Below, piece after piece: positions 1 to 40,368 of a stretch of 40,368 nucleotides of DNA. The DNA comes from a virus (taxonomy: Duplodnaviria; Heunggongvirae; Uroviricota; Caudoviricetes), in the IMG/VR virus record IMGVR_UViG_3300013285_000009, positions 76,984-117,351 of that record; one strand, 5' to 3'. Positions within the stretch are counted from its first letter, which is position 1; each line of letters begins with the position of its first letter. A model generated the notes under the pieces. That model saw nothing but the letters and a program-made list of their open reading frames with translations. It was not told where the DNA came from and searched no databases. The position numbers and the translations under genes were made by a program.

Positions 1-507
1 GTAACCATCTAGTGTGATAAGTTGGTCAGTGATGCCGTTGTACTGCTTTACCTTGTCAGTAATCAGTTGCAGATAATCAGTGTCAGAGCTAATGATAAAA
101 TGTTCATCATCGGGATGCAAGTGAATGAACCTAGCAATCAAGTCATCGGCCTCCGCTTTTGGATCGCGCAGGACACTAGTATTTGTTTTCTCTTTAAGAA
201 AAGTAATCAGTGATTCGTATGTTTCCCAAAAGAGGGCGCTTTCTTCCTTCTCAGCCTCAGTGAGAGATTGCGTATCTACTACACGATTCTTTTTATAAGG
301 TTCGTAGAAGTCCTTGCGCCAGCTGCGACCTTCTGTTAGGAAAACCACGTGTAGGTCCGGTCCAAACTTTTTTACAATCTTGTTGACTGATGCAAAGACT
401 AGATGCAAAGCATATCCAACCTTCTCCCATGGTTCTGTTTGTTTAGCAGCCATGTGCCGCATGCGGAAGTAAAGATTTGCAGTATCGATTAGTGCGTATT
501 TTTTCAT
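1..507 (-). CDS. rnh: 5'-3' exonuclease / T4 RNase H-like flap endonuclease (5' part only, runs off window start; absent from ORF track)
   Basis: Hand translation from ATG at 507: MKKYALIDTANLYFRMRH...EGRSWRKDFYEPYKKNR...EADDLIA...SSDTDYLQL. These are the PIN/FEN acidic motifs, and the frame is open to base 1. Confidence 0.85.
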   Translation of the reverse strand, partial: MKKYALIDTANLYFRMRHMAAKQTEPWEKVGYALHLVFASVNKIVKKFGPDLHVVFLTEGRSWRKDFYEPYKKNRVVDTQSLTEAEKEESALFWETYESLITFLKEKTNTSVLRDPKAEADDLIARFIHLHPDDEHFIISSDTDYLQLITDKVKQYNGITDQLITLDGY

Positions 508-513
508 AGTTCT

Positions 514-542
514 ATTATAGTCTCATATTATGTTAAAGTCAA
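514..542 (-). promoter_or_regulatory. sigma70-type promoter for rnh (TTGACT-N17-TATAAT)
   Basis: -35 at 537-542, -10 at 514-519, 17-bp spacer; the -35 overlaps the TGA stop of the upstream helicase. Confidence 0.75.
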
Positions 543-2344
543 GCTTTATTTTTTCCGAATGTATATGTTGTCAAATAATCGCGTTGACGCTGGGTTTTTA
601 GCATATGCACATTGGGGCAAACAGTTGCATGATTAGAAGGATCATTGTTATAACGATTGCTATCAATGTGGTCCACTTGAAGAGTACTCTTCCAGTCTTC
701 GACAAAATCACCCAATGTACTAGTGTCATCGCCGTACTGTTCGATGTAACCCCTTATCGCTTGTTCAAAGCAAACACCCTTGCAAGCCTCGCAGTGATCT
801 TTGCGAAAAAGTTGATTTAGTTGACCATTATCAAATGCAAGGCGCAGACCAGACATTAACTTTTTTGGGTCCTTCTGACCGAATACACCCTTCAATATAT
901 AATCAATTCCGTCAATCATGTCGAAGGTGTCTGCTGTATAGAATTCTTCGACTAACTGCATCAATTCAGTATCTTGCGGTAAGATGGCAAATGATGTGGA
1001 CATCAATGAATAATAAGAACAAACCAATGACTTAACATCGTCCGATTCTTTCAATTTGCGAATGAAATCAATGCCTATTTCATGATCACGGAAGAAAGGT
1101 AAACGACAAGTACGTGCAACAAACTGAGTATAACTATTATGAATGACTTTTTGCGCCGGAACTTTACAAACAACTGCTGTAATCAATCGTGGAATATTAA
1201 TTCCCATCTTACCGGAATCAACTACTACCATCACCAGGGGCTTATTGAGATAAGCTGCACTGTTGGATAGCTTGATGCCATCACTCATACGTTTAATTGG
1301 TATGCCATCAAAATGCTTTTCCTTAGATGTAGAAACGAACAGTACACCATCGATACGTTTAACGAATGCAGTGATATCATTCATTGCTGATTCAAACGGA
1401 ATACCGTTAACTGCATTGTTGCGGCCGAGGCTAAGAATAATTCCAGGCATCATTTTGGGCATTTTGTCACCCATTGAATCCCATACGCTTTGCGGAATCA
1501 ATAGTTGTTGGTTGCGAACTTCACTGACCTGCCATGCAAAAGTCTTGTAAGCAGCATTGAGTGTTTCATTGAGATCCTCACGATTTCCGTGATAATCAAA
1601 GAAGGTGAATGCATTTGATTCTTTGAATTTTGGCATCACTGGCAATTGCATGTACTTGTCGGCACCAACTAATGTTTTCATGCGTTGACTTTGTGTAGGT
1701 GTTGCCGTCAAATGAATGACTACAGTACCTGCATTCATCAAGTTTTCTTGCATTTCAAACCACTTGGGTTCCCAATTGTGATTCGTAACACCTTGATCTT
1801 CTTTAGTAGTAGATGCGTCAGGAACACCCAAGCCACGATGTGCTTCATCATTGAAAATCAAATCAGGAAGCATCAATTCAAAATTATCAGGATGCTGTGG
1901 GTCGAAACTCTCATACAAGCCATACATGTATTGTGTGGTCATGAAAAAGTAACGGACATCACCTGGCAAATCAATATCATTTTCCAATGCATATTTCAAT
2001 TGCTTGCTGTCATACACTTTTACTAGATTCTTACCCATGTAAGTATTGTCATACTTCATCATACTTTCTAGTGGCTCGTCTACGCATTCTTGCGATGGTG
2101 CAGCAAAGAAAATATTTTTAATTTTTTTGAATTTCTGTGCAACAAGAATAGCAGTATAATTAGTGATGGTAAAACTCTTACCACTGCCAGTGGGTGCTTG
2201 TGCAACAATTGCTTTCTTCGACCAAGCTTTCAGTACTTTTTCAATTGCATCAACTATATTATCAACAAGGTATTCTTGCTGTAGTGATTCAATTTCAGGA
2301 ATGATGATTGATTCAATTGCGATAGCTATTGCTTGTTTTTTCAT
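539..2344 (-). CDS. SF2 (DEAH, Res-like) helicase fused to a C-terminal HNH endonuclease
   Basis: Motifs APTGSGKS (I), DEAH (II), TAT (III), SGKMGINIP (V), QFVARTCR (VI); C-terminal CEACKGVC...LQVDHIDSNRYNNDPSNHATVCPNVHMLKT. Confidence 0.85.
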   Translation of the reverse strand: MKKQAIAIAIESIIIPEIESLQQEYLVDNIVDAIEKVLKAWSKKAIVAQAPTGSGKSFTITNYTAILVAQKFKKIKNIFFAAPSQECVDEPLESMMKYDNTYMGKNLVKVYDSKQLKYALENDIDLPGDVRYFFMTTQYMYGLYESFDPQHPDNFELMLPDLIFNDEAHRGLGVPDASTTKEDQGVTNHNWEPKWFEMQENLMNAGTVVIHLTATPTQSQRMKTLVGADKYMQLPVMPKFKESNAFTFFDYHGNREDLNETLNAAYKTFAWQVSEVRNQQLLIPQSVWDSMGDKMPKMMPGIILSLGRNNAVNGIPFESAMNDITAFVKRIDGVLFVSTSKEKHFDGIPIKRMSDGIKLSNSAAYLNKPLVMVVVDSGKMGINIPRLITAVVCKVPAQKVIHNSYTQFVARTCRLPFFRDHEIGIDFIRKLKESDDVKSLVCSYYSLMSTSFAILPQDTELMQLVEEFYTADTFDMIDGIDYILKGVFGQKDPKKLMSGLRLAFDNGQLNQLFRKDHCEACKGVCFEQAIRGYIEQYGDDTSTLGDFVEDWKSTLQVDHIDSNRYNNDPSNHATVCPNVHMLKTQRQRDYLTTYTFGKNKA

Positions 2345-2376
2345 TTGAAATCCTATTTATTGCTGCTGAAGAGTCT

Positions 2377-2405
2377 ATTATACACCCGAAATGAATTAAT
2401 GTCAA
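2377..2405 (-). promoter_or_regulatory. consensus sigma70 early promoter (TTGACA-N17-TATAAT)
   Basis: TTGACATTAATTCATTTCGGGTGTATAAT followed by the leader CAGCAGCAATAAATAGGA; same family as the 16 kb cassettes. Confidence 0.9.
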
Positions 2406-2442
2406 CCTTTTTTATAAAATATCTATTTTGAAGTCTAGCATG

Positions 2443-2489
2443 AAAAAACCCTCTTTAGTTAATGAAGCTTCATTATACACTAAAGAGGG
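2443..2489 (-). terminator. intrinsic terminator downstream of clpP
   Basis: CCCTCTTTAGT/ACTAAAGAGGG stem with inner palindrome TAATGAAGCTTCATTA, followed by TTTTTT on the minus strand. Confidence 0.75.
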
Positions 2490-2511
2490 CAAATTTAAAA
2501 TTTATTTTATT

Positions 2512-3105
2512 TTAAGTATTTCGTTTTGTCAGAATCTTATCAGCAAGACCGTATTCAACTGATTTGACAGCGGACATGAAATTATCCCGTTCCATATCGG
2601 CGGCCAGATCATCAAAAGACTTTCCTGCACTATTATGATCAACGTAGATTTGGGTAAGAACCTTCTTCATTTCAAGAATTTCATTCACTTGGATCAACAT
2701 ATCAGTAGCTTGGCCACGGGCGCCACCTGATGGTTGATGAATCATATGACGTGCATTTGGCAGAATCATACGCTTACCCTTTGCCCCGGCTTGTGAAAGC
2801 AAAGAACCCATTGAGCAAGCCTGACCCATAACGATTGTTTGAACATCAGGACCAATGAACTGCATTGTGTCATAGATAGCCATACCTGCTGTAACTGAGC
2901 CACCGGGACTGTTAATGTACATACTGATATCTTTAGTGCTATCTTCTGATTCGAGGAAAAGCAATTGAGCGACAATAAGATTTGCCATTTGATCGTGAAC
3001 CTCTCCCTCAAGCAAAATTACCCGATCACGCATTAAGCGTGAATAGATATCATAGCTGCGTTCACCGCGGGCAGTGTGTTCGATTACGATTGGGACTAAA
3101 CTCAT
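2512..3105 (-). CDS. clpP: ATP-dependent Clp protease proteolytic subunit
   Basis: [41 protein letters not shown] (Ser), MIHQP (His), ERDNF (Asp). Start placed at ATG 3105 after an AAGGA RBS rather than at the track start. Confidence 0.97.
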
Positions 3106-3129
3106 TATAATATTCCTTGTAAAGATACT

Positions 3130-3158
3130 AGTATACAACAAGACAAAGAACATTGCAA
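3130..3158 (-). promoter_or_regulatory. sigma70-type promoter for clpP (TTGCAA-N17-TATACT)
   Basis: Near-consensus hexamers with 17-bp spacer upstream of the RBS. Confidence 0.6.
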
Positions 3159-3167
3159 GTGTTTTGG

Positions 3168-4703
3168 TTACCGTTTTCGTTTCTCTCGACCTACACCCGA
3201 TAGTTCGCCGGAGGCAGCAGGTTCTTTCTTAGCTCGGCGAGGATTAACGATATCTGCGGCTGATGCAGCAAATTCTTCTGCGCCTGCTGCTCCCTCTAAA
3301 CCGTCTACTGCCGGTTCACCAACCTCACTACTAACGCTATCATCAGTTCTACCTAGCTTAAAGCTAAATCCACCTGCTGTAGGATCAACCGCACTTGATT
3401 TGTTAACGACTGATATATGTCCGTCCAATTTTGCAGGCCATTGTGTAGAGAACATCATCTCACCGCCCTTGTAGTCAGCGTATTGCTGAATGAAGTTCAT
3501 TTCCAAAATCTGTAGAACTGCTTCTTTGAATTCAGGAATGCCTTCTCTTTCATTGACTGCGGCTGCTACTTCTTTCTTGATGGCGTAAACTAACTTACCG
3601 CCAGAGCTTGCATCACCTTTAGCAGCAATATCATCATATAGGACATCGAACTTTGGGGGAAGTGGTGTGTCGATTCGCTGCTTCTTATTGTCGATACTTT
3701 GCTTGGCTGCACCTTCAAGCTTGGGATTCTTTACTGCGAACGGTAAGAACTTGTGCCATTTCTTATCTAATGCTTTTGGATTTACTGCAAAGATCAAATC
3801 CATAACATCAAACGCTTGCGGAATAGTTCCCTTTGTTTGGCATAGATCAATGAAGGCAACTGCTGCTTCAAAGTTAGGATCCTTTCGAATATAGTCCGGA
3901 ACTTTCAGACCGGAGATTGCAGGGGCCGCACCACCGCCGGTGCCCTTACTAGAGATATTCAAGGTGTGACCTGTTTTAGCATTGCTAATAGTTGCGAAAC
4001 TATCGGCTAAGTTATTGTTTGCCTTAGCAGGAAAGTTCAACGTCAAGTCAGTAGTGTTGCCGCCCAACCATTGTTCGAATTCAGCCCGTTTAGGGAAACG
4101 ACTTCTATTGTAAACTAATGCTAATACACCTAAGTATTCACCTGCATAGTCAACAATCGCTTTAAGTACTTTGTTCTTGTCTGCTTTTTGATAGTCTTCC
4201 GGCAGCATGACATATTCACCTGCACGAATGTATTCAGCTAACTGAATAACAACTTTACCGTAGTCAGTACTGTTTAGTACAGGGTTACTAACGATAACGT
4301 CATACAGGTCGCTAGATGGAATATCTTTATCAGTGATACCGATACTTGAAGGTTTGACCAACAAACCTTCTTTACCCGCAGTACTAGCCTCTTGGCCTGC
4401 TGCAACTGCTGCGCCGCCTAATTCAGCAGTCTTTGCTAGTCTGCTTAGCGGAATCTCTTCACCGGTTGTCGTTCTAGCCTTTAATCCACCTTTGAATTGA
4501 TTGGCTGCATATAGCTCGGTGAAACGCTTGGCTTCGCGCGGGTCAATAAGTACCTCATCACCTTCGACTGTAGTAAAAGGTGAGCGCCCGGTGATCTTTT
4601 CGATGAATTTCTTGAAGCGCCATTCATATTTGATGATTTCGCCAGGACTTAACCCGACTGCTGCTTCTGATAGTGATTGTAGTAGGTTTAATATATTGCG
4701 CAT
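3168..4703 (-). CDS. hypothetical protein, 511 aa, probably late/virion-associated
   Basis: Long ORF; GATAAATA motif at 4711-4718 just upstream; N-terminal LSEA motif; basic C-terminal tail. Confidence 0.75.
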
Positions 4704-4725
4704 AGTCTACTATTTATCTGCGATA

Positions 4726-5214
4726 CTATTTAAATAAATTTTGATGTATGAACCACTTGCGTTGTCTGTGCGCCACTTTAAGTGATATACCGTGTTCTGC
4801 TAGTTTACGCTTAAAGATAAAGAAAGACGGTCCGTGACTCATAATGCGGTCTTTATCGTTCTCAACTCGTTGATTGCTATAGATATCCCATTGATACTGA
4901 TGGCACATTTCGTGTGCGAGTATAGTAATAAGCCACTGTTTGCAGTACCACTTGTCCATAAGTTTGATAGTGCAATACGTGTTAGTATGCCCCACAAGCT
5001 CGGCGCCGCCAAAGCACATACCCCAATACTTTCGGCATCGACTTGCTAACTTAATATCAGGCATAGTCATTGCACCGTCAAATATTGTTGTATTAATCAA
5101 ATGATAGAGTGATACTACTTCAGGGAGTGTTGGGCGATATACGAGGCGGCGCTGCGATCCAATACTCGGCAAGGGTTCTTGCATCATTGTTATAAGATCG
5201 GCGTTGATCGTCAT
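4726..5214 (-). CDS. SprT-like zinc metalloprotease
   Basis: ILAHEMCHQYQW (HExxH) and MSHGPSF motifs; start uncertain (ATG 5214 preferred). Confidence 0.8.
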   Translation of the reverse strand: MTINADLITMMQEPLPSIGSQRRLVYRPTLPEVVSLYHLINTTIFDGAMTMPDIKLASRCRKYWGMCFGGAELVGHTNTYCTIKLMDKWYCKQWLITILAHEMCHQYQWDIYSNQRVENDKDRIMSHGPSFFIFKRKLAEHGISLKVAHRQRKWFIHQNLFK

Positions 5215-5292
5215 TAAGTATTTAGCAAATATAATCTCAAAAGCTATTCTGGATAGCCAAGTGATAAATATATGTAACAAAGGATATTAACC

Positions 5293-5481
5293 ATGTGGAA
5301 TTTTTTAAAGAGTCTTTTTACTAAGACAAACGCCCCTGTTGCACCCGTGCAAGCCCCTGCTGTTGAAGTAACAAGCGAAGTACCTGTTTCCGCCGTAGTC
5401 GAAACAACGGTTGAACCAAAGATAAAGAAGCCCCGAAAACCGCGAAAGCCGGCTGTAATCACCGCTACTACTGCTAAGTAA
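5293..5481 (+). CDS. small Pro/Lys-rich hypothetical protein
   Basis: AAGGA RBS, GATAAATA at 5263-5270, MWNFLKSLFTK N-terminus, KIKKPRKPRK. Confidence 0.7.
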   Translation: MWNFLKSLFTKTNAPVAPVQAPAVEVTSEVPVSAVVETTVEPKIKKPRKPRKPAVITATTAK

Positions 5482-5486
5482 TTTAA

Positions 5487-6185
5487 ATGACAATAAGTTT
5501 TGATGTTATTAGTGATTTACACCTAATAGATAGTCACCAGTTTGATTGGGAGTGCAAAGCAACCAGTCTATATTGCATAGTAGCAGGGAACATAAGTGAA
5601 GAACTTACTTTAGTACATCAAACTCTTTTGAATTTGTCTAGATTTTATCAAGGCGTATTCTATATTGCCGGCAATGCTGAATATCATAATAGAGACTCAA
5701 TCAGGACTCGAACTACAGAACTAACTGAGATATGCAGCGGAATACGTAATGTGGTATTCCTACATCAAAACGTAGTGATTCTAGACGGTGTGGCAGTAAT
5801 GGGTGCTCATGGTTGGTACGGTAATTCAGCCGACGAGGACCTGGTTACTGCTATAAGAATTGAGAACCAGCGCTATGAAGATATTACTTATATGGGAAGT
5901 ACTATAGAAAAGCTTCAGTTACACCTAGATGTTAAGAAGATTATCATGGTAACAAGCTCGGTCCCCGGTCGCGAACTATTCTTCGGCGAAGAACCGCGTG
6001 ACATTTTTACTCAAGTTTCACCCCAAGAAGCCTTGGTCTATGACACTGAATCTAAAGTAACGCATTGGATTTTCGGTAGCTACAATAAGGTAACGGACAT
6101 ATCAATTGATAATGTCCGTTATATTAACAATTCGTTTTACCATAGATCGCCCTATTGGGCAAAACGAATTGAGATTGAAATTTAG
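5487..6185 (+). CDS. calcineurin-like metallophosphoesterase fold protein with degenerate metal motifs
   Basis: ISDLH retained; GNISE, GNAEY, TSSVP and GSYN replace the canonical GDxxD, GNH, H and GHxH. Confidence 0.75.
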   Translation: MTISFDVISDLHLIDSHQFDWECKATSLYCIVAGNISEELTLVHQTLLNLSRFYQGVFYIAGNAEYHNRDSIRTRTTELTEICSGIRNVVFLHQNVVILDGVAVMGAHGWYGNSADEDLVTAIRIENQRYEDITYMGSTIEKLQLHLDVKKIIMVTSSVPGRELFFGEEPRDIFTQVSPQEALVYDTESKVTHWIFGSYNKVTDISIDNVRYINNSFYHRSPYWAKRIEIEI

Positions 6186-6493
6186 GCGTCTGATTCTACT
6201 TTAACTTGAAGAGGGTAACCCTGCGCTCTAGCAGAAATAGTTACCTCAATTCCTTTTTGCTCTGCGATTTCATATGGTAGAACTGCTACAACTGAACTTC
6301 CGTCGGTATGAATTTTATCCGTGATGTTAGATGCAGTGTCTTCGGTATAATTAAAATGTTCAATCAAACTGCTTACAACGAATTCCATGCTGGTCACATC
6401 ATCATTGATATAGATAATTCTAAATAATGGTGGTTCAGCAAGTGCTAAATTGGGTTTGATTTTAACTTTTGTGTCTGTGCCTGTGGTTGCCAT
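6182..6493 (-). CDS. clpS: ATP-dependent Clp protease adaptor ClpS
   Basis: EPPLFRIIYINDDVTSMEFVV...IHTDGSSVV...YEIAEQK...GYPLQVKVE. Confidence 0.92.
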   Translation of the reverse strand: MATTGTDTKVKIKPNLALAEPPLFRIIYINDDVTSMEFVVSSLIEHFNYTEDTASNITDKIHTDGSSVVAVLPYEIAEQKGIEVTISARAQGYPLQVKVESDA

Positions 6494-6510
6494 TTAATTT
6501 CCTATTTAAT

Positions 6511-6534
6511 AGTGTGCGACACGTGCCGCACACT
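6511..6534. other. hairpin between hsp20 and clpS (terminator or leader structure)
   Basis: AGTGTGCG/CGCACACT 8-bp stem; no clear U-tract. Confidence 0.4.
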
Positions 6535-6546
6535 TGATTGATTATA

Positions 6547-6999
6547 CTACTTTGTTTGAGAAATAGCAATCAGCTTGGGTTTACTTTCTTCAGGTACTTC
6601 ACGTTTTAAATGAATACCCAAGATTCCTAATTCCAAGTTTGCATTTTCTATCTCGACATGGTCAGCAAGTTTGAATTCTCTGCGGAAATCTCGTGTACTG
6701 ATACCTTTGTGCAAGAAAGAGGGTACGGGTGATTCGTCATCCAATTGAATTTGTTTACCTTCAACGATTAAGAAATTCTTCTCTTTAGTTATTGAAAGAT
6801 TATCTATTCCAAATCCCGCAACGGCAATACTAATCATGTACTCATCATCATTGATTTGCACAATGTCATATGGTGGATAATTGTTATTGGATTGTTGGGA
6901 ATGTACTCGTTGCAATTCGTCAAACATGGAATCAAAACCGATACCAAATTTGTGGAATTGTGGAATGTCAAGGGAACGAAGGGTTAGTGTTTTTGTCAT
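6547..6999 (-). CDS. small heat shock protein Hsp20/IbpA family
   Basis: IGFDSMFDEL, NYPPYDIV, AVAGF, LHKGISTRDFRREF, LELGILGIHL. Confidence 0.95.
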   Translation of the reverse strand: MTKTLTLRSLDIPQFHKFGIGFDSMFDELQRVHSQQSNNNYPPYDIVQINDDEYMISIAVAGFGIDNLSITKEKNFLIVEGKQIQLDDESPVPSFLHKGISTRDFRREFKLADHVEIENANLELGILGIHLKREVPEESKPKLIAISQTK

Positions 7000-7027
7000 A
7001 TTTTTCTCCTATTAAGCAAGATGACTT

Positions 7028-7068
7028 TGTTTGTAGACCCGACAATCGGCATCTACAAACATATTTAG
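7028..7068 (-). promoter_or_regulatory. late-type promoter CTAAATA plus leader hairpin of hsp20
   Basis: CTAAATA (7062-7068) then TGTTTGTAGA-TGCCGATTGTCGGG-TCTACAAACA hairpin (7028-7061), then AGGAG RBS. Confidence 0.6.
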
Positions 7069-7095
7069 TGTCATTACTTTGCGTAAAAAAATATA

Positions 7096-7881
7096 TTATT
7101 TTACAGTTGGAATCCAAGGCATATATCTTGCTGCTAGTGCATGATTGAGTCTGACGTATTCGGTATGGCTTGAGAGATATGAAGGAGAGATTTCTTTACC
7201 CGTGATAGCAGTTAGGGCTGCAAAGAATGCATCACGATTGTATAGAATATCATTAAATTTAATATAGTAAATCCGATCTTTCCATTTATCAGGGGCAGGA
7301 TCATCAGTGTACATCAAGTTAATCATATGATGGCGTAAAAACGCTTCGCCCGTCTTTGGTCTATTAATCAGGATATCAACTTCGCTAATTGTCAATTCTC
7401 TGATACTAGATAGTCCGGCTCTAAGATTTGGATTCGTTTTCGACTCTTCTATGTAATCTGCCCAATAATGACTTTTATGATCAATCTCTTTGTGCATCTT
7501 GTAAAAGTGATTAGCAGCAATTCTAGGTACATCTTCATGATCCATATTGATTATCACTCGTTTAAATGTCGGGTACTTTTCAAAAACTTTATCATAGTCA
7601 ACCGGTTTGTCAATAACTTCGATGGGTTCAGTTAAGATTAGTGGCAGAGTACATTCAGGATCGGTAAATTCAATATTGTGTAGTTGGTGATAATCATGTG
7701 TGGCCAACCACCCTTTGTAATTAGTATTTGATCTAAGATAGCTACGAATATATTCATGTGAATTACCGGATGCCGATAATCTAATATCTTCCGTTTGATC
7801 GGTTAGCAGGTGAAGTAATGAACTTGATACAAAACTATGTGAATTTCCCGGGACTGCACCGACAATATAAAGGTCTGTCAT
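7096..7881 (-). CDS. hypothetical protein, sulfotransferase-like P-loop fold (paralogue of 9676-10443)
   Basis: N-terminal LYIVGAVPGNSHSF and C-terminal IKFNDIL resemble sulfotransferase-family motifs; colinear with its paralogue. Confidence 0.6.
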   Translation of the reverse strand: MTDLYIVGAVPGNSHSFVSSSLLHLLTDQTEDIRLSASGNSHEYIRSYLRSNTNYKGWLATHDYHQLHNIEFTDPECTLPLILTEPIEVIDKPVDYDKVFEKYPTFKRVIINMDHEDVPRIAANHFYKMHKEIDHKSHYWADYIEESKTNPNLRAGLSSIRELTISEVDILINRPKTGEAFLRHHMINLMYTDDPAPDKWKDRIYYIKFNDILYNRDAFFAALTAITGKEISPSYLSSHTEYVRLNHALAARYMPWIPTVK

Positions 7882-7917
7882 TTTTAATTTATCTCCTATT
7901 AATATTTAGTAAGGTTC

Positions 7918-8922
7918 TTACATCGTAAAACTATAAGTGCAATCACTAACGGGTACGATACTCAACTCTATTCTATTTGAATTTTTAATGATATCAATCA
8001 GCGGTGAAGTAGGGCTGATGGATAGCCTGATCATGTTCTGTTCTTTTATGTTGCTATATAATGCAGTATTTGAATGATTGCTTGTGTTATAGAAGCTTGG
8101 CTTCCGACCGGTCATGGCATCCGGCGCCCAACAATTACTATAAGCAATTTGGTTGTTTATATCTCTAATTGCCAATTTGATTCTGACTTCCCGCTGTTCA
8201 ATGAATGCACTTCTAATCTGTGCAGTCCGGATCATGTCGTTAAACCGATATTTTGTGCTGCTGCCGTTACCTGCTATAGTAACAGTAGCCGGCGTATAGG
8301 TCATGAAACCATTACTGCCGTCTTCTAACAATGCCATCGCTTCTTTAAAAGATTCAATATAATTGCGATTCCATTTTAGTTCAAATGGAATAGCTATTAC
8401 CGCATTGCGCTGGGAGTCTAGTGCAAAATGATGCGGCTCTTGGGTTATATCGAATGCACGTCTAGGGTAATCATCAAGAACCTTGTGTAACACAACATCA
8501 CCTTGATGTCTATCCTGCAGGTATGTTTGATACTGTGCTTCATGTTGATCACCCTCAAGTACTACCGCAGATTTACTTTTAGCTAGAATTCTCTGTGCTA
8601 ACTTGCTACTGGCAACCCGCACATCTAATGTAACAGTAGTTGAACCTCTATTAGAGTCCTGATTTACTATAGTGAAATTCTCAACATAGCCTGCGCTGTA
8701 TGAGAGGATTTCATTCTTGACAAGGACATCATTGAATACTTCACGCTCACTCAGTACAAGAGAACCTACTTGGATCTCAATTGCTTTATTGAATGCATCA
8801 ATCTTTGCATCATTCAGGGTAGTGCCGGTGCCCGTGACACGGATTGGTACAGTAGTTTTCTGACCAATCCCGGCGCAGGCAGTTAGCATAACACAAGCTG
8901 CCAGAATTAGGGTACGCATCAC
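7918..8922 (-). CDS. lipoprotein (LPP20-like N-terminal domain)
   Basis: Signal peptide with lipobox LTAC; VTGTG...AKIDAFNKAIE pattern. Confidence 0.7.
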   Translation of the reverse strand: MMRTLILAACVMLTACAGIGQKTTVPIRVTGTGTTLNDAKIDAFNKAIEIQVGSLVLSEREVFNDVLVKNEILSYSAGYVENFTIVNQDSNRGSTTVTLDVRVASSKLAQRILAKSKSAVVLEGDQHEAQYQTYLQDRHQGDVVLHKVLDDYPRRAFDITQEPHHFALDSQRNAVIAIPFELKWNRNYIESFKEAMALLEDGSNGFMTYTPATVTIAGNGSSTKYRFNDMIRTAQIRSAFIEQREVRIKLAIRDINNQIAYSNCWAPDAMTGRKPSFYNTSNHSNTALYSNIKEQNMIRLSISPTSPLIDIIKNSNRIELSIVPVSDCTYSFTM

Positions 8923-9557
8923 TTGCTAAAGAGTTTGTTCAGATTTTGACTAGCCTTTTCACTAGTCTTGTCCCAACGAATCGTAACAGTAACTTCCTGT
9001 GCTCCGGACACTTCTTGCTTGATTGTCTTGAACCCACGCAAGATACCCGATGCATTTGAACGGATATTTTCAGTCAATTGATATGCAGTGTCATTGCTAT
9101 TTTCTCGCACGGAGAAGTTGGTATCTTTTTCGGCATCGGTATCCGACATTTCAACTGTTTCGCCGATGCTAGTTCGTGACTTCATCCGATCATTAGCTTT
9201 CTCCACATTCTTTGAAAGGGTAGTTGAAACTCGTGAGCTAGACACATCTTCTTGGATAAAGTGACGAACATTTGCTTTGGCTGAAAGCTCAGCCCGGATC
9301 AATGCAGTTCTACGGTTGTTATCTGAATTACCGTTTGTAGAAGCTGACGCAATGGCTTCAATTGAAACGATTTCACATGCTGATTTATTAATAGTGTACC
9401 AACTGCAATCAGTTTCAATCTTGATTGAGTTTTGTTTAAAACTCGTTGAAAGCTTCTGTGAACGAATGGCTTCAAATTCACCCTCGCCCTTTGTAGTTGA
9501 TGCGCAACCTGACAGAATTGCAGTCAGTGTGACTAGTGCAAATAGTTGACGGTTCAT
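8919..9557 (-). CDS. lipoprotein (LPP20-like)
   Basis: True start MNRQLFALVTLTAILSGC (lipobox LSGC) at 9557; ALIRAELSAKANV and GILRGFKTIKQE. Confidence 0.75.
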   Translation of the reverse strand: MNRQLFALVTLTAILSGCASTTKGEGEFEAIRSQKLSTSFKQNSIKIETDCSWYTINKSACEIVSIEAIASASTNGNSDNNRRTALIRAELSAKANVRHFIQEDVSSSRVSTTLSKNVEKANDRMKSRTSIGETVEMSDTDAEKDTNFSVRENSNDTAYQLTENIRSNASGILRGFKTIKQEVSGAQEVTVTIRWDKTSEKASQNLNKLFSK

Positions 9558-9588
9558 GATAAGGCTCTCGTTTGTTGTTAATACGTAT

Positions 9589-9617
9589 ATTATATCACCA
9601 AAATGATTTAAAGTCAA
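9589..9617 (-). promoter_or_regulatory. sigma70 early promoter (TTGACT-N17-TATAAT) for the lipoprotein pair
   Basis: TTGACTTTAAATCATTTTGGTGATATAAT, same family as the 16 kb cassettes. Confidence 0.85.
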
Positions 9618-9634
9618 CCGGTTTTGGGCGCCCA

Positions 9635-9664
9635 TGGAAATAGGGTCCGAAGACCCTATTTCCA
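9635..9664 (-). terminator. 13-bp hairpin with C(UUCG)G loop after 9676-10443, probable terminator
   Basis: TGGAAATAGGGTC-TTCG-GACCCTATTTCCA; U-tract not evident. Confidence 0.55.
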
Positions 9665-9675
9665 ATATTATAAAC

Positions 9676-10443
9676 TTATTCTGGAATAGTAGCTTGCAAT
9701 GCAATGTACGAATCGTATGATGCAATTGCAGCAGGGGTAACTTCTTTACCGGTAATCAATGCTAGCGTTGACAAGAAAGCTTCCTTGTTACCAATGATAT
9801 CTGAGTATTTTAGTGTGATCACGTTGCTAGCATACGCGTCCGGAGTAGCGGGAAGTGTGTTAAGTGTATGTACGATTTCATTGAACTTTTTAACTTCCAT
9901 GCCAGGAAGATTAATCAAAATATCAATTTCGGCGGCGGTAAGCTCGTGCCAGTCAGTCAAATCTTTACGTAAACCTGCATTGGTAACAGACTCAGTTAGG
10001 TATGCTTCCCAGTATTTGGAGTCCAATGGTTTGCCGAGCTTGTATCGTATTTGATGAAAATGTTTAGTTGCTATAGATAGAACATCTTCTTCAGCTATTG
10101 TAACAATCACGTGTTTAAACTTAGGATACAGGGATGCCACTGTGATGTAGTTAACCAGTGAGTGACCGGTTGTATTTAAATGCACAGGTTCAATGATGAC
10201 CAACGGCGTTTTACCGGTTACGTCAGTTGAGGTAAGTGAATACAACTGTGTACGTATGTTCAATTCTTTCCACTCTTCCCAATTTGTAGAACTTTGTTGA
10301 TATGCATCAAAGTAATTACCAGTAACCGCAAAGGTTGTGTAATCAATTGGGGTATCCGGGGCTGTTAGTAACTGCACAATAGCATTTGCAACGAATTTTT
10401 GTCCTGAACCGTTTGCGGCGCTGACGATATATAAATCTGACAT
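9676..10443 (-). CDS. hypothetical protein, sulfotransferase-like P-loop fold (paralogue of 7096-7881)
   Basis: LYIVSAANGSGQKF...LKYSDII...LITGKEVT; AGGAG RBS; GATAAATA at 10486-10493. Confidence 0.6.
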   Translation of the reverse strand: MSDLYIVSAANGSGQKFVANAIVQLLTAPDTPIDYTTFAVTGNYFDAYQQSSTNWEEWKELNIRTQLYSLTSTDVTGKTPLVIIEPVHLNTTGHSLVNYITVASLYPKFKHVIVTIAEEDVLSIATKHFHQIRYKLGKPLDSKYWEAYLTESVTNAGLRKDLTDWHELTAAEIDILINLPGMEVKKFNEIVHTLNTLPATPDAYASNVITLKYSDIIGNKEAFLSTLALITGKEVTPAAIASYDSYIALQATIPE

Positions 10444-10516
10444 TTTATCTCCTGGTAGTAATGCGCTGTCTGCGCCTGATATATGTATTTATCTCTTAGA
10501 GATTATTTTAAGATAA

Positions 10517-12088
10517 TTACTTATCCTTCAAGTACTCTTCTATCTCTTGTTTTTCGTGATCGGTGACCAAATCAATGTCATACTCACCTGATTCAATCTT
10601 TGAAACCAAGTACTTGATGTACTCTAGATTGTGTAAGTACGAGTCTGTTTGTTCCTTATCAATCGAAATCCACTTGTTACCGTCGAATTTGTACACTTGA
10701 TTCGGTAGAATATCTACTCTCACGAATACATCACCCCGGAATGCAACACCCGGGAAAGCATGTCCGAAGTTGGTATTTATCGCTCTGCTAGTAGGGATAT
10801 CGTGTCTAAACAAGTCAGGGCGCATGTCCTTTAATACGGCTTTGTTCATGTGCTTACCTTGATAAGCAACATATCCGCCCGGTAAGTCAACGTACGGTTT
10901 CTCAACTTCAGGCTCTGCTAATTCTTGAGTTACTCCCTCAGTTGCAATTACAACTTCCTCAATGATTTCTTCCGGAAGTTGTAAATCAGGTATTGAATAT
11001 TCGATTGGCTTAACTGTTGTAGTAACAGTAGCATACGAACCTGAATTGAATGTTACTGGTACAATTTCTTCAACGGGTAATTCAATTTCAGCAGGAGAGA
11101 AATCAGCAGTTAGAGTATCATCCGACGTAATTAATTCGGGTTCATCTTCGGCCATATAATGCGGGTCTTGTTGCGTGGCCGTAAACAATGCAGCAAGTTC
11201 TTCATTTGTGAGTTTTGAACTAGGATTCTCATAGTCATCGAGAGTCGAGGCAACTACTTCTGCTACTACTTCTTCCTCTGCTTCGGGCAATGACTCTGTT
11301 ACAGATTGGTTGAACAATGCTTCTTTATCCCACTGTTTACTCTGATTGGATGCCAACAACAATGCAACTGCTAATGGGTCAAACACAATAATAAGCAAGA
11401 TGATCATCCATCGTACTGCACGTTCTAACACGTTTTGATCAGGATTGTCTCCGTAAATAAATGCGGCGATATACTTGATAGGACCTACTTCTGCTTCTAC
11501 CTTTCGGACTTCAGCGGCGATCGGTGCCCTAGCTTCATTGAGGCTAGCAATCGTTTTTTGCTCGGCGGTGATTTCAGACTGTATTCGTGTACGTTCCTTT
11601 TGCTGCCCCTTACGAACCGCAACAGCTTTGACGGCGCCTTGAGCATCTGTTGTGCGACCCAAGACTTGGTCAACCGAGTCATCCATTTGTTTAAGTAGCT
11701 TGCGATTACCATCGATGTTTTCCCTTGATGTTTTGATCTTCTCGTCATACACACTAATTTTGGCTAGCACGTCGCCGCTAGTCATTCCCTGGTCCATGTG
11801 CGCTTTAGATAAGAAGCCAAAGATACCCATGCTTGTAATCAACATTAGGATTACAATAGACGGTATTAAGTATAGTTTGAATGAAACGCTAACTCGTGTC
11901 CAATAGGCCTTTAGCCAAACTGTGGCTACTAACTTAGCAACTTCAAGAATGCCCCCCATCACAATGACAGGGATTACGGCACCTGCAAAAATAGCAGTCA
12001 AACCTGCAATACTGTAATAGGCGGCGACAGCACTCAATGCGAGTGCTACAAACAGGGTCAATCCTGTCAATGTAAAATATTTACTCAT
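10517..12088 (-). CDS. membrane-anchored coiled-coil protein
   Basis: Three N-terminal hydrophobic segments, coiled coil, further TM (WMIILLIIVFDPLAVALLLA), acidic linker, C-terminal globular domain. Confidence 0.8.
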   Translation of the reverse strand: MSKYFTLTGLTLFVALALSAVAAYYSIAGLTAIFAGAVIPVIVMGGILEVAKLVATVWLKAYWTRVSVSFKLYLIPSIVILMLITSMGIFGFLSKAHMDQGMTSGDVLAKISVYDEKIKTSRENIDGNRKLLKQMDDSVDQVLGRTTDAQGAVKAVAVRKGQQKERTRIQSEITAEQKTIASLNEARAPIAAEVRKVEAEVGPIKYIAAFIYGDNPDQNVLERAVRWMIILLIIVFDPLAVALLLASNQSKQWDKEALFNQSVTESLPEAEEEVVAEVVASTLDDYENPSSKLTNEELAALFTATQQDPHYMAEDEPELITSDDTLTADFSPAEIELPVEEIVPVTFNSGSYATVTTTVKPIEYSIPDLQLPEEIIEEVVIATEGVTQELAEPEVEKPYVDLPGGYVAYQGKHMNKAVLKDMRPDLFRHDIPTSRAINTNFGHAFPGVAFRGDVFVRVDILPNQVYKFDGNKWISIDKEQTDSYLHNLEYIKYLVSKIESGEYDIDLVTDHEKQEIEEYLKDK

Positions 12089-12091
12089 TTG

Positions 12092-12307
12092 TTATTTATC
12101 TCGAAATAGGTGACCAAATGTCGATACAAATTCATTCATAGTCATAACGTACTTCTGAGGGATGCCCGGGCCTCTAGTAGTCATATACGTAACTATTTGA
12201 CCACCAAGATCATCATCTGTTGGTTTAACTTGTTTGATAGTGATTGTTGCACCGTCGTCAAATGTGTATGACTTCCCCAACCAGTCATGATGTATTGGTA
12301 GTGTCAT
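12092..12307 (-). CDS. hypothetical protein
   Basis: Overlapping stop/start packing with neighbours. Confidence 0.65.
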   Translation of the reverse strand: MTLPIHHDWLGKSYTFDDGATITIKQVKPTDDDLGGQIVTYMTTRGPGIPQKYVMTMNEFVSTFGHLFRDK

Positions 12308-12579
12308 CCGTGAGCCCGATATGTTACGTCATATCCGCCCTTGCGCTCAGTCCACCAATCATCCTCATCCATCCAATCAAAGTCTAGATCCACACTATTC
12401 TCTTGTGCATCAGATAGGATAATATCAAAATCAATATCGCCGAGGTCAAGGTCGGCTAACTTTTGTGCAATTTCGTCAGCATCCAGGTCGGGATAAATTT
12501 CGCTTAGCATCGCTTCAGTAACCTCAATTGAAAATCTCTTTTCAACTTGGTGCCACTCACTCTTCACTACTTGTACCAT
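12304..12579 (-). CDS. acidic hypothetical protein
   Basis: Tight operon packing. Confidence 0.7.
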   Translation of the reverse strand: MVQVVKSEWHQVEKRFSIEVTEAMLSEIYPDLDADEIAQKLADLDLGDIDFDIILSDAQENSVDLDFDWMDEDDWWTERKGGYDVTYRAHG

Positions 12580-12842
12580 TACGTTACTCCAAAATGTTTT
12601 CTAATCTTTGCCATTAGAGCAATGACTTCACTTTTCATACCAACCCGAATACCAACATCCCTGGGGCTTTCACCTTCCGGGTTCACAGGGGAATTGTTTA
12701 AGTCATACCACTCTTGTTTCATAATCTGTAAATTCTCTTGAACAATCAATTCGGCGAATTTTTCCAACACTTCTGGATCACAGCTCTGGTTGTTGTAGCC
12801 TATCTGAGCCTTCCACCAAAGTCCGTTGATTCGCTCGTTCAT
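12579..12842 (-). CDS. small phage protein of the MNERI...FAELIV...HFGV family
   Basis: Paralogous to 15552-15761. Confidence 0.7.
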   Translation of the reverse strand: MNERINGLWWKAQIGYNNQSCDPEVLEKFAELIVQENLQIMKQEWYDLNNSPVNPEGESPRDVGIRVGMKSEVIALMAKIRKHFGVT

Positions 12843-13276
12843 TTTAGTAATCCTGCAACGGTTGTACTCATATGTTGATCAGCAATAGCACGAGCATCGT
12901 GCAATGCATTATGCGGAACTTTGCTATCGTTGCTGGATAGCGCACGGTCCAGCACAAAGGTAATTGGCGGGTGATTAATTGCTTCACCGGGACTTACAAT
13001 CAGCGATTCGCAGAAATATTTAATATCATCTGGCCAATCTGCAACAATTTTAATCTCTTTATATGTATACAGGAACTGTTGCAACTTTGATTGAAACATA
13101 TTAAAGGTAATTGCATCCTTTTCCAAGAATGGCATTACATGCTGCGCTACCCAGGTTACTGGATCTTTACACTGTAATACTTCATAAAATTCTTCACCGT
13201 GTTCACTGACCAACGCCATTGAAATTAATTGCCCATTGAATCCATTAAATTCAGTGTCTATGTAAAGTGTGTTCAT
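12839..13276 (-). CDS. DEDD 3'-5' exonuclease/exoribonuclease (Rv2179c-like)
   Basis: LYIDTEF, WPDD, HNALHDARAI. Confidence 0.8.
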   Translation of the reverse strand: MNTLYIDTEFNGFNGQLISMALVSEHGEEFYEVLQCKDPVTWVAQHVMPFLEKDAITFNMFQSKLQQFLYTYKEIKIVADWPDDIKYFCESLIVSPGEAINHPPITFVLDRALSSNDSKVPHNALHDARAIADQHMSTTVAGLLK

Positions 13277-14601
13277 TTGTCATCCCTGAACCGTACAAAG
13301 CGCGGGAATCGCAGTGAGTAAGTACCGTCTTGATTCTGAGTGATAACATCACACATAACCTCAGCAGTACGACCGATGATATCAACAGAGTTAGCCCAGT
13401 AGCTAGCACGGTCTTCATCACTGAATCCACTACCACAATTGACTGTGATTTCTTTACCATCATCTACACCGGAGCAAACTAATGCACCAAGACGACCTTC
13501 GTTACGACCAGTACCTTCTTCAAGACCGACAACTTGTAAGTCAACGGTAATAGTAGGCTTCCACTTCATCCAGTCAGTGCTACGCTTGCAGATATAAGGT
13601 GCAGCGCAGTTCTTAATCATAATGCCCTCGAACCCTGCATTCACGTTGTCTTTGGCATAACGATCAAGCTGATCCTTACCCGCTGCGGTATCAAGGTCAA
13701 CCATCAAGTGAGGCAGCAATTCAACATTGGCTAATGTATCAATGATGGGGCGAATAAGATTCAGCAACTCAATACGTTTGCTCAGGGGTGCATCCCAACG
13801 CCCTATACGAAATTCTGCTAGTGGCACAATGTCAAATACATTGAACACAGAATCATCAGCCTGAACATCAGACTTTCGACGTGCTTGACGCATTAGTTCT
13901 TGGAATGTATTACCAATGACTTCACCATCAAGTACGAATCCATTAACTAGTGCAGGATGATTGCGGGCAATGCTAGGCCAAACACTTTCAATTTGTGATT
14001 CAATGTGACCAAAGTTGTCAAACACTTTACCGTTACGGCTGAAACAGATTGTGGTCGCCCCGTTGTCACTTGGGATAACAGTAAGTAACACACGAACGCC
14101 GTCCAACTTAGGCTCAAGACGTTTGGTGCCCTTCATTTCAGGACGACCTTCTGAGTTAGATGCAAGTTGGCAACCAAACACTGGTATTTCGTACTCTGTC
14201 TTTTTGCAGATTTTATTAATAGTAGTTGATGAGATACCTGCACGAAGGTCTCTGCGCAATACAGCAGCACAGAATGTATTCCATTCTTCACTATCAAAGC
14301 GCTCAGCCATTTCTTGTACCGCATCACGGGCGGCGTGACCGGTCAAATCACGCTCAACAAGTTTTGTCAATAGTGAATTGAAGTCTTCCCATGGATTTTC
14401 TGCATCAATGATTCCAACTGTATCAGGAATCTTTTTGATGCCATATGTGATGTACGGATTGTAACAAGCCTTAGCTAGCTTTAGAAATTGAATTGATCTG
14501 AGACTGCCCAATGTTGCGGCTTCTAGTGCTTGACGCACAACGTCCTCTTTATGGAGGCGACTGTCAGATTCATTTAGTTTATTGATCCAAGATGCAGACA
14601 T
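13273..14601 (-). CDS. lig: ATP-dependent DNA ligase
   Basis: EPKLDGVR (KxDG), VLDGE, EGIMIK, WMKWKP, GSGFSD, SLRFPRF. Confidence 0.95.
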   Translation of the reverse strand: MSASWINKLNESDSRLHKEDVVRQALEAATLGSLRSIQFLKLAKACYNPYITYGIKKIPDTVGIIDAENPWEDFNSLLTKLVERDLTGHAARDAVQEMAERFDSEEWNTFCAAVLRRDLRAGISSTTINKICKKTEYEIPVFGCQLASNSEGRPEMKGTKRLEPKLDGVRVLLTVIPSDNGATTICFSRNGKVFDNFGHIESQIESVWPSIARNHPALVNGFVLDGEVIGNTFQELMRQARRKSDVQADDSVFNVFDIVPLAEFRIGRWDAPLSKRIELLNLIRPIIDTLANVELLPHLMVDLDTAAGKDQLDRYAKDNVNAGFEGIMIKNCAAPYICKRSTDWMKWKPTITVDLQVVGLEEGTGRNEGRLGALVCSGVDDGKEITVNCGSGFSDEDRASYWANSVDIIGRTAEVMCDVITQNQDGTYSLRFPRFVRFRDDK

Positions 14602-14624
14602 GTATTCTTTCGTTATTTAGATGT

Positions 14625-14653
14625 ATTATAACACCGGCGTGGCCGATTGTCAA
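14625..14653 (-). promoter_or_regulatory. sigma70 promoter (TTGACA-N17-TATAAT) for the ligase operon
   Basis: Perfect hexamers, 17-bp spacer; CTAAATA also at 14614-14620. Confidence 0.85.
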
Positions 14654-14657
14654 GCAT

Positions 14658-14846
14658 TCATTTGCCAAAGAGTGTCTTGACGCCCACCCAACGTGCTACT
14701 ACGGGAATGAAAAACGGGATCGCCAATGTGATCATCCAAATGAATTGAATATAGTCCGTAACAGTGAAGGGATATATAAAAATGTTTATCGTTCCTAGTA
14801 CAAAATAAATTAACCCGGTAAAGAACAAATACTTACCGGGTGTCAT
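14658..14846 (-). CDS. small two-TM membrane protein
   Basis: Two hydrophobic segments; operon packing. Confidence 0.65.
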   Translation of the reverse strand: MTPGKYLFFTGLIYFVLGTINIFIYPFTVTDYIQFIWMITLAIPFFIPVVARWVGVKTLFGK

Positions 14847-15076
14847 TCTTCATCCTTAGGTGAAGCATTTTCTATTGCATTAAATAGAACTTGATATTTA
14901 TATGCTAGATTAGACTGGATATCTTCCAATGATCCTTCTACATACTGAATAGCACTGATTATTTGTTCTTTGTCAGATGATTCTGCTCCGTTGGAAATCA
15001 GTGCGTATAGGTTTTTCAATTCGCCAAGTCTGATAATCTCAGTCTCAATAGAATCCAATTCGTCAAAATGTTTCAT
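14843..15076 (-). CDS. hypothetical helical protein
   Basis: GGAG RBS; operon packing. Confidence 0.7.
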   Translation of the reverse strand: MKHFDELDSIETEIIRLGELKNLYALISNGAESSDKEQIISAIQYVEGSLEDIQSNLAYKYQVLFNAIENASPKDEE

Positions 15077-15079
15077 TCT

Positions 15080-15286
15080 TCAACTCCCAATAAGATTAGT
15101 GCTGTTCTCAATGGTTAATCGTCGGGTAATTTTGCTATAACGGAACCAAAAGATTTTCGATCTAAATCCTGTGCGTAAATTCTTGGGACCATATCGAAAC
15201 CTAAATCCCCAACTACTTTTATCCGTCAATGGATAAAAATTTAAACCATTGCAGATAACACCACCGTCTTCTGTGATATGTATCAT
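15080..15286 (-). CDS. hypothetical protein
   Basis: Operon packing. Confidence 0.6.
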   Translation of the reverse strand: MIHITEDGGVICNGLNFYPLTDKSSWGFRFRYGPKNLRTGFRSKIFWFRYSKITRRLTIENSTNLIGS

Positions 15287-15552
15287 AGTTCAACTCCGAA
15301 GTGATGGTTAAGCAGCGCCCGAATATACCAGGTATGCAATCCAATGCCACTGCTTCTATGGTACTTTTCTGGCACCCAAACTGTATCGATACCCTTTGCG
15401 TCGGCATCGGCCAGTAATTTTCGCAGTTCAGGTTCACCAAATCCCTCAAAGAAACTAAAACAGTAGTTGGGGAAATACGGGTAGGGGTTGTTAAACCCTG
15501 CAGTTGGATAGCCCTTATCGTAGGGGATTCTAATGCCGTCGAACGCTCCCAT
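15283..15552 (-). CDS. hypothetical protein with HFGVE tail
   Basis: Operon packing. Confidence 0.65.
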   Translation of the reverse strand: MGAFDGIRIPYDKGYPTAGFNNPYPYFPNYCFSFFEGFGEPELRKLLADADAKGIDTVWVPEKYHRSSGIGLHTWYIRALLNHHFGVEL

Positions 15553-15761
15553 TATTCTTCAACTCCGAAATGTTTTGTAATCTTATTCAAGACCTCAAAG
15601 TTGCCAGTTGCTTGTCCATCAGTAAGTGCAATCTCGGCACATTCCCTCACAATCAACTCGGCGAACTTTTCAGCAAACATACTATGTTTGTGATTAAATG
15701 TTATTGGCACGGGCACTTTAGAGATAGCCTGTCCTACAAGTTGAAAAATTCGTTCGTTCAT
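15552..15761 (-). CDS. small phage protein of the MNERI...FAELIV...HFGV family
   Basis: Paralogous to 12579-12842. Confidence 0.7.
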   Translation of the reverse strand: MNERIFQLVGQAISKVPVPITFNHKHSMFAEKFAELIVRECAEIALTDGQATGNFEVLNKITKHFGVEE

Positions 15762-15762
15762 G

Positions 15763-15981
15763 TTAAGCCTTCAGAATGTCAGTGATGCGTTTGTGAATCA
15801 TGTCCATTTCAGGCTGTTCCAGATAGAAGTCAGAAGTCGGATCATAGTACTGACCTTCCTTCACATCGTAATACAGGACGCGACCGGAGAAGTTGAATGG
15901 ACCTTCGAGCCCTTTGCGAGGACCGTACTTAGTACGCATATCATCCATTTGAAACTTGTCTGCGACGATTTTGTAACCCAT
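15763..15981 (-). CDS. early hypothetical protein
   Basis: AGGAG RBS, own promoter; YYDVKEGQYYDPTSDFY. Confidence 0.8.
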   Translation of the reverse strand: MGYKIVADKFQMDDMRTKYGPRKGLEGPFNFSGRVLYYDVKEGQYYDPTSDFYLEQPEMDMIHKRITDILKA

Positions 15982-16014
15982 ACTCTTCTCCTACTTGTTG
16001 CTGTTTAAGTCTCT

Positions 16015-16043
16015 ATTATACACCCGAAACCATTTAATGTCAA
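16015..16043 (-). promoter_or_regulatory. early promoter cassette copy
   Basis: TTGACATTAAATGGTTTCGGGTGTATAAT. Confidence 0.9.
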
Positions 16044-16046
16044 GTG

Positions 16047-16232
16047 TTAATATGTGTCGAATCCCAAATTGTGCATTGCAGCACGAAAGGGTTCTGATTC
16101 ACCTTCGTCAGCCATAGCATAGATTTCATTGCGCAGTGAATCGGTACATTCGAATTCAAACACACTATAGGCATCGCTAATTTTAGTAAGCGTTTCAACA
16201 TGCAAAATGAAGTCGTTAAGTGTAGTCAGCAT
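16047..16232 (-). CDS. early hypothetical protein (MLTTLNDF...)
   Basis: ATG 16232 after an AAGGA RBS; the track's extension reads through the promoter. Confidence 0.7.
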   Translation of the reverse strand: MLTTLNDFILHVETLTKISDAYSVFEFECTDSLRNEIYAMADEGESEPFRAAMHNLGFDTY

Positions 16233-16259
16233 ATCAGTTCCTTTGTCGTTTAAGTCTCT

Positions 16260-16288
16260 ATTATACACCCAAAACCATTTAATGTCAA
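16260..16288 (-). promoter_or_regulatory. early promoter cassette copy
   Basis: TTGACATTAAATGGTTTTGGGTGTATAAT. Confidence 0.9.
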
Positions 16289-16518
16289 CCGAGAACTGTA
16301 AGGCGGCCGGGGAATTGTTCATCCAAGAAGTGATTGCCGGTGACCGGGGTCACGAAAAAGTCTGCATGTGACTTTTTAGCAACACCTGAGACTACAGTTT
16401 TGATAACCTTGCAACGGATTGTTTGATCCATTTTAGACATTGAAACCACTTCACCGGTCATGTATGTGTCAAACATGCCGGGAAAGTCGAGAGACTTGAT
16501 GATAGTGCCTACTTGCAT
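16285..16518 (-). CDS. early hypothetical protein (SH3-like beta pattern)
   Basis: AGGA RBS, own promoter; MQVGTIIKSLDF...GEVV. Confidence 0.75.
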   Translation of the reverse strand: MQVGTIIKSLDFPGMFDTYMTGEVVSMSKMDQTIRCKVIKTVVSGVAKKSHADFFVTPVTGNHFLDEQFPGRLTVLG

Positions 16519-16550
16519 GTTGATTCCTATTTGTTGCTGTCTAAGTATCT

Positions 16551-16579
16551 ATTATATCACCAAACCCATTTAACGTCAA
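16551..16579 (-). promoter_or_regulatory. early promoter cassette copy
   Basis: TTGACGTTAAATGGGTTTGGTGATATAAT. Confidence 0.85.
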
Positions 16580-16582
16580 CCT

Positions 16583-16681
16583 TTATTTCTGGGTGTGAAT
16601 CAGCCCGGTTTTGGTGTAAGTGATAGTACCACCGGTCGAAGATTTAACAGGCTTTGCGATTTGGATAGTAGGATTAGTCAT
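16583..16681 (-). CDS. 32-aa small protein MTNPTIQIAKPVKSSTGGTITYTKTGLIHTQK (not in track)
   Basis: Hand-translated ATG 16681 to TAA 16583, filling the gap between cassettes. Confidence 0.55.
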   Translation of the reverse strand: MTNPTIQIAKPVKSSTGGTITYTKTGLIHTQK

Positions 16682-16737
16682 TGAGTTTTCTATGTGAAAT
16701 TTAAAATTTAAGATACAGGAAAATTGCAAAGTTTAGA

Positions 16738-16911
16738 TCAATACGTTTCCTTGAACAGAGTGAATTCTTCTGCGGGGAACTTAGCCAAGAATTCCTCGGA
16801 TTTCACATACTCATTGTAAGCCTTGGCTTCAAAGAAAACTTTGTTAAACACACTTTTCAGTTGACCCTTTGGGTTGACTGTAAGATAAATTGATTTAGCT
16901 TTACCTGCCAT
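16738..16911 (-). CDS. 57-aa early protein MAGKAKSIYLTV...FKETY (not in track)
   Basis: AAGGA RBS and own promoter; hand-translated. Confidence 0.8.
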   Translation of the reverse strand: MAGKAKSIYLTVNPKGQLKSVFNKVFFEAKAYNEYVKSEEFLAKFPAEEFTLFKETY

Positions 16912-16941
16912 GATGTATTCCTTGTTGCTGTTTAAGTATCT

Positions 16942-16970
16942 ATTATAACACCAAAATGATTTAATGTCAA
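16942..16970 (-). promoter_or_regulatory. early promoter cassette copy
   Basis: TTGACATTAAATCATTTTGGTGTTATAAT. Confidence 0.9.
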
Positions 16971-16976
16971 CCGTTT

Positions 16977-17432
16977 TTAGCTAACTTCTGTACGTCCGCC
17001 ACCGATATTTTTTGTTCGGACAACTCTTTCGTCACGGTTTGTAGGATCAGCTTGGTCCTGTTCATAAATTTCAAGTACGATGTTGCGACAAATTGTGTGA
17101 AACCAACGATCCACAATCATCGTGTCAGTATCATCATCTTGCATTTTATAACCGGCTTTGATTAGATTCAGTAGGAATTTGTCATTCCAATCCAAATCAA
17201 ATGATCCGTTGTGAATGTTGTTCGGGTCAACGTCAACGCTCAGAATAGCAACATAAGGGTCGCCCTTTGCGGTCGCCGCATCTTTTGCAGCAGTGTCGAT
17301 TACAGGCTTTTCTACCTTAGCTTCTTCTTTGGGTTTAGCGACACGAGGCTTCTTAGCTTTCGATTTAGTAACCTTAGCCGGTTCTACTTTTGCCGGTGCT
17401 TTTGTGAATAGATTTTTTAGTGTATTGAACAT
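16977..17432 (-). CDS. hypothetical protein with Lys/Pro/Ala-rich N-terminal region
   Basis: MFNTLKNLFTK then KAKKPRVAKPK; globular C-terminal domain. Confidence 0.8.
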   Translation of the reverse strand: MFNTLKNLFTKAPAKVEPAKVTKSKAKKPRVAKPKEEAKVEKPVIDTAAKDAATAKGDPYVAILSVDVDPNNIHNGSFDLDWNDKFLLNLIKAGYKMQDDDTDTMIVDRWFHTICRNIVLEIYEQDQADPTNRDERVVRTKNIGGGRTEVS

Positions 17433-17448
17433 AGTGTATGTATCTCTT

Positions 17449-18474
17449 TTAAAGTTTGCTTAATTTTTTGTAGTCGTTTAATTTGAATGAAGCAATATTT
17501 TTGCCCTTGCTCTCACACATAATGTCAAATGCATCACTGAATGATAATGCCCAATCATTAGCAATATCATTCCAATAGAAATCGCTATGCGCCCGCAGTT
17601 TTTGTTTGTTATGTCCGGCTGCGATCAGCGCACCATGATCGGGTAATAGGGTAGCGGGATGATTTGTGAGTACATCTTCGCGGCTAATACTGTAATGCAA
17701 AGTAGGGCGCACGCCACGCCAAGAATCAATAACCCGTTGAACAAGCGGGTCATTAGGTTGAATGTATTCTCCCTCATGAATCCAGTTATGATGGATGTCC
17801 AAGACCGTAGGGACGAGGTCAGATAATGATAAGCAGTCGAGTAAGCCATGTGTGTATTCTTCGTTTTCTAGTGTGAGTGTATTACGGGCTTCGGGTGACA
17901 AACGATTATACACATCACGAATGCCCTGTGGGCCTTTACGACCACTGATGTGTACATTAACTTTGAAGTCTTGAAACTGCTTACCATAACCCATCCAACG
18001 GGCCATGTCAGCGTGATATTCGAATTCTCTAATACTGTTGGTAACTACTTCTTCACGGTCACTCGCCAACACGGTAAACTGACCCGGGTGAAAACTTAAC
18101 CGAACATCATTAGTTCTAGCTTCATCACCCACTTTAGTAAACAATTGTTCCATACGATTGATAACGTCCGGGCGATTATAAAAGTAAGCCCAGTCATCAT
18201 GTGTATAAGCAGTAAGCATATCACTAGTCAACCGCACCATGCGTAATTCTGCGGACAATGAACCAACACGCTTTACCAAATTATAAGTATTAGTGATATT
18301 TTTTTCCAAAGTATCCCACAACTTCTGCTCTGCTACTTCACGAGTTTGGCGGGCTAGCCATGCTAAAGTAGTCCCACCTGTATTCAATTCCGGGATACTT
18401 ACTAGTCCTTTTTTAGGGTCGATCTTAGAGAATTTACAAGCAAAGCCGATTCGTTTAGTCAATTGATTTGTCAA
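17449..18474 (-). CDS. uvsE: UV damage endonuclease UvsE/UvdE
   Basis: RIGFACK, RLSFHPGQF, LENEE, LDIHH. Start uncertain (TTG 18474 suggested; track gives 18516). Confidence 0.92.
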   Translation of the reverse strand: MTNQLTKRIGFACKFSKIDPKKGLVSIPELNTGGTTLAWLARQTREVAEQKLWDTLEKNITNTYNLVKRVGSLSAELRMVRLTSDMLTAYTHDDWAYFYNRPDVINRMEQLFTKVGDEARTNDVRLSFHPGQFTVLASDREEVVTNSIREFEYHADMARWMGYGKQFQDFKVNVHISGRKGPQGIRDVYNRLSPEARNTLTLENEEYTHGLLDCLSLSDLVPTVLDIHHNWIHEGEYIQPNDPLVQRVIDSWRGVRPTLHYSISREDVLTNHPATLLPDHGALIAAGHNKQKLRAHSDFYWNDIANDWALSFSDAFDIMCESKGKNIASFKLNDYKKLSKL

Positions 18475-18553
18475 GATAACTGTCCATAGAGATAAATAAT
18501 ATACACAGTGTATCACATTTACACAATAAAGTCAACTAATACGGAAAAATAAT

Positions 18554-19897
18554 ATGAAATTCAGTGATCTATTCGAGGGTACCACCCCACAATTGCCCGG
18601 TGCTGTACCGGGCGTTAAAGTAATGTCTATGGATCAGTTCCTGGCACAATCGGGTGACGAGCCCGAAGAGGAAGAAGTTGCAGAAGCTGCCCCAGAAGTT
18701 CCGGAACGCAATGAACATCTGGCTAGAATCCGCAAGTTATCCGGTTTGGGAGAGGCTACTGAACTACCTGCACAACAACGTGAACTTGGTGGTAAAGAGT
18801 TTCAAGACTACATGACACGTATCAAGGGTACCGATGACATTGATAAAAAGACTGGTGAAATCAAAGTAAACAAAAAGGGTATCCCACAATACACTACGGG
18901 CAAGACTAAGGGCGATAAGTTCAAGATGCCTTATGTTCACCGTAGCAGTGCTATTGAGTACTACGACGAAGGTGGACAACAGTATAATGAAGCAGCCGTG
19001 GTTAATGCGCTAAAACAACGTCCTAAGAAGTTGTTAAAGCAAAATGAAAAGATGAAGCACAGTAACGGAGACTTTGAACAGTTCTTCAACGTAGGCTTTG
19101 CTGCGTTAACAGGTATTGCAGTAGATGAATCAACTGGTAAGCTTATCGTGGTTAATACTTGCCCGGGCGCAGGCTCATGTAAAGTTGATTGTTTTGCTAT
19201 GAAGGGTGGTAAAGTTCAATTCAAAGCTGCTTGGTTAAGTGACGGTCGCATTTTAACTTACTTGTTGAATGACCCAACTGGTTTCTTCAATCAATTGAGT
19301 GCTGAGATTTCCAAAGAAGAAAAAGATGGCTTAAAAGGATCAAAAGGATTCGAGGCAGGTTGGAAAGTAACAGTTCGTTGGCATGATGCAGGCGACTTCT
19401 TCTCACCAGAATACTTGGACATGGCGTTGAAGATGGCTGCTGCTCACCCTAACGTTAAGTTCTATGCTTACACTAAGATGGCGGCTGCTGCTCTAGCACA
19501 GAAGCCGGCTAACTTCATTATCAACTGGAGCGAGGGTGCAAACACTACGCAAGAGAAACAAGTTAAAGCAAATGATCCGGCACTAGAGCGTACAAAGAAC
19601 TCGCGTATTGTTCCTGAAAGATTGTTCTACGACTTACTAGCAAAAGACGCTAAGGGTAACTTAGTCAAGACGGCTGATGGTGCATGGCAACCTGCTAGCC
19701 CTGAAGCGTTGAAGGAAATCAAACAGCGTCTTGCTAAAGAGTACGGCATCAGCGCAAACAGCATCTTGTCATATGACGAGTGGATGGCCAAGAATCACGA
19801 GTCCGGTATGAAGTGGAATGTTATCGTGGCACCGGGTGAAGGTGACGTTAGTGCTAACAGTCACGATGTACTGTCAACACTATTGCTAAGACATTAA
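18554..19897 (+). CDS. Gp88-family (radical-SAM-like) protein with long N-terminal extension
   Basis: TCPGAGSCKVDCFA three-Cys cluster, VRWHDAGDFFS, FYAYTK, NFIINWS; GATAAATA at 18491-18498. Confidence 0.75.
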   Translation: MKFSDLFEGTTPQLPGAVPGVKVMSMDQFLAQSGDEPEEEEVAEAAPEVPERNEHLARIRKLSGLGEATELPAQQRELGGKEFQDYMTRIKGTDDIDKKTGEIKVNKKGIPQYTTGKTKGDKFKMPYVHRSSAIEYYDEGGQQYNEAAVVNALKQRPKKLLKQNEKMKHSNGDFEQFFNVGFAALTGIAVDESTGKLIVVNTCPGAGSCKVDCFAMKGGKVQFKAAWLSDGRILTYLLNDPTGFFNQLSAEISKEEKDGLKGSKGFEAGWKVTVRWHDAGDFFSPEYLDMALKMAAAHPNVKFYAYTKMAAAALAQKPANFIINWSEGANTTQEKQVKANDPALERTKNSRIVPERLFYDLLAKDAKGNLVKTADGAWQPASPEALKEIKQRLAKEYGISANSILSYDEWMAKNHESGMKWNVIVAPGEGDVSANSHDVLSTLLLRH

Positions 19898-21243
19898 AAC
19901 CCGTCAAATAATCCTAATCCGGAAGCTTCGTCTTCTGGTGGAACAAAGTTAGGATCTTTACTCAACCAAGTATCATTGTCAGTATATGTGACAGTGAACT
20001 TGGTTTTGTTCATTAGGACCGAAAGACAATCATCAATACAAATTATATTTCTACCAAGATCGTTGATAAAGGTAGCATATTTGACAGTGGTCTGATCACA
20101 TATCTTAGCAGCTTTACTATTACTTTGTCTGGGTTCGAATTCTAGAAAGCATTGATTCCACTTGTGAAAAATAGCTGCATCCATTTGTCGAGAATGAACC
20201 AATGACCCCTTGTCATACCATTCTTTAGCAGTAGCAAACATTTCATAAGCACCAATCACATCTTGTGCCATATTCTTTTTGTTTGTTTCCATAAAGAAAC
20301 TATTAGCAAAGTTCTTAGTCCAACGTTGATTCTCTAACACAAACGTAGGCATCTGTGTCATTTGCTCTAGGAATGCAATACCGTAACTCTCAACTGAGCT
20401 AGGATTGAATGCAACACGGCAACTAGTGATGAAGTCTACTTTCTCTTTACCTATGATACTGATGGCAATTTTGTAATCAGTAATACCCATTTTCTTAAAA
20501 CGTTCTGTAAACTTCTTAGCACCGTTTGCATTAGTCATAACACGTGCAGGAAGTTTGGTTTGTTCAATCAATTCTAGATACAGTTCAGGATTTTTACCTT
20601 CTTCCCATCGACCAATAAACAATACTCCCTCGCGAGGAACGTGGTGTTCTTCAAGTAAACCCTTCTCTGGCATAGGGATAGGCAATTGCCATGCACCTTC
20701 CAATTCAAGTGCATTGAACTTGCTTTGTGTACCCACAAATACACCATTAGTTTTCAATTGCTGACGCATCATTTCATTGACACTATGCAAGAACGGATTC
20801 TTTGTATCTTTGAATATTTGACTTTCTAAATGTGTATATGCAATCATTTGAATACAATCAGAAAGTCCCATCGTGCTAGCAACTTGCACTGTTTCATATG
20901 TGTTACAAACAAATGCATCATACAAATTGTGTTCCAACGCCTCTACTATTGCATTGCGAAAGTTAGCCATACGCTCATAGCAAAAACTATCACCGTACAT
21001 GAAAATAGCACTATGGTCAGTGTACTTCAATGATTCCAATGGGGCAATAATATTAGCACCTGCATCTTGCAGTGCCTTAACAAATTCAGTATTAGCGGGT
21101 TCTTTGTCAGTAATGATATCAACTTTGATATTATGACTATCCATTAGTTCAACGAAACTCTTAGTGAACTGCCCGATACCGCCATGGGGAACTAGTGTTT
21201 GATAACTTACTAGAAAGCCGATTCGTTTACTGTATGTTTTCAT
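19894..21243 (-). CDS. GT-B (GT4-like) glycosyltransferase
   Basis: HGGIGQF, FIGRWEEGKNPE, ESYGIAFLE. Confidence 0.85.
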   Translation of the reverse strand: MKTYSKRIGFLVSYQTLVPHGGIGQFTKSFVELMDSHNIKVDIITDKEPANTEFVKALQDAGANIIAPLESLKYTDHSAIFMYGDSFCYERMANFRNAIVEALEHNLYDAFVCNTYETVQVASTMGLSDCIQMIAYTHLESQIFKDTKNPFLHSVNEMMRQQLKTNGVFVGTQSKFNALELEGAWQLPIPMPEKGLLEEHHVPREGVLFIGRWEEGKNPELYLELIEQTKLPARVMTNANGAKKFTERFKKMGITDYKIAISIIGKEKVDFITSCRVAFNPSSVESYGIAFLEQMTQMPTFVLENQRWTKNFANSFFMETNKKNMAQDVIGAYEMFATAKEWYDKGSLVHSRQMDAAIFHKWNQCFLEFEPRQSNSKAAKICDQTTVKYATFINDLGRNIICIDDCLSVLMNKTKFTVTYTDNDTWLSKDPNFVPPEDEASGLGLFDGF

Positions 21244-21506
21244 TTCATCAAATTCCAAATAATAAATTCATGCTTATCAATGTGGTAGATATCTTCTATT
21301 GGCATCCCCGGACCATCAATGAGTCTCATTCCCGTGTAACATTTTGTGAGCCAGAGACGTTTTCTAGTTAGGAAACATGTTCTTGGCCATAAACAAAAAT
21401 GTAGTTTCCAATGTCGTACACGATTCAGCCCCCAATTCTGAGAACGGGGTTCTTGATCTACCATAGATTCGATTGCCATATTACGCTTTGACTGGAATCC
21501 AGTCAT
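21240..21506 (-). CDS. hypothetical protein
   Basis: TGATG coupling to the queE stop. Confidence 0.6.
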   Translation of the reverse strand: MTGFQSKRNMAIESMVDQEPRSQNWGLNRVRHWKLHFCLWPRTCFLTRKRLWLTKCYTGMRLIDGPGMPIEDIYHIDKHEFIIWNLMK

Positions 21507-22381
21507 CAAGTTCCCCACTCATTTTTGAACAGAGGTACCTGAAGTCTGTCGCTATAACGCATACCAGACTTGATAGCAAAGTCTGCTACTCTACGATTGT
21601 TCATAGCATACACGCTTTCGACTCCACCGACTGGCATCAGATAAGCCGGGCCTTTGAATCCTGCTGATCGGTAATCTGAGTATACTGAAATAGCTTCATT
21701 GGCATCATCTTCAGTTGCAATTACAAACTTCAAGTAAGTGTAACCAACATCTTCATACGACAGGATGATTTCGGGCTTGATTGCCTCAGTGTACTTCTCC
21801 CCACTACCGCTTAGCTTGGGACTAACGGAGAATGTTAGCTTGTCATAACCTCGGGCCATATGGGTATCGTAATATTTAGAATTCAATGTCCAGTTCAATA
21901 GATATTGCCTGAATTCAGGAGTTAATTCTTGTGTACCGTTTGTTTCGAATGTTAGTTCGGCAAGCCCGAGCATCTTAGGATGATTCAGCAAGTCTGGATA
22001 AGCACGTTGCCAACCTAGCAATGGTTCACCCCCTGTAATTACAAGATGTTCATCTTGCCAACATTTATACGGAAGCATTTCCATAATACGGTCAACAATC
22101 GCATTGCTAGTGAGCATTGGACTAAGATTTTTAAAACTAGGATGCCAGCTAGCATAGCTATCGCACCCAGTAGACACTAACGGCAAGTCTTCGTATTTTT
22201 CAAATAGATGGGCGACTCGTGAAATCTCGTCTGCTTCATTGCTTAATTCGCCGCGGGGCATTCCAAAGCCGGCGCATTTAAAGTTGCAACCAAATGTGCG
22301 TAAGAACACACTCGGGACACCCATATATCGACCCTCGCCCTGAATGCTATAAAATAATTCTGCTACTTTTAAATTTGACAT
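21506..22381 (-). CDS. queE: 7-carboxy-7-deazaguanine synthase (radical SAM)
   Basis: ELFYSIQGEG, FLRTFGCNFKC...CDS, ITGGEP, ETNGT, SVSPK. Confidence 0.92.
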   Translation of the reverse strand: MSNLKVAELFYSIQGEGRYMGVPSVFLRTFGCNFKCAGFGMPRGELSNEADEISRVAHLFEKYEDLPLVSTGCDSYASWHPSFKNLSPMLTSNAIVDRIMEMLPYKCWQDEHLVITGGEPLLGWQRAYPDLLNHPKMLGLAELTFETNGTQELTPEFRQYLLNWTLNSKYYDTHMARGYDKLTFSVSPKLSGSGEKYTEAIKPEIILSYEDVGYTYLKFVIATEDDANEAISVYSDYRSAGFKGPAYLMPVGGVESVYAMNNRRVADFAIKSGMRYSDRLQVPLFKNEWGT

Positions 22382-22405
22382 AAAATCCTCGTACTGTATT
22401 ACGCT

Positions 22406-22434
22406 ATTATAACGCGCTTTGTACAGAAAGTCAA
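22406..22434 (-). promoter_or_regulatory. sigma70 promoter for queE (TTGACT-N17-TATAAT)
   Basis: 17-bp spacer; the -35 overlaps the upstream TGA. Confidence 0.75.
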
Positions 22435-22763
22435 GTCAAGGATGGCCAGTCTCTGTACAAAGCATGTTGAATGTTGCCCGAAACAAATTGATTGAAGCTT
22501 TTGTGCTTGTCTTCAAGCTCACCTTCTAACGGGGCAACTCTTTGGAATGCAGTTTCTAGTTGGGCCATGTCATTGAATTCAATCATGATGTGCCACTCTG
22601 GTAAATCTTGAATGCTTCGAAAACCCATCTTGCATCGTGTTATTCTGTACGACACTAATTTGTCTTCTGACTTCAAGTGATCCAAGAAGCCCTTCATGTT
22701 ATTAACCCAATCTATATCACTGATAGGGCCTTCTTTATCTGCCCATATATGGTATATATCCAT
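22431..22763 (-). CDS. hypothetical ferredoxin-like/dimeric alpha-beta barrel protein (DUF6614-like)
   Basis: MDIYHIWAD...YRITRCKMGF...EWHIMIEF; family recalled from memory. Confidence 0.6.
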   Translation of the reverse strand: MDIYHIWADKEGPISDIDWVNNMKGFLDHLKSEDKLVSYRITRCKMGFRSIQDLPEWHIMIEFNDMAQLETAFQRVAPLEGELEDKHKSFNQFVSGNIQHALYRDWPSLT

Positions 22764-23965
22764 TATTTTCTCTCCGGGAAATAATCTTGTTGTGTACCTT
22801 CTCTATGCACATCACTAGTGATACAGTGTAATCCACCGTCCCAAAAGTATCGGTGTCTAAAGTTTACAACATGCGGTGTGATACCGTGTCGTTCAAACGC
22901 CTCAAATACTTTCTCATTATAATTATTGCAAACTACATTCTGTTGGTCAATTACTAGCATGTTCACATCAAAAACGGTTTCTTCTACAAAACCAACCCAA
23001 TGATCTAACCAACCTTCGACAAACTCAGTGAATTCATCATTCAACTCTTCGCCGGGTACCCACCACTTTCCGTAATTCTTTATCTTTAAATCTCTGAATG
23101 GTTTGACTAATTCCCAGCTTTGATTAGGCAGGAATACAACTTCCCATCCGGGAAAGGTTTCTTCGTAATTAGATAAATCATGTAGTGAAACAATCAGTCC
23201 GGGTTTAACAGGACAGAAAACGCCGTCACTGTGACCGCCGGTTTGTAACACATGGCATCTATGATCAGTAAATCTTCCCTTAAAGTCACCCTCCATTATA
23301 GCGGTATGCTGTAATGCAGCATGTGTACCAAAATACAAATCCTTACCTATTCGAGTAGTTTCGGCAGCATTATAATGTGATAACCTATTACCTGCACCTG
23401 TTATTATAGGATTGCCGGCTTGTTGAATAGTTGCTAGTACATCACCCCAAGTCATTTTATCATAGTCAGCATCAGAAGCCAACTTGGTGTAAGCCGGACT
23501 ATTGACACCGTCGGGTATCATTATAGAAAATAGTTCATCGTATATTTCATCAGAAATAGATAACCATTCGTCTCGGTTTGTAGGGGCGGTGCCGGGCCAA
23601 TGATCTTTACGAATAGAAGACCAATTATCTTTTGCATTTCTCCGTAATTGCACATTTGTATTAAAATAGAAATCAGTACCTAGCATAATTGAATCATCAC
23701 GCGGTACCATTGGTGGGGAGCGAATCTTGCCGGTTGGATTCAAATACAATCGATAATCATCAAATACATTAGGACGTAGTACCGTTACACCAAAGCTGTT
23801 GAGTACTGCTATTAGTTGTTGATAATCTTCTTCTGTTTCACGAGCGATTCTCTCCATCACTACCCTAACTCTAGCATTAGTAATGAATGAGTAGAACTCG
23901 GGATTATAGGATCTACCCACAATACAAACTTTAAGTGGATCCCAATGTTGGTAAACTGAATACAT
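22763..23965 (-). CDS. amidinotransferase (glycine/inosamine-phosphate amidinotransferase family)
   Basis: HWDPLKVCIVGR, PRD, GGHSDG (His), DGGLHCIT (catalytic Cys): pentein fold motifs. Confidence 0.85.
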   Translation of the reverse strand: MYSVYQHWDPLKVCIVGRSYNPEFYSFITNARVRVVMERIARETEEDYQQLIAVLNSFGVTVLRPNVFDDYRLYLNPTGKIRSPPMVPRDDSIMLGTDFYFNTNVQLRRNAKDNWSSIRKDHWPGTAPTNRDEWLSISDEIYDELFSIMIPDGVNSPAYTKLASDADYDKMTWGDVLATIQQAGNPIITGAGNRLSHYNAAETTRIGKDLYFGTHAALQHTAIMEGDFKGRFTDHRCHVLQTGGHSDGVFCPVKPGLIVSLHDLSNYEETFPGWEVVFLPNQSWELVKPFRDLKIKNYGKWWVPGEELNDEFTEFVEGWLDHWVGFVEETVFDVNMLVIDQQNVVCNNYNEKVFEAFERHGITPHVVNFRHRYFWDGGLHCITSDVHREGTQQDYFPERK

Positions 23966-23997
23966 TTTATTCCTTAACTAAATATACGTATATTTAT

Positions 23998-24663
23998 ATG
24001 CAAATACATTTCTCAAACAATTTTGGAAAGTTTACACAATATGACTTTACCGTAACTTCCGTAACGGCTGAAGTCGGTGACGATGAACATTTGCTTGCAT
24101 TGCAGCAAGGCTTTCTTTGGAGTAATAATGCATGGAGACAATGCAGAAGCACCAGAGTATTACTAGCAGAAACAAATTATAATACATATGCTGATGCAAG
24201 TATATTGACTGAGTATGATTATGATGAACTAGTGCTTATCAATGAAAAATATATTGCCTCTAGAGGATACGCTTACCATCCCGCTGATTCACACATTTCA
24301 CCCATAGATACTATTTGGGGATACTATCACGATACTACACTGATTGCCTGGAGTAGAATTCATAACTACAACGGGGCAAAGGAAACTGCATACTTCGCAT
24401 GGGATAGTGCTGATATGAGCTTGCGAGTAGGAACAAAAAGCCTAGAGCATGAGATTGCATGGGCTAAGCAGTTGGGCGATGAATATCTTTATATGGGTGC
24501 CGGATACGAAACATGTTCAATATACAAAAGCCGTATGCAGGGTTTCGAATGGTGGACCGGTTCAGTATGGAGTAAAGATATAGATCAGTATGTAAAATTG
24601 TGTGAGCGTGAAACCAGCGTAAACAATTTTAAAGACTTTGAATCTATTATTTACGCCAAGTAA
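23998..24663 (+). CDS. ATE1/Bpt-like aminoacyl-tRNA-protein transferase
   Basis: AYFAWD...LRVGTKSLEHEIAWAKQLGDEYLYMG...CSIYK matches the ATE_C pattern; CTAAATA at 23978-23984; start ATG 23998. Confidence 0.7.
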   Translation: MQIHFSNNFGKFTQYDFTVTSVTAEVGDDEHLLALQQGFLWSNNAWRQCRSTRVLLAETNYNTYADASILTEYDYDELVLINEKYIASRGYAYHPADSHISPIDTIWGYYHDTTLIAWSRIHNYNGAKETAYFAWDSADMSLRVGTKSLEHEIAWAKQLGDEYLYMGAGYETCSIYKSRMQGFEWWTGSVWSKDIDQYVKLCERETSVNNFKDFESIIYAK

Positions 24664-25141
24664 CTATATCATCGATATCTGATTGTGTCCAGGTATCGTA
24701 ATAACCCGTAGACGCAATCTTGTCTGATGCTGCATTCAATATAGATAGCGGTGCTACTAAAATTAGCCCACATGGACCGAAGTTCATATGCACACCGTTG
24801 ATATTCTCAACAATATCAGGGTGATCTTCTAGAATCACAAAGTCTTTTGGCATCAGTTCTTTGTTCAATCGTATAGCCAATTCTTGCAATATAGCAGGAG
24901 CAATATCCTTGTGGTCGAAACATATGACAGCAATTTCCATTTTGTCAAATACTGATAGTGATTCATTGACTGCACTCTCTATGCCAGATGCTTCGGTAAA
25001 GATTATCTCAATCTTATTATAGATTCTTGCCTGTCTTGCATATGGGCACGGTGGCCAGTTATTCAGTGTTACATTAGGTTTTTCAAGAAAATTAATTATC
25101 CAGTCGGATAATTGTTTGATAATGACGGGTTGATCTAACAT
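24647..25141 (-). CDS. DUF1415-like protein
   Basis: WIINFLE...NWPPCPYARQA, ILEDHP; family recalled from memory. Confidence 0.55.
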   Translation of the reverse strand: MLDQPVIIKQLSDWIINFLEKPNVTLNNWPPCPYARQARIYNKIEIIFTEASGIESAVNESLSVFDKMEIAVICFDHKDIAPAILQELAIRLNKELMPKDFVILEDHPDIVENINGVHMNFGPCGLILVAPLSILNAASDKIASTGYYDTWTQSDIDDIVTWRK

Positions 25142-25142
25142 G

Positions 25143-25307
25143 TTAGTTATTCCAGTGTTTAATTACACCTGCTATAATAAAGCAGTTTGTTAACAGATAA
25201 GTTAACACAATGACGGTACGAATGCAGGCAATACGGTCAGCTTCTTTGTCCGTACTACCGGCTTTTTCACCTAGTGCTTTTGCCCAAAGATACCAAAATT
25301 TACGCAT
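25143..25307 (-). CDS. 54-aa membrane protein MRKFWYLWAKALGEKAG...IIAGVIKHWNN (not in track)
   Basis: Hand-translated; resembles a common small T4-like phage protein. Confidence 0.75.
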   Translation of the reverse strand: MRKFWYLWAKALGEKAGSTDKEADRIACIRTVIVLTYLLTNCFIIAGVIKHWNN

Positions 25308-25386
25308 TGATCCTAATTCCAACGTACCACAAGTCGGCTCTTACAAACCACTTGCCATCGTTCTTACCAAATCCAAAGCGTAACAT
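25300..25386 (-). CDS. 28-aa small ORF MLRFGFGKNDGKWFVRADLWYVGIRINA (not in track)
   Basis: Hand-translated; overlaps the next start. Confidence 0.45.
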   Translation of the reverse strand: MLRFGFGKNDGKWFVRADLWYVGIRINA

Positions 25387-25411
25387 TCTGTTGTTGCTGT
25401 CTAGTAAAATT

Positions 25412-25600
25412 TTAGTTACTGCCATTCTTCACCCATAGCTCCAAAGCCTTTGCAGGATAAATCTGTACTGAACCTCGTTCAGTAGCACTTTCAACTGCAT
25501 AACCCTCCGGAGTTAATTCAGTTGAATACGTACCAACAATTGTTCCGTGCCATTGTGACCCGGAAACCTTTTTTACTAAATCACCTAATTTAAATTTCAT
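25412..25600 (-). CDS. dfrB: type II (R67/DfrB-like) dihydrofolate reductase homologue
   Basis: [36 protein letters not shown]...GSVQIYP: [10 protein letters not shown] and the VQIY active-site motif are intact. Confidence 0.88.
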
Positions 25601-26106
25601 ACAAACAAATCCTCATTCCATTCACGGTGACCTTCGCGGAAAGCCATATTGGCCTGTGTCTCGCGCACCTCTACTTTATAGCACCAGAGACGTGCAGCTT
25701 CGCCTTCACCCCACATTTCAGGAATGTAAACACCGTTGACATACTTATAAAGCATATCGCTAAGGCCTTCGCAACCTAACTTTGGTAAGACAACAATCTT
25801 AGCCATGTTCTTTTCTTGTAGCATTTTGAATGTAGCCATTTCTGGATCATCTTGTGCTACGATAAGCGTATGGTCGAATTGGCTCTCTAAAGTCTTTTTC
25901 AACTCTTTCAGCCCACCGTAGTCAGCAGCCCAATTACGAACATCCAATTCATTTGTTCCAAAGTAGAACTTCATGCTAAACGAGTAGCCGTGAATTAAAT
26001 TGCAGTGCGAATCCGACCGCCATTGACGATAAGCACAAGGGAATGCATCAATGTACTCTTTTGTACTTGTATATTTGTATGCGACTGGGGTTAGTGTTGT
26101 TGCCAT
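25597..26106 (-). CDS. queD: 6-carboxy-5,6,7,8-tetrahydropterin synthase
   Basis: HCNLIHGY (CxxxHG), FDHT, GCEGLS, VEVRET. Confidence 0.88.
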
Positions 26107-26123
26107 TGTTTTCTCCTATATAA

Positions 26124-26152
26124 ATTATAGCACAGGCGGCAGAATTTGTCAA
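26124..26152 (-). promoter_or_regulatory. sigma70 promoter for queD-dfrB (TTGACA-N17-TATAAT)
   Basis: Perfect hexamers, AGGAG RBS. Confidence 0.85.
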
Positions 26153-26182
26153 GCGGGATGAGCCTAAGACCGCTATTCTTAT

Positions 26183-26413
26183 TTACCAGAGGCCGCGATT
26201 CCAACTTGACGACCAAGTTGTTTTGGATAACGGAATCCCTGTTCTCATAATTCGGGTAATCAACGCTGATTTACTAATTGTTTTTTGCAAATCAGCCTTT
26301 AGTTGAGTGCATTCTTTTTGATATCTGCATTGCTTCGATGTATTATCTTGTTTAAATTTATCATACAGTGAACAGTATGATTGGTACGGAGTGTTATCAA
26401 GTGGACAGGTCAT
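26183..26413 (-). CDS. hypothetical protein
   Basis: Operon packing. Confidence 0.55.
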   Translation of the reverse strand: MTCPLDNTPYQSYCSLYDKFKQDNTSKQCRYQKECTQLKADLQKTISKSALITRIMRTGIPLSKTTWSSSWNRGLW

Positions 26414-27023
26414 TTGGGGTATTTTTCAATATGAAGTATTTTTCAATATGAGAATTTATAAAAACTTTCAACTCAGTGTGATTTGTTGGTTTTGGTGTTA
26501 TTATTGACCGGGCCTGGATGAATGAAATATCTTCGTAATACAAATTTAAATCAACATGACATGTTGCCAACAATTCGTCAGATCTCCTATTACATTTAAG
26601 TATGAAATTTATTATGTTCGGGGCTATTTCATCATCTAACGGTATTACATCTAGTGGGTATATCCCCGCAGCATGGTATAACCAAATTAGACGAAAATGT
26701 TCTATGTAGTGGCTTGTTATTTGATTTAACAGATTTTTTCTACGGATACTTACTATTGAACAATTCTTATTTTTTATAGAAGCTGACACCGATTCATGGT
26801 ATTTTACGACATCATGACCGTGAACTTTTAATATGTATTGATCATTTGTTTTACTAAAATCTAAAAATTCAGCGTGTCTTTCAGGTGAGCTGTTTGGTTC
26901 GCCGAAATCTCGCAGAAATATGCCTCGCGATTTCATATTTTCCTGAATAGCAAACATAAGCGCCGTTGAACCCGTGCGTGCGTTGGATACTATAATGATT
27001 GGGAATTTGGTCAGACTATGCAT
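26397..27023 (-). CDS. Stf0-like sulfotransferase
   Basis: IVSNARTGSTAL (PAPS loop), IRRKNLLNQITS, LYYEDI; start ATG 27023. Confidence 0.75.
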   Translation of the reverse strand: MHSLTKFPIIIVSNARTGSTALMFAIQENMKSRGIFLRDFGEPNSSPERHAEFLDFSKTNDQYILKVHGHDVVKYHESVSASIKNKNCSIVSIRRKNLLNQITSHYIEHFRLIWLYHAAGIYPLDVIPLDDEIAPNIINFILKCNRRSDELLATCHVDLNLYYEDISFIQARSIITPKPTNHTELKVFINSHIEKYFILKNTPNDLST

Positions 27024-27477
27024 TTTTATTTGATGCCTCGACCACTCGTTTGCGCAGACTACTAGAACTAAATGAATGGTCACGCCCATTGAATACCAAT
27101 TCAATGCCTCGTCGAGCACATATATCTTTACCCGTAAACTCTTTGTCTATGTACTCTACCCCTAGAATACGGACATCGATCGGTAGAGTAAGCAGAATAT
27201 CTTCAAGGTCCTTCTCTGTGTTGTAGACTACAATTTCATCTACAAAACGAACAGCACTCAAGCTAATTTGTCGCTCAACAATACTTTGGATGGGTTCATT
27301 TTTTTCAGGACGGTCCCATTGAGCATTATTTTGCAATGCAGCAATAAGGTAATCACAATGATTCTTGGCTTGACTAAGCATAGCAATATGTCCCGCATGA
27401 ATCAAATCAAACTGAGAAAAAGTAATCCCAATCTTCAGCCCCTTGTCTTTCAGTTCTTTGATTTTATTGAATATCAT
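27016..27477 (-). CDS. cytidylyltransferase (TagD/RfaE-II-like)
   Basis: FSQFDLIHAGH (HxGH), ERQISL, HSFSSSSLR. Confidence 0.9.
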   Translation of the reverse strand: MIFNKIKELKDKGLKIGITFSQFDLIHAGHIAMLSQAKNHCDYLIAALQNNAQWDRPEKNEPIQSIVERQISLSAVRFVDEIVVYNTEKDLEDILLTLPIDVRILGVEYIDKEFTGKDICARRGIELVFNGRDHSFSSSSLRKRVVEASNKNA

Positions 27478-27671
27478 TCTTTTGCCTTGTCTATAATATC
27501 TTGTGCTTCCCTGTCTGCACGACCTTCATCAATCGAATAATGATGCAGGCGTTCTGCGCATCCACGAATAAGTTGGCTTAGTTCTTGATCCTCAGTTTTA
27601 TCTTGGACCATGATTGATATTCCGTGTAGCGCAATTACTGCGTCCATTAGTTCAAGATTCCTCATCATCAT
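27474..27671 (-). CDS. hypothetical protein
   Basis: Operon packing. Confidence 0.65.
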   Translation of the reverse strand: MMMRNLELMDAVIALHGISIMVQDKTEDQELSQLIRGCAERLHHYSIDEGRADREAQDIIDKAKE

Positions 27672-27897
27672 CCGGTAATATTTCTGTTAATTCATCGAAC
27701 TCGTCACCCGTAGTATGATGATACTCTTTTCCTGCATGCCTATACACAGAAGTCCAAGTTCGCTGATTGTTGCTGTCAGTACTAGGCTCAATAAGTTCAA
27801 GCACTGTTAACAAATGCTCTTTCTCCTGGCCCTTGATAATCCTACGAGGAGGACCCATGATCTTACGAATAAATGCCCTAGCTTGCGCTTTGGACAT
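27652..27897 (-). CDS. hypothetical protein
   Basis: Start MSKAQ after an AAGGA RBS. Confidence 0.65.
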   Translation of the reverse strand: MSKAQARAFIRKIMGPPRRIIKGQEKEHLLTVLELIEPSTDSNNQRTWTSVYRHAGKEYHHTTGDEFDELTEILPDDDEES

Positions 27898-27902
27898 TTC
27901 TT

Positions 27903-28130
27903 TCACACTAGTTCCTCGACAATACCTAAAATTTCTGCTACGATAAAGAACCAACCCGCTTCGGGTAGGCCCATCATAATCAATGATGCACCTGCAGCAA
28001 TACGTAGTACGCTTTTAACAAGGCTGACATAAAAATGTCCCTTGCGTGTGTCTTTGGGTTGAATATTAAGCTTAGGTGTATCTGCGCAATTACAGTCTCT
28101 ACCTTGATTGCAATTTTGATTACAACTCAT
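27903..28130 (-). CDS. small membrane protein with N-terminal CNQNCNQGRDCNC motif
   Basis: TAATG coupling with folE; C-terminal hydrophobic helices. Confidence 0.7.
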   Translation of the reverse strand: MSCNQNCNQGRDCNCADTPKLNIQPKDTRKGHFYVSLVKSVLRIAAGASLIMMGLPEAGWFFIVAEILGIVEELV

Positions 28131-28804
28131 TATCGTCCTCTTGCCAATTGATAAAACTCTGCACGGGCGGCTGGATCACTTTTGAATCCGCCACCTAGTT
28201 TACTAGTGACAGTTGAACTACCTGTATCTTCTACACCCCGGGCGGCAACGCAGTAATGTTTGGCATCGATCATTACAGCAATATCGTCTGTGTCCAAAAT
28301 GTATTGAAGTGCATAGAATACTTGCTCAGTCAAACGCTCTTGAATTTGAGGACGCTTGCTGAAGTATTCAACAATACGATTGATCTTGCTCAATCCTAGA
28401 ACTTTATCTTTTGGTACATAAGCAACAGTAGCTAGACCGGAAATAATTACAAAGTGATGTTCACAATTTGATTGTACATTGACATTACGTTCGCATACCA
28501 TTTCGTTGTATTTCATCTTGTTATCGACCGTAGTACACTTGGGGAATGCATCGTAGTCAAGGCCGTAAAAGACCTCATTTACGTACATTTTTGCAACACG
28601 CTTTGGAGTATCCATCAAACTATCATCGCTTAGGTCAAGACCTAGTGTTTCCATGATAGCTTTGAAGTGACCTTCAATGATGTGAATCTTATCGGTGCGG
28701 ATAAGTTTGTTTGGCGTGGATGGAGTTTCTACTCCCATCATAACTAGATGATTGTGAACTCGTTGACCCAATTCTGGATCGCATTTGGTTTTGTTGTATG
28801 ACAT
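28130..28804 (-). CDS. folE: GTP cyclohydrolase I
   Basis: DTPKRVAKMY, SNCEHH, GLSKINR, RPQIQERLT, HYCVAARG. Confidence 0.96.
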   Translation of the reverse strand: MSYNKTKCDPELGQRVHNHLVMMGVETPSTPNKLIRTDKIHIIEGHFKAIMETLGLDLSDDSLMDTPKRVAKMYVNEVFYGLDYDAFPKCTTVDNKMKYNEMVCERNVNVQSNCEHHFVIISGLATVAYVPKDKVLGLSKINRIVEYFSKRPQIQERLTEQVFYALQYILDTDDIAVMIDAKHYCVAARGVEDTGSSTVTSKLGGGFKSDPAARAEFYQLARGR

Positions 28805-28838
28805 GATAACCTTCCTTTGTGATGGTTTGTTTTTGAAG

Positions 28839-28874
28839 TGTAAGCTACCGTTGTGTAGCTTACATTCTATTTAG
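28839..28874 (-). promoter_or_regulatory. CTAAATA late-type motif plus perfect 10-bp leader hairpin of folE
   Basis: CTAAATA (28868-28874), TGTAAGCTAC-ACAACG-GTAGCTTACA. Confidence 0.55.
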
Positions 28875-29062
28875 CTTTCGTACTCCACATCCAGTAAATT
28901 CTTCATCATTACGTATTGGTCATAAACGCGACTCAGTTCATTGTCAACGCCATATCCCCAATCCATAACAGCCTGCATCTTTACTGTAGCTAACTGATGT
29001 TCGCTAAGAGTAGGAAATGCAGGCTTCGCAATTGATTCCCAAATTTCCTGCTGTGTTTTCAC
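28871..29062 (-). CDS. hypothetical protein (probable GTG start)
   Basis: 3' part of track ORF 28871-29209; GTG directly after the upstream stop. Confidence 0.5.
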   Translation of the reverse strand: MKTQQEIWESIAKPAFPTLSEHQLATVKMQAVMDWGYGVDNELSRVYDQYVMMKNLLDVEYES

Positions 29063-29063
29063 T

Positions 29064-29252
29064 TTAGGCTTTAGCTTCTTTTCGTGCGTTCTTAGTCTCG
29101 GTAATCTCATTACGACGAGCCTTGACTGCTTTAGCAAGTTCACCCAATGCTTTGCGGGCACGAGTACCTGCGGCTGCATTACCTGCTTCAAATTTAGTGT
29201 TCTCAGCAACGTAAGCGGCCAATTGTGTTTCGATATCTGTATGTGCGTTCAT
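29064..29252 (-). CDS. small basic Ala/Lys-rich DNA-binding-like protein
   Basis: GNAAAGTRARKALGELAK...RRNEI; AAGGA RBS. Confidence 0.8.
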   Translation of the reverse strand: MNAHTDIETQLAAYVAENTKFEAGNAAAGTRARKALGELAKAVKARRNEITETKNARKEAKA

Positions 29253-29253
29253 T

Positions 29254-30255
29254 TTATTTCCTTAAAGTTTTGTTTTCTATTGTATAATCTAACTTCTTCA
29301 TCCAGTCATATGTAGTCTGGACGATGTTGGTTAGATCGCTGTGTGTAGGCTTCCAATCAGTTGCTTGCATAAATCTATTAGGATTTGCAATCAACGTTCC
29401 CGGATCACCTTCTCTTGACCGACCGTAACTGTAATTAACTTTGTCACCGGTAATCTTTTCTACTTCATTGATAATTGACAAATTACTAGTTCCCTTACCC
29501 GTAGCTAGATTATACGCATTAAACGTGTAAGGTGCAAGCTTTTCGGCTAACGTCACTGCTGCCAAATGCGCAGAAGCAATATCGGTAACGTGTAAGTAAT
29601 CTCTGATACATGTGCCGTCGGCTGTATCAAAGTCTGACCCGTTTATCACCAATTTCTCTTTAGTTATTAAACTGCGGACTACTCTGGGTACCAAATGTGT
29701 ATCATCGGCTGTGTTGCCCAACTCACCGCCCGCATCACATCCACATGCATTGAAGTATCTGAGTGCGATACCCTTGAAGCCATGTGCATAGCAATGATCA
29801 TTAATCATGGTCTCTGCCATCAATTTACTGCGGCCGTACGGACTAACCGGGTCAGCAATATCGTATTCATCCCATGGACCAATACAGTTATTACCGTAGA
29901 TTGCTGCACTGCTACTAAAGACAAATGTACCGTGCCATCCCAATTCATGCAGGGTTTGCAACAAGATATTAGTCTTAGCAGCATTGTTATCATAATATAC
30001 ACCGGGGTTAGTGATACTAGGTCCCACTAAGCTAGTGCCGGCAATATGAATCACTGCAACTGCATTGGAATTTACTACGGCGTGTGCTGCTATAGTTGCA
30101 AAGTCATCTTTGATAAAGGTATCTAGAAACTCTACCCCATTGGACGATTTACAACTTTCATCAATACCGATTACTGTGTAGCCAGCATCTTTGAAAGCCT
30201 TTGCAGTATGACTACCGATGAAGCCTAATGCTCCGGTTATTACTACCGTCTTCAT
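29254..30255 (-). CDS. galE: NAD-dependent UDP-glucose 4-epimerase
   Basis: GALGFIGSH, FSSSAAIYG, YGRSK, LRYFNACG, DGTCIRDYLHV. Confidence 0.9.
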   Translation of the reverse strand: MKTVVITGALGFIGSHTAKAFKDAGYTVIGIDESCKSSNGVEFLDTFIKDDFATIAAHAVVNSNAVAVIHIAGTSLVGPSITNPGVYYDNNAAKTNILLQTLHELGWHGTFVFSSSAAIYGNNCIGPWDEYDIADPVSPYGRSKLMAETMINDHCYAHGFKGIALRYFNACGCDAGGELGNTADDTHLVPRVVRSLITKEKLVINGSDFDTADGTCIRDYLHVTDIASAHLAAVTLAEKLAPYTFNAYNLATGKGTSNLSIINEVEKITGDKVNYSYGRSREGDPGTLIANPNRFMQATDWKPTHSDLTNIVQTTYDWMKKLDYTIENKTLRK

Positions 30256-30758
30256 TCTTCTTCTCCAGCGTCCTCATCATCGCTGAAATCACTAAAGGGC
30301 CATGCAGCACTTGGAATTAACTTTGGTACTTCAACGTCATCTTCTTCGTCATCCGCAGTGAATTCTTCACCAGTGTCTAAGTTTTTGAGTCTCAGTGGGC
30401 CTTGAAAGTAGTACATTGTGTCATCGTTACTCCAACCTAATTCTTCGAGGCCTTCGTAGTAATTTTCAGCCCATGCTTCTTCAATTGACTCGCGGTCTTC
30501 ATCTGACATGTCAGCCGGCCAAGTCCAATCGGCCCAGCAACCATCATCAAGGTCATCTAGTTCCCACTCGTATTCATCACCTGCCAGATCGTACTCCTCG
30601 CCACCCGACAGGTCAATGTCGGGCTTAGTATCACTTTCGCAATAGAACTTACCCCAACGATAACCTTCTTCCCGGATGATAAGCTTCCCGTCTTTGTACC
30701 AGTGCTGCCGTTCTACCGCACTCTTCTTATACTCGGTCGTTAATTCCCATGTTGCCAT
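30252..30758 (-). CDS. highly acidic hypothetical protein
   Basis: Asp/Glu-rich; operon packing. Confidence 0.75.
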   Translation of the reverse strand: MATWELTTEYKKSAVERQHWYKDGKLIIREEGYRWGKFYCESDTKPDIDLSGGEEYDLAGDEYEWELDDLDDGCWADWTWPADMSDEDRESIEEAWAENYYEGLEELGWSNDDTMYYFQGPLRLKNLDTGEEFTADDEEDDVEVPKLIPSAAWPFSDFSDDEDAGEEE

Positions 30759-30759
30759 T

Positions 30760-31935
30760 TTAGTATTTTCCTTCTCTAGTATGTTTACGATAATCGGTGC
30801 TCATGCGTAGCATAGATTCACCCTTGCCTTCCAAGATATCAATCACCCGATCGATAGTTCCGTTATTATAATCGCTAATCTGTCCCATCAGTGGACTAGG
30901 CTTCTTCAATAGCTTTTCCAACTTGTCTAGTGCGTCTTCTATACTCCAAGGAACGTACAAACGGGTATGATCGTTAGAAAATGTTTCAGGGAAACTACGA
31001 TAAGCAGGATAAAGCACATTACAGCCAAGCGCATCTGCCTCGGAGACCGTGTTCGAGACCCAGTCTTGTAAAGCACAGTTGAACACCACGCGAGAATTAT
31101 TAACAATATTGTAGTAATCATTTTTACCTAGGTCCTCATAAACATGTAACAGCCCTCTTTCCTGCATTAAGCGAGTGCGATCCATGTAGCTATCATTGTT
31201 GCTTTTCAATTTACTGCCTGAACATACAGCAAACTCTACACCTGATTCAGGGTGACGGTTAAACCATTCTTCAATTAGATCCATATAGAAGTCTGGTTGC
31301 TTCTCTTGATCCCAACGTGCAGAAAAGACTACACGATGTTTGCGATCACTAAATGGCTTGATAGATGCAACACGAGATTGAACTTCACTCTTGCCAAATG
31401 CTAACCCACTGATATTGTAGATTGGAGCCTTCCAACCCGCAATCTTCATATGCATTACCATTTCTTCATTAGTGGCTAATACACCATCCGCAAATGAGTC
31501 CACCATGCGTTCATAGTGACCCATAAAGTCAGACATTTTCCAGACATGAACAAAGTCATCAGGATCAATAGATTGAGCGAGACAACGAACGAAAATTCTC
31601 GGACGTGACGACTCTGGGATTTGTTTGAGTATGTAGGGTAACGACTCAATCCCAGGCTGGAACATATCTTCGAAATAAATAACATCTTCATTGCTTAGTT
31701 CTCCTGCCTTCATCATCTTTACCAGATTCATCAGTTGTGACATACCGAAGTATGTACGACCATGTGCATCTAATACTTGCCCTGTTACAATAGCTTGATC
31801 GTTACCAAGTGTTTCGCCGGGTACAATGATATAATCAATACCACGGCGATTGAACACACTTTCGTTCCAGTCTTGCAACTGCAATGTGTAGCGTGCTTTG
31901 TAAGGCTCCAAGCCCATGTAATAAAGTTTTCTCAT
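30760..31935 (-). CDS. GT-B glycosyltransferase
   Basis: VVFSARWDQEKQP, NCALQDWVSNTVSEADALGC, YPAYRSFPE. Confidence 0.8.
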   Translation of the reverse strand: MRKLYYMGLEPYKARYTLQLQDWNESVFNRRGIDYIIVPGETLGNDQAIVTGQVLDAHGRTYFGMSQLMNLVKMMKAGELSNEDVIYFEDMFQPGIESLPYILKQIPESSRPRIFVRCLAQSIDPDDFVHVWKMSDFMGHYERMVDSFADGVLATNEEMVMHMKIAGWKAPIYNISGLAFGKSEVQSRVASIKPFSDRKHRVVFSARWDQEKQPDFYMDLIEEWFNRHPESGVEFAVCSGSKLKSNNDSYMDRTRLMQERGLLHVYEDLGKNDYYNIVNNSRVVFNCALQDWVSNTVSEADALGCNVLYPAYRSFPETFSNDHTRLYVPWSIEDALDKLEKLLKKPSPLMGQISDYNNGTIDRVIDILEGKGESMLRMSTDYRKHTREGKY

Positions 31936-32129
31936 TTTATAAATCTTGGAATACGTTCTACTGTACCTGCATATTGAAACGAGTCCAACATAGGCAACAG
32001 TGTTGCTACATCATTTGCAAGATGACGTTCAATTAATTTATGCTCACCGTCAATTAACATAAAGTACAATTTGGTTGTACCCTCGTCTAGTTGTGGCTTA
32101 AAAATATATTCTAAATCTTCTATTATCAT
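31932..32129 (-). CDS. hypothetical protein
   Basis: ATGA coupling on both sides. Confidence 0.55.
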   Translation of the reverse strand: MIIEDLEYIFKPQLDEGTTKLYFMLIDGEHKLIERHLANDVATLLPMLDSFQYAGTVERIPRFIK

Positions 32130-32890
32130 ACGTCTTTTCTCTCAATGTCTTCTTCAATGCACTCTTCGCCATATTGAATCTCTACAATACGACATGGTGT
32201 GTCAAACGGATTACGAATTCTATGCCAATTACCTTGCGGGATTACTATTTGCTTGTGTGGTGTCATAGTCAACACGGGTAGTGCATAACCACTAGTCATT
32301 TGTTGATCTACTTCACACCTACCTTCAGTGACATGCCAGAATTCATGACGTTTATAATGTCTTTGCATACTTAACGTCTTACCTGGCTCAATAGTAAGTT
32401 CTTTGACCTTACACCCTGCTACATCATGTAGTATACGATAGTATCCCCATGGACGCAATGTTTTCGGCTGTTTCCATTCTTGCAGAATCCAACTACTTGA
32501 ATTCAGTTTGTTTTCGCCGCCGGTACCAAAAACAAACTCTAAATTATCATCTACTAAGTCCATCTCTGGGATATTTTCTTTAGTGCGGTCACCGCCGTTG
32601 GCAAATATAATTGTTGCCTCAGGGTACATTGCCCTAACACCCGTGATGGCATTTTTACTGCTACCATCAGCATCTGGATAATGAACCACTTTGTCCACCA
32701 TACTCAGTGAACTAATAATCTTATCTCTTTCATATATCTGCATAAAAGGTTGACCTTTTTTACGGGCCAACCATTCATCACTGTTCAACCCGACGATTAG
32801 TTTGTCGCCGAGTTGTTTAGCAGACTTGAAGTATTCGATATGACCCGAATGAATCGGATCAAAGCCTCCAGTGACTAATACGATTTTCAT
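32126..32890 (-). CDS. cytidylyltransferase fused to a cupin (mannose-6-phosphate isomerase type II C-terminal-like)
   Basis: TGGFDPIHSGH, FANGGDR, NSSSWIL; then RPWGYY, LSMQRH, EFWHV, EIQYG. Confidence 0.9.
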   Translation of the reverse strand: MKIVLVTGGFDPIHSGHIEYFKSAKQLGDKLIVGLNSDEWLARKKGQPFMQIYERDKIISSLSMVDKVVHYPDADGSSKNAITGVRAMYPEATIIFANGGDRTKENIPEMDLVDDNLEFVFGTGGENKLNSSSWILQEWKQPKTLRPWGYYRILHDVAGCKVKELTIEPGKTLSMQRHYKRHEFWHVTEGRCEVDQQMTSGYALPVLTMTPHKQIVIPQGNWHRIRNPFDTPCRIVEIQYGEECIEEDIERKDV

Positions 32891-33093
32891 CGGCGAATCA
32901 AATCATCCCATTGATTCTTGGCGTGCTTGTTTGCCATCGCCTTGCTGAACTGACGAAACGCATAACTGCGCATGTCATACATAGTAGCCTCATCAAACGG
33001 GTAGCCGAAGTCCACACAGAATTCGCGGTACAGATCAAGATCGTCAAACAGTTGAGTGACACGGGGGTTTGTTTGAAAAGTTGGCTTTGCCAT
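32887..33093 (-). CDS. hypothetical protein
   Basis: AAGGA RBS; operon packing. Confidence 0.75.
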   Translation of the reverse strand: MAKPTFQTNPRVTQLFDDLDLYREFCVDFGYPFDEATMYDMRSYAFRQFSKAMANKHAKNQWDDLIRR

Positions 33094-33103
33094 TTTATTT
33101 TCC

Positions 33104-33556
33104 TTAGATTACGAGGTTGTTGAACGAAATTGTTCTATTATAAAAAATTGTGCATCCATTCTCTCCGTCTTCCGAGACTTCGATATGAACATCACGCTCT
33201 GGGTAACGACTAGCGATTTGTTTATATAGATCATCGCTAATCATTTCGCAGCTTTTGAAATTCAATTCTAACACACCTTGATATAGATTGTCAAGCCATC
33301 GTTTGAATTGAATAAACTCAATATCCCGATCATTATGAAATACTTCAATTGATACGCGGAAATGAAACATGTGCCGATGTGGGCTAGCCAAAAAGCTAAC
33401 ATCATATTCATCACCTGTCTTTAGTGCAGGATCAGTTGCAGCAGCAGGATAGCAATGTACACCCTCACGTTGAAAGGTTACGAAAATCATTCTCTTTGCT
33501 GCATCGCTAATGCGTGTGGTTTTCTCTTGTAGTGCCATACTATGTTGCTCAGTCAT
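33104..33556 (-). CDS. dpdL: QueD-paralogous T-fold protein, DpdL-like (putative CDG decarboxylase)
   Basis: LASPHRHMF (LxxxHRHxF) instead of CxxxHGH; SCEMISDDL and VSEDGENG T-fold motifs. Confidence 0.65.
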   Translation of the reverse strand: MTEQHSMALQEKTTRISDAAKRMIFVTFQREGVHCYPAAATDPALKTGDEYDVSFLASPHRHMFHFRVSIEVFHNDRDIEFIQFKRWLDNLYQGVLELNFKSCEMISDDLYKQIASRYPERDVHIEVSEDGENGCTIFYNRTISFNNLVI

Positions 33557-33746
33557 TTTGTTCTTCCTCTTCTTCCTCGAGGGCACGAACTCTTGTTAAT
33601 TCATCTTGCAATTTTGTACGCTGAGTACTTAGGTTGGCTAACCCCGACTGATCCGCTTCAGGGCGCCGCTGCAAGTCAGCAATTTGCACGTCAATCAATC
33701 GACGTGCTTCAGTGAGGTGCTTGATTTTTATTGAGTATGATGACAT
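33549..33746 (-). CDS. small coiled-coil protein
   Basis: Heptad pattern; ATGA overlap. Confidence 0.7.
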   Translation of the reverse strand: MSSYSIKIKHLTEARRLIDVQIADLQRRPEADQSGLANLSTQRTKLQDELTRVRALEEEEEEQND

Positions 33747-33762
33747 ATTATTCTTTCTAAAT

Positions 33763-35316
33763 TTATTCGCCCAACGCTTCGATCATAGCATCATCGCTGT
33801 CTAGTTCTTCTTCGTCAATAACTGTTACGGGGGCATCTTCGGTAAATAATTCATCAAACATAGTTAGAGAATTTACTGTCTTCTTACCGCTGTAACCTTG
33901 ACTACCGCTTTGAAACTGCATCCAATATCGGGTATATGATTCAATCATGTCTAAGCTTTTCTGACGATCCTTCAAAGCAAAAATCTGATCAACTACTTCA
34001 CTGAATACAATTTTCTCAAATGTATCATTAGTCAGCATCTTAGGAACGACACCCTGATCATAACGACGATTTGCTTCCTGTACTGCTGTCATGTGTGACC
34101 ATACATTATGACCTTGCAATAAAGTATAGCTCAGCGTATCCCAACTTGTCTTTGTTTCTTTACCATGCTGACCGATGAATCCCTGACCTCTATAACACAG
34201 ATCACTTAGTGTCATTTTATCAGTAATTGGTGAGTCAGTAAAGACTTTATGGATACCTTCAGCTAAAACAGCATCCCGATACTTGCGTGTGTCAGTTGAA
34301 TAGGACTTTTTCTCAGCCGTCTTTTCCATACTGTATGCCCACTTTTTATTGTTTTCAATAGTCGTATTGAAGTATGCAAGGCCCTTTGCGGCACTAAAGA
34401 ATGGGCTTGCGCAGTCAAACGTAATCTGTAGACTAGGGTTGTGATGCTTTCGGATAGAACGTTGGACATCACTAAACATCACAGCATATTCTAAGATGCT
34501 CGTACCCAGACAGTGAATTAAATCATGCTTACCTTCTTCTAACAACCCGTCATGGATAATGTTAACCAACCGTTTAAGGAATAAGTGAACGTCGATTTTG
34601 TTCTGACCTCCCATGGCCCAACCATTAAAGTGAGTCTCTGGGTAGATATTCGGGTCGCAATACTTCTTCATCTCATCATACCATGCATCACTCTGTGTAT
34701 GATTCAATCCCTGCAATACGTTTAAGAACTTGCACTTGCCCGAACGATTAGCAATGAAATACTCATTGTTGATGTGTGTGGCTGAAATAGCATCCTCAAT
34801 GGTCTTGATACCATGTAGAGATTTACCGTTCTTATCTTGCATACCGTAAGTGCGCAAGGACTGTGAGGGGATATCTAAACACATACCGTAATCCATGTAT
34901 GTGTCCATCCAGTTCAATACAGCTTTACGCTTGATCATGGCCTTGGGACAAGCAGGGTCTTTCCAGTCTGCGGGCCATTGACCTTTAAGAATCTGGAAAC
35001 CACCGGAGTCCCCTAACATAAACGTACCCGCTTCACGATTTCGGATGATGTTCTCCTTAGGATCAACGACAGTAGTATCTAAGTTGGCGTGACCTGCTGA
35101 GTACAAACCCCACTTGTAATAGAACAATCCCTTTTGGCTATTGAGAAAGTTCAATGTTTCTACGTCTTGAATCTGTGCAGGCAGTCTTGCTTGCTCAAAG
35201 TAATTTTGTCCGGCTTGTTGCTTACCTAATCCGGCGATATAGAATGAGCTAACTGCAGGTAAGAACAGGGCCCAGTCTGGATTGTGTTTAGCGGTAAGAT
35301 TATCTTGTTCTATCAT
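33763..35316 (-). CDS. dpdA: TGT-fold guanine transglycosylase, DpdA-like
   Basis: GDSGGFQ, LDIP, VLQG, GWAMGG, HCLG, FDCASP; no CxCxxC zinc motif of tRNA Tgt seen; deazaguanine gene context. Confidence 0.75.
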   Translation of the reverse strand: MIEQDNLTAKHNPDWALFLPAVSSFYIAGLGKQQAGQNYFEQARLPAQIQDVETLNFLNSQKGLFYYKWGLYSAGHANLDTTVVDPKENIIRNREAGTFMLGDSGGFQILKGQWPADWKDPACPKAMIKRKAVLNWMDTYMDYGMCLDIPSQSLRTYGMQDKNGKSLHGIKTIEDAISATHINNEYFIANRSGKCKFLNVLQGLNHTQSDAWYDEMKKYCDPNIYPETHFNGWAMGGQNKIDVHLFLKRLVNIIHDGLLEEGKHDLIHCLGTSILEYAVMFSDVQRSIRKHHNPSLQITFDCASPFFSAAKGLAYFNTTIENNKKWAYSMEKTAEKKSYSTDTRKYRDAVLAEGIHKVFTDSPITDKMTLSDLCYRGQGFIGQHGKETKTSWDTLSYTLLQGHNVWSHMTAVQEANRRYDQGVVPKMLTNDTFEKIVFSEVVDQIFALKDRQKSLDMIESYTRYWMQFQSGSQGYSGKKTVNSLTMFDELFTEDAPVTVIDEEELDSDDAMIEALGE

Positions 35317-35675
35317 ATTGTTACTTCTTTCCCAACTAGTGCTACCACAATGTCAATTTTACTTTTGGTGTCTGTCATCTTATCAAGAAGGTCTTTGATA
35401 GCAGGATATTCTTTGGACAGTCCTAAAATATATGCTTCCTCTTCCATCTTTTTCTGGGCCCAATCAAGAATGCTAATAGCATGTGCATCTAGATTAACAG
35501 ACATTACGCCGGTGCCGATGGATTGCCAGCTGTGCCCGTCATAGATTTTCATGTTACCACTGGAATCTGATGATAGTGAACCCTGCGCAGGGCACATGTT
35601 GGGGGGAACATTTGGCATGTAGCCTTTGCTGCCGGTCACCAACATGTACTTGCCACCGTAAGCAGAGTCGATCAT
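35313..35675 (-). CDS. hypothetical protein
   Basis: Operon packing; start uncertain. Confidence 0.65.
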   Translation of the reverse strand: MIDSAYGGKYMLVTGSKGYMPNVPPNMCPAQGSLSSDSSGNMKIYDGHSWQSIGTGVMSVNLDAHAISILDWAQKKMEEEAYILGLSKEYPAIKDLLDKMTDTKSKIDIVVALVGKEVTI

Positions 35676-36403
35676 TTTGCTTGAGCAGGAAGTAAGTAAC
35701 GATACACTGCTGTACCACTATCAACTGTGATTTCTGCTGCTCCTGCATCAGAGATTCGTACTGTCTTGTCACCAACCAAGTCCATGATACTCAGAAACTG
35801 CTTGACAGGCCACATCCAAGTGCGTGTCAGTGTACCAGTAACTTGTGGCTGAAATACAAAGTTACCTGAGTGAGTTGACGGGTCGCCGAAGAAAATCTTC
35901 AAGTCACCGTTCTCAACTTTAGTTGTGAAGTTTTGTTCTTCACTGTTGGCTTGCGCTTGTTTCTTCAAACGCATAATACCGGCGATAGTAGGTTCAAACT
36001 CTACGTTCCATGCTGCACCCTTGAAGGTAACGTTCTTGACTTTTTCTTCAATGATGGACTTGCTCATCAATCGATAGTCGTTAACGAAGTCACCTGTCTT
36101 GGTTTCAAAGTGAATGCTAGCAGGAATATCAACACCGTTGTTATTCACGCGCTTAACAGTAATGTTTGACGATGCATCATAGTCATCGAATCCAAGAATA
36201 GTTTTCAGCTTACCTAGATTAGGCATGCCGAAGATACCTTCGAAATCAGCAACCGGGTTGTTGAATGTGCCGCTGACAATAACAGTTTTGTCTTCTGCCA
36301 CAGCATTAATTTGCGTGTCAGTAGTAGTACCCGTAACTTTAATAAGTTCAATGCAGCCCAGACCGAATGTGTGAGCAATAACATCTTGTAAAATATCTTT
36401 CAT
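35672..36403 (-). CDS. putative DNA polymerase sliding clamp (T4 gp45-like)
   Basis: 243 aa, repeated beta-alpha-beta pattern, FGMPNLGKL, position beside the polymerase. Confidence 0.6.
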   Translation of the reverse strand: MKDILQDVIAHTFGLGCIELIKVTGTTTDTQINAVAEDKTVIVSGTFNNPVADFEGIFGMPNLGKLKTILGFDDYDASSNITVKRVNNNGVDIPASIHFETKTGDFVNDYRLMSKSIIEEKVKNVTFKGAAWNVEFEPTIAGIMRLKKQAQANSEEQNFTTKVENGDLKIFFGDPSTHSGNFVFQPQVTGTLTRTWMWPVKQFLSIMDLVGDKTVRISDAGAAEITVDSGTAVYRYLLPAQAK

Positions 36404-36453
36404 GTTTTTCCTTTGTGTTGTTTGTTAATACTATTTAGGTATCGTATGTGTAT

Positions 36454-36482
36454 ATTATATCGGAATATTTCGCGTAAGTCAA
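36454..36482 (-). promoter_or_regulatory. sigma70 promoter (TTGACT-N17-TATAAT) for the clamp-dpdA operon
   Basis: 17-bp spacer; CTAAATA also at 36432-36438. Confidence 0.8.
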
Positions 36483-36489
36483 CACGAGT

Positions 36490-39207
36490 TTATCCGAATG
36501 TGAATAGTGAGCCAAATGTCGAGTTAGTATTAGTACTGTGTTTTAATTCCCAATCTAATACGCCCAATAAGTTAGAAATCTTCTGATCTACTAACAAGTC
36601 TTCCATTAGATTGTCATCAAACGGCAAGTCTTGAAACCATTGCGGTAACCGCAATTCATCAACCGGGTACGCAATCGAAGTATATCCTAACGGATTTTGT
36701 TTCAACTTACATACGACAATCTTTGCTCCGTCCATGATCTTCATGGAATAATTATCACCGTGAACCCTGCGTAAGCAGTTCCAATTGATAGCAGCCCGAA
36801 CGTGTCCCGGCATATTTGCCTTGCCCGTCTTGCTTGTTTCTTCCTTCTCGCCGTATGAGGTAAGCTTATTCACTGACTTGGGACTACCCTTCTTCCAGCT
36901 ATCTTGTTTATCTAATTCAAGCTTGAAGTCTTTGATCACCTCAATTACTTCTTCCTTAGACTTGCCACCTAGTACCATAGTCAATACCTTCATCAAGAAT
37001 TCCTGAACATACTTGGGGGTATCGGCCCGTTTCAGATCAAGTCCCATTGCTTTAATATAACCGGTGCTACCGTTCTTGTCTAAGCGTTTACCTTCTTTGT
37101 CATAGATGTTTACTGCATATCTTTTCTTAGTAATGAACAAGCTACGATCTGCAACTAATTCTCTACCTGCTTTAATAATCTCTCCGTTCTTTCTAGGACA
37201 GTGAAATGCCTTTTCCATGAAGATAGGGAAACCCTCATTGATTTGATCAGCCATGGTGTCATACAACTGAACGGCAATTTCTTTATTCCATGTCATGGAT
37301 CCAGATTCCACTTCTTCTTTGATGACAGGCCATGCTGAGAAATAACACGAGTCAGTATCACCGTATACGATTGCTTTACCGGTGAAGTCGTATTCACCTG
37401 TAACAATCTCATTAAGGTGCGCACTCATATGCTTCACAATCTGTCGACCGGACAATGTCACTGATTGACCAATACGCTTATCATAGAATCGGCAATGCTC
37501 ATTCAACAATGCGCCGTAAGCCGAGTTAAGCAAAATCTTGCGAACCAACTGACGCTTATCCCAATACTCTTTATCAGCTTCGGTAATAGCGTCTTTCTTC
37601 TTTGCTTGCATGATCTGACGATCTGAGTACCATCGTGTCAATAGACCCGGGATGATACCTTGCTTTTCATATGTAAAGATTGTTCCATTAGCACTTAGCA
37701 TTAAAGCTTTGTGGCTATCGAATATAAGCTTCCATATTTCTGCTGCACTCATTTCAACTTCTCTGCCGTCTTCATAGTCAAGCGTGAGGATTGTTCCGCG
37801 TTCTTGATTCATAATAGCAGTATATTCTAAACTGCCAAATAACCCTTCCCACAGAATACTACCGGTCACGTCATCATCACCATCTTTGTGGCGTTTTTTC
37901 TCTCTCGCAAGTCTCATACCCTTTTCGAGCATGTACTGATCTGTTAGAGTTTGTCTGACTTGAGCAACAATGGTTTCTGGTGCCATGTTGAGGGCACGAA
38001 TAGCCGAGGGATAGAGCGAGTTAATGTCAACTGCACCGACCCACTCGTGGATTCCTTTTTTGGGCGTAGCAACATAGGCACCTGCCGCTTGCTGGGACTC
38101 ATCATCTTCATCACGTATAACCTTTCGTTTTTTATCAGGGACCACTAAACCGTGTTCATGGGCTTCATTCATGATTGCCATTTCAATCATGGCCACAGAG
38201 CCCATGACAGTTGGCAACAACACAGTGTTTTCATGTGCAAGTTGATTAGCCAGTTCTAAGAACTGCAACTTGTTGTGAATCTTAAATAATAATGCGGTAT
38301 CTTGACGATTGTATTCAATAAACTTTTTAAAGTCTTTGTTGTACAATTGATCTAACGTGCCTTCGTAAGCAGTCTTGTTCTCTCCTACTTCCATCTCACC
38401 GATAGCATCTAACTTATAGCTGTGACGGCTTTCGTAGTTATACTTCTTATAGAGTTGTAAATAATCGAGGTGGACTCTACCTACCAAGTCATAGGTTGTT
38501 TCCTCTTTACCAAAGCGTTCATATTTGCGAGGCTTAGGTAACTGACCCATCAAACAAAACTTACGGGTATCGTTCTTGCTCATGACCCTAGTAACACGAT
38601 TTACCATATATGGTATGTCGTATCCTTCTGAGTTCCAGCCGGTCAGCACATCTGCATCCTCAATGAGTTGAAAGAACACATCAAACATGTCCTTCTCATT
38701 AGTGAACAACAACGTGTTGTCAAACTCTGAGCAGATTTGAGCAGCCGTCTCCGGACTCATGTGCTTGGGGGCGATGACTAGTGTGATTAACTGCCCCAAC
38801 CAATCCAAGTACAACGATATAGCAGTGACAGGATTAAATGCTTCACTCGCAGGTGAGAATCCACGTTCTTGGTCAAAGTCAGTTTCAATGTCGAAAAAAC
38901 ATGTGTGTAGAACCGGGGCCTCTGCCTTCAGATAATGATCACTGAGGCAACGGAAAACGATATTTACATCACTCTCTGACAATTTCTTGCCTGAATGTAT
39001 CCGTCGTTCTTTTTCAAACTCAGTACGACTTCGAGTAGAGAATCTTGCAACTGGTTCTCCGCTAAGAGTTCTATGCTTACCCTTACGATCAGGATAATAA
39101 AGAACATAGTTAGCTGGATACTCTTTGTACTGACGCTGACCGTGGGTATCCCGCTCTACAACAACAATTTGTTCGCTCTCTTTGTTGTGAATAGCGTCAA
39201 CGTACAT
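36490..39207 (-). CDS. family B DNA polymerase (T4 gp43-like)
   Basis: Exo FFDIET, GWNSEGYD, YNRQD; pol DINSLYPS, KILLNSAYG, YGDTDS, KKRYA. Confidence 0.97.
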   Translation of the reverse strand: MYVDAIHNKESEQIVVVERDTHGQRQYKEYPANYVLYYPDRKGKHRTLSGEPVARFSTRSRTEFEKERRIHSGKKLSESDVNIVFRCLSDHYLKAEAPVLHTCFFDIETDFDQERGFSPASEAFNPVTAISLYLDWLGQLITLVIAPKHMSPETAAQICSEFDNTLLFTNEKDMFDVFFQLIEDADVLTGWNSEGYDIPYMVNRVTRVMSKNDTRKFCLMGQLPKPRKYERFGKEETTYDLVGRVHLDYLQLYKKYNYESRHSYKLDAIGEMEVGENKTAYEGTLDQLYNKDFKKFIEYNRQDTALLFKIHNKLQFLELANQLAHENTVLLPTVMGSVAMIEMAIMNEAHEHGLVVPDKKRKVIRDEDDESQQAAGAYVATPKKGIHEWVGAVDINSLYPSAIRALNMAPETIVAQVRQTLTDQYMLEKGMRLAREKKRHKDGDDDVTGSILWEGLFGSLEYTAIMNQERGTILTLDYEDGREVEMSAAEIWKLIFDSHKALMLSANGTIFTYEKQGIIPGLLTRWYSDRQIMQAKKKDAITEADKEYWDKRQLVRKILLNSAYGALLNEHCRFYDKRIGQSVTLSGRQIVKHMSAHLNEIVTGEYDFTGKAIVYGDTDSCYFSAWPVIKEEVESGSMTWNKEIAVQLYDTMADQINEGFPIFMEKAFHCPRKNGEIIKAGRELVADRSLFITKKRYAVNIYDKEGKRLDKNGSTGYIKAMGLDLKRADTPKYVQEFLMKVLTMVLGGKSKEEVIEVIKDFKLELDKQDSWKKGSPKSVNKLTSYGEKEETSKTGKANMPGHVRAAINWNCLRRVHGDNYSMKIMDGAKIVVCKLKQNPLGYTSIAYPVDELRLPQWFQDLPFDDNLMEDLLVDQKISNLLGVLDWELKHSTNTNSTFGSLFTFG

Positions 39208-39464
39208 TACAGAGTCTTGCCCACTGCTTCGAGAATCGTGTTCAATGTCTCGTGGTCTGCATTAGTAGCACCGAGTGAGGATTTATGTGCAATAGAGATT
39301 GCCTTCTTGAGGATACCCGGCTTTACGTCCATTTCCTCAGCGATTGCTTTGATGGTATCAGAAAGTCCCCCGCGCAAAGAATCAATCTCTGCCATGACTG
39401 TCATGCCTTCATTAACGATTTGAATCAACTTTGCTTTTTCAGCACCACTAAAAATCTTGTCCAT
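39207..39464 (-). CDS. T4 DsbA/GapR-like dsDNA-binding protein
   Basis: EIDSLRGGLSDTIKAIAEEMDVKPGILKKAISIAHK. Confidence 0.65.
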   Translation of the reverse strand: MDKIFSGAEKAKLIQIVNEGMTVMAEIDSLRGGLSDTIKAIAEEMDVKPGILKKAISIAHKSSLGATNADHETLNTILEAVGKTL

Positions 39465-39485
39465 GAATATTCCTTTAAAAATCTA

Positions 39486-39514
39486 ATTATACTTGACTAA
39501 TACGCACTTGTCAA
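39486..39514 (-). promoter_or_regulatory. sigma70 promoter (TTGACA-N17-TATAAT) for the dsbA-like/polymerase operon
   Basis: Perfect hexamers; the -35 overlaps the tilS TGA. Confidence 0.85.
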
Positions 39515-40107
39515 GATGTCTGTTGCCGTTCTACAATCTTCTTTACCATTGTGTGAAGGCCCGGGTTAACCACAAGTGCGTGTGGCAGTAAATATTCGCG
39601 TACATAATTACGCATGTATTCAGTATCGAAGTTGCTGAGGTCCTGGCACCAATCAATATTTTTACGTTGACACCAATCAATAAATTCTGATTTACGAGTG
39701 GTCAAGAAAGGTCTGATTACATTATTTCGATGCGCGGGAATGACTTTGGGTGTGCCGTGCATACATGACATAAGGTATGTCTCTACGCAATCATCAAGAT
39801 GGTGACCGGTCACTACCATGCCAAACTGATCTAAGAACTTGTAACGTTCATTACGCCAATGTTCTTCTTCACTTAGCTTTTTGGGTTTGGATTCACCAAG
39901 ATAACCAACAGTCAGTGATAGGTTACGTTCTGCGCAAAATTCTGTTACAAAGTCGAAGGCTCGCTCACTATTATCGGTCGCATGATGGAAGAAAGCACAA
40001 GAAATGTCATGCTTTCGGGAAAGAAAATCAGTAATTGCGACTGAATCCACACCACCGGAGAGGGCAATTGTTAATTGTTTGGGTAGAGGGACTAGTAGTT
40101 TCAGCAT
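39511..40107 (-). CDS. tilS: tRNA(Ile)-lysidine synthetase-like, PP-loop domain only
   Basis: ALSGGVDS, TGHHLDDCVET, IRPFL, DLSN...RNYVR. Confidence 0.85.
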   Translation of the reverse strand: MLKLLVPLPKQLTIALSGGVDSVAITDFLSRKHDISCAFFHHATDNSERAFDFVTEFCAERNLSLTVGYLGESKPKKLSEEEHWRNERYKFLDQFGMVVTGHHLDDCVETYLMSCMHGTPKVIPAHRNNVIRPFLTTRKSEFIDWCQRKNIDWCQDLSNFDTEYMRNYVREYLLPHALVVNPGLHTMVKKIVERQQTS

Positions 40108-40151
40108 CTATGCATTGTAGCATAGATTTAGGAAAAATGCAATCGGTTTGG

Positions 40152-40368
40152 TTAAGTTTCTTCGGGTTCGTCTAAGTCGGCTAAGTCAATATAATTGATC
40201 GGAACGCCCTTAATTGCTGCCGCCAAAGCACGGTGGTTACCGTCGATAATTCTATCACCTGAAAGAACAATAACTTTGCTTGATAGTGCAGGATCATCTA
40301 CGTATGACTGTACTAATTCTTTTCTGTCATCATCTAACATATCCACTACCTCATCAATGTGTTCTGCA
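40152..40368 (-). CDS. ParB/Srx-like domain protein (3' fragment; start lies beyond window end)
   Basis: IIDGNHRALAA; frame open to the window edge. Confidence 0.65.
   Translation of the reverse strand, partial: AEHIDEVVDMLDDDRKELVQSYVDDPALSSKVIVLSGDRIIDGNHRALAAAIKGVPINYIDLADLDEPEET

Follow-up and report, generated by a model that had tools for sequence, protein, structure and literature searches.

A QueC-free route to 7-deazaguanine in phage DNA is not new. Cellulophaga phage phiST encodes FolE, QueD, QueE and DpdL together with a DpdA-type enzyme and no QueC, in a module that adjoins replication genes, and its DpdL route leads to 2'-deoxy-7-deazaguanosine (dDG; Cui, Hutinet et al., NAR 2023, PMC10516641). 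Its DpdA3 is short (259 aa), and the DpdL phages measured (phiST group only) carry plain dDG (PMC10516641); DpdA and DpdL of phage ACP17, placed in E. coli with the intervening transferase omitted, gave no dDG (PMC10516641). Pseudomonas jumbo phage PA5oct (Wroclawvirus), which also carries the module, has restriction-resistant DNA with modified G (PMC12191111). In the bacterial Dpd restriction-modification system (DpdA/B/C; 7ui4) a TGT-fold enzyme inserts a 7-deazaguanine base, preQ0, into DNA, for which DpdB is needed.

Glycosyltransferases that are comparable in part are known from other settings. The T4 alpha- and beta-glucosyltransferases (5hmC) and the RB69 and DLP3 arabinosyltransferases (5-hydroxycytosine) are GT-B enzymes accompanied by phage-encoded sugar-donor genes (PMC13326640), and they attach the sugar at the hydroxyl of a pyrimidine that a thymidylate-synthase homolog produces; among the phage DNA arabinosyltransferases one was tested in vitro and the others are predicted, with folds resembling MshA and BshA (PMC13326640). 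HuiG of huimycin transfers GlcNAc to the 2-amino group of the 7-deazaguanine core and is encoded beside FolE, QueD and QueE homologs (PMC7439116), a likeness drawn by description, dapiramicins included. Huimycin itself is an actinomycete secondary metabolite, HuiG works on a free base derived from preQ0, and the pathway has QueC but neither DpdA nor DpdL. The cyanobacterial UDP-glucose:tetrahydrobiopterin glucosyltransferase (BGluT; 5zes, 9v0l) has a GT4-like fold and takes its acceptor from a pathway of FolE and PTPS; the sugar goes to a hydroxyl of the pterin side chain, and QueE, DpdL and DpdA have no part in that pathway.

The window (the whole stretch of DNA analysed, 40,368 nucleotides) belongs to an uncultured giant phage and carries, at 19894-35316, a 7-deazaguanine DNA-modification gene set of the QueC-free type. 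Unlike phiST, it encodes a 517-aa DpdA-like protein (no significant similarity to phiST DpdA3), a 391-aa glycosyltransferase of a type that phiST lacks, and added sugar-donor genes. With PA5oct it shares the DpdA subtype (34% identity to EST35_0316), the order DpdA, transferase, DpdL, and a polymerase that is 46% identical. The PA5oct cluster differs in being compact and in lacking the 454-aa transferase described below; a search of 25 kb around the PA5oct dpdA gave no homolog of GalE, of either cytidylyltransferase or of the cargo genes.

Core genes of the module

The core comprises FolE, a QueD-type PTPS, QueE, DpdL and a divergent DpdA-like protein:

33763-35316, minus strand: DpdA-like guanine transglycosylase, 517 aa (LGDSGGFQ motif and a weak fold match)
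33104-33586, minus strand: DpdL, QueD-like T-fold protein, 160 aa (published LxxxHRHxF signature, here L-ASP-HRH-M-F)
28130-28804, minus strand: FolE, GTP cyclohydrolase I (Pfam GTP_cyclohydroI, 7.6e-62)
25597-26106, minus strand: QueD-type 6-carboxytetrahydropterin synthase, 169 aa (Pfam PTPS, 1.2e-14)
21506-22381, minus strand: QueE-like radical-SAM CDG synthase, 291 aa (phrog_2076, 4.4e-46)

Between them lie a pair of GT4-like glycosyltransferases, a pair of cytidylyltransferase-like proteins, GalE, one amidinotransferase, one ATE_C-like protein and one probable sulfotransferase. Each gene class named in the preliminary description is present at its coordinates (by Pfam, phrog, PDB, motif, fold or Atlas matches). 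All of these classes lie on the minus strand with the sole exception of the ATE-like ORF, and from DpdL through GalE neighbouring genes, by their coordinates, either overlap by 4 nt at start and stop or stand 1-10 nt apart.

FolE is kept in 28/28 relatives, as is the QueE-like gene, in a set chosen as spanning DpdA to QueE (the basis of all counts out of 28 given here). The QueE-like protein is 46% identical to BUCT-ZZ01 QueE, the NCBIfam QueE models covering only its N-terminus, and the QueD-type protein (49% identity to ACP17 QueD) has CxxxHGY in place of CxxxHGH, a variant common in such loci. DpdL, a proposed CDG decarboxylase, was recognized by the signature of Cui 2023 (PMC10516641) and in tblastn matched phiST CGPG_00067 at 1e-7, ACP17 (50% identity) and Phosso (62%); E41, G42, H44, H70, R71, H72, D86, R87, E90, S112, C113, E114, E139 and D140 are invariant in its family.

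The DpdA-like protein is of the PA5oct type, and not a phiST-type DpdA3, as judged from its sequence. Shared motifs, synteny and a structure model of low confidence underlie its assignment: the LGDSGGFQ, D-IP, HxLGxS and FDCAS motifs align with DpdA-like proteins of ACP17, BUDD and BUCT, Atlas features place it in TGT-like (0.93) and DpdA (0.89) clusters, and the poor AF2 model (pLDDT 55) finds bacterial DpdA 7ui4 as its best, albeit weak, Foldseek match (E 8e-3), followed by TGTs. It had no match to Pfam TGT, and no sequence similarity to solved TGTs or bacterial DpdA was detected.

The 117-kb record gave no match to QueC, QueF, ArcS or Pfam TGT, in agreement with what had been described for the window; since this record is only about 34% complete, QueC may lie elsewhere in the genome. 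[quoted passage not shown] The earlier proposal is supported in so far as the phage has a 7-deazaguanine module that is independent of QueC and includes an inserting enzyme of DpdA type; the QueC-free route itself is the published phiST pattern.

A glycosyltransferase family linked to DpdL

The key accessory gene belongs to a DpdL-linked family of which the literature found has no description:

30760-31935, minus strand: GT4-like GT-B glycosyltransferase, 391 aa (AF2 fold; Pfam matches under cut-offs)

The protein is confidently modelled as a GT4-like fold with conserved donor-binding motifs. The AF2 model (pLDDT 95) matched MshA in Foldseek (2.9e-12) and GT4 enzymes at VIA Z 24-27; within the family, R207 and K212 of the 'GRLD..K' donor motif are invariant, S206 and D209 almost so, as is a D291-x7-E299 motif. 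Its nearest folds (MshA, BshA, sucrose-phosphate synthase) are also those of the RB69 and DLP3 enzymes (PMC13326640), and include the small-molecule transferases MshA, BshA, LmbT and SenB; a GT4 fold cannot separate a DNA acceptor from a small-molecule one.

When 50,697 phage records were searched by tblastn, only 4 matched, from three phages (BUCT-ZZ01, BUDD and ACP17), and in each case the gene lay 0-1.6 kb from DpdL of the same phage. A family profile brings in PA5oct, Phosso and BCSR5, and in all six cultured phage lineages the family adjoins DpdL. Metagenomic members (29-39% identity) had DpdL within about 1 kb in 7/7 sampled, counting those with DNA and leaving out an eighth without it. 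In a sample of 80 diverse DpdL loci, full-length transferase-DpdL pairs were on the same strand in 36/36 and within 1.5 kb in 30/36 cases, often overlapping, at median identities of only about 27% (transferase) and 42% (DpdL). The transferase accompanies three different DpdA types, and NDP-sugar genes recur next to it in separate lineages.

The association is asymmetrical. The family was present in 39/80 of these loci, and DpdL occurs without it in phiST (where dDG was measured) and others, though the transferase-free loci are mostly one phiST-like lineage, so that the raw counts overstate the number of independent events. The converse, a transferase without DpdL, was not found among the phage and metagenomic members examined, which fits an enzyme acting on the DpdL product.

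Clade-level genes and strain-specific cargo

Six further ORFs recur, to differing degrees, among the relatives:

32887-33093, minus strand: conserved 68-aa ORF, no family; 4-nt overlap of its stop with the start of the following gene
32126-32890, minus strand: fusion of a cytidylyltransferase-like domain and a mannose-6-P-isomerase-type cupin, 254 aa (Pfam CTP_transf_like 1.4e-12, MannoseP_isomer 2.1e-21)
30252-30758, minus strand: acidic 168-aa ORF between the 391-aa transferase and GalE, no family
29254-30255, minus strand: UDP-glucose 4-epimerase GalE, 333 aa (4e-61 to solved UDP-glucose 4-epimerases)
27016-27477, minus strand: small cytidylyltransferase-like protein, TagD/RfaE-II-like, 153 aa (Pfam 5.3e-10)
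19894-21258, minus strand: second GT4-like glycosyltransferase, 454 aa (Pfam Glycos_transf_1 1.1e-4, under cut-off)

Three of these genes, those for the GalE-type epimerase, the 153-aa cytidylyltransferase and the 454-aa transferase, recur too, if less generally than the 391-aa transferase; co-occurrence inside a close clade is shared ancestry. True GalE orthologs were restricted to the close kin L003 and L004, while a GalE-like gene comes immediately after the transferase in 5/6 sister-group contigs that extend past it and lies inside the clusters of L119, L146 and L168. The 153-aa protein (PDB glycerol-3-P cytidylyltransferase, 4.5e-12) is found in 26/28 relatives. For the 454-aa transferase, whose GT4 assignment comes from Atlas features only (clusters 0.97-0.99), homologs were present in 22/28 relatives and within the BUCT-ZZ01 cluster, and were not found in PA5oct, ACP17, BCSR5 or Phosso; it is an accessory of this clade. 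The 68-aa ORF is universal (28/28), the cytidylyltransferase-cupin fusion (PDB matches ECT and TagD) a variable accessory (14/28), and the 168-aa ORF likewise variable, a minority of relatives having a copy.

The remaining genes have a different distribution:

26397-27119, minus strand: probable Stf0-type sulfotransferase (Atlas features 0.96-0.97; Atlas structure TM about 0.7 to Stf0-type clusters)
24647-25141, minus strand: 164-aa ORF (phrog_28122, no function assigned)
23935-24663, plus strand: ATE_C-like, arginyl/leucyl-tRNA protein transferase-like (Pfam ATE_C 3e-06, 28.3 bits; cut-off 25)
22763-23965, minus strand: amidinotransferase-family protein, 400 aa (PDB AGAT 1.3e-13; also StrB1, SxtG)
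22431-22763, minus strand: DUF6614 protein, 110 aa (Pfam 8.5e-23)

Among the 28 relatives only the closest (L003) shares the amidinotransferase, ATE-like, DUF6614 and 164-aa genes. The sulfotransferase-like protein, identified by Atlas features and structure only (no Pfam match) and with a likely true start at residue 33, near 27023, had no ortholog at >=40% identity (0/28 cluster-spanning relatives). Phage homologs of the amidinotransferase came from marine viruses and a cyanophage only, none of them among the DpdL matches. Being restricted to this phage and, the sulfotransferase apart, to L003, these genes look like cargo, strain-specific insertions outside the module. The earlier idea that accessory enzymes decorate the base further hence divides: the 391-aa glycosyltransferase, a near-obligate DpdL neighbour across very different phages, speaks for it, as does the recurrence of the GalE-type epimerase, the 153-aa cytidylyltransferase and the 454-aa transferase in the clade and some other phages, whereas the amidino-, ATE-, DUF6614, 164-aa and sulfotransferase-like genes are not linked to dpdA in relatives.

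Candidate products of the module

Starting from the observed gene identities, synteny and co-occurrence, we infer the chemical steps, DNA as the target, and the sugar. Our best reading, tentative and at a little under even confidence, is a glycosylated 7-deazaguanine in phage DNA. Besides the linkage described above, the modified G of PA5oct DNA (PMC12191111) and the failure of ACP17 DpdA and DpdL to give dDG in E. coli when the transferase was omitted (PMC10516641) speak in its favour. FolE, QueD and QueE would turn GTP into 7-carboxy-7-deazaguanine (CDG), which DpdL would convert (by the published proposal, through decarboxylation to 7-deazaguanine), and the DpdA-like transglycosylase would exchange guanine in phage DNA for the deazaguanine base. 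The 391-aa transferase, as an integral part of the module, would most likely glycosylate the deazaguanine with an NDP-sugar as donor, probably once the base is in DNA. In contrast to T4, RB69 and DLP3, the linked pathway here would yield a deazapurine without a hydroxyl; since dDG lacks one, the acceptor atom is speculative, the 2-amino group being a candidate by natural-product precedent. In this clade the donor, and perhaps a second sugar, may come from the 153-aa cytidylyltransferase and the 454-aa transferase together with GalE or an SDR epimerase.

A serious, if doubtful, alternative is that the DNA carries plain dDG (or dCDG), as in phiST, and that the sugar genes serve virion or host-surface glycans or another base, being placed here since the early-gene region is plastic. 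The phiST-type DpdL phages do carry dDG (PMC10516641), the region contains unrelated cargo in relatives, homing endonucleases and Bax1-I included, and the 454-aa transferase has homologs in Erwinia jumbo phages, which were not among the DpdL matches. One relative also has an epimerase and a DegT aminotransferase beside ThyA, far from the module, so some sugar genes may serve another glycan. What plain dDG leaves unexplained is the presence of the 391-aa family beside DpdL in every examined lineage, on the same strand and often overlapping, in pairs as divergent as those described above.

It is rather improbable that DpdL and the transferase make a soluble deazapurine or pterin glycoside (a metabolite or inhibitor along the lines of huimycin, dapiramicin or cyanobacterial tetrahydrobiopterin glucoside), with DpdA separately inserting an unglycosylated base. 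FolE, a PTPS-like protein and a GT4 transferase do follow the gene logic of pteridine glycosides, HuiG acts on a free deazapurine base (PMC7439116), small-molecule transferases are among the closest folds, and the solved BH4 glucosyltransferase matches the 391-aa model at Z about 24, almost as well as others, though no better than many other GT4 enzymes. The pair nevertheless sits with CDG-pathway genes in every sampled locus having enough flank, usually with a DpdA-type gene amid replication genes, and exporter or self-resistance genes were not seen in loci whose gene lists were inspected.

The fuller earlier version, in which amidinotransferase, sulfotransferase and ATE-like protein also decorate the base in a phage-specific multi-step hypermodification, is very unlikely. 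These genes do lie among queD and queE, all but the ATE-like ORF on the same strand, and the CDG carboxylate is derivatisable in principle, but their distribution (1/28 or 0/28), the amidinotransferase homologs outside the DpdL matches and the opposite strand of the ATE-like ORF argue against it. Slighter still is the chance that the DpdA-like protein acts on tRNA or is no transglycosylase, as its missing family matches and poor model might suggest, given DSGGFQ and the other shared motifs, best folds among DpdA and TGTs, and its place beside DpdL, as in PA5oct with its modified-G DNA (PMC12191111).

As the 391-aa transferase occurs almost only beside this gene set and sits inside it, the phage DNA may carry a sugar-bearing purine; if the reading of a glycosylated 7-deazaguanine is true, it would be one not described in the literature found.

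The phage and its QueC-free 7-deazaguanine core

The window forms the final 40 kb of a 117-kb IMG/VR record that is estimated to be 34% complete, which implies a whole genome of ~350 kb and hence a jumbo phage. By megablast against 50,697 phage records the block (19894-35316) found no match, and no near-identical cultured phage appears to exist. In metagenomic data the DpdA-like protein recurs at 73-93% identity on more than 200 IMG/VR contigs, and the homologs of the 391-aa transferase fall into over 8000 clusters when grouped at 90% identity, with 808 representatives left at 50%, a number from which we conclude that this freshwater jumbo-phage clade is abundant in the environment.

Every gene named in the preliminary description was recovered in the block: FolE, the QueD-type PTPS protein and QueE are clear-cut, GalE matches solved enzymes (4e-61), and two cytidylyltransferase-like proteins, an amidinotransferase and an ATE_C-like ORF were confirmed, while the 'sulfotransferase' was identified from Atlas features and structure only. 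The block ORFs were mapped onto 80 related IMG/VR loci, 28 of which span DpdA to QueE.

Features of the block and its flanks (in brackets, occurrence among the 28 spanning relatives)
18554-19897 (+): GP88 ORF (PF17338, 3e-24), convergent with the 454-aa transferase gene, which it overlaps by 4 nt at its end; bounds the minus-strand block on its lower side
19894-21258 (-): 454-aa transferase, the second GT-B glycosyltransferase (22/28)
25412-25600: 62-aa ORF overlapping the queD stop (conserved in 6/28)
25597-26106: QueD-type protein (28/28)
30760-31935 (-): 391-aa transferase, a GT4-like GT-B glycosyltransferase (26/28)
33104-33586 (-): DpdL, 160 aa (28/28)
33763-35316 (-): DpdA-like protein, 517 aa
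36490-39207: B-family DNA polymerase, 905 aa in a single ORF, 46% identical to the homolog of Pseudomonas jumbo phage PA5oct
Within the block: FolE and a 68-aa ORF (each 28/28)
Within the block: 153-aa cytidylyltransferase (26/28)
Within the block: cytidylyltransferase-cupin fusion (14/28)
Within the block: amidinotransferase, ATE-like ORF, DUF6614 and 164-aa ORF (each 1/28, in L003, the closest relative)
Within the block: sulfotransferase-like gene (0/28 at >=40% identity)

The polymerase homolog of PA5oct (L001:5584-10810) is annotated as two pieces with a Hef-like homing endonuclease gene between them.

FolE, QueD and QueE make 7-carboxy-7-deazaguanine (CDG), and DpdA enzymes swap guanine in DNA for a deazaguanine base. 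The 160-aa ORF carries the signature LxxxHRHxF (which replaces the CxxxHGH of QueD) as L66-ASP-H70-R71-H72-M-F74, with L66, H70, R71, H72 and F74 invariant over 17 family members. This is the defining motif of DpdL according to Cui et al. (PMC10516641). The protein is 50% identical to the DpdL of phage ACP17 and aligns with the founding member, CGPG_00067 of Cellulophaga phage phiST (tblastn 1e-7, 32% identity, 72% of query); it lies beside FolE, QueD, QueE and DpdA in a record (about 34% complete) that lacks QueC. DpdL would decarboxylate CDG, a step published as a proposal, heterologous expression of the phiST system having failed, and in phiST guanine is fully replaced by 7-deazaguanine (PMC10516641). 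The preliminary description had presented the block as a candidate new pathway; the set FolE/QueD/QueE/DpdL/DpdA without QueC is the published DpdL pattern of phiST.

The reported absence of QueC, QueF and ArcS from the window extends to the whole 117-kb record (about 34% complete), in which Pfam TGT was likewise not found; neither QueF nor ArcS was detected in four relatives with up to 250 kb of sequence, nor was QueC in a set of five. A QueC candidate in the 250-kb relative matched over the N-terminal PP-loop only (22.7 bits), matched two other PP-loop families too and sits between desaturase and Rieske genes, and was therefore set aside as a generic PP-loop protein, unconvincing as QueC. 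The QueF-like matches in relatives (17 bits, below cut-off, in frames of 241-248 aa) were rejected as well; those that could be placed relative to dpdA map some kb downstream, at the site of FolE, a related fold, and they appear to fit FolE.

In the QueD-type protein CxxxHGY replaces the canonical zinc motif CxxxHGH. Six-frame pattern matches across the fetched loci gave 33 HGY and 20 HGH, BUCT-ZZ01 being of the HGY type, so that HGY represents a common phage QueD subtype; it occurs alongside DpdL, which retains HRH without the Cys. In Vibrio phage Bakedbeans the annotated protein gp176 (383 aa, L085:9245-10396) has its DpdL match in the C-terminal third, and its N-terminal part showed no detectable similarity to any DpdA type; either a DpdL fusion or a wrongly annotated start could account for this.

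The DpdA-like protein matched no Pfam family at E<=0.01 (PF01702, TGT, matches nothing in the 117-kb record) and no solved structure by sequence search, and its family profile retrieved no solved TGT. The catalytic-Asp motif D103-S-G-G-F-Q (LGDSGGFQ) is present, and alignment with the ACP17, BUDD and BUCT-ZZ01 DpdA-like proteins shows D148-IP, H268-x-L-G and F-D301-C-A-S to be shared; the closest cultured homolog, PA5oct EST35_0316 (3e-74), lies two genes away from the PA5oct DpdL. The AF2 model, built from a shallow alignment, has a low overall confidence (pLDDT 55; core residues 110-300 at 65-88), and its best Foldseek match was the DNA preQ0 insertase DpdA (7ui4, E 8e-3); nearly all further matches were tRNA-guanine transglycosylases, and E<=1e-3 was attained by none of the matches. 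Against phiST DpdA3 (CGPG_00065) no blastp alignment was obtained at an E limit of 10, and the PA5oct homologue reached E 2.7 only. We treat the 517-aa protein as DpdA-like, of a distinct PA5oct-type subfamily and not DpdA3.

The 391-aa transferase and its linkage to DpdL

The 391-aa transferase was modelled from a 52-sequence alignment (representatives 29-58% identical) as a two-Rossmann-domain GT-B fold with high confidence (pLDDT 95, pTM 0.92). Foldseek matched it to MshA (2.9e-12), and Z scores of 24-27 over about 320-340 residues were obtained with GT4 enzymes including MshA, BshA, sucrose-phosphate synthase, PimA, LmbT and SenB; with dozens of GT4 enzymes tied at Z 23-27, the fold neighbours do not discriminate a DNA from a small-molecule acceptor. 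In the diphosphate-binding donor motif SRxDxEK (GRLD..K type), which aligns with GRLDHNKNP of WlaC/PglH (E 1.6e-4), R207 and K212 never vary and S206 and D209 hardly ever do, and D291-x7-E299, with Asp in place of the first Glu of E-x7-E, is nearly invariant in the family. Since both motifs are conserved across the family, the enzyme looks catalytically competent. It scored below the Pfam gathering thresholds (21.5 bits vs 25 for Glyco_trans_1_2, 17 vs 26.4 for Glycos_transf_1), and a few of its close homologs do have precomputed Pfam matches. The extra C-terminus of a 655-aa 'fused' family member turned out to be low-complexity sequence with no second domain. A predicted complex of the transferase with DpdL scored 0.00, which gives no verdict either way on binding.

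A tblastn search of the transferase in 50,697 phage records returned only four matching records, from BUCT-ZZ01 (66% identity), BUDD and ACP17, each lying 0-1.6 kb from the DpdL of the same phage. The family profile additionally found PA5oct, Phosso and BCSR5, and nothing in phiST, RHph_I1_18, Bakedbeans and Ahp1, which have DpdL without the transferase. All seven sampled metagenomic members with DNA available (29-39% identity) had DpdL within about 1 kb, and the eighth, for which there was no DNA to check, is adjoined by a 120-aa ORF and a PTPS gene.

Across diverse viral DpdL loci the transferase was present in 39 of 80. The full-length pairs were invariably encoded on the same strand (36/36), mostly with DpdL upstream (27/36) and at most 1.5 kb apart (30/36), and were adjacent or overlapping in 13/36; median pairwise identity was about 27% for the transferase and 42% for DpdL, and the two distance matrices correlated modestly (Mantel r 0.30, p 0.001). 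As the transferase-free DpdL loci belong largely to one phiST-like lineage, the independent contrasts are fewer than these counts suggest. The transferase accompanies three DpdA types (PA5oct-type, ACP17-type and a ~340-aa 'DSGA' type); hence, its constant partner is DpdL and no particular DpdA.

Bacterial genomes yielded no match to a distant family member, and with a smaller transferase alignment 8 contigs were obtained, which had been assigned to MAGs from unrelated phyla. Most of these have the phage-type order Pol, DpdA, DpdL, transferase, for which reason we consider them probably mis-binned phage contigs rather than bacterial islands or host signals. The GTDB contigs L181-L187 (binned as Haliscomenobacter, two contigs, Phycisphaerae, Rickettsiales, Chitinophagales, Syntrophomonadaceae and Chloroflexi) show the order Pol, 243-aa protein, DpdA, DpdL, transferase, GalE. 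On the Logan contig SRR12203296_1930 (L088) a unit of DpdL, transferase and QueE stands opposite a divergently transcribed PA5oct-type DpdA-like gene; the adjoining resolvase and RES-domain gene point away from a lytic phage and towards a plasmid or mobile element.

Sugar-donor genes and variable cargo

GalE-like epimerases adjoin the DpdL/transferase pair repeatedly, in separate lineages: the order in locus L168 is DpdL, transferase, epimerase, QueD, in L119 the epimerase comes after DpdL, L146 has one on the upstream side of DpdA, and GalE comes directly after the transferase in 5 of the 6 MAG-binned sister-group contigs that have sequence past it. In the window the chain runs DpdL, 68-aa ORF, cytidylyltransferase-cupin, 65-aa ORF, transferase, acidic ORF, GalE, and since these genes are joined by 4-nt overlaps or 1-10 nt gaps the coordinates fit a single, putatively translationally coupled unit. 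The relatives also hold a 277-aa SDR epimerase adjoining the 454-aa transferase. Two further candidates for a general partner were rejected: the 454-aa transferase has no counterpart in PA5oct, ACP17, BCSR5 and Phosso, and a small cytidylyltransferase is found in or near the cluster in BUDD only.

The amidinotransferase, ATE-like, DUF6614, 164-aa and sulfotransferase-like genes most plausibly represent strain-specific cargo of a plastic region, because they occur in 1/28 or 0/28 relatives and because the phage homologs of the amidinotransferase (from marine viruses and a cyanophage) lie outside the DpdL matches. The equivalent region in relatives holds homing endonucleases, Bax1-I genes and a class II aldolase.

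Directly after the small cytidylyltransferase, several close relatives encode a 264-289-aa ORF (L007:12717-13511, L060:6639-7508 and equivalents) with an APS-kinase-like N-terminus and a weak cytidylyltransferase-like (nucleotidyltransferase) stretch; the sulfotransferase-like gene occupies its position here, which hints either that a kinase and a nucleotidyltransferase act as a pair in donor activation or that sulfation is involved. The 250-kb relative L097 has a second sugar-gene cluster (G001:C1:143189-146390), far from the deazaguanine module; its genes for an NAD-dependent epimerase/dehydratase and a DegT-type sugar aminotransferase come after one for a full-length homolog of thymidylate synthase (354 bits). 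A short distance upstream from queD, at 26152-26124 (-), stands a site that fits the sigma-70 consensus perfectly (TTGACA, 17 nt, TATAAT, extended TG), and sites matching at 11/12 positions lie upstream of queE (22434-22406) and of the 243-aa gene leading into dpdA (36482-36454); in the promoter and terminator scan, site counts were not above those of shuffled controls.

What the module may make

We tentatively propose that phages with the pair of DpdL and 391-aa transferase (the present freshwater jumbo-phage clade together with PA5oct, ACP17, BUCT-ZZ01, BUDD, Phosso and BCSR5) carry 7-deazaguanine with an attached sugar in their DNA. We reason that the transferase would act on the DpdL product, since DpdL occurs without the transferase and the transferase was not found without DpdL, and that it would transfer a sugar with an NDP-sugar as donor, the acceptor probably being DNA; sugar transfer to the modified base within DNA, in the manner of T4 AGT/BGT or RB69 Aat, is its candidate role by gene linkage and shared fold class. 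In huimycin and the dapiramicins the 2-amino group of a 7-deazaguanine core bears a sugar; for huimycin, the enzyme credited is a glycosyltransferase whose gene adjoins FolE, QueD and QueE homologs (PMC7439116). Phage DNA arabinosyltransferases have the same fold neighbours as the 391-aa transferase (PMC13326640), PA5oct DNA contains a modified G and is attacked by nucleases that sense hypermodified DNA (PMC12191111), and DpdA and DpdL of ACP17, minus the gene between them, gave no 2'-deoxy-7-deazaguanosine (dDG) in E. coli (PMC10516641); all three lend circumstantial support to the glycosylation reading.

That these phages contain plain dDG and that the sugar genes are unrelated to it is a less likely but serious rival reading, one that leaves the linkage of the transferase to DpdL unexplained. 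A soluble deazapurine or pterin glycoside, allowed by the gene logic and the fold, is improbable given the constant presence of the CDG-pathway genes, usually with a DpdA-type gene, and the replication-gene context. The wider amidino, sulfo and aminoacyl decoration envisaged in the preliminary description is contradicted by the comparative data and highly improbable. Its expectation of further decoration by accessory enzymes holds for the DpdL-linked 391-aa transferase and fails for the amidino, sulfo and aminoacyl genes, present in 1/28 or 0/28 relatives, so that its interpretation is partly supported.

In the literature searched we found no paper on a glycosyltransferase in DpdA/DpdL systems or on glycosylated deazaguanine in DNA, and the DNA glycosylations found described are all on pyrimidines (5hmC, 5hmU in base J, and 5-hydroxycytosine). 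The idea of glycosylation is directly testable, because at least six lineages are cultured. It could bear on the failure of ACP17 DpdA and DpdL to yield dDG in E. coli, on the identity of the PA5oct modified G and on the means by which these phages could escape the glycosylases and nucleases recently reported to attack 7-deazaguanine DNA. A deazapurine bearing a sugar would constitute a new class of DNA base and, if the reading is true, the first purine in any DNA reported to be hypermodified with a sugar; variable NDP-sugar cassettes would diversify its glycan from strain to strain.

Follow-up and report, generated by a model that had tools for sequence, protein, structure and literature searches.

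A minimal R67/DfrB-type dihydrofolate reductase homologue in a giant-phage lineage, placed in a variable slot behind queD

Introduction

The locus described here raises the question of what a phage does with a small gene that resembles R67 dihydrofolate reductase (DHFR; DfrB1) and overlaps the end of a queD-like gene. R67 DHFR is plasmid- and integron-borne, whereas the gene studied here lies in a phage operon and not in an integron cassette. The DNA that was analysed, referred to throughout as the window, is a stretch of 40,368 nucleotides at the end of a 117-kb IMG/VR contig. This contig amounts to about 34 % of a genome according to a completeness estimate.

DfrB genes have been seen in phage DNA before. 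DfrB2-like genes with 67 % identity were reported from freshwater virome contigs in 2020 (PMC7265639), phage DfrB homologues were tested in 2023 (PMC9835603), and 20 viral homologues were analysed in 2025 (PMC12486381). In the last of these studies viral DfrB was proposed to serve dTMP synthesis together with ThyA where FolA is absent, and in 2026 the same role, again with ThyA, was proposed for the R67-family DHFR of the lytic vibriophage R39Z (PMC13749740). Papers from 2020 to 2026 have covered both phage DfrB genes and the part that these probably play in thymidylate and folate metabolism, and in this respect little changes for the field. The placement of dfrB inside a folE-queD-queE island is unreported in the literature searched, and the papers on phage DfrB homologues (PMC9835603, PMC12486381, PMC13749740) do not mention this giant-phage context.

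Results

The ORF belongs to the R67/DfrB family

The gene in question is the following.

25412..25600, minus strand: dfrB-like gene of 62 aa, reduced to the SH3-like core of an R67/DfrB-type dihydrofolate reductase and lacking the N-terminal tail seen in R67

This 62-codon ORF is taken from the ORF listing of the window, and a longer form is excluded because an in-frame TGA lies five codons upstream. The ORF scored 76 bits (E 2e-21) against Pfam PF06442 DHFR_2, for which the cut-off is 25, and 74.8 bits for the same family in a genome-wide Pfam scan. In PHROGs it matches phrog_31682, to which no function is assigned there. A phmmer search against PDB sequences returned R67 DHFR chains only (1vie, 2rk1; E 1e-16), and residues 3-54 of the ORF align without gaps to residues 24-75 of R67 (n becomes n+21). 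A hand count on the phmmer alignment gave 34 identical positions out of 52, which is far beyond chance. A sequence-only reading had described a 62-aa ORF overlapping the queD stop with about this level of identity, and exactly the same figures were found here.

The AlphaFold2 model of the product (a single chain, built from a 44-homologue alignment) has a pLDDT of 89.8 and five strands, and this predicted fold is the SH3-like five-stranded beta-barrel of about 58 residues that characterizes DfrB proteins. The seven best PDB matches of the model were all R67 DHFR (TM 0.86-0.95, rmsd 0.9-1.0 Å), followed by generic SH3/KOW barrels with E > 0.01. Sequence, profile and fold agree that the ORF is a genuine R67/DfrB-type relative, as had been read from the letters alone, and the family assignment is secure. 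However, the NCBIfam model for the named resistance alleles DfrB1-DfrB10+ (NF000331, trim_DfrB) gave 85.5 bits, below its cut-off of 137, so the ORF is a member of the family and not a clinical allele.

The likeness to R67 DHFR (PDB 1vie, 2rk1, 2gqv) covers Pfam family, barrel architecture, backbone (rmsd about 1 Å) and core sequence, while the differences are the loss of the 20-residue N-terminal tail and the changes H62->E, W45->T, Q39->H and K33->V. Kept in the ORF are K32, W38, Y46, T51, E58, S59, S65 and V66-Q67-I68-Y69. In ORF numbering the pore motif is V45-Q46-I47-Y48, with K11 for K32 and S44 for S65. The residues that had been named earlier as kept (K32, W38 and the VQIY motif) and as changed (W45 and H62) were all correct in the R67 alignment.

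Glutamate at position 62 is a hallmark of the subfamily

A subfamily alignment of 121 sequences was assembled, which includes the 120 closest representatives of 90 % clusters (of 422 matches in all). In this alignment R67 position 62 is E in 119 sequences and position 45 is T in 113. The residues K32, W38, G40, Y46, T48, T51, G54, Y55, E58, S65, V66 and Q67 are invariant, and S59, I68 and Y69 each differ in one sequence. Among 38 copies from the lineage the median dN/dS of dfrB was 0.028 at dS of about 1, which shows that this is a real gene under strong purifying selection.

It had been suggested that the change of H62 to E could affect tetramer assembly. E62 is a subfamily hallmark and not a lesion: nearly all subfamily sequences carry it, and DfrB-H4 of Vibrio phage 1.030.O, a homologue that has E62 and has lost W45 as in the ORF described here, made E. 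coli resistant to trimethoprim at up to 600 ug/ml, as did its excised SH3 segment (PMC9835603). The candidate explanation of H62E as a disabling change was rejected on these grounds. W45 is likewise not conserved among DfrB homologues (PMC9835603). DfrB-H4 and DfrB-H3 (Pseudomonas phage PS-1) are phage-encoded DfrB domains with VQIY, K32 and W38, but they are multidomain proteins (218 and 167 aa, respectively) whereas the gene in the window encodes the bare 62-aa core. At the dimer-dimer interface the ORF keeps W38 and S59 and has E for H62, and the interface is probably intact in spite of E62. H62 is the pH-sensing histidine of R67 DHFR, and E62 probably removes the pH switch that this residue gives the enzyme.

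Operon layout around dfrB

The features that bear on the expression and context of dfrB are these.

26124..26152, minus strand: predicted sigma-70 consensus promoter (TTGACA, 17 nt, TG-n-TATAAT; 12/12 with extended -10 in a consensus scan)
25597..26106, minus strand: divergent QueD/PTPS-like gene of 169 aa, directly upstream of dfrB (Pfam PTPS 54.7 bits)
25610..25614, minus strand: GAGGA, a Shine-Dalgarno-like motif 9 nt upstream of the dfrB ATG, within the queD coding sequence
25143..25322, minus strand: orf59 (phrog_1679, PHROG 95 bits), a small conserved gene that lies directly 3' of queD in relatives without dfrB
28130..28804, minus strand: bona fide FolE, GTP cyclohydrolase I (NCBIfam FolE 321.7 bits, cut-off 202; Pfam 208 bits)
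21506..22381, minus strand: divergent QueE-like radical SAM gene, with N-terminal matches only to NCBIfam QueE models, far under their cut-offs

The stop codon of queD overlaps the ATG of dfrB in the sequence ATGA. The predicted promoter lies just upstream of queD and is followed by AGGAG and the queD ATG, and no terminator-like site was found between queD and dfrB on the minus strand. This arrangement suggests that queD and dfrB are probably co-transcribed from the predicted sigma-70-type promoter, which is likely the start of an early queD-dfrB transcript. The ATGA overlap itself is generic compaction, since four-base stop/start overlaps are common throughout the window. Similarly, the GAGGA motif is not specific to dfrB because the same bases encode the conserved C-terminus of QueD in relatives that lack dfrB.

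The QueD-like protein scored 34 bits against NCBIfam QueD, below the cut-off of 89, and it has Tyr for two of the three canonical zinc-ligand His residues (A-Y-R for A-H-R and C-x3-H-G-Y for C-x3-H-G-H). Both Tyr changes are kept in all 113 QueD copies of the lineage, with or without dfrB, including those that are only 55 % identical. Because the variant is present regardless of dfrB, it creates no reductase requirement, and the candidate explanation that dfrB meets a reductase need of this Tyr-variant QueD was rejected, the same variant being found in all relatives without dfrB.

Further genes around dfrB encode a cytidylyltransferase, GalE and glycosyltransferase-like proteins. Between dfrB and the QueE-like gene there are three others: a 400-aa protein (22763-23965, minus strand) that ends in a GGLHC motif and has an amidinotransferase-like look with no Pfam match, an ATE_C/arginyltransferase-like gene on the opposite strand (23935-24663, plus) and a DUF6614 protein (22431-22763, minus). 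A second sigma-70-type site (11/12, at 22434-22406) precedes the QueE-like gene, and both this and the site in front of queD are likely early promoters.

The carrier phage and its deazaguanine genes

The contig encodes PolB, a ligase, UvdE and a helicase. Its PolB is 60-78 % identical to the PolB of complete relatives of 349-383 kb, which places the carrier in a giant-phage lineage. A megablast search with the region found no close DNA relatives among GenBank phages. The GC content of dfrB is 0.397 compared to 0.409 for the phage, no integrase, attC site or transposase was seen near the gene, and the carrier has the look of a giant phage of lytic type.

QueC is absent from the complete relatives G001 (367-kb) and G002 (383-kb) and no TGT was detected by Pfam in the contig itself, so the encoded pathway seems to end with CDG if no host enzymes take part. 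In this respect the phage resembles the phiST-type 7-deazaguanine systems (FolE, QueD, QueE, DpdL and DpdA, no QueC; PMC10516641), as it has FolE, QueD-like and QueE-like proteins without QueC. It differs from them in that the systems described so far comprise neither a DHFR nor a folate enzyme (PMC10516641), and in that neither Pfam nor PHROGs supports a DpdA at 33763-35316 or a DpdL at 33104-33586 of the window. A folate-dependent, DpdN-like formyltransferase would tie a DHFR to deazaguanine chemistry, but none was found in the 117-kb contig.

dfrB is an optional gene in a variable slot

In IMG/VR, DfrB has at least 189 relatives and QueD at least 588. None of the 80 closest QueD loci (85-96 % identical; the best 80 of at least 588) has dfrB within 4 kb of queD. 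Conversely, 37 of the 80 closest DfrB loci (the best 80 of at least 189) lie within a folE-cytidylyltransferase-queD-queE island, while the other 43, on contigs with a GC content of 37-66 %, have no pathway gene within 4 kb and mixed neighbours such as SSB, HNH and fusion proteins. By both counts, dfrB and the FolE-QueD-QueE pathway genes do not show conserved co-occurrence. Unrelated phage contigs that carry DfrB without queD nearby range from 35 to 66 % in GC content.

Within the island dfrB takes one of three slots: directly after queD, between orf59 and queE (it abuts queE in L006-L009, L018 and L034), or directly after folE (14 nt behind it in L029-L042). In an alignment of the junctions queD runs straight into orf59 in two loci without dfrB (L091, L097), and dfrB is inserted exactly between queD and orf59 in the window, L017 and L022. 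In yet another locus the same slot is filled by a different ORF of about 40 aa (MK.YKHS.GK..., ...PKGW.VML...; L092:4496-4620). The interval between folE and queE varies in length from 1.5 to 5.9 kb and holds more than 50 recurrent ORF families besides its two constant genes. As a minor observation, the family of the 40-aa ORF is also present at L008:1751-1888 and recurs in 6 of 26 loci.

In cultured DfrB phages (of Rhizobium and Ochrobactrum, Pseudomonas PS-1, Vibrio) dfrB is found among early, replication or integrase-proximal genes, queD was never beside it in those examined, and no PTPS was found in complete DfrB phages. About a dozen large-phage contigs have dfrB outside the island, and three more have a PTPS gene 6-10 kb from dfrB.

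An obligatory QueD-DfrB pair was considered and rejected, given the lack of dfrB at the nearest queD loci and the clean insertion slot at the junction. The coupling to queD that had been proposed from the sequence thus holds physically at this locus, where the overlap, the predicted upstream promoter and the lack of a terminator-like site agree, but is weak beyond it. A native pterin role had also been proposed from the operon position, and this is unsupported by a slot that is empty or otherwise occupied in relatives. Instead, dfrB is small and optional, occupies a variable slot behind queD and is not a fixed partner of the pterin enzymes. A hot spot for accessory genes is the best explanation of its placement in the folE-queD-queE island. 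The recurrence of dfrB at three slots of the island is mildly suggestive of some link to it.

ThyA, FolA and DfrB across genomes

The distribution of DfrB, ThyA and FolA among relatives and other DfrB phages was as follows.

G001 (complete), G005 and G064: DfrB present, ThyA present, FolA absent
G002 (complete): DfrB absent, ThyA absent, FolA absent
Eight of 15 ThyA-positive large relatives: DfrB absent, ThyA present, FolA present and adjoining thyA
The other seven of 15 ThyA-positive large relatives, including complete G007 and G008: DfrB absent, ThyA present, FolA absent
Complete small phages G046, G059 and G062: DfrB present, ThyA absent, FolA absent

FolA was found in none of the 50 DfrB contigs that were searched. 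In loci L250-L257 (genomes G009, G012-G016, G018 and G020) thyA is immediately preceded by the gene for a FolA-type DHFR of about 150 aa, as in the frd-td arrangement of T4. In G001 an unrelated 98-aa ORF is at this position. T4 Frd and DfrB would have the same presumed job, which is to recycle the dihydrofolate that ThyA produces while phage DNA is synthesized. However, Frd is of FolA type, with a fold and ancestry unrelated to DfrB, and it is encoded next to Td whereas dfrB of G001 lies about 112 kb from thyA.

No ThyA, ThyX or FolA was found in the 117-kb contig that contains the window. As this contig ends 1.2 kb past PolB and thyA in the collinear G001 is about 100 kb further on, the absence of ThyA is uninformative. 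Synteny of the contig with G064 is weak, unlike its collinearity with G001.

FolA is present in none of the three genomes with DfrB and ThyA compared to 8 of the 15 ThyA-positive relatives without DfrB, a difference that is not significant (p ~0.15). The pattern, with its three DfrB- and ThyA-positive genomes only, fits alternative DHFR solutions for one step, in line with the proposal made for viral DfrB (PMC12486381). The link between ThyA and DfrB is a loose one, because G046, G059 and G062 have DfrB without ThyA and G007 and G008 have ThyA without a phage DHFR. With ThyA accompanied by a FolA-type DHFR, a DfrB-type DHFR or neither, this one phage group offers a small natural example of interchangeable unrelated enzymes.

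One of these relatives, G008, is a 524-kb IMG/VR contig that carries PolB twice, once near either end (at 18.7 kb and at 508 kb) and with the two copies in opposite orientation. This points to an assembly artefact or an inverted duplication and not to a true genome of 524 kb.

Discussion

The data presented in this study make it probable that dfrB encodes a functional subunit of a tetrameric DfrB dihydrofolate reductase and serves, as an optional auxiliary metabolic gene, to regenerate tetrahydrofolate in infection. Tetramer formation, DHFR activity, trimethoprim insensitivity and physiological role are properties that we infer for the product from its relatives. The VQIY motif is exclusive to 'cluster I' of the family (Lemay-St-Denis et al., PMC12486381), and the cluster I homologues tested, with 38-55 % identity to DfrB1, formed tetramers, were active and gave trimethoprim resistance (PMC12486381). 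By analogy with R67, four of the 62-residue SH3-like barrels would assemble into a homotetramer with a central pore lined by K32, S65, V66, Q67, I68 and Y69, in which dihydrofolate and NADPH would lie side by side for hydride transfer. The gene would be expressed early, together with queD from the host-type promoter, and its product would supply tetrahydrofolate for the synthesis of thymidylate and other nucleotides that depend on one-carbon units. This may be the same job that the FolA-type Frd next to thyA does in sister phages, and the place behind queD would reflect a hot spot for small accessory genes, with no dedicated pterin partnership. Against this reading stand the loose link to ThyA and the recurrence of dfrB in the folE-queE island, and the product lacks the N-terminal tail that is reported to be important for expression of DfrB1 (PMC9835603).

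The position of dfrB invites another view, in which the tetramer would help the pterin pathway, either by reducing a dihydropterin of the 7-deazaguanine route (for example oxidised 6-carboxy-dihydropterin back to CPH4 for QueE) or by balancing the flux that derives from FolE. The translational abutment to queD and the likely shared promoter are consistent with this, as are the three slots used by 37 of the 80 nearest DfrB loci, the three large-phage contigs with PTPS at 6-10 kb and the unusual Tyr variant of QueD. Even so, such a role is improbable. None of the 80 nearest queD loci carries dfrB although all have the same H-G-Y variant, so the pathway does not need the gene. The slot between queD and orf59 is empty or otherwise filled in near relatives, the folE-queE interval is rich in other recurrent accessory families, and dfrB occurs outside the island in a dozen or so large-phage contigs and in complete phages that lack PTPS. 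To our knowledge, QueD chemistry requires no external reductant. Its product, 6-carboxy-tetrahydropterin, is the substrate of QueE, and in a more specific version the DfrB tetramer would have been recruited in this lineage as an NADPH-dependent dihydropterin reductase that keeps this compound reduced, or that tunes pterin flux from FolE. If true, this would explain why dfrB abuts folE, queD or queE in different relatives, but we regard it as improbable. Nothing usable on R67 acting on other pterins was found in the literature searched, and neither the DfrB papers nor the description of phage 7-deazaguanine systems (PMC10516641) links the two.

It is also conceivable, though unlikely, that the protein is a non-catalytic SH3-like module for binding or oligomerisation, for example in nucleotide or protein binding during replication, with dihydrofolate reduction as a promiscuous side activity. 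One study proposed that the domain has binding functions and found it associated with genes of replication and repair (PMC12486381), many of the phage homologues form fusions with other domains or lie in replication modules, and most small complete DfrB phages have no ThyA. However, the copy studied here is the bare catalytic core with the motif that is exclusive to the catalytic, tetramer-forming cluster (PMC12486381), and its pore residues, K32 and Q67 among them, do not vary and are under strong purifying selection, which is more constraint than a plain interaction module would need. Least of all does dfrB appear to be an antibiotic-resistance gene in transit, whether kept through trimethoprim selection or passed on with the phage as a direct vehicle to bacteria; this is most improbable. 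The product is probably trimethoprim-insensitive, as the family is, and a relative of the E62 type has reached resistance integrons, as described below. On the other hand, identity to clinical DfrB1, B3, B4 and B10 is 65-67 % and the trim_DfrB score falls short of its cut-off, the GC content matches that of the phage, and a dS of about 1 among the copies of the lineage points to a long residence of dfrB in the phage. The surroundings of a lytic-type giant phage with no integrase, attC or transposase nearby argue against transit as well. A functional DfrB subunit that regenerates tetrahydrofolate is thus the reading that is retained here.

The possibility that such phages are a reservoir of dfrB had also been raised from the sequence. 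The E62 subfamily did reach clinical mobile elements. WP_257792703.1, a 'DfrB family' gene of the E62 type whose product is 73-74 % identical to the phage protein over its full length, shares E62 and H39 with the phage subfamily but keeps W45 and sits in a resistance integron. Genes of this type were found in class 1 integron arrays of P. aeruginosa p1160-VIM (L261:4977-5180) and P. putida pTmex-577K (L262:5001-5180), two Pseudomonas plasmids. At 73-74 % identity, however, they are too diverged for recent transfer from this phage lineage, and the idea of phages as a dfrB reservoir is already in the literature.

What this study adds is that uncultured giant phages of an abundant group have a DfrB subfamily with E62 and T45 that is highly conserved and related to at least 189 IMG/VR loci. 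A survey of freshwater dfrB attributed 'environmental dfrB' to freshwater bacteria and never mentioned phages (PMC10432401), and with so many phage loci part of that signal may be phage DNA. It should also be noted that the integron gene of the E62 type is unannotated in pTmex-577K, and that it lies between aadA1 and the next array element, apparently on the strand opposite to the neighbouring cassettes.
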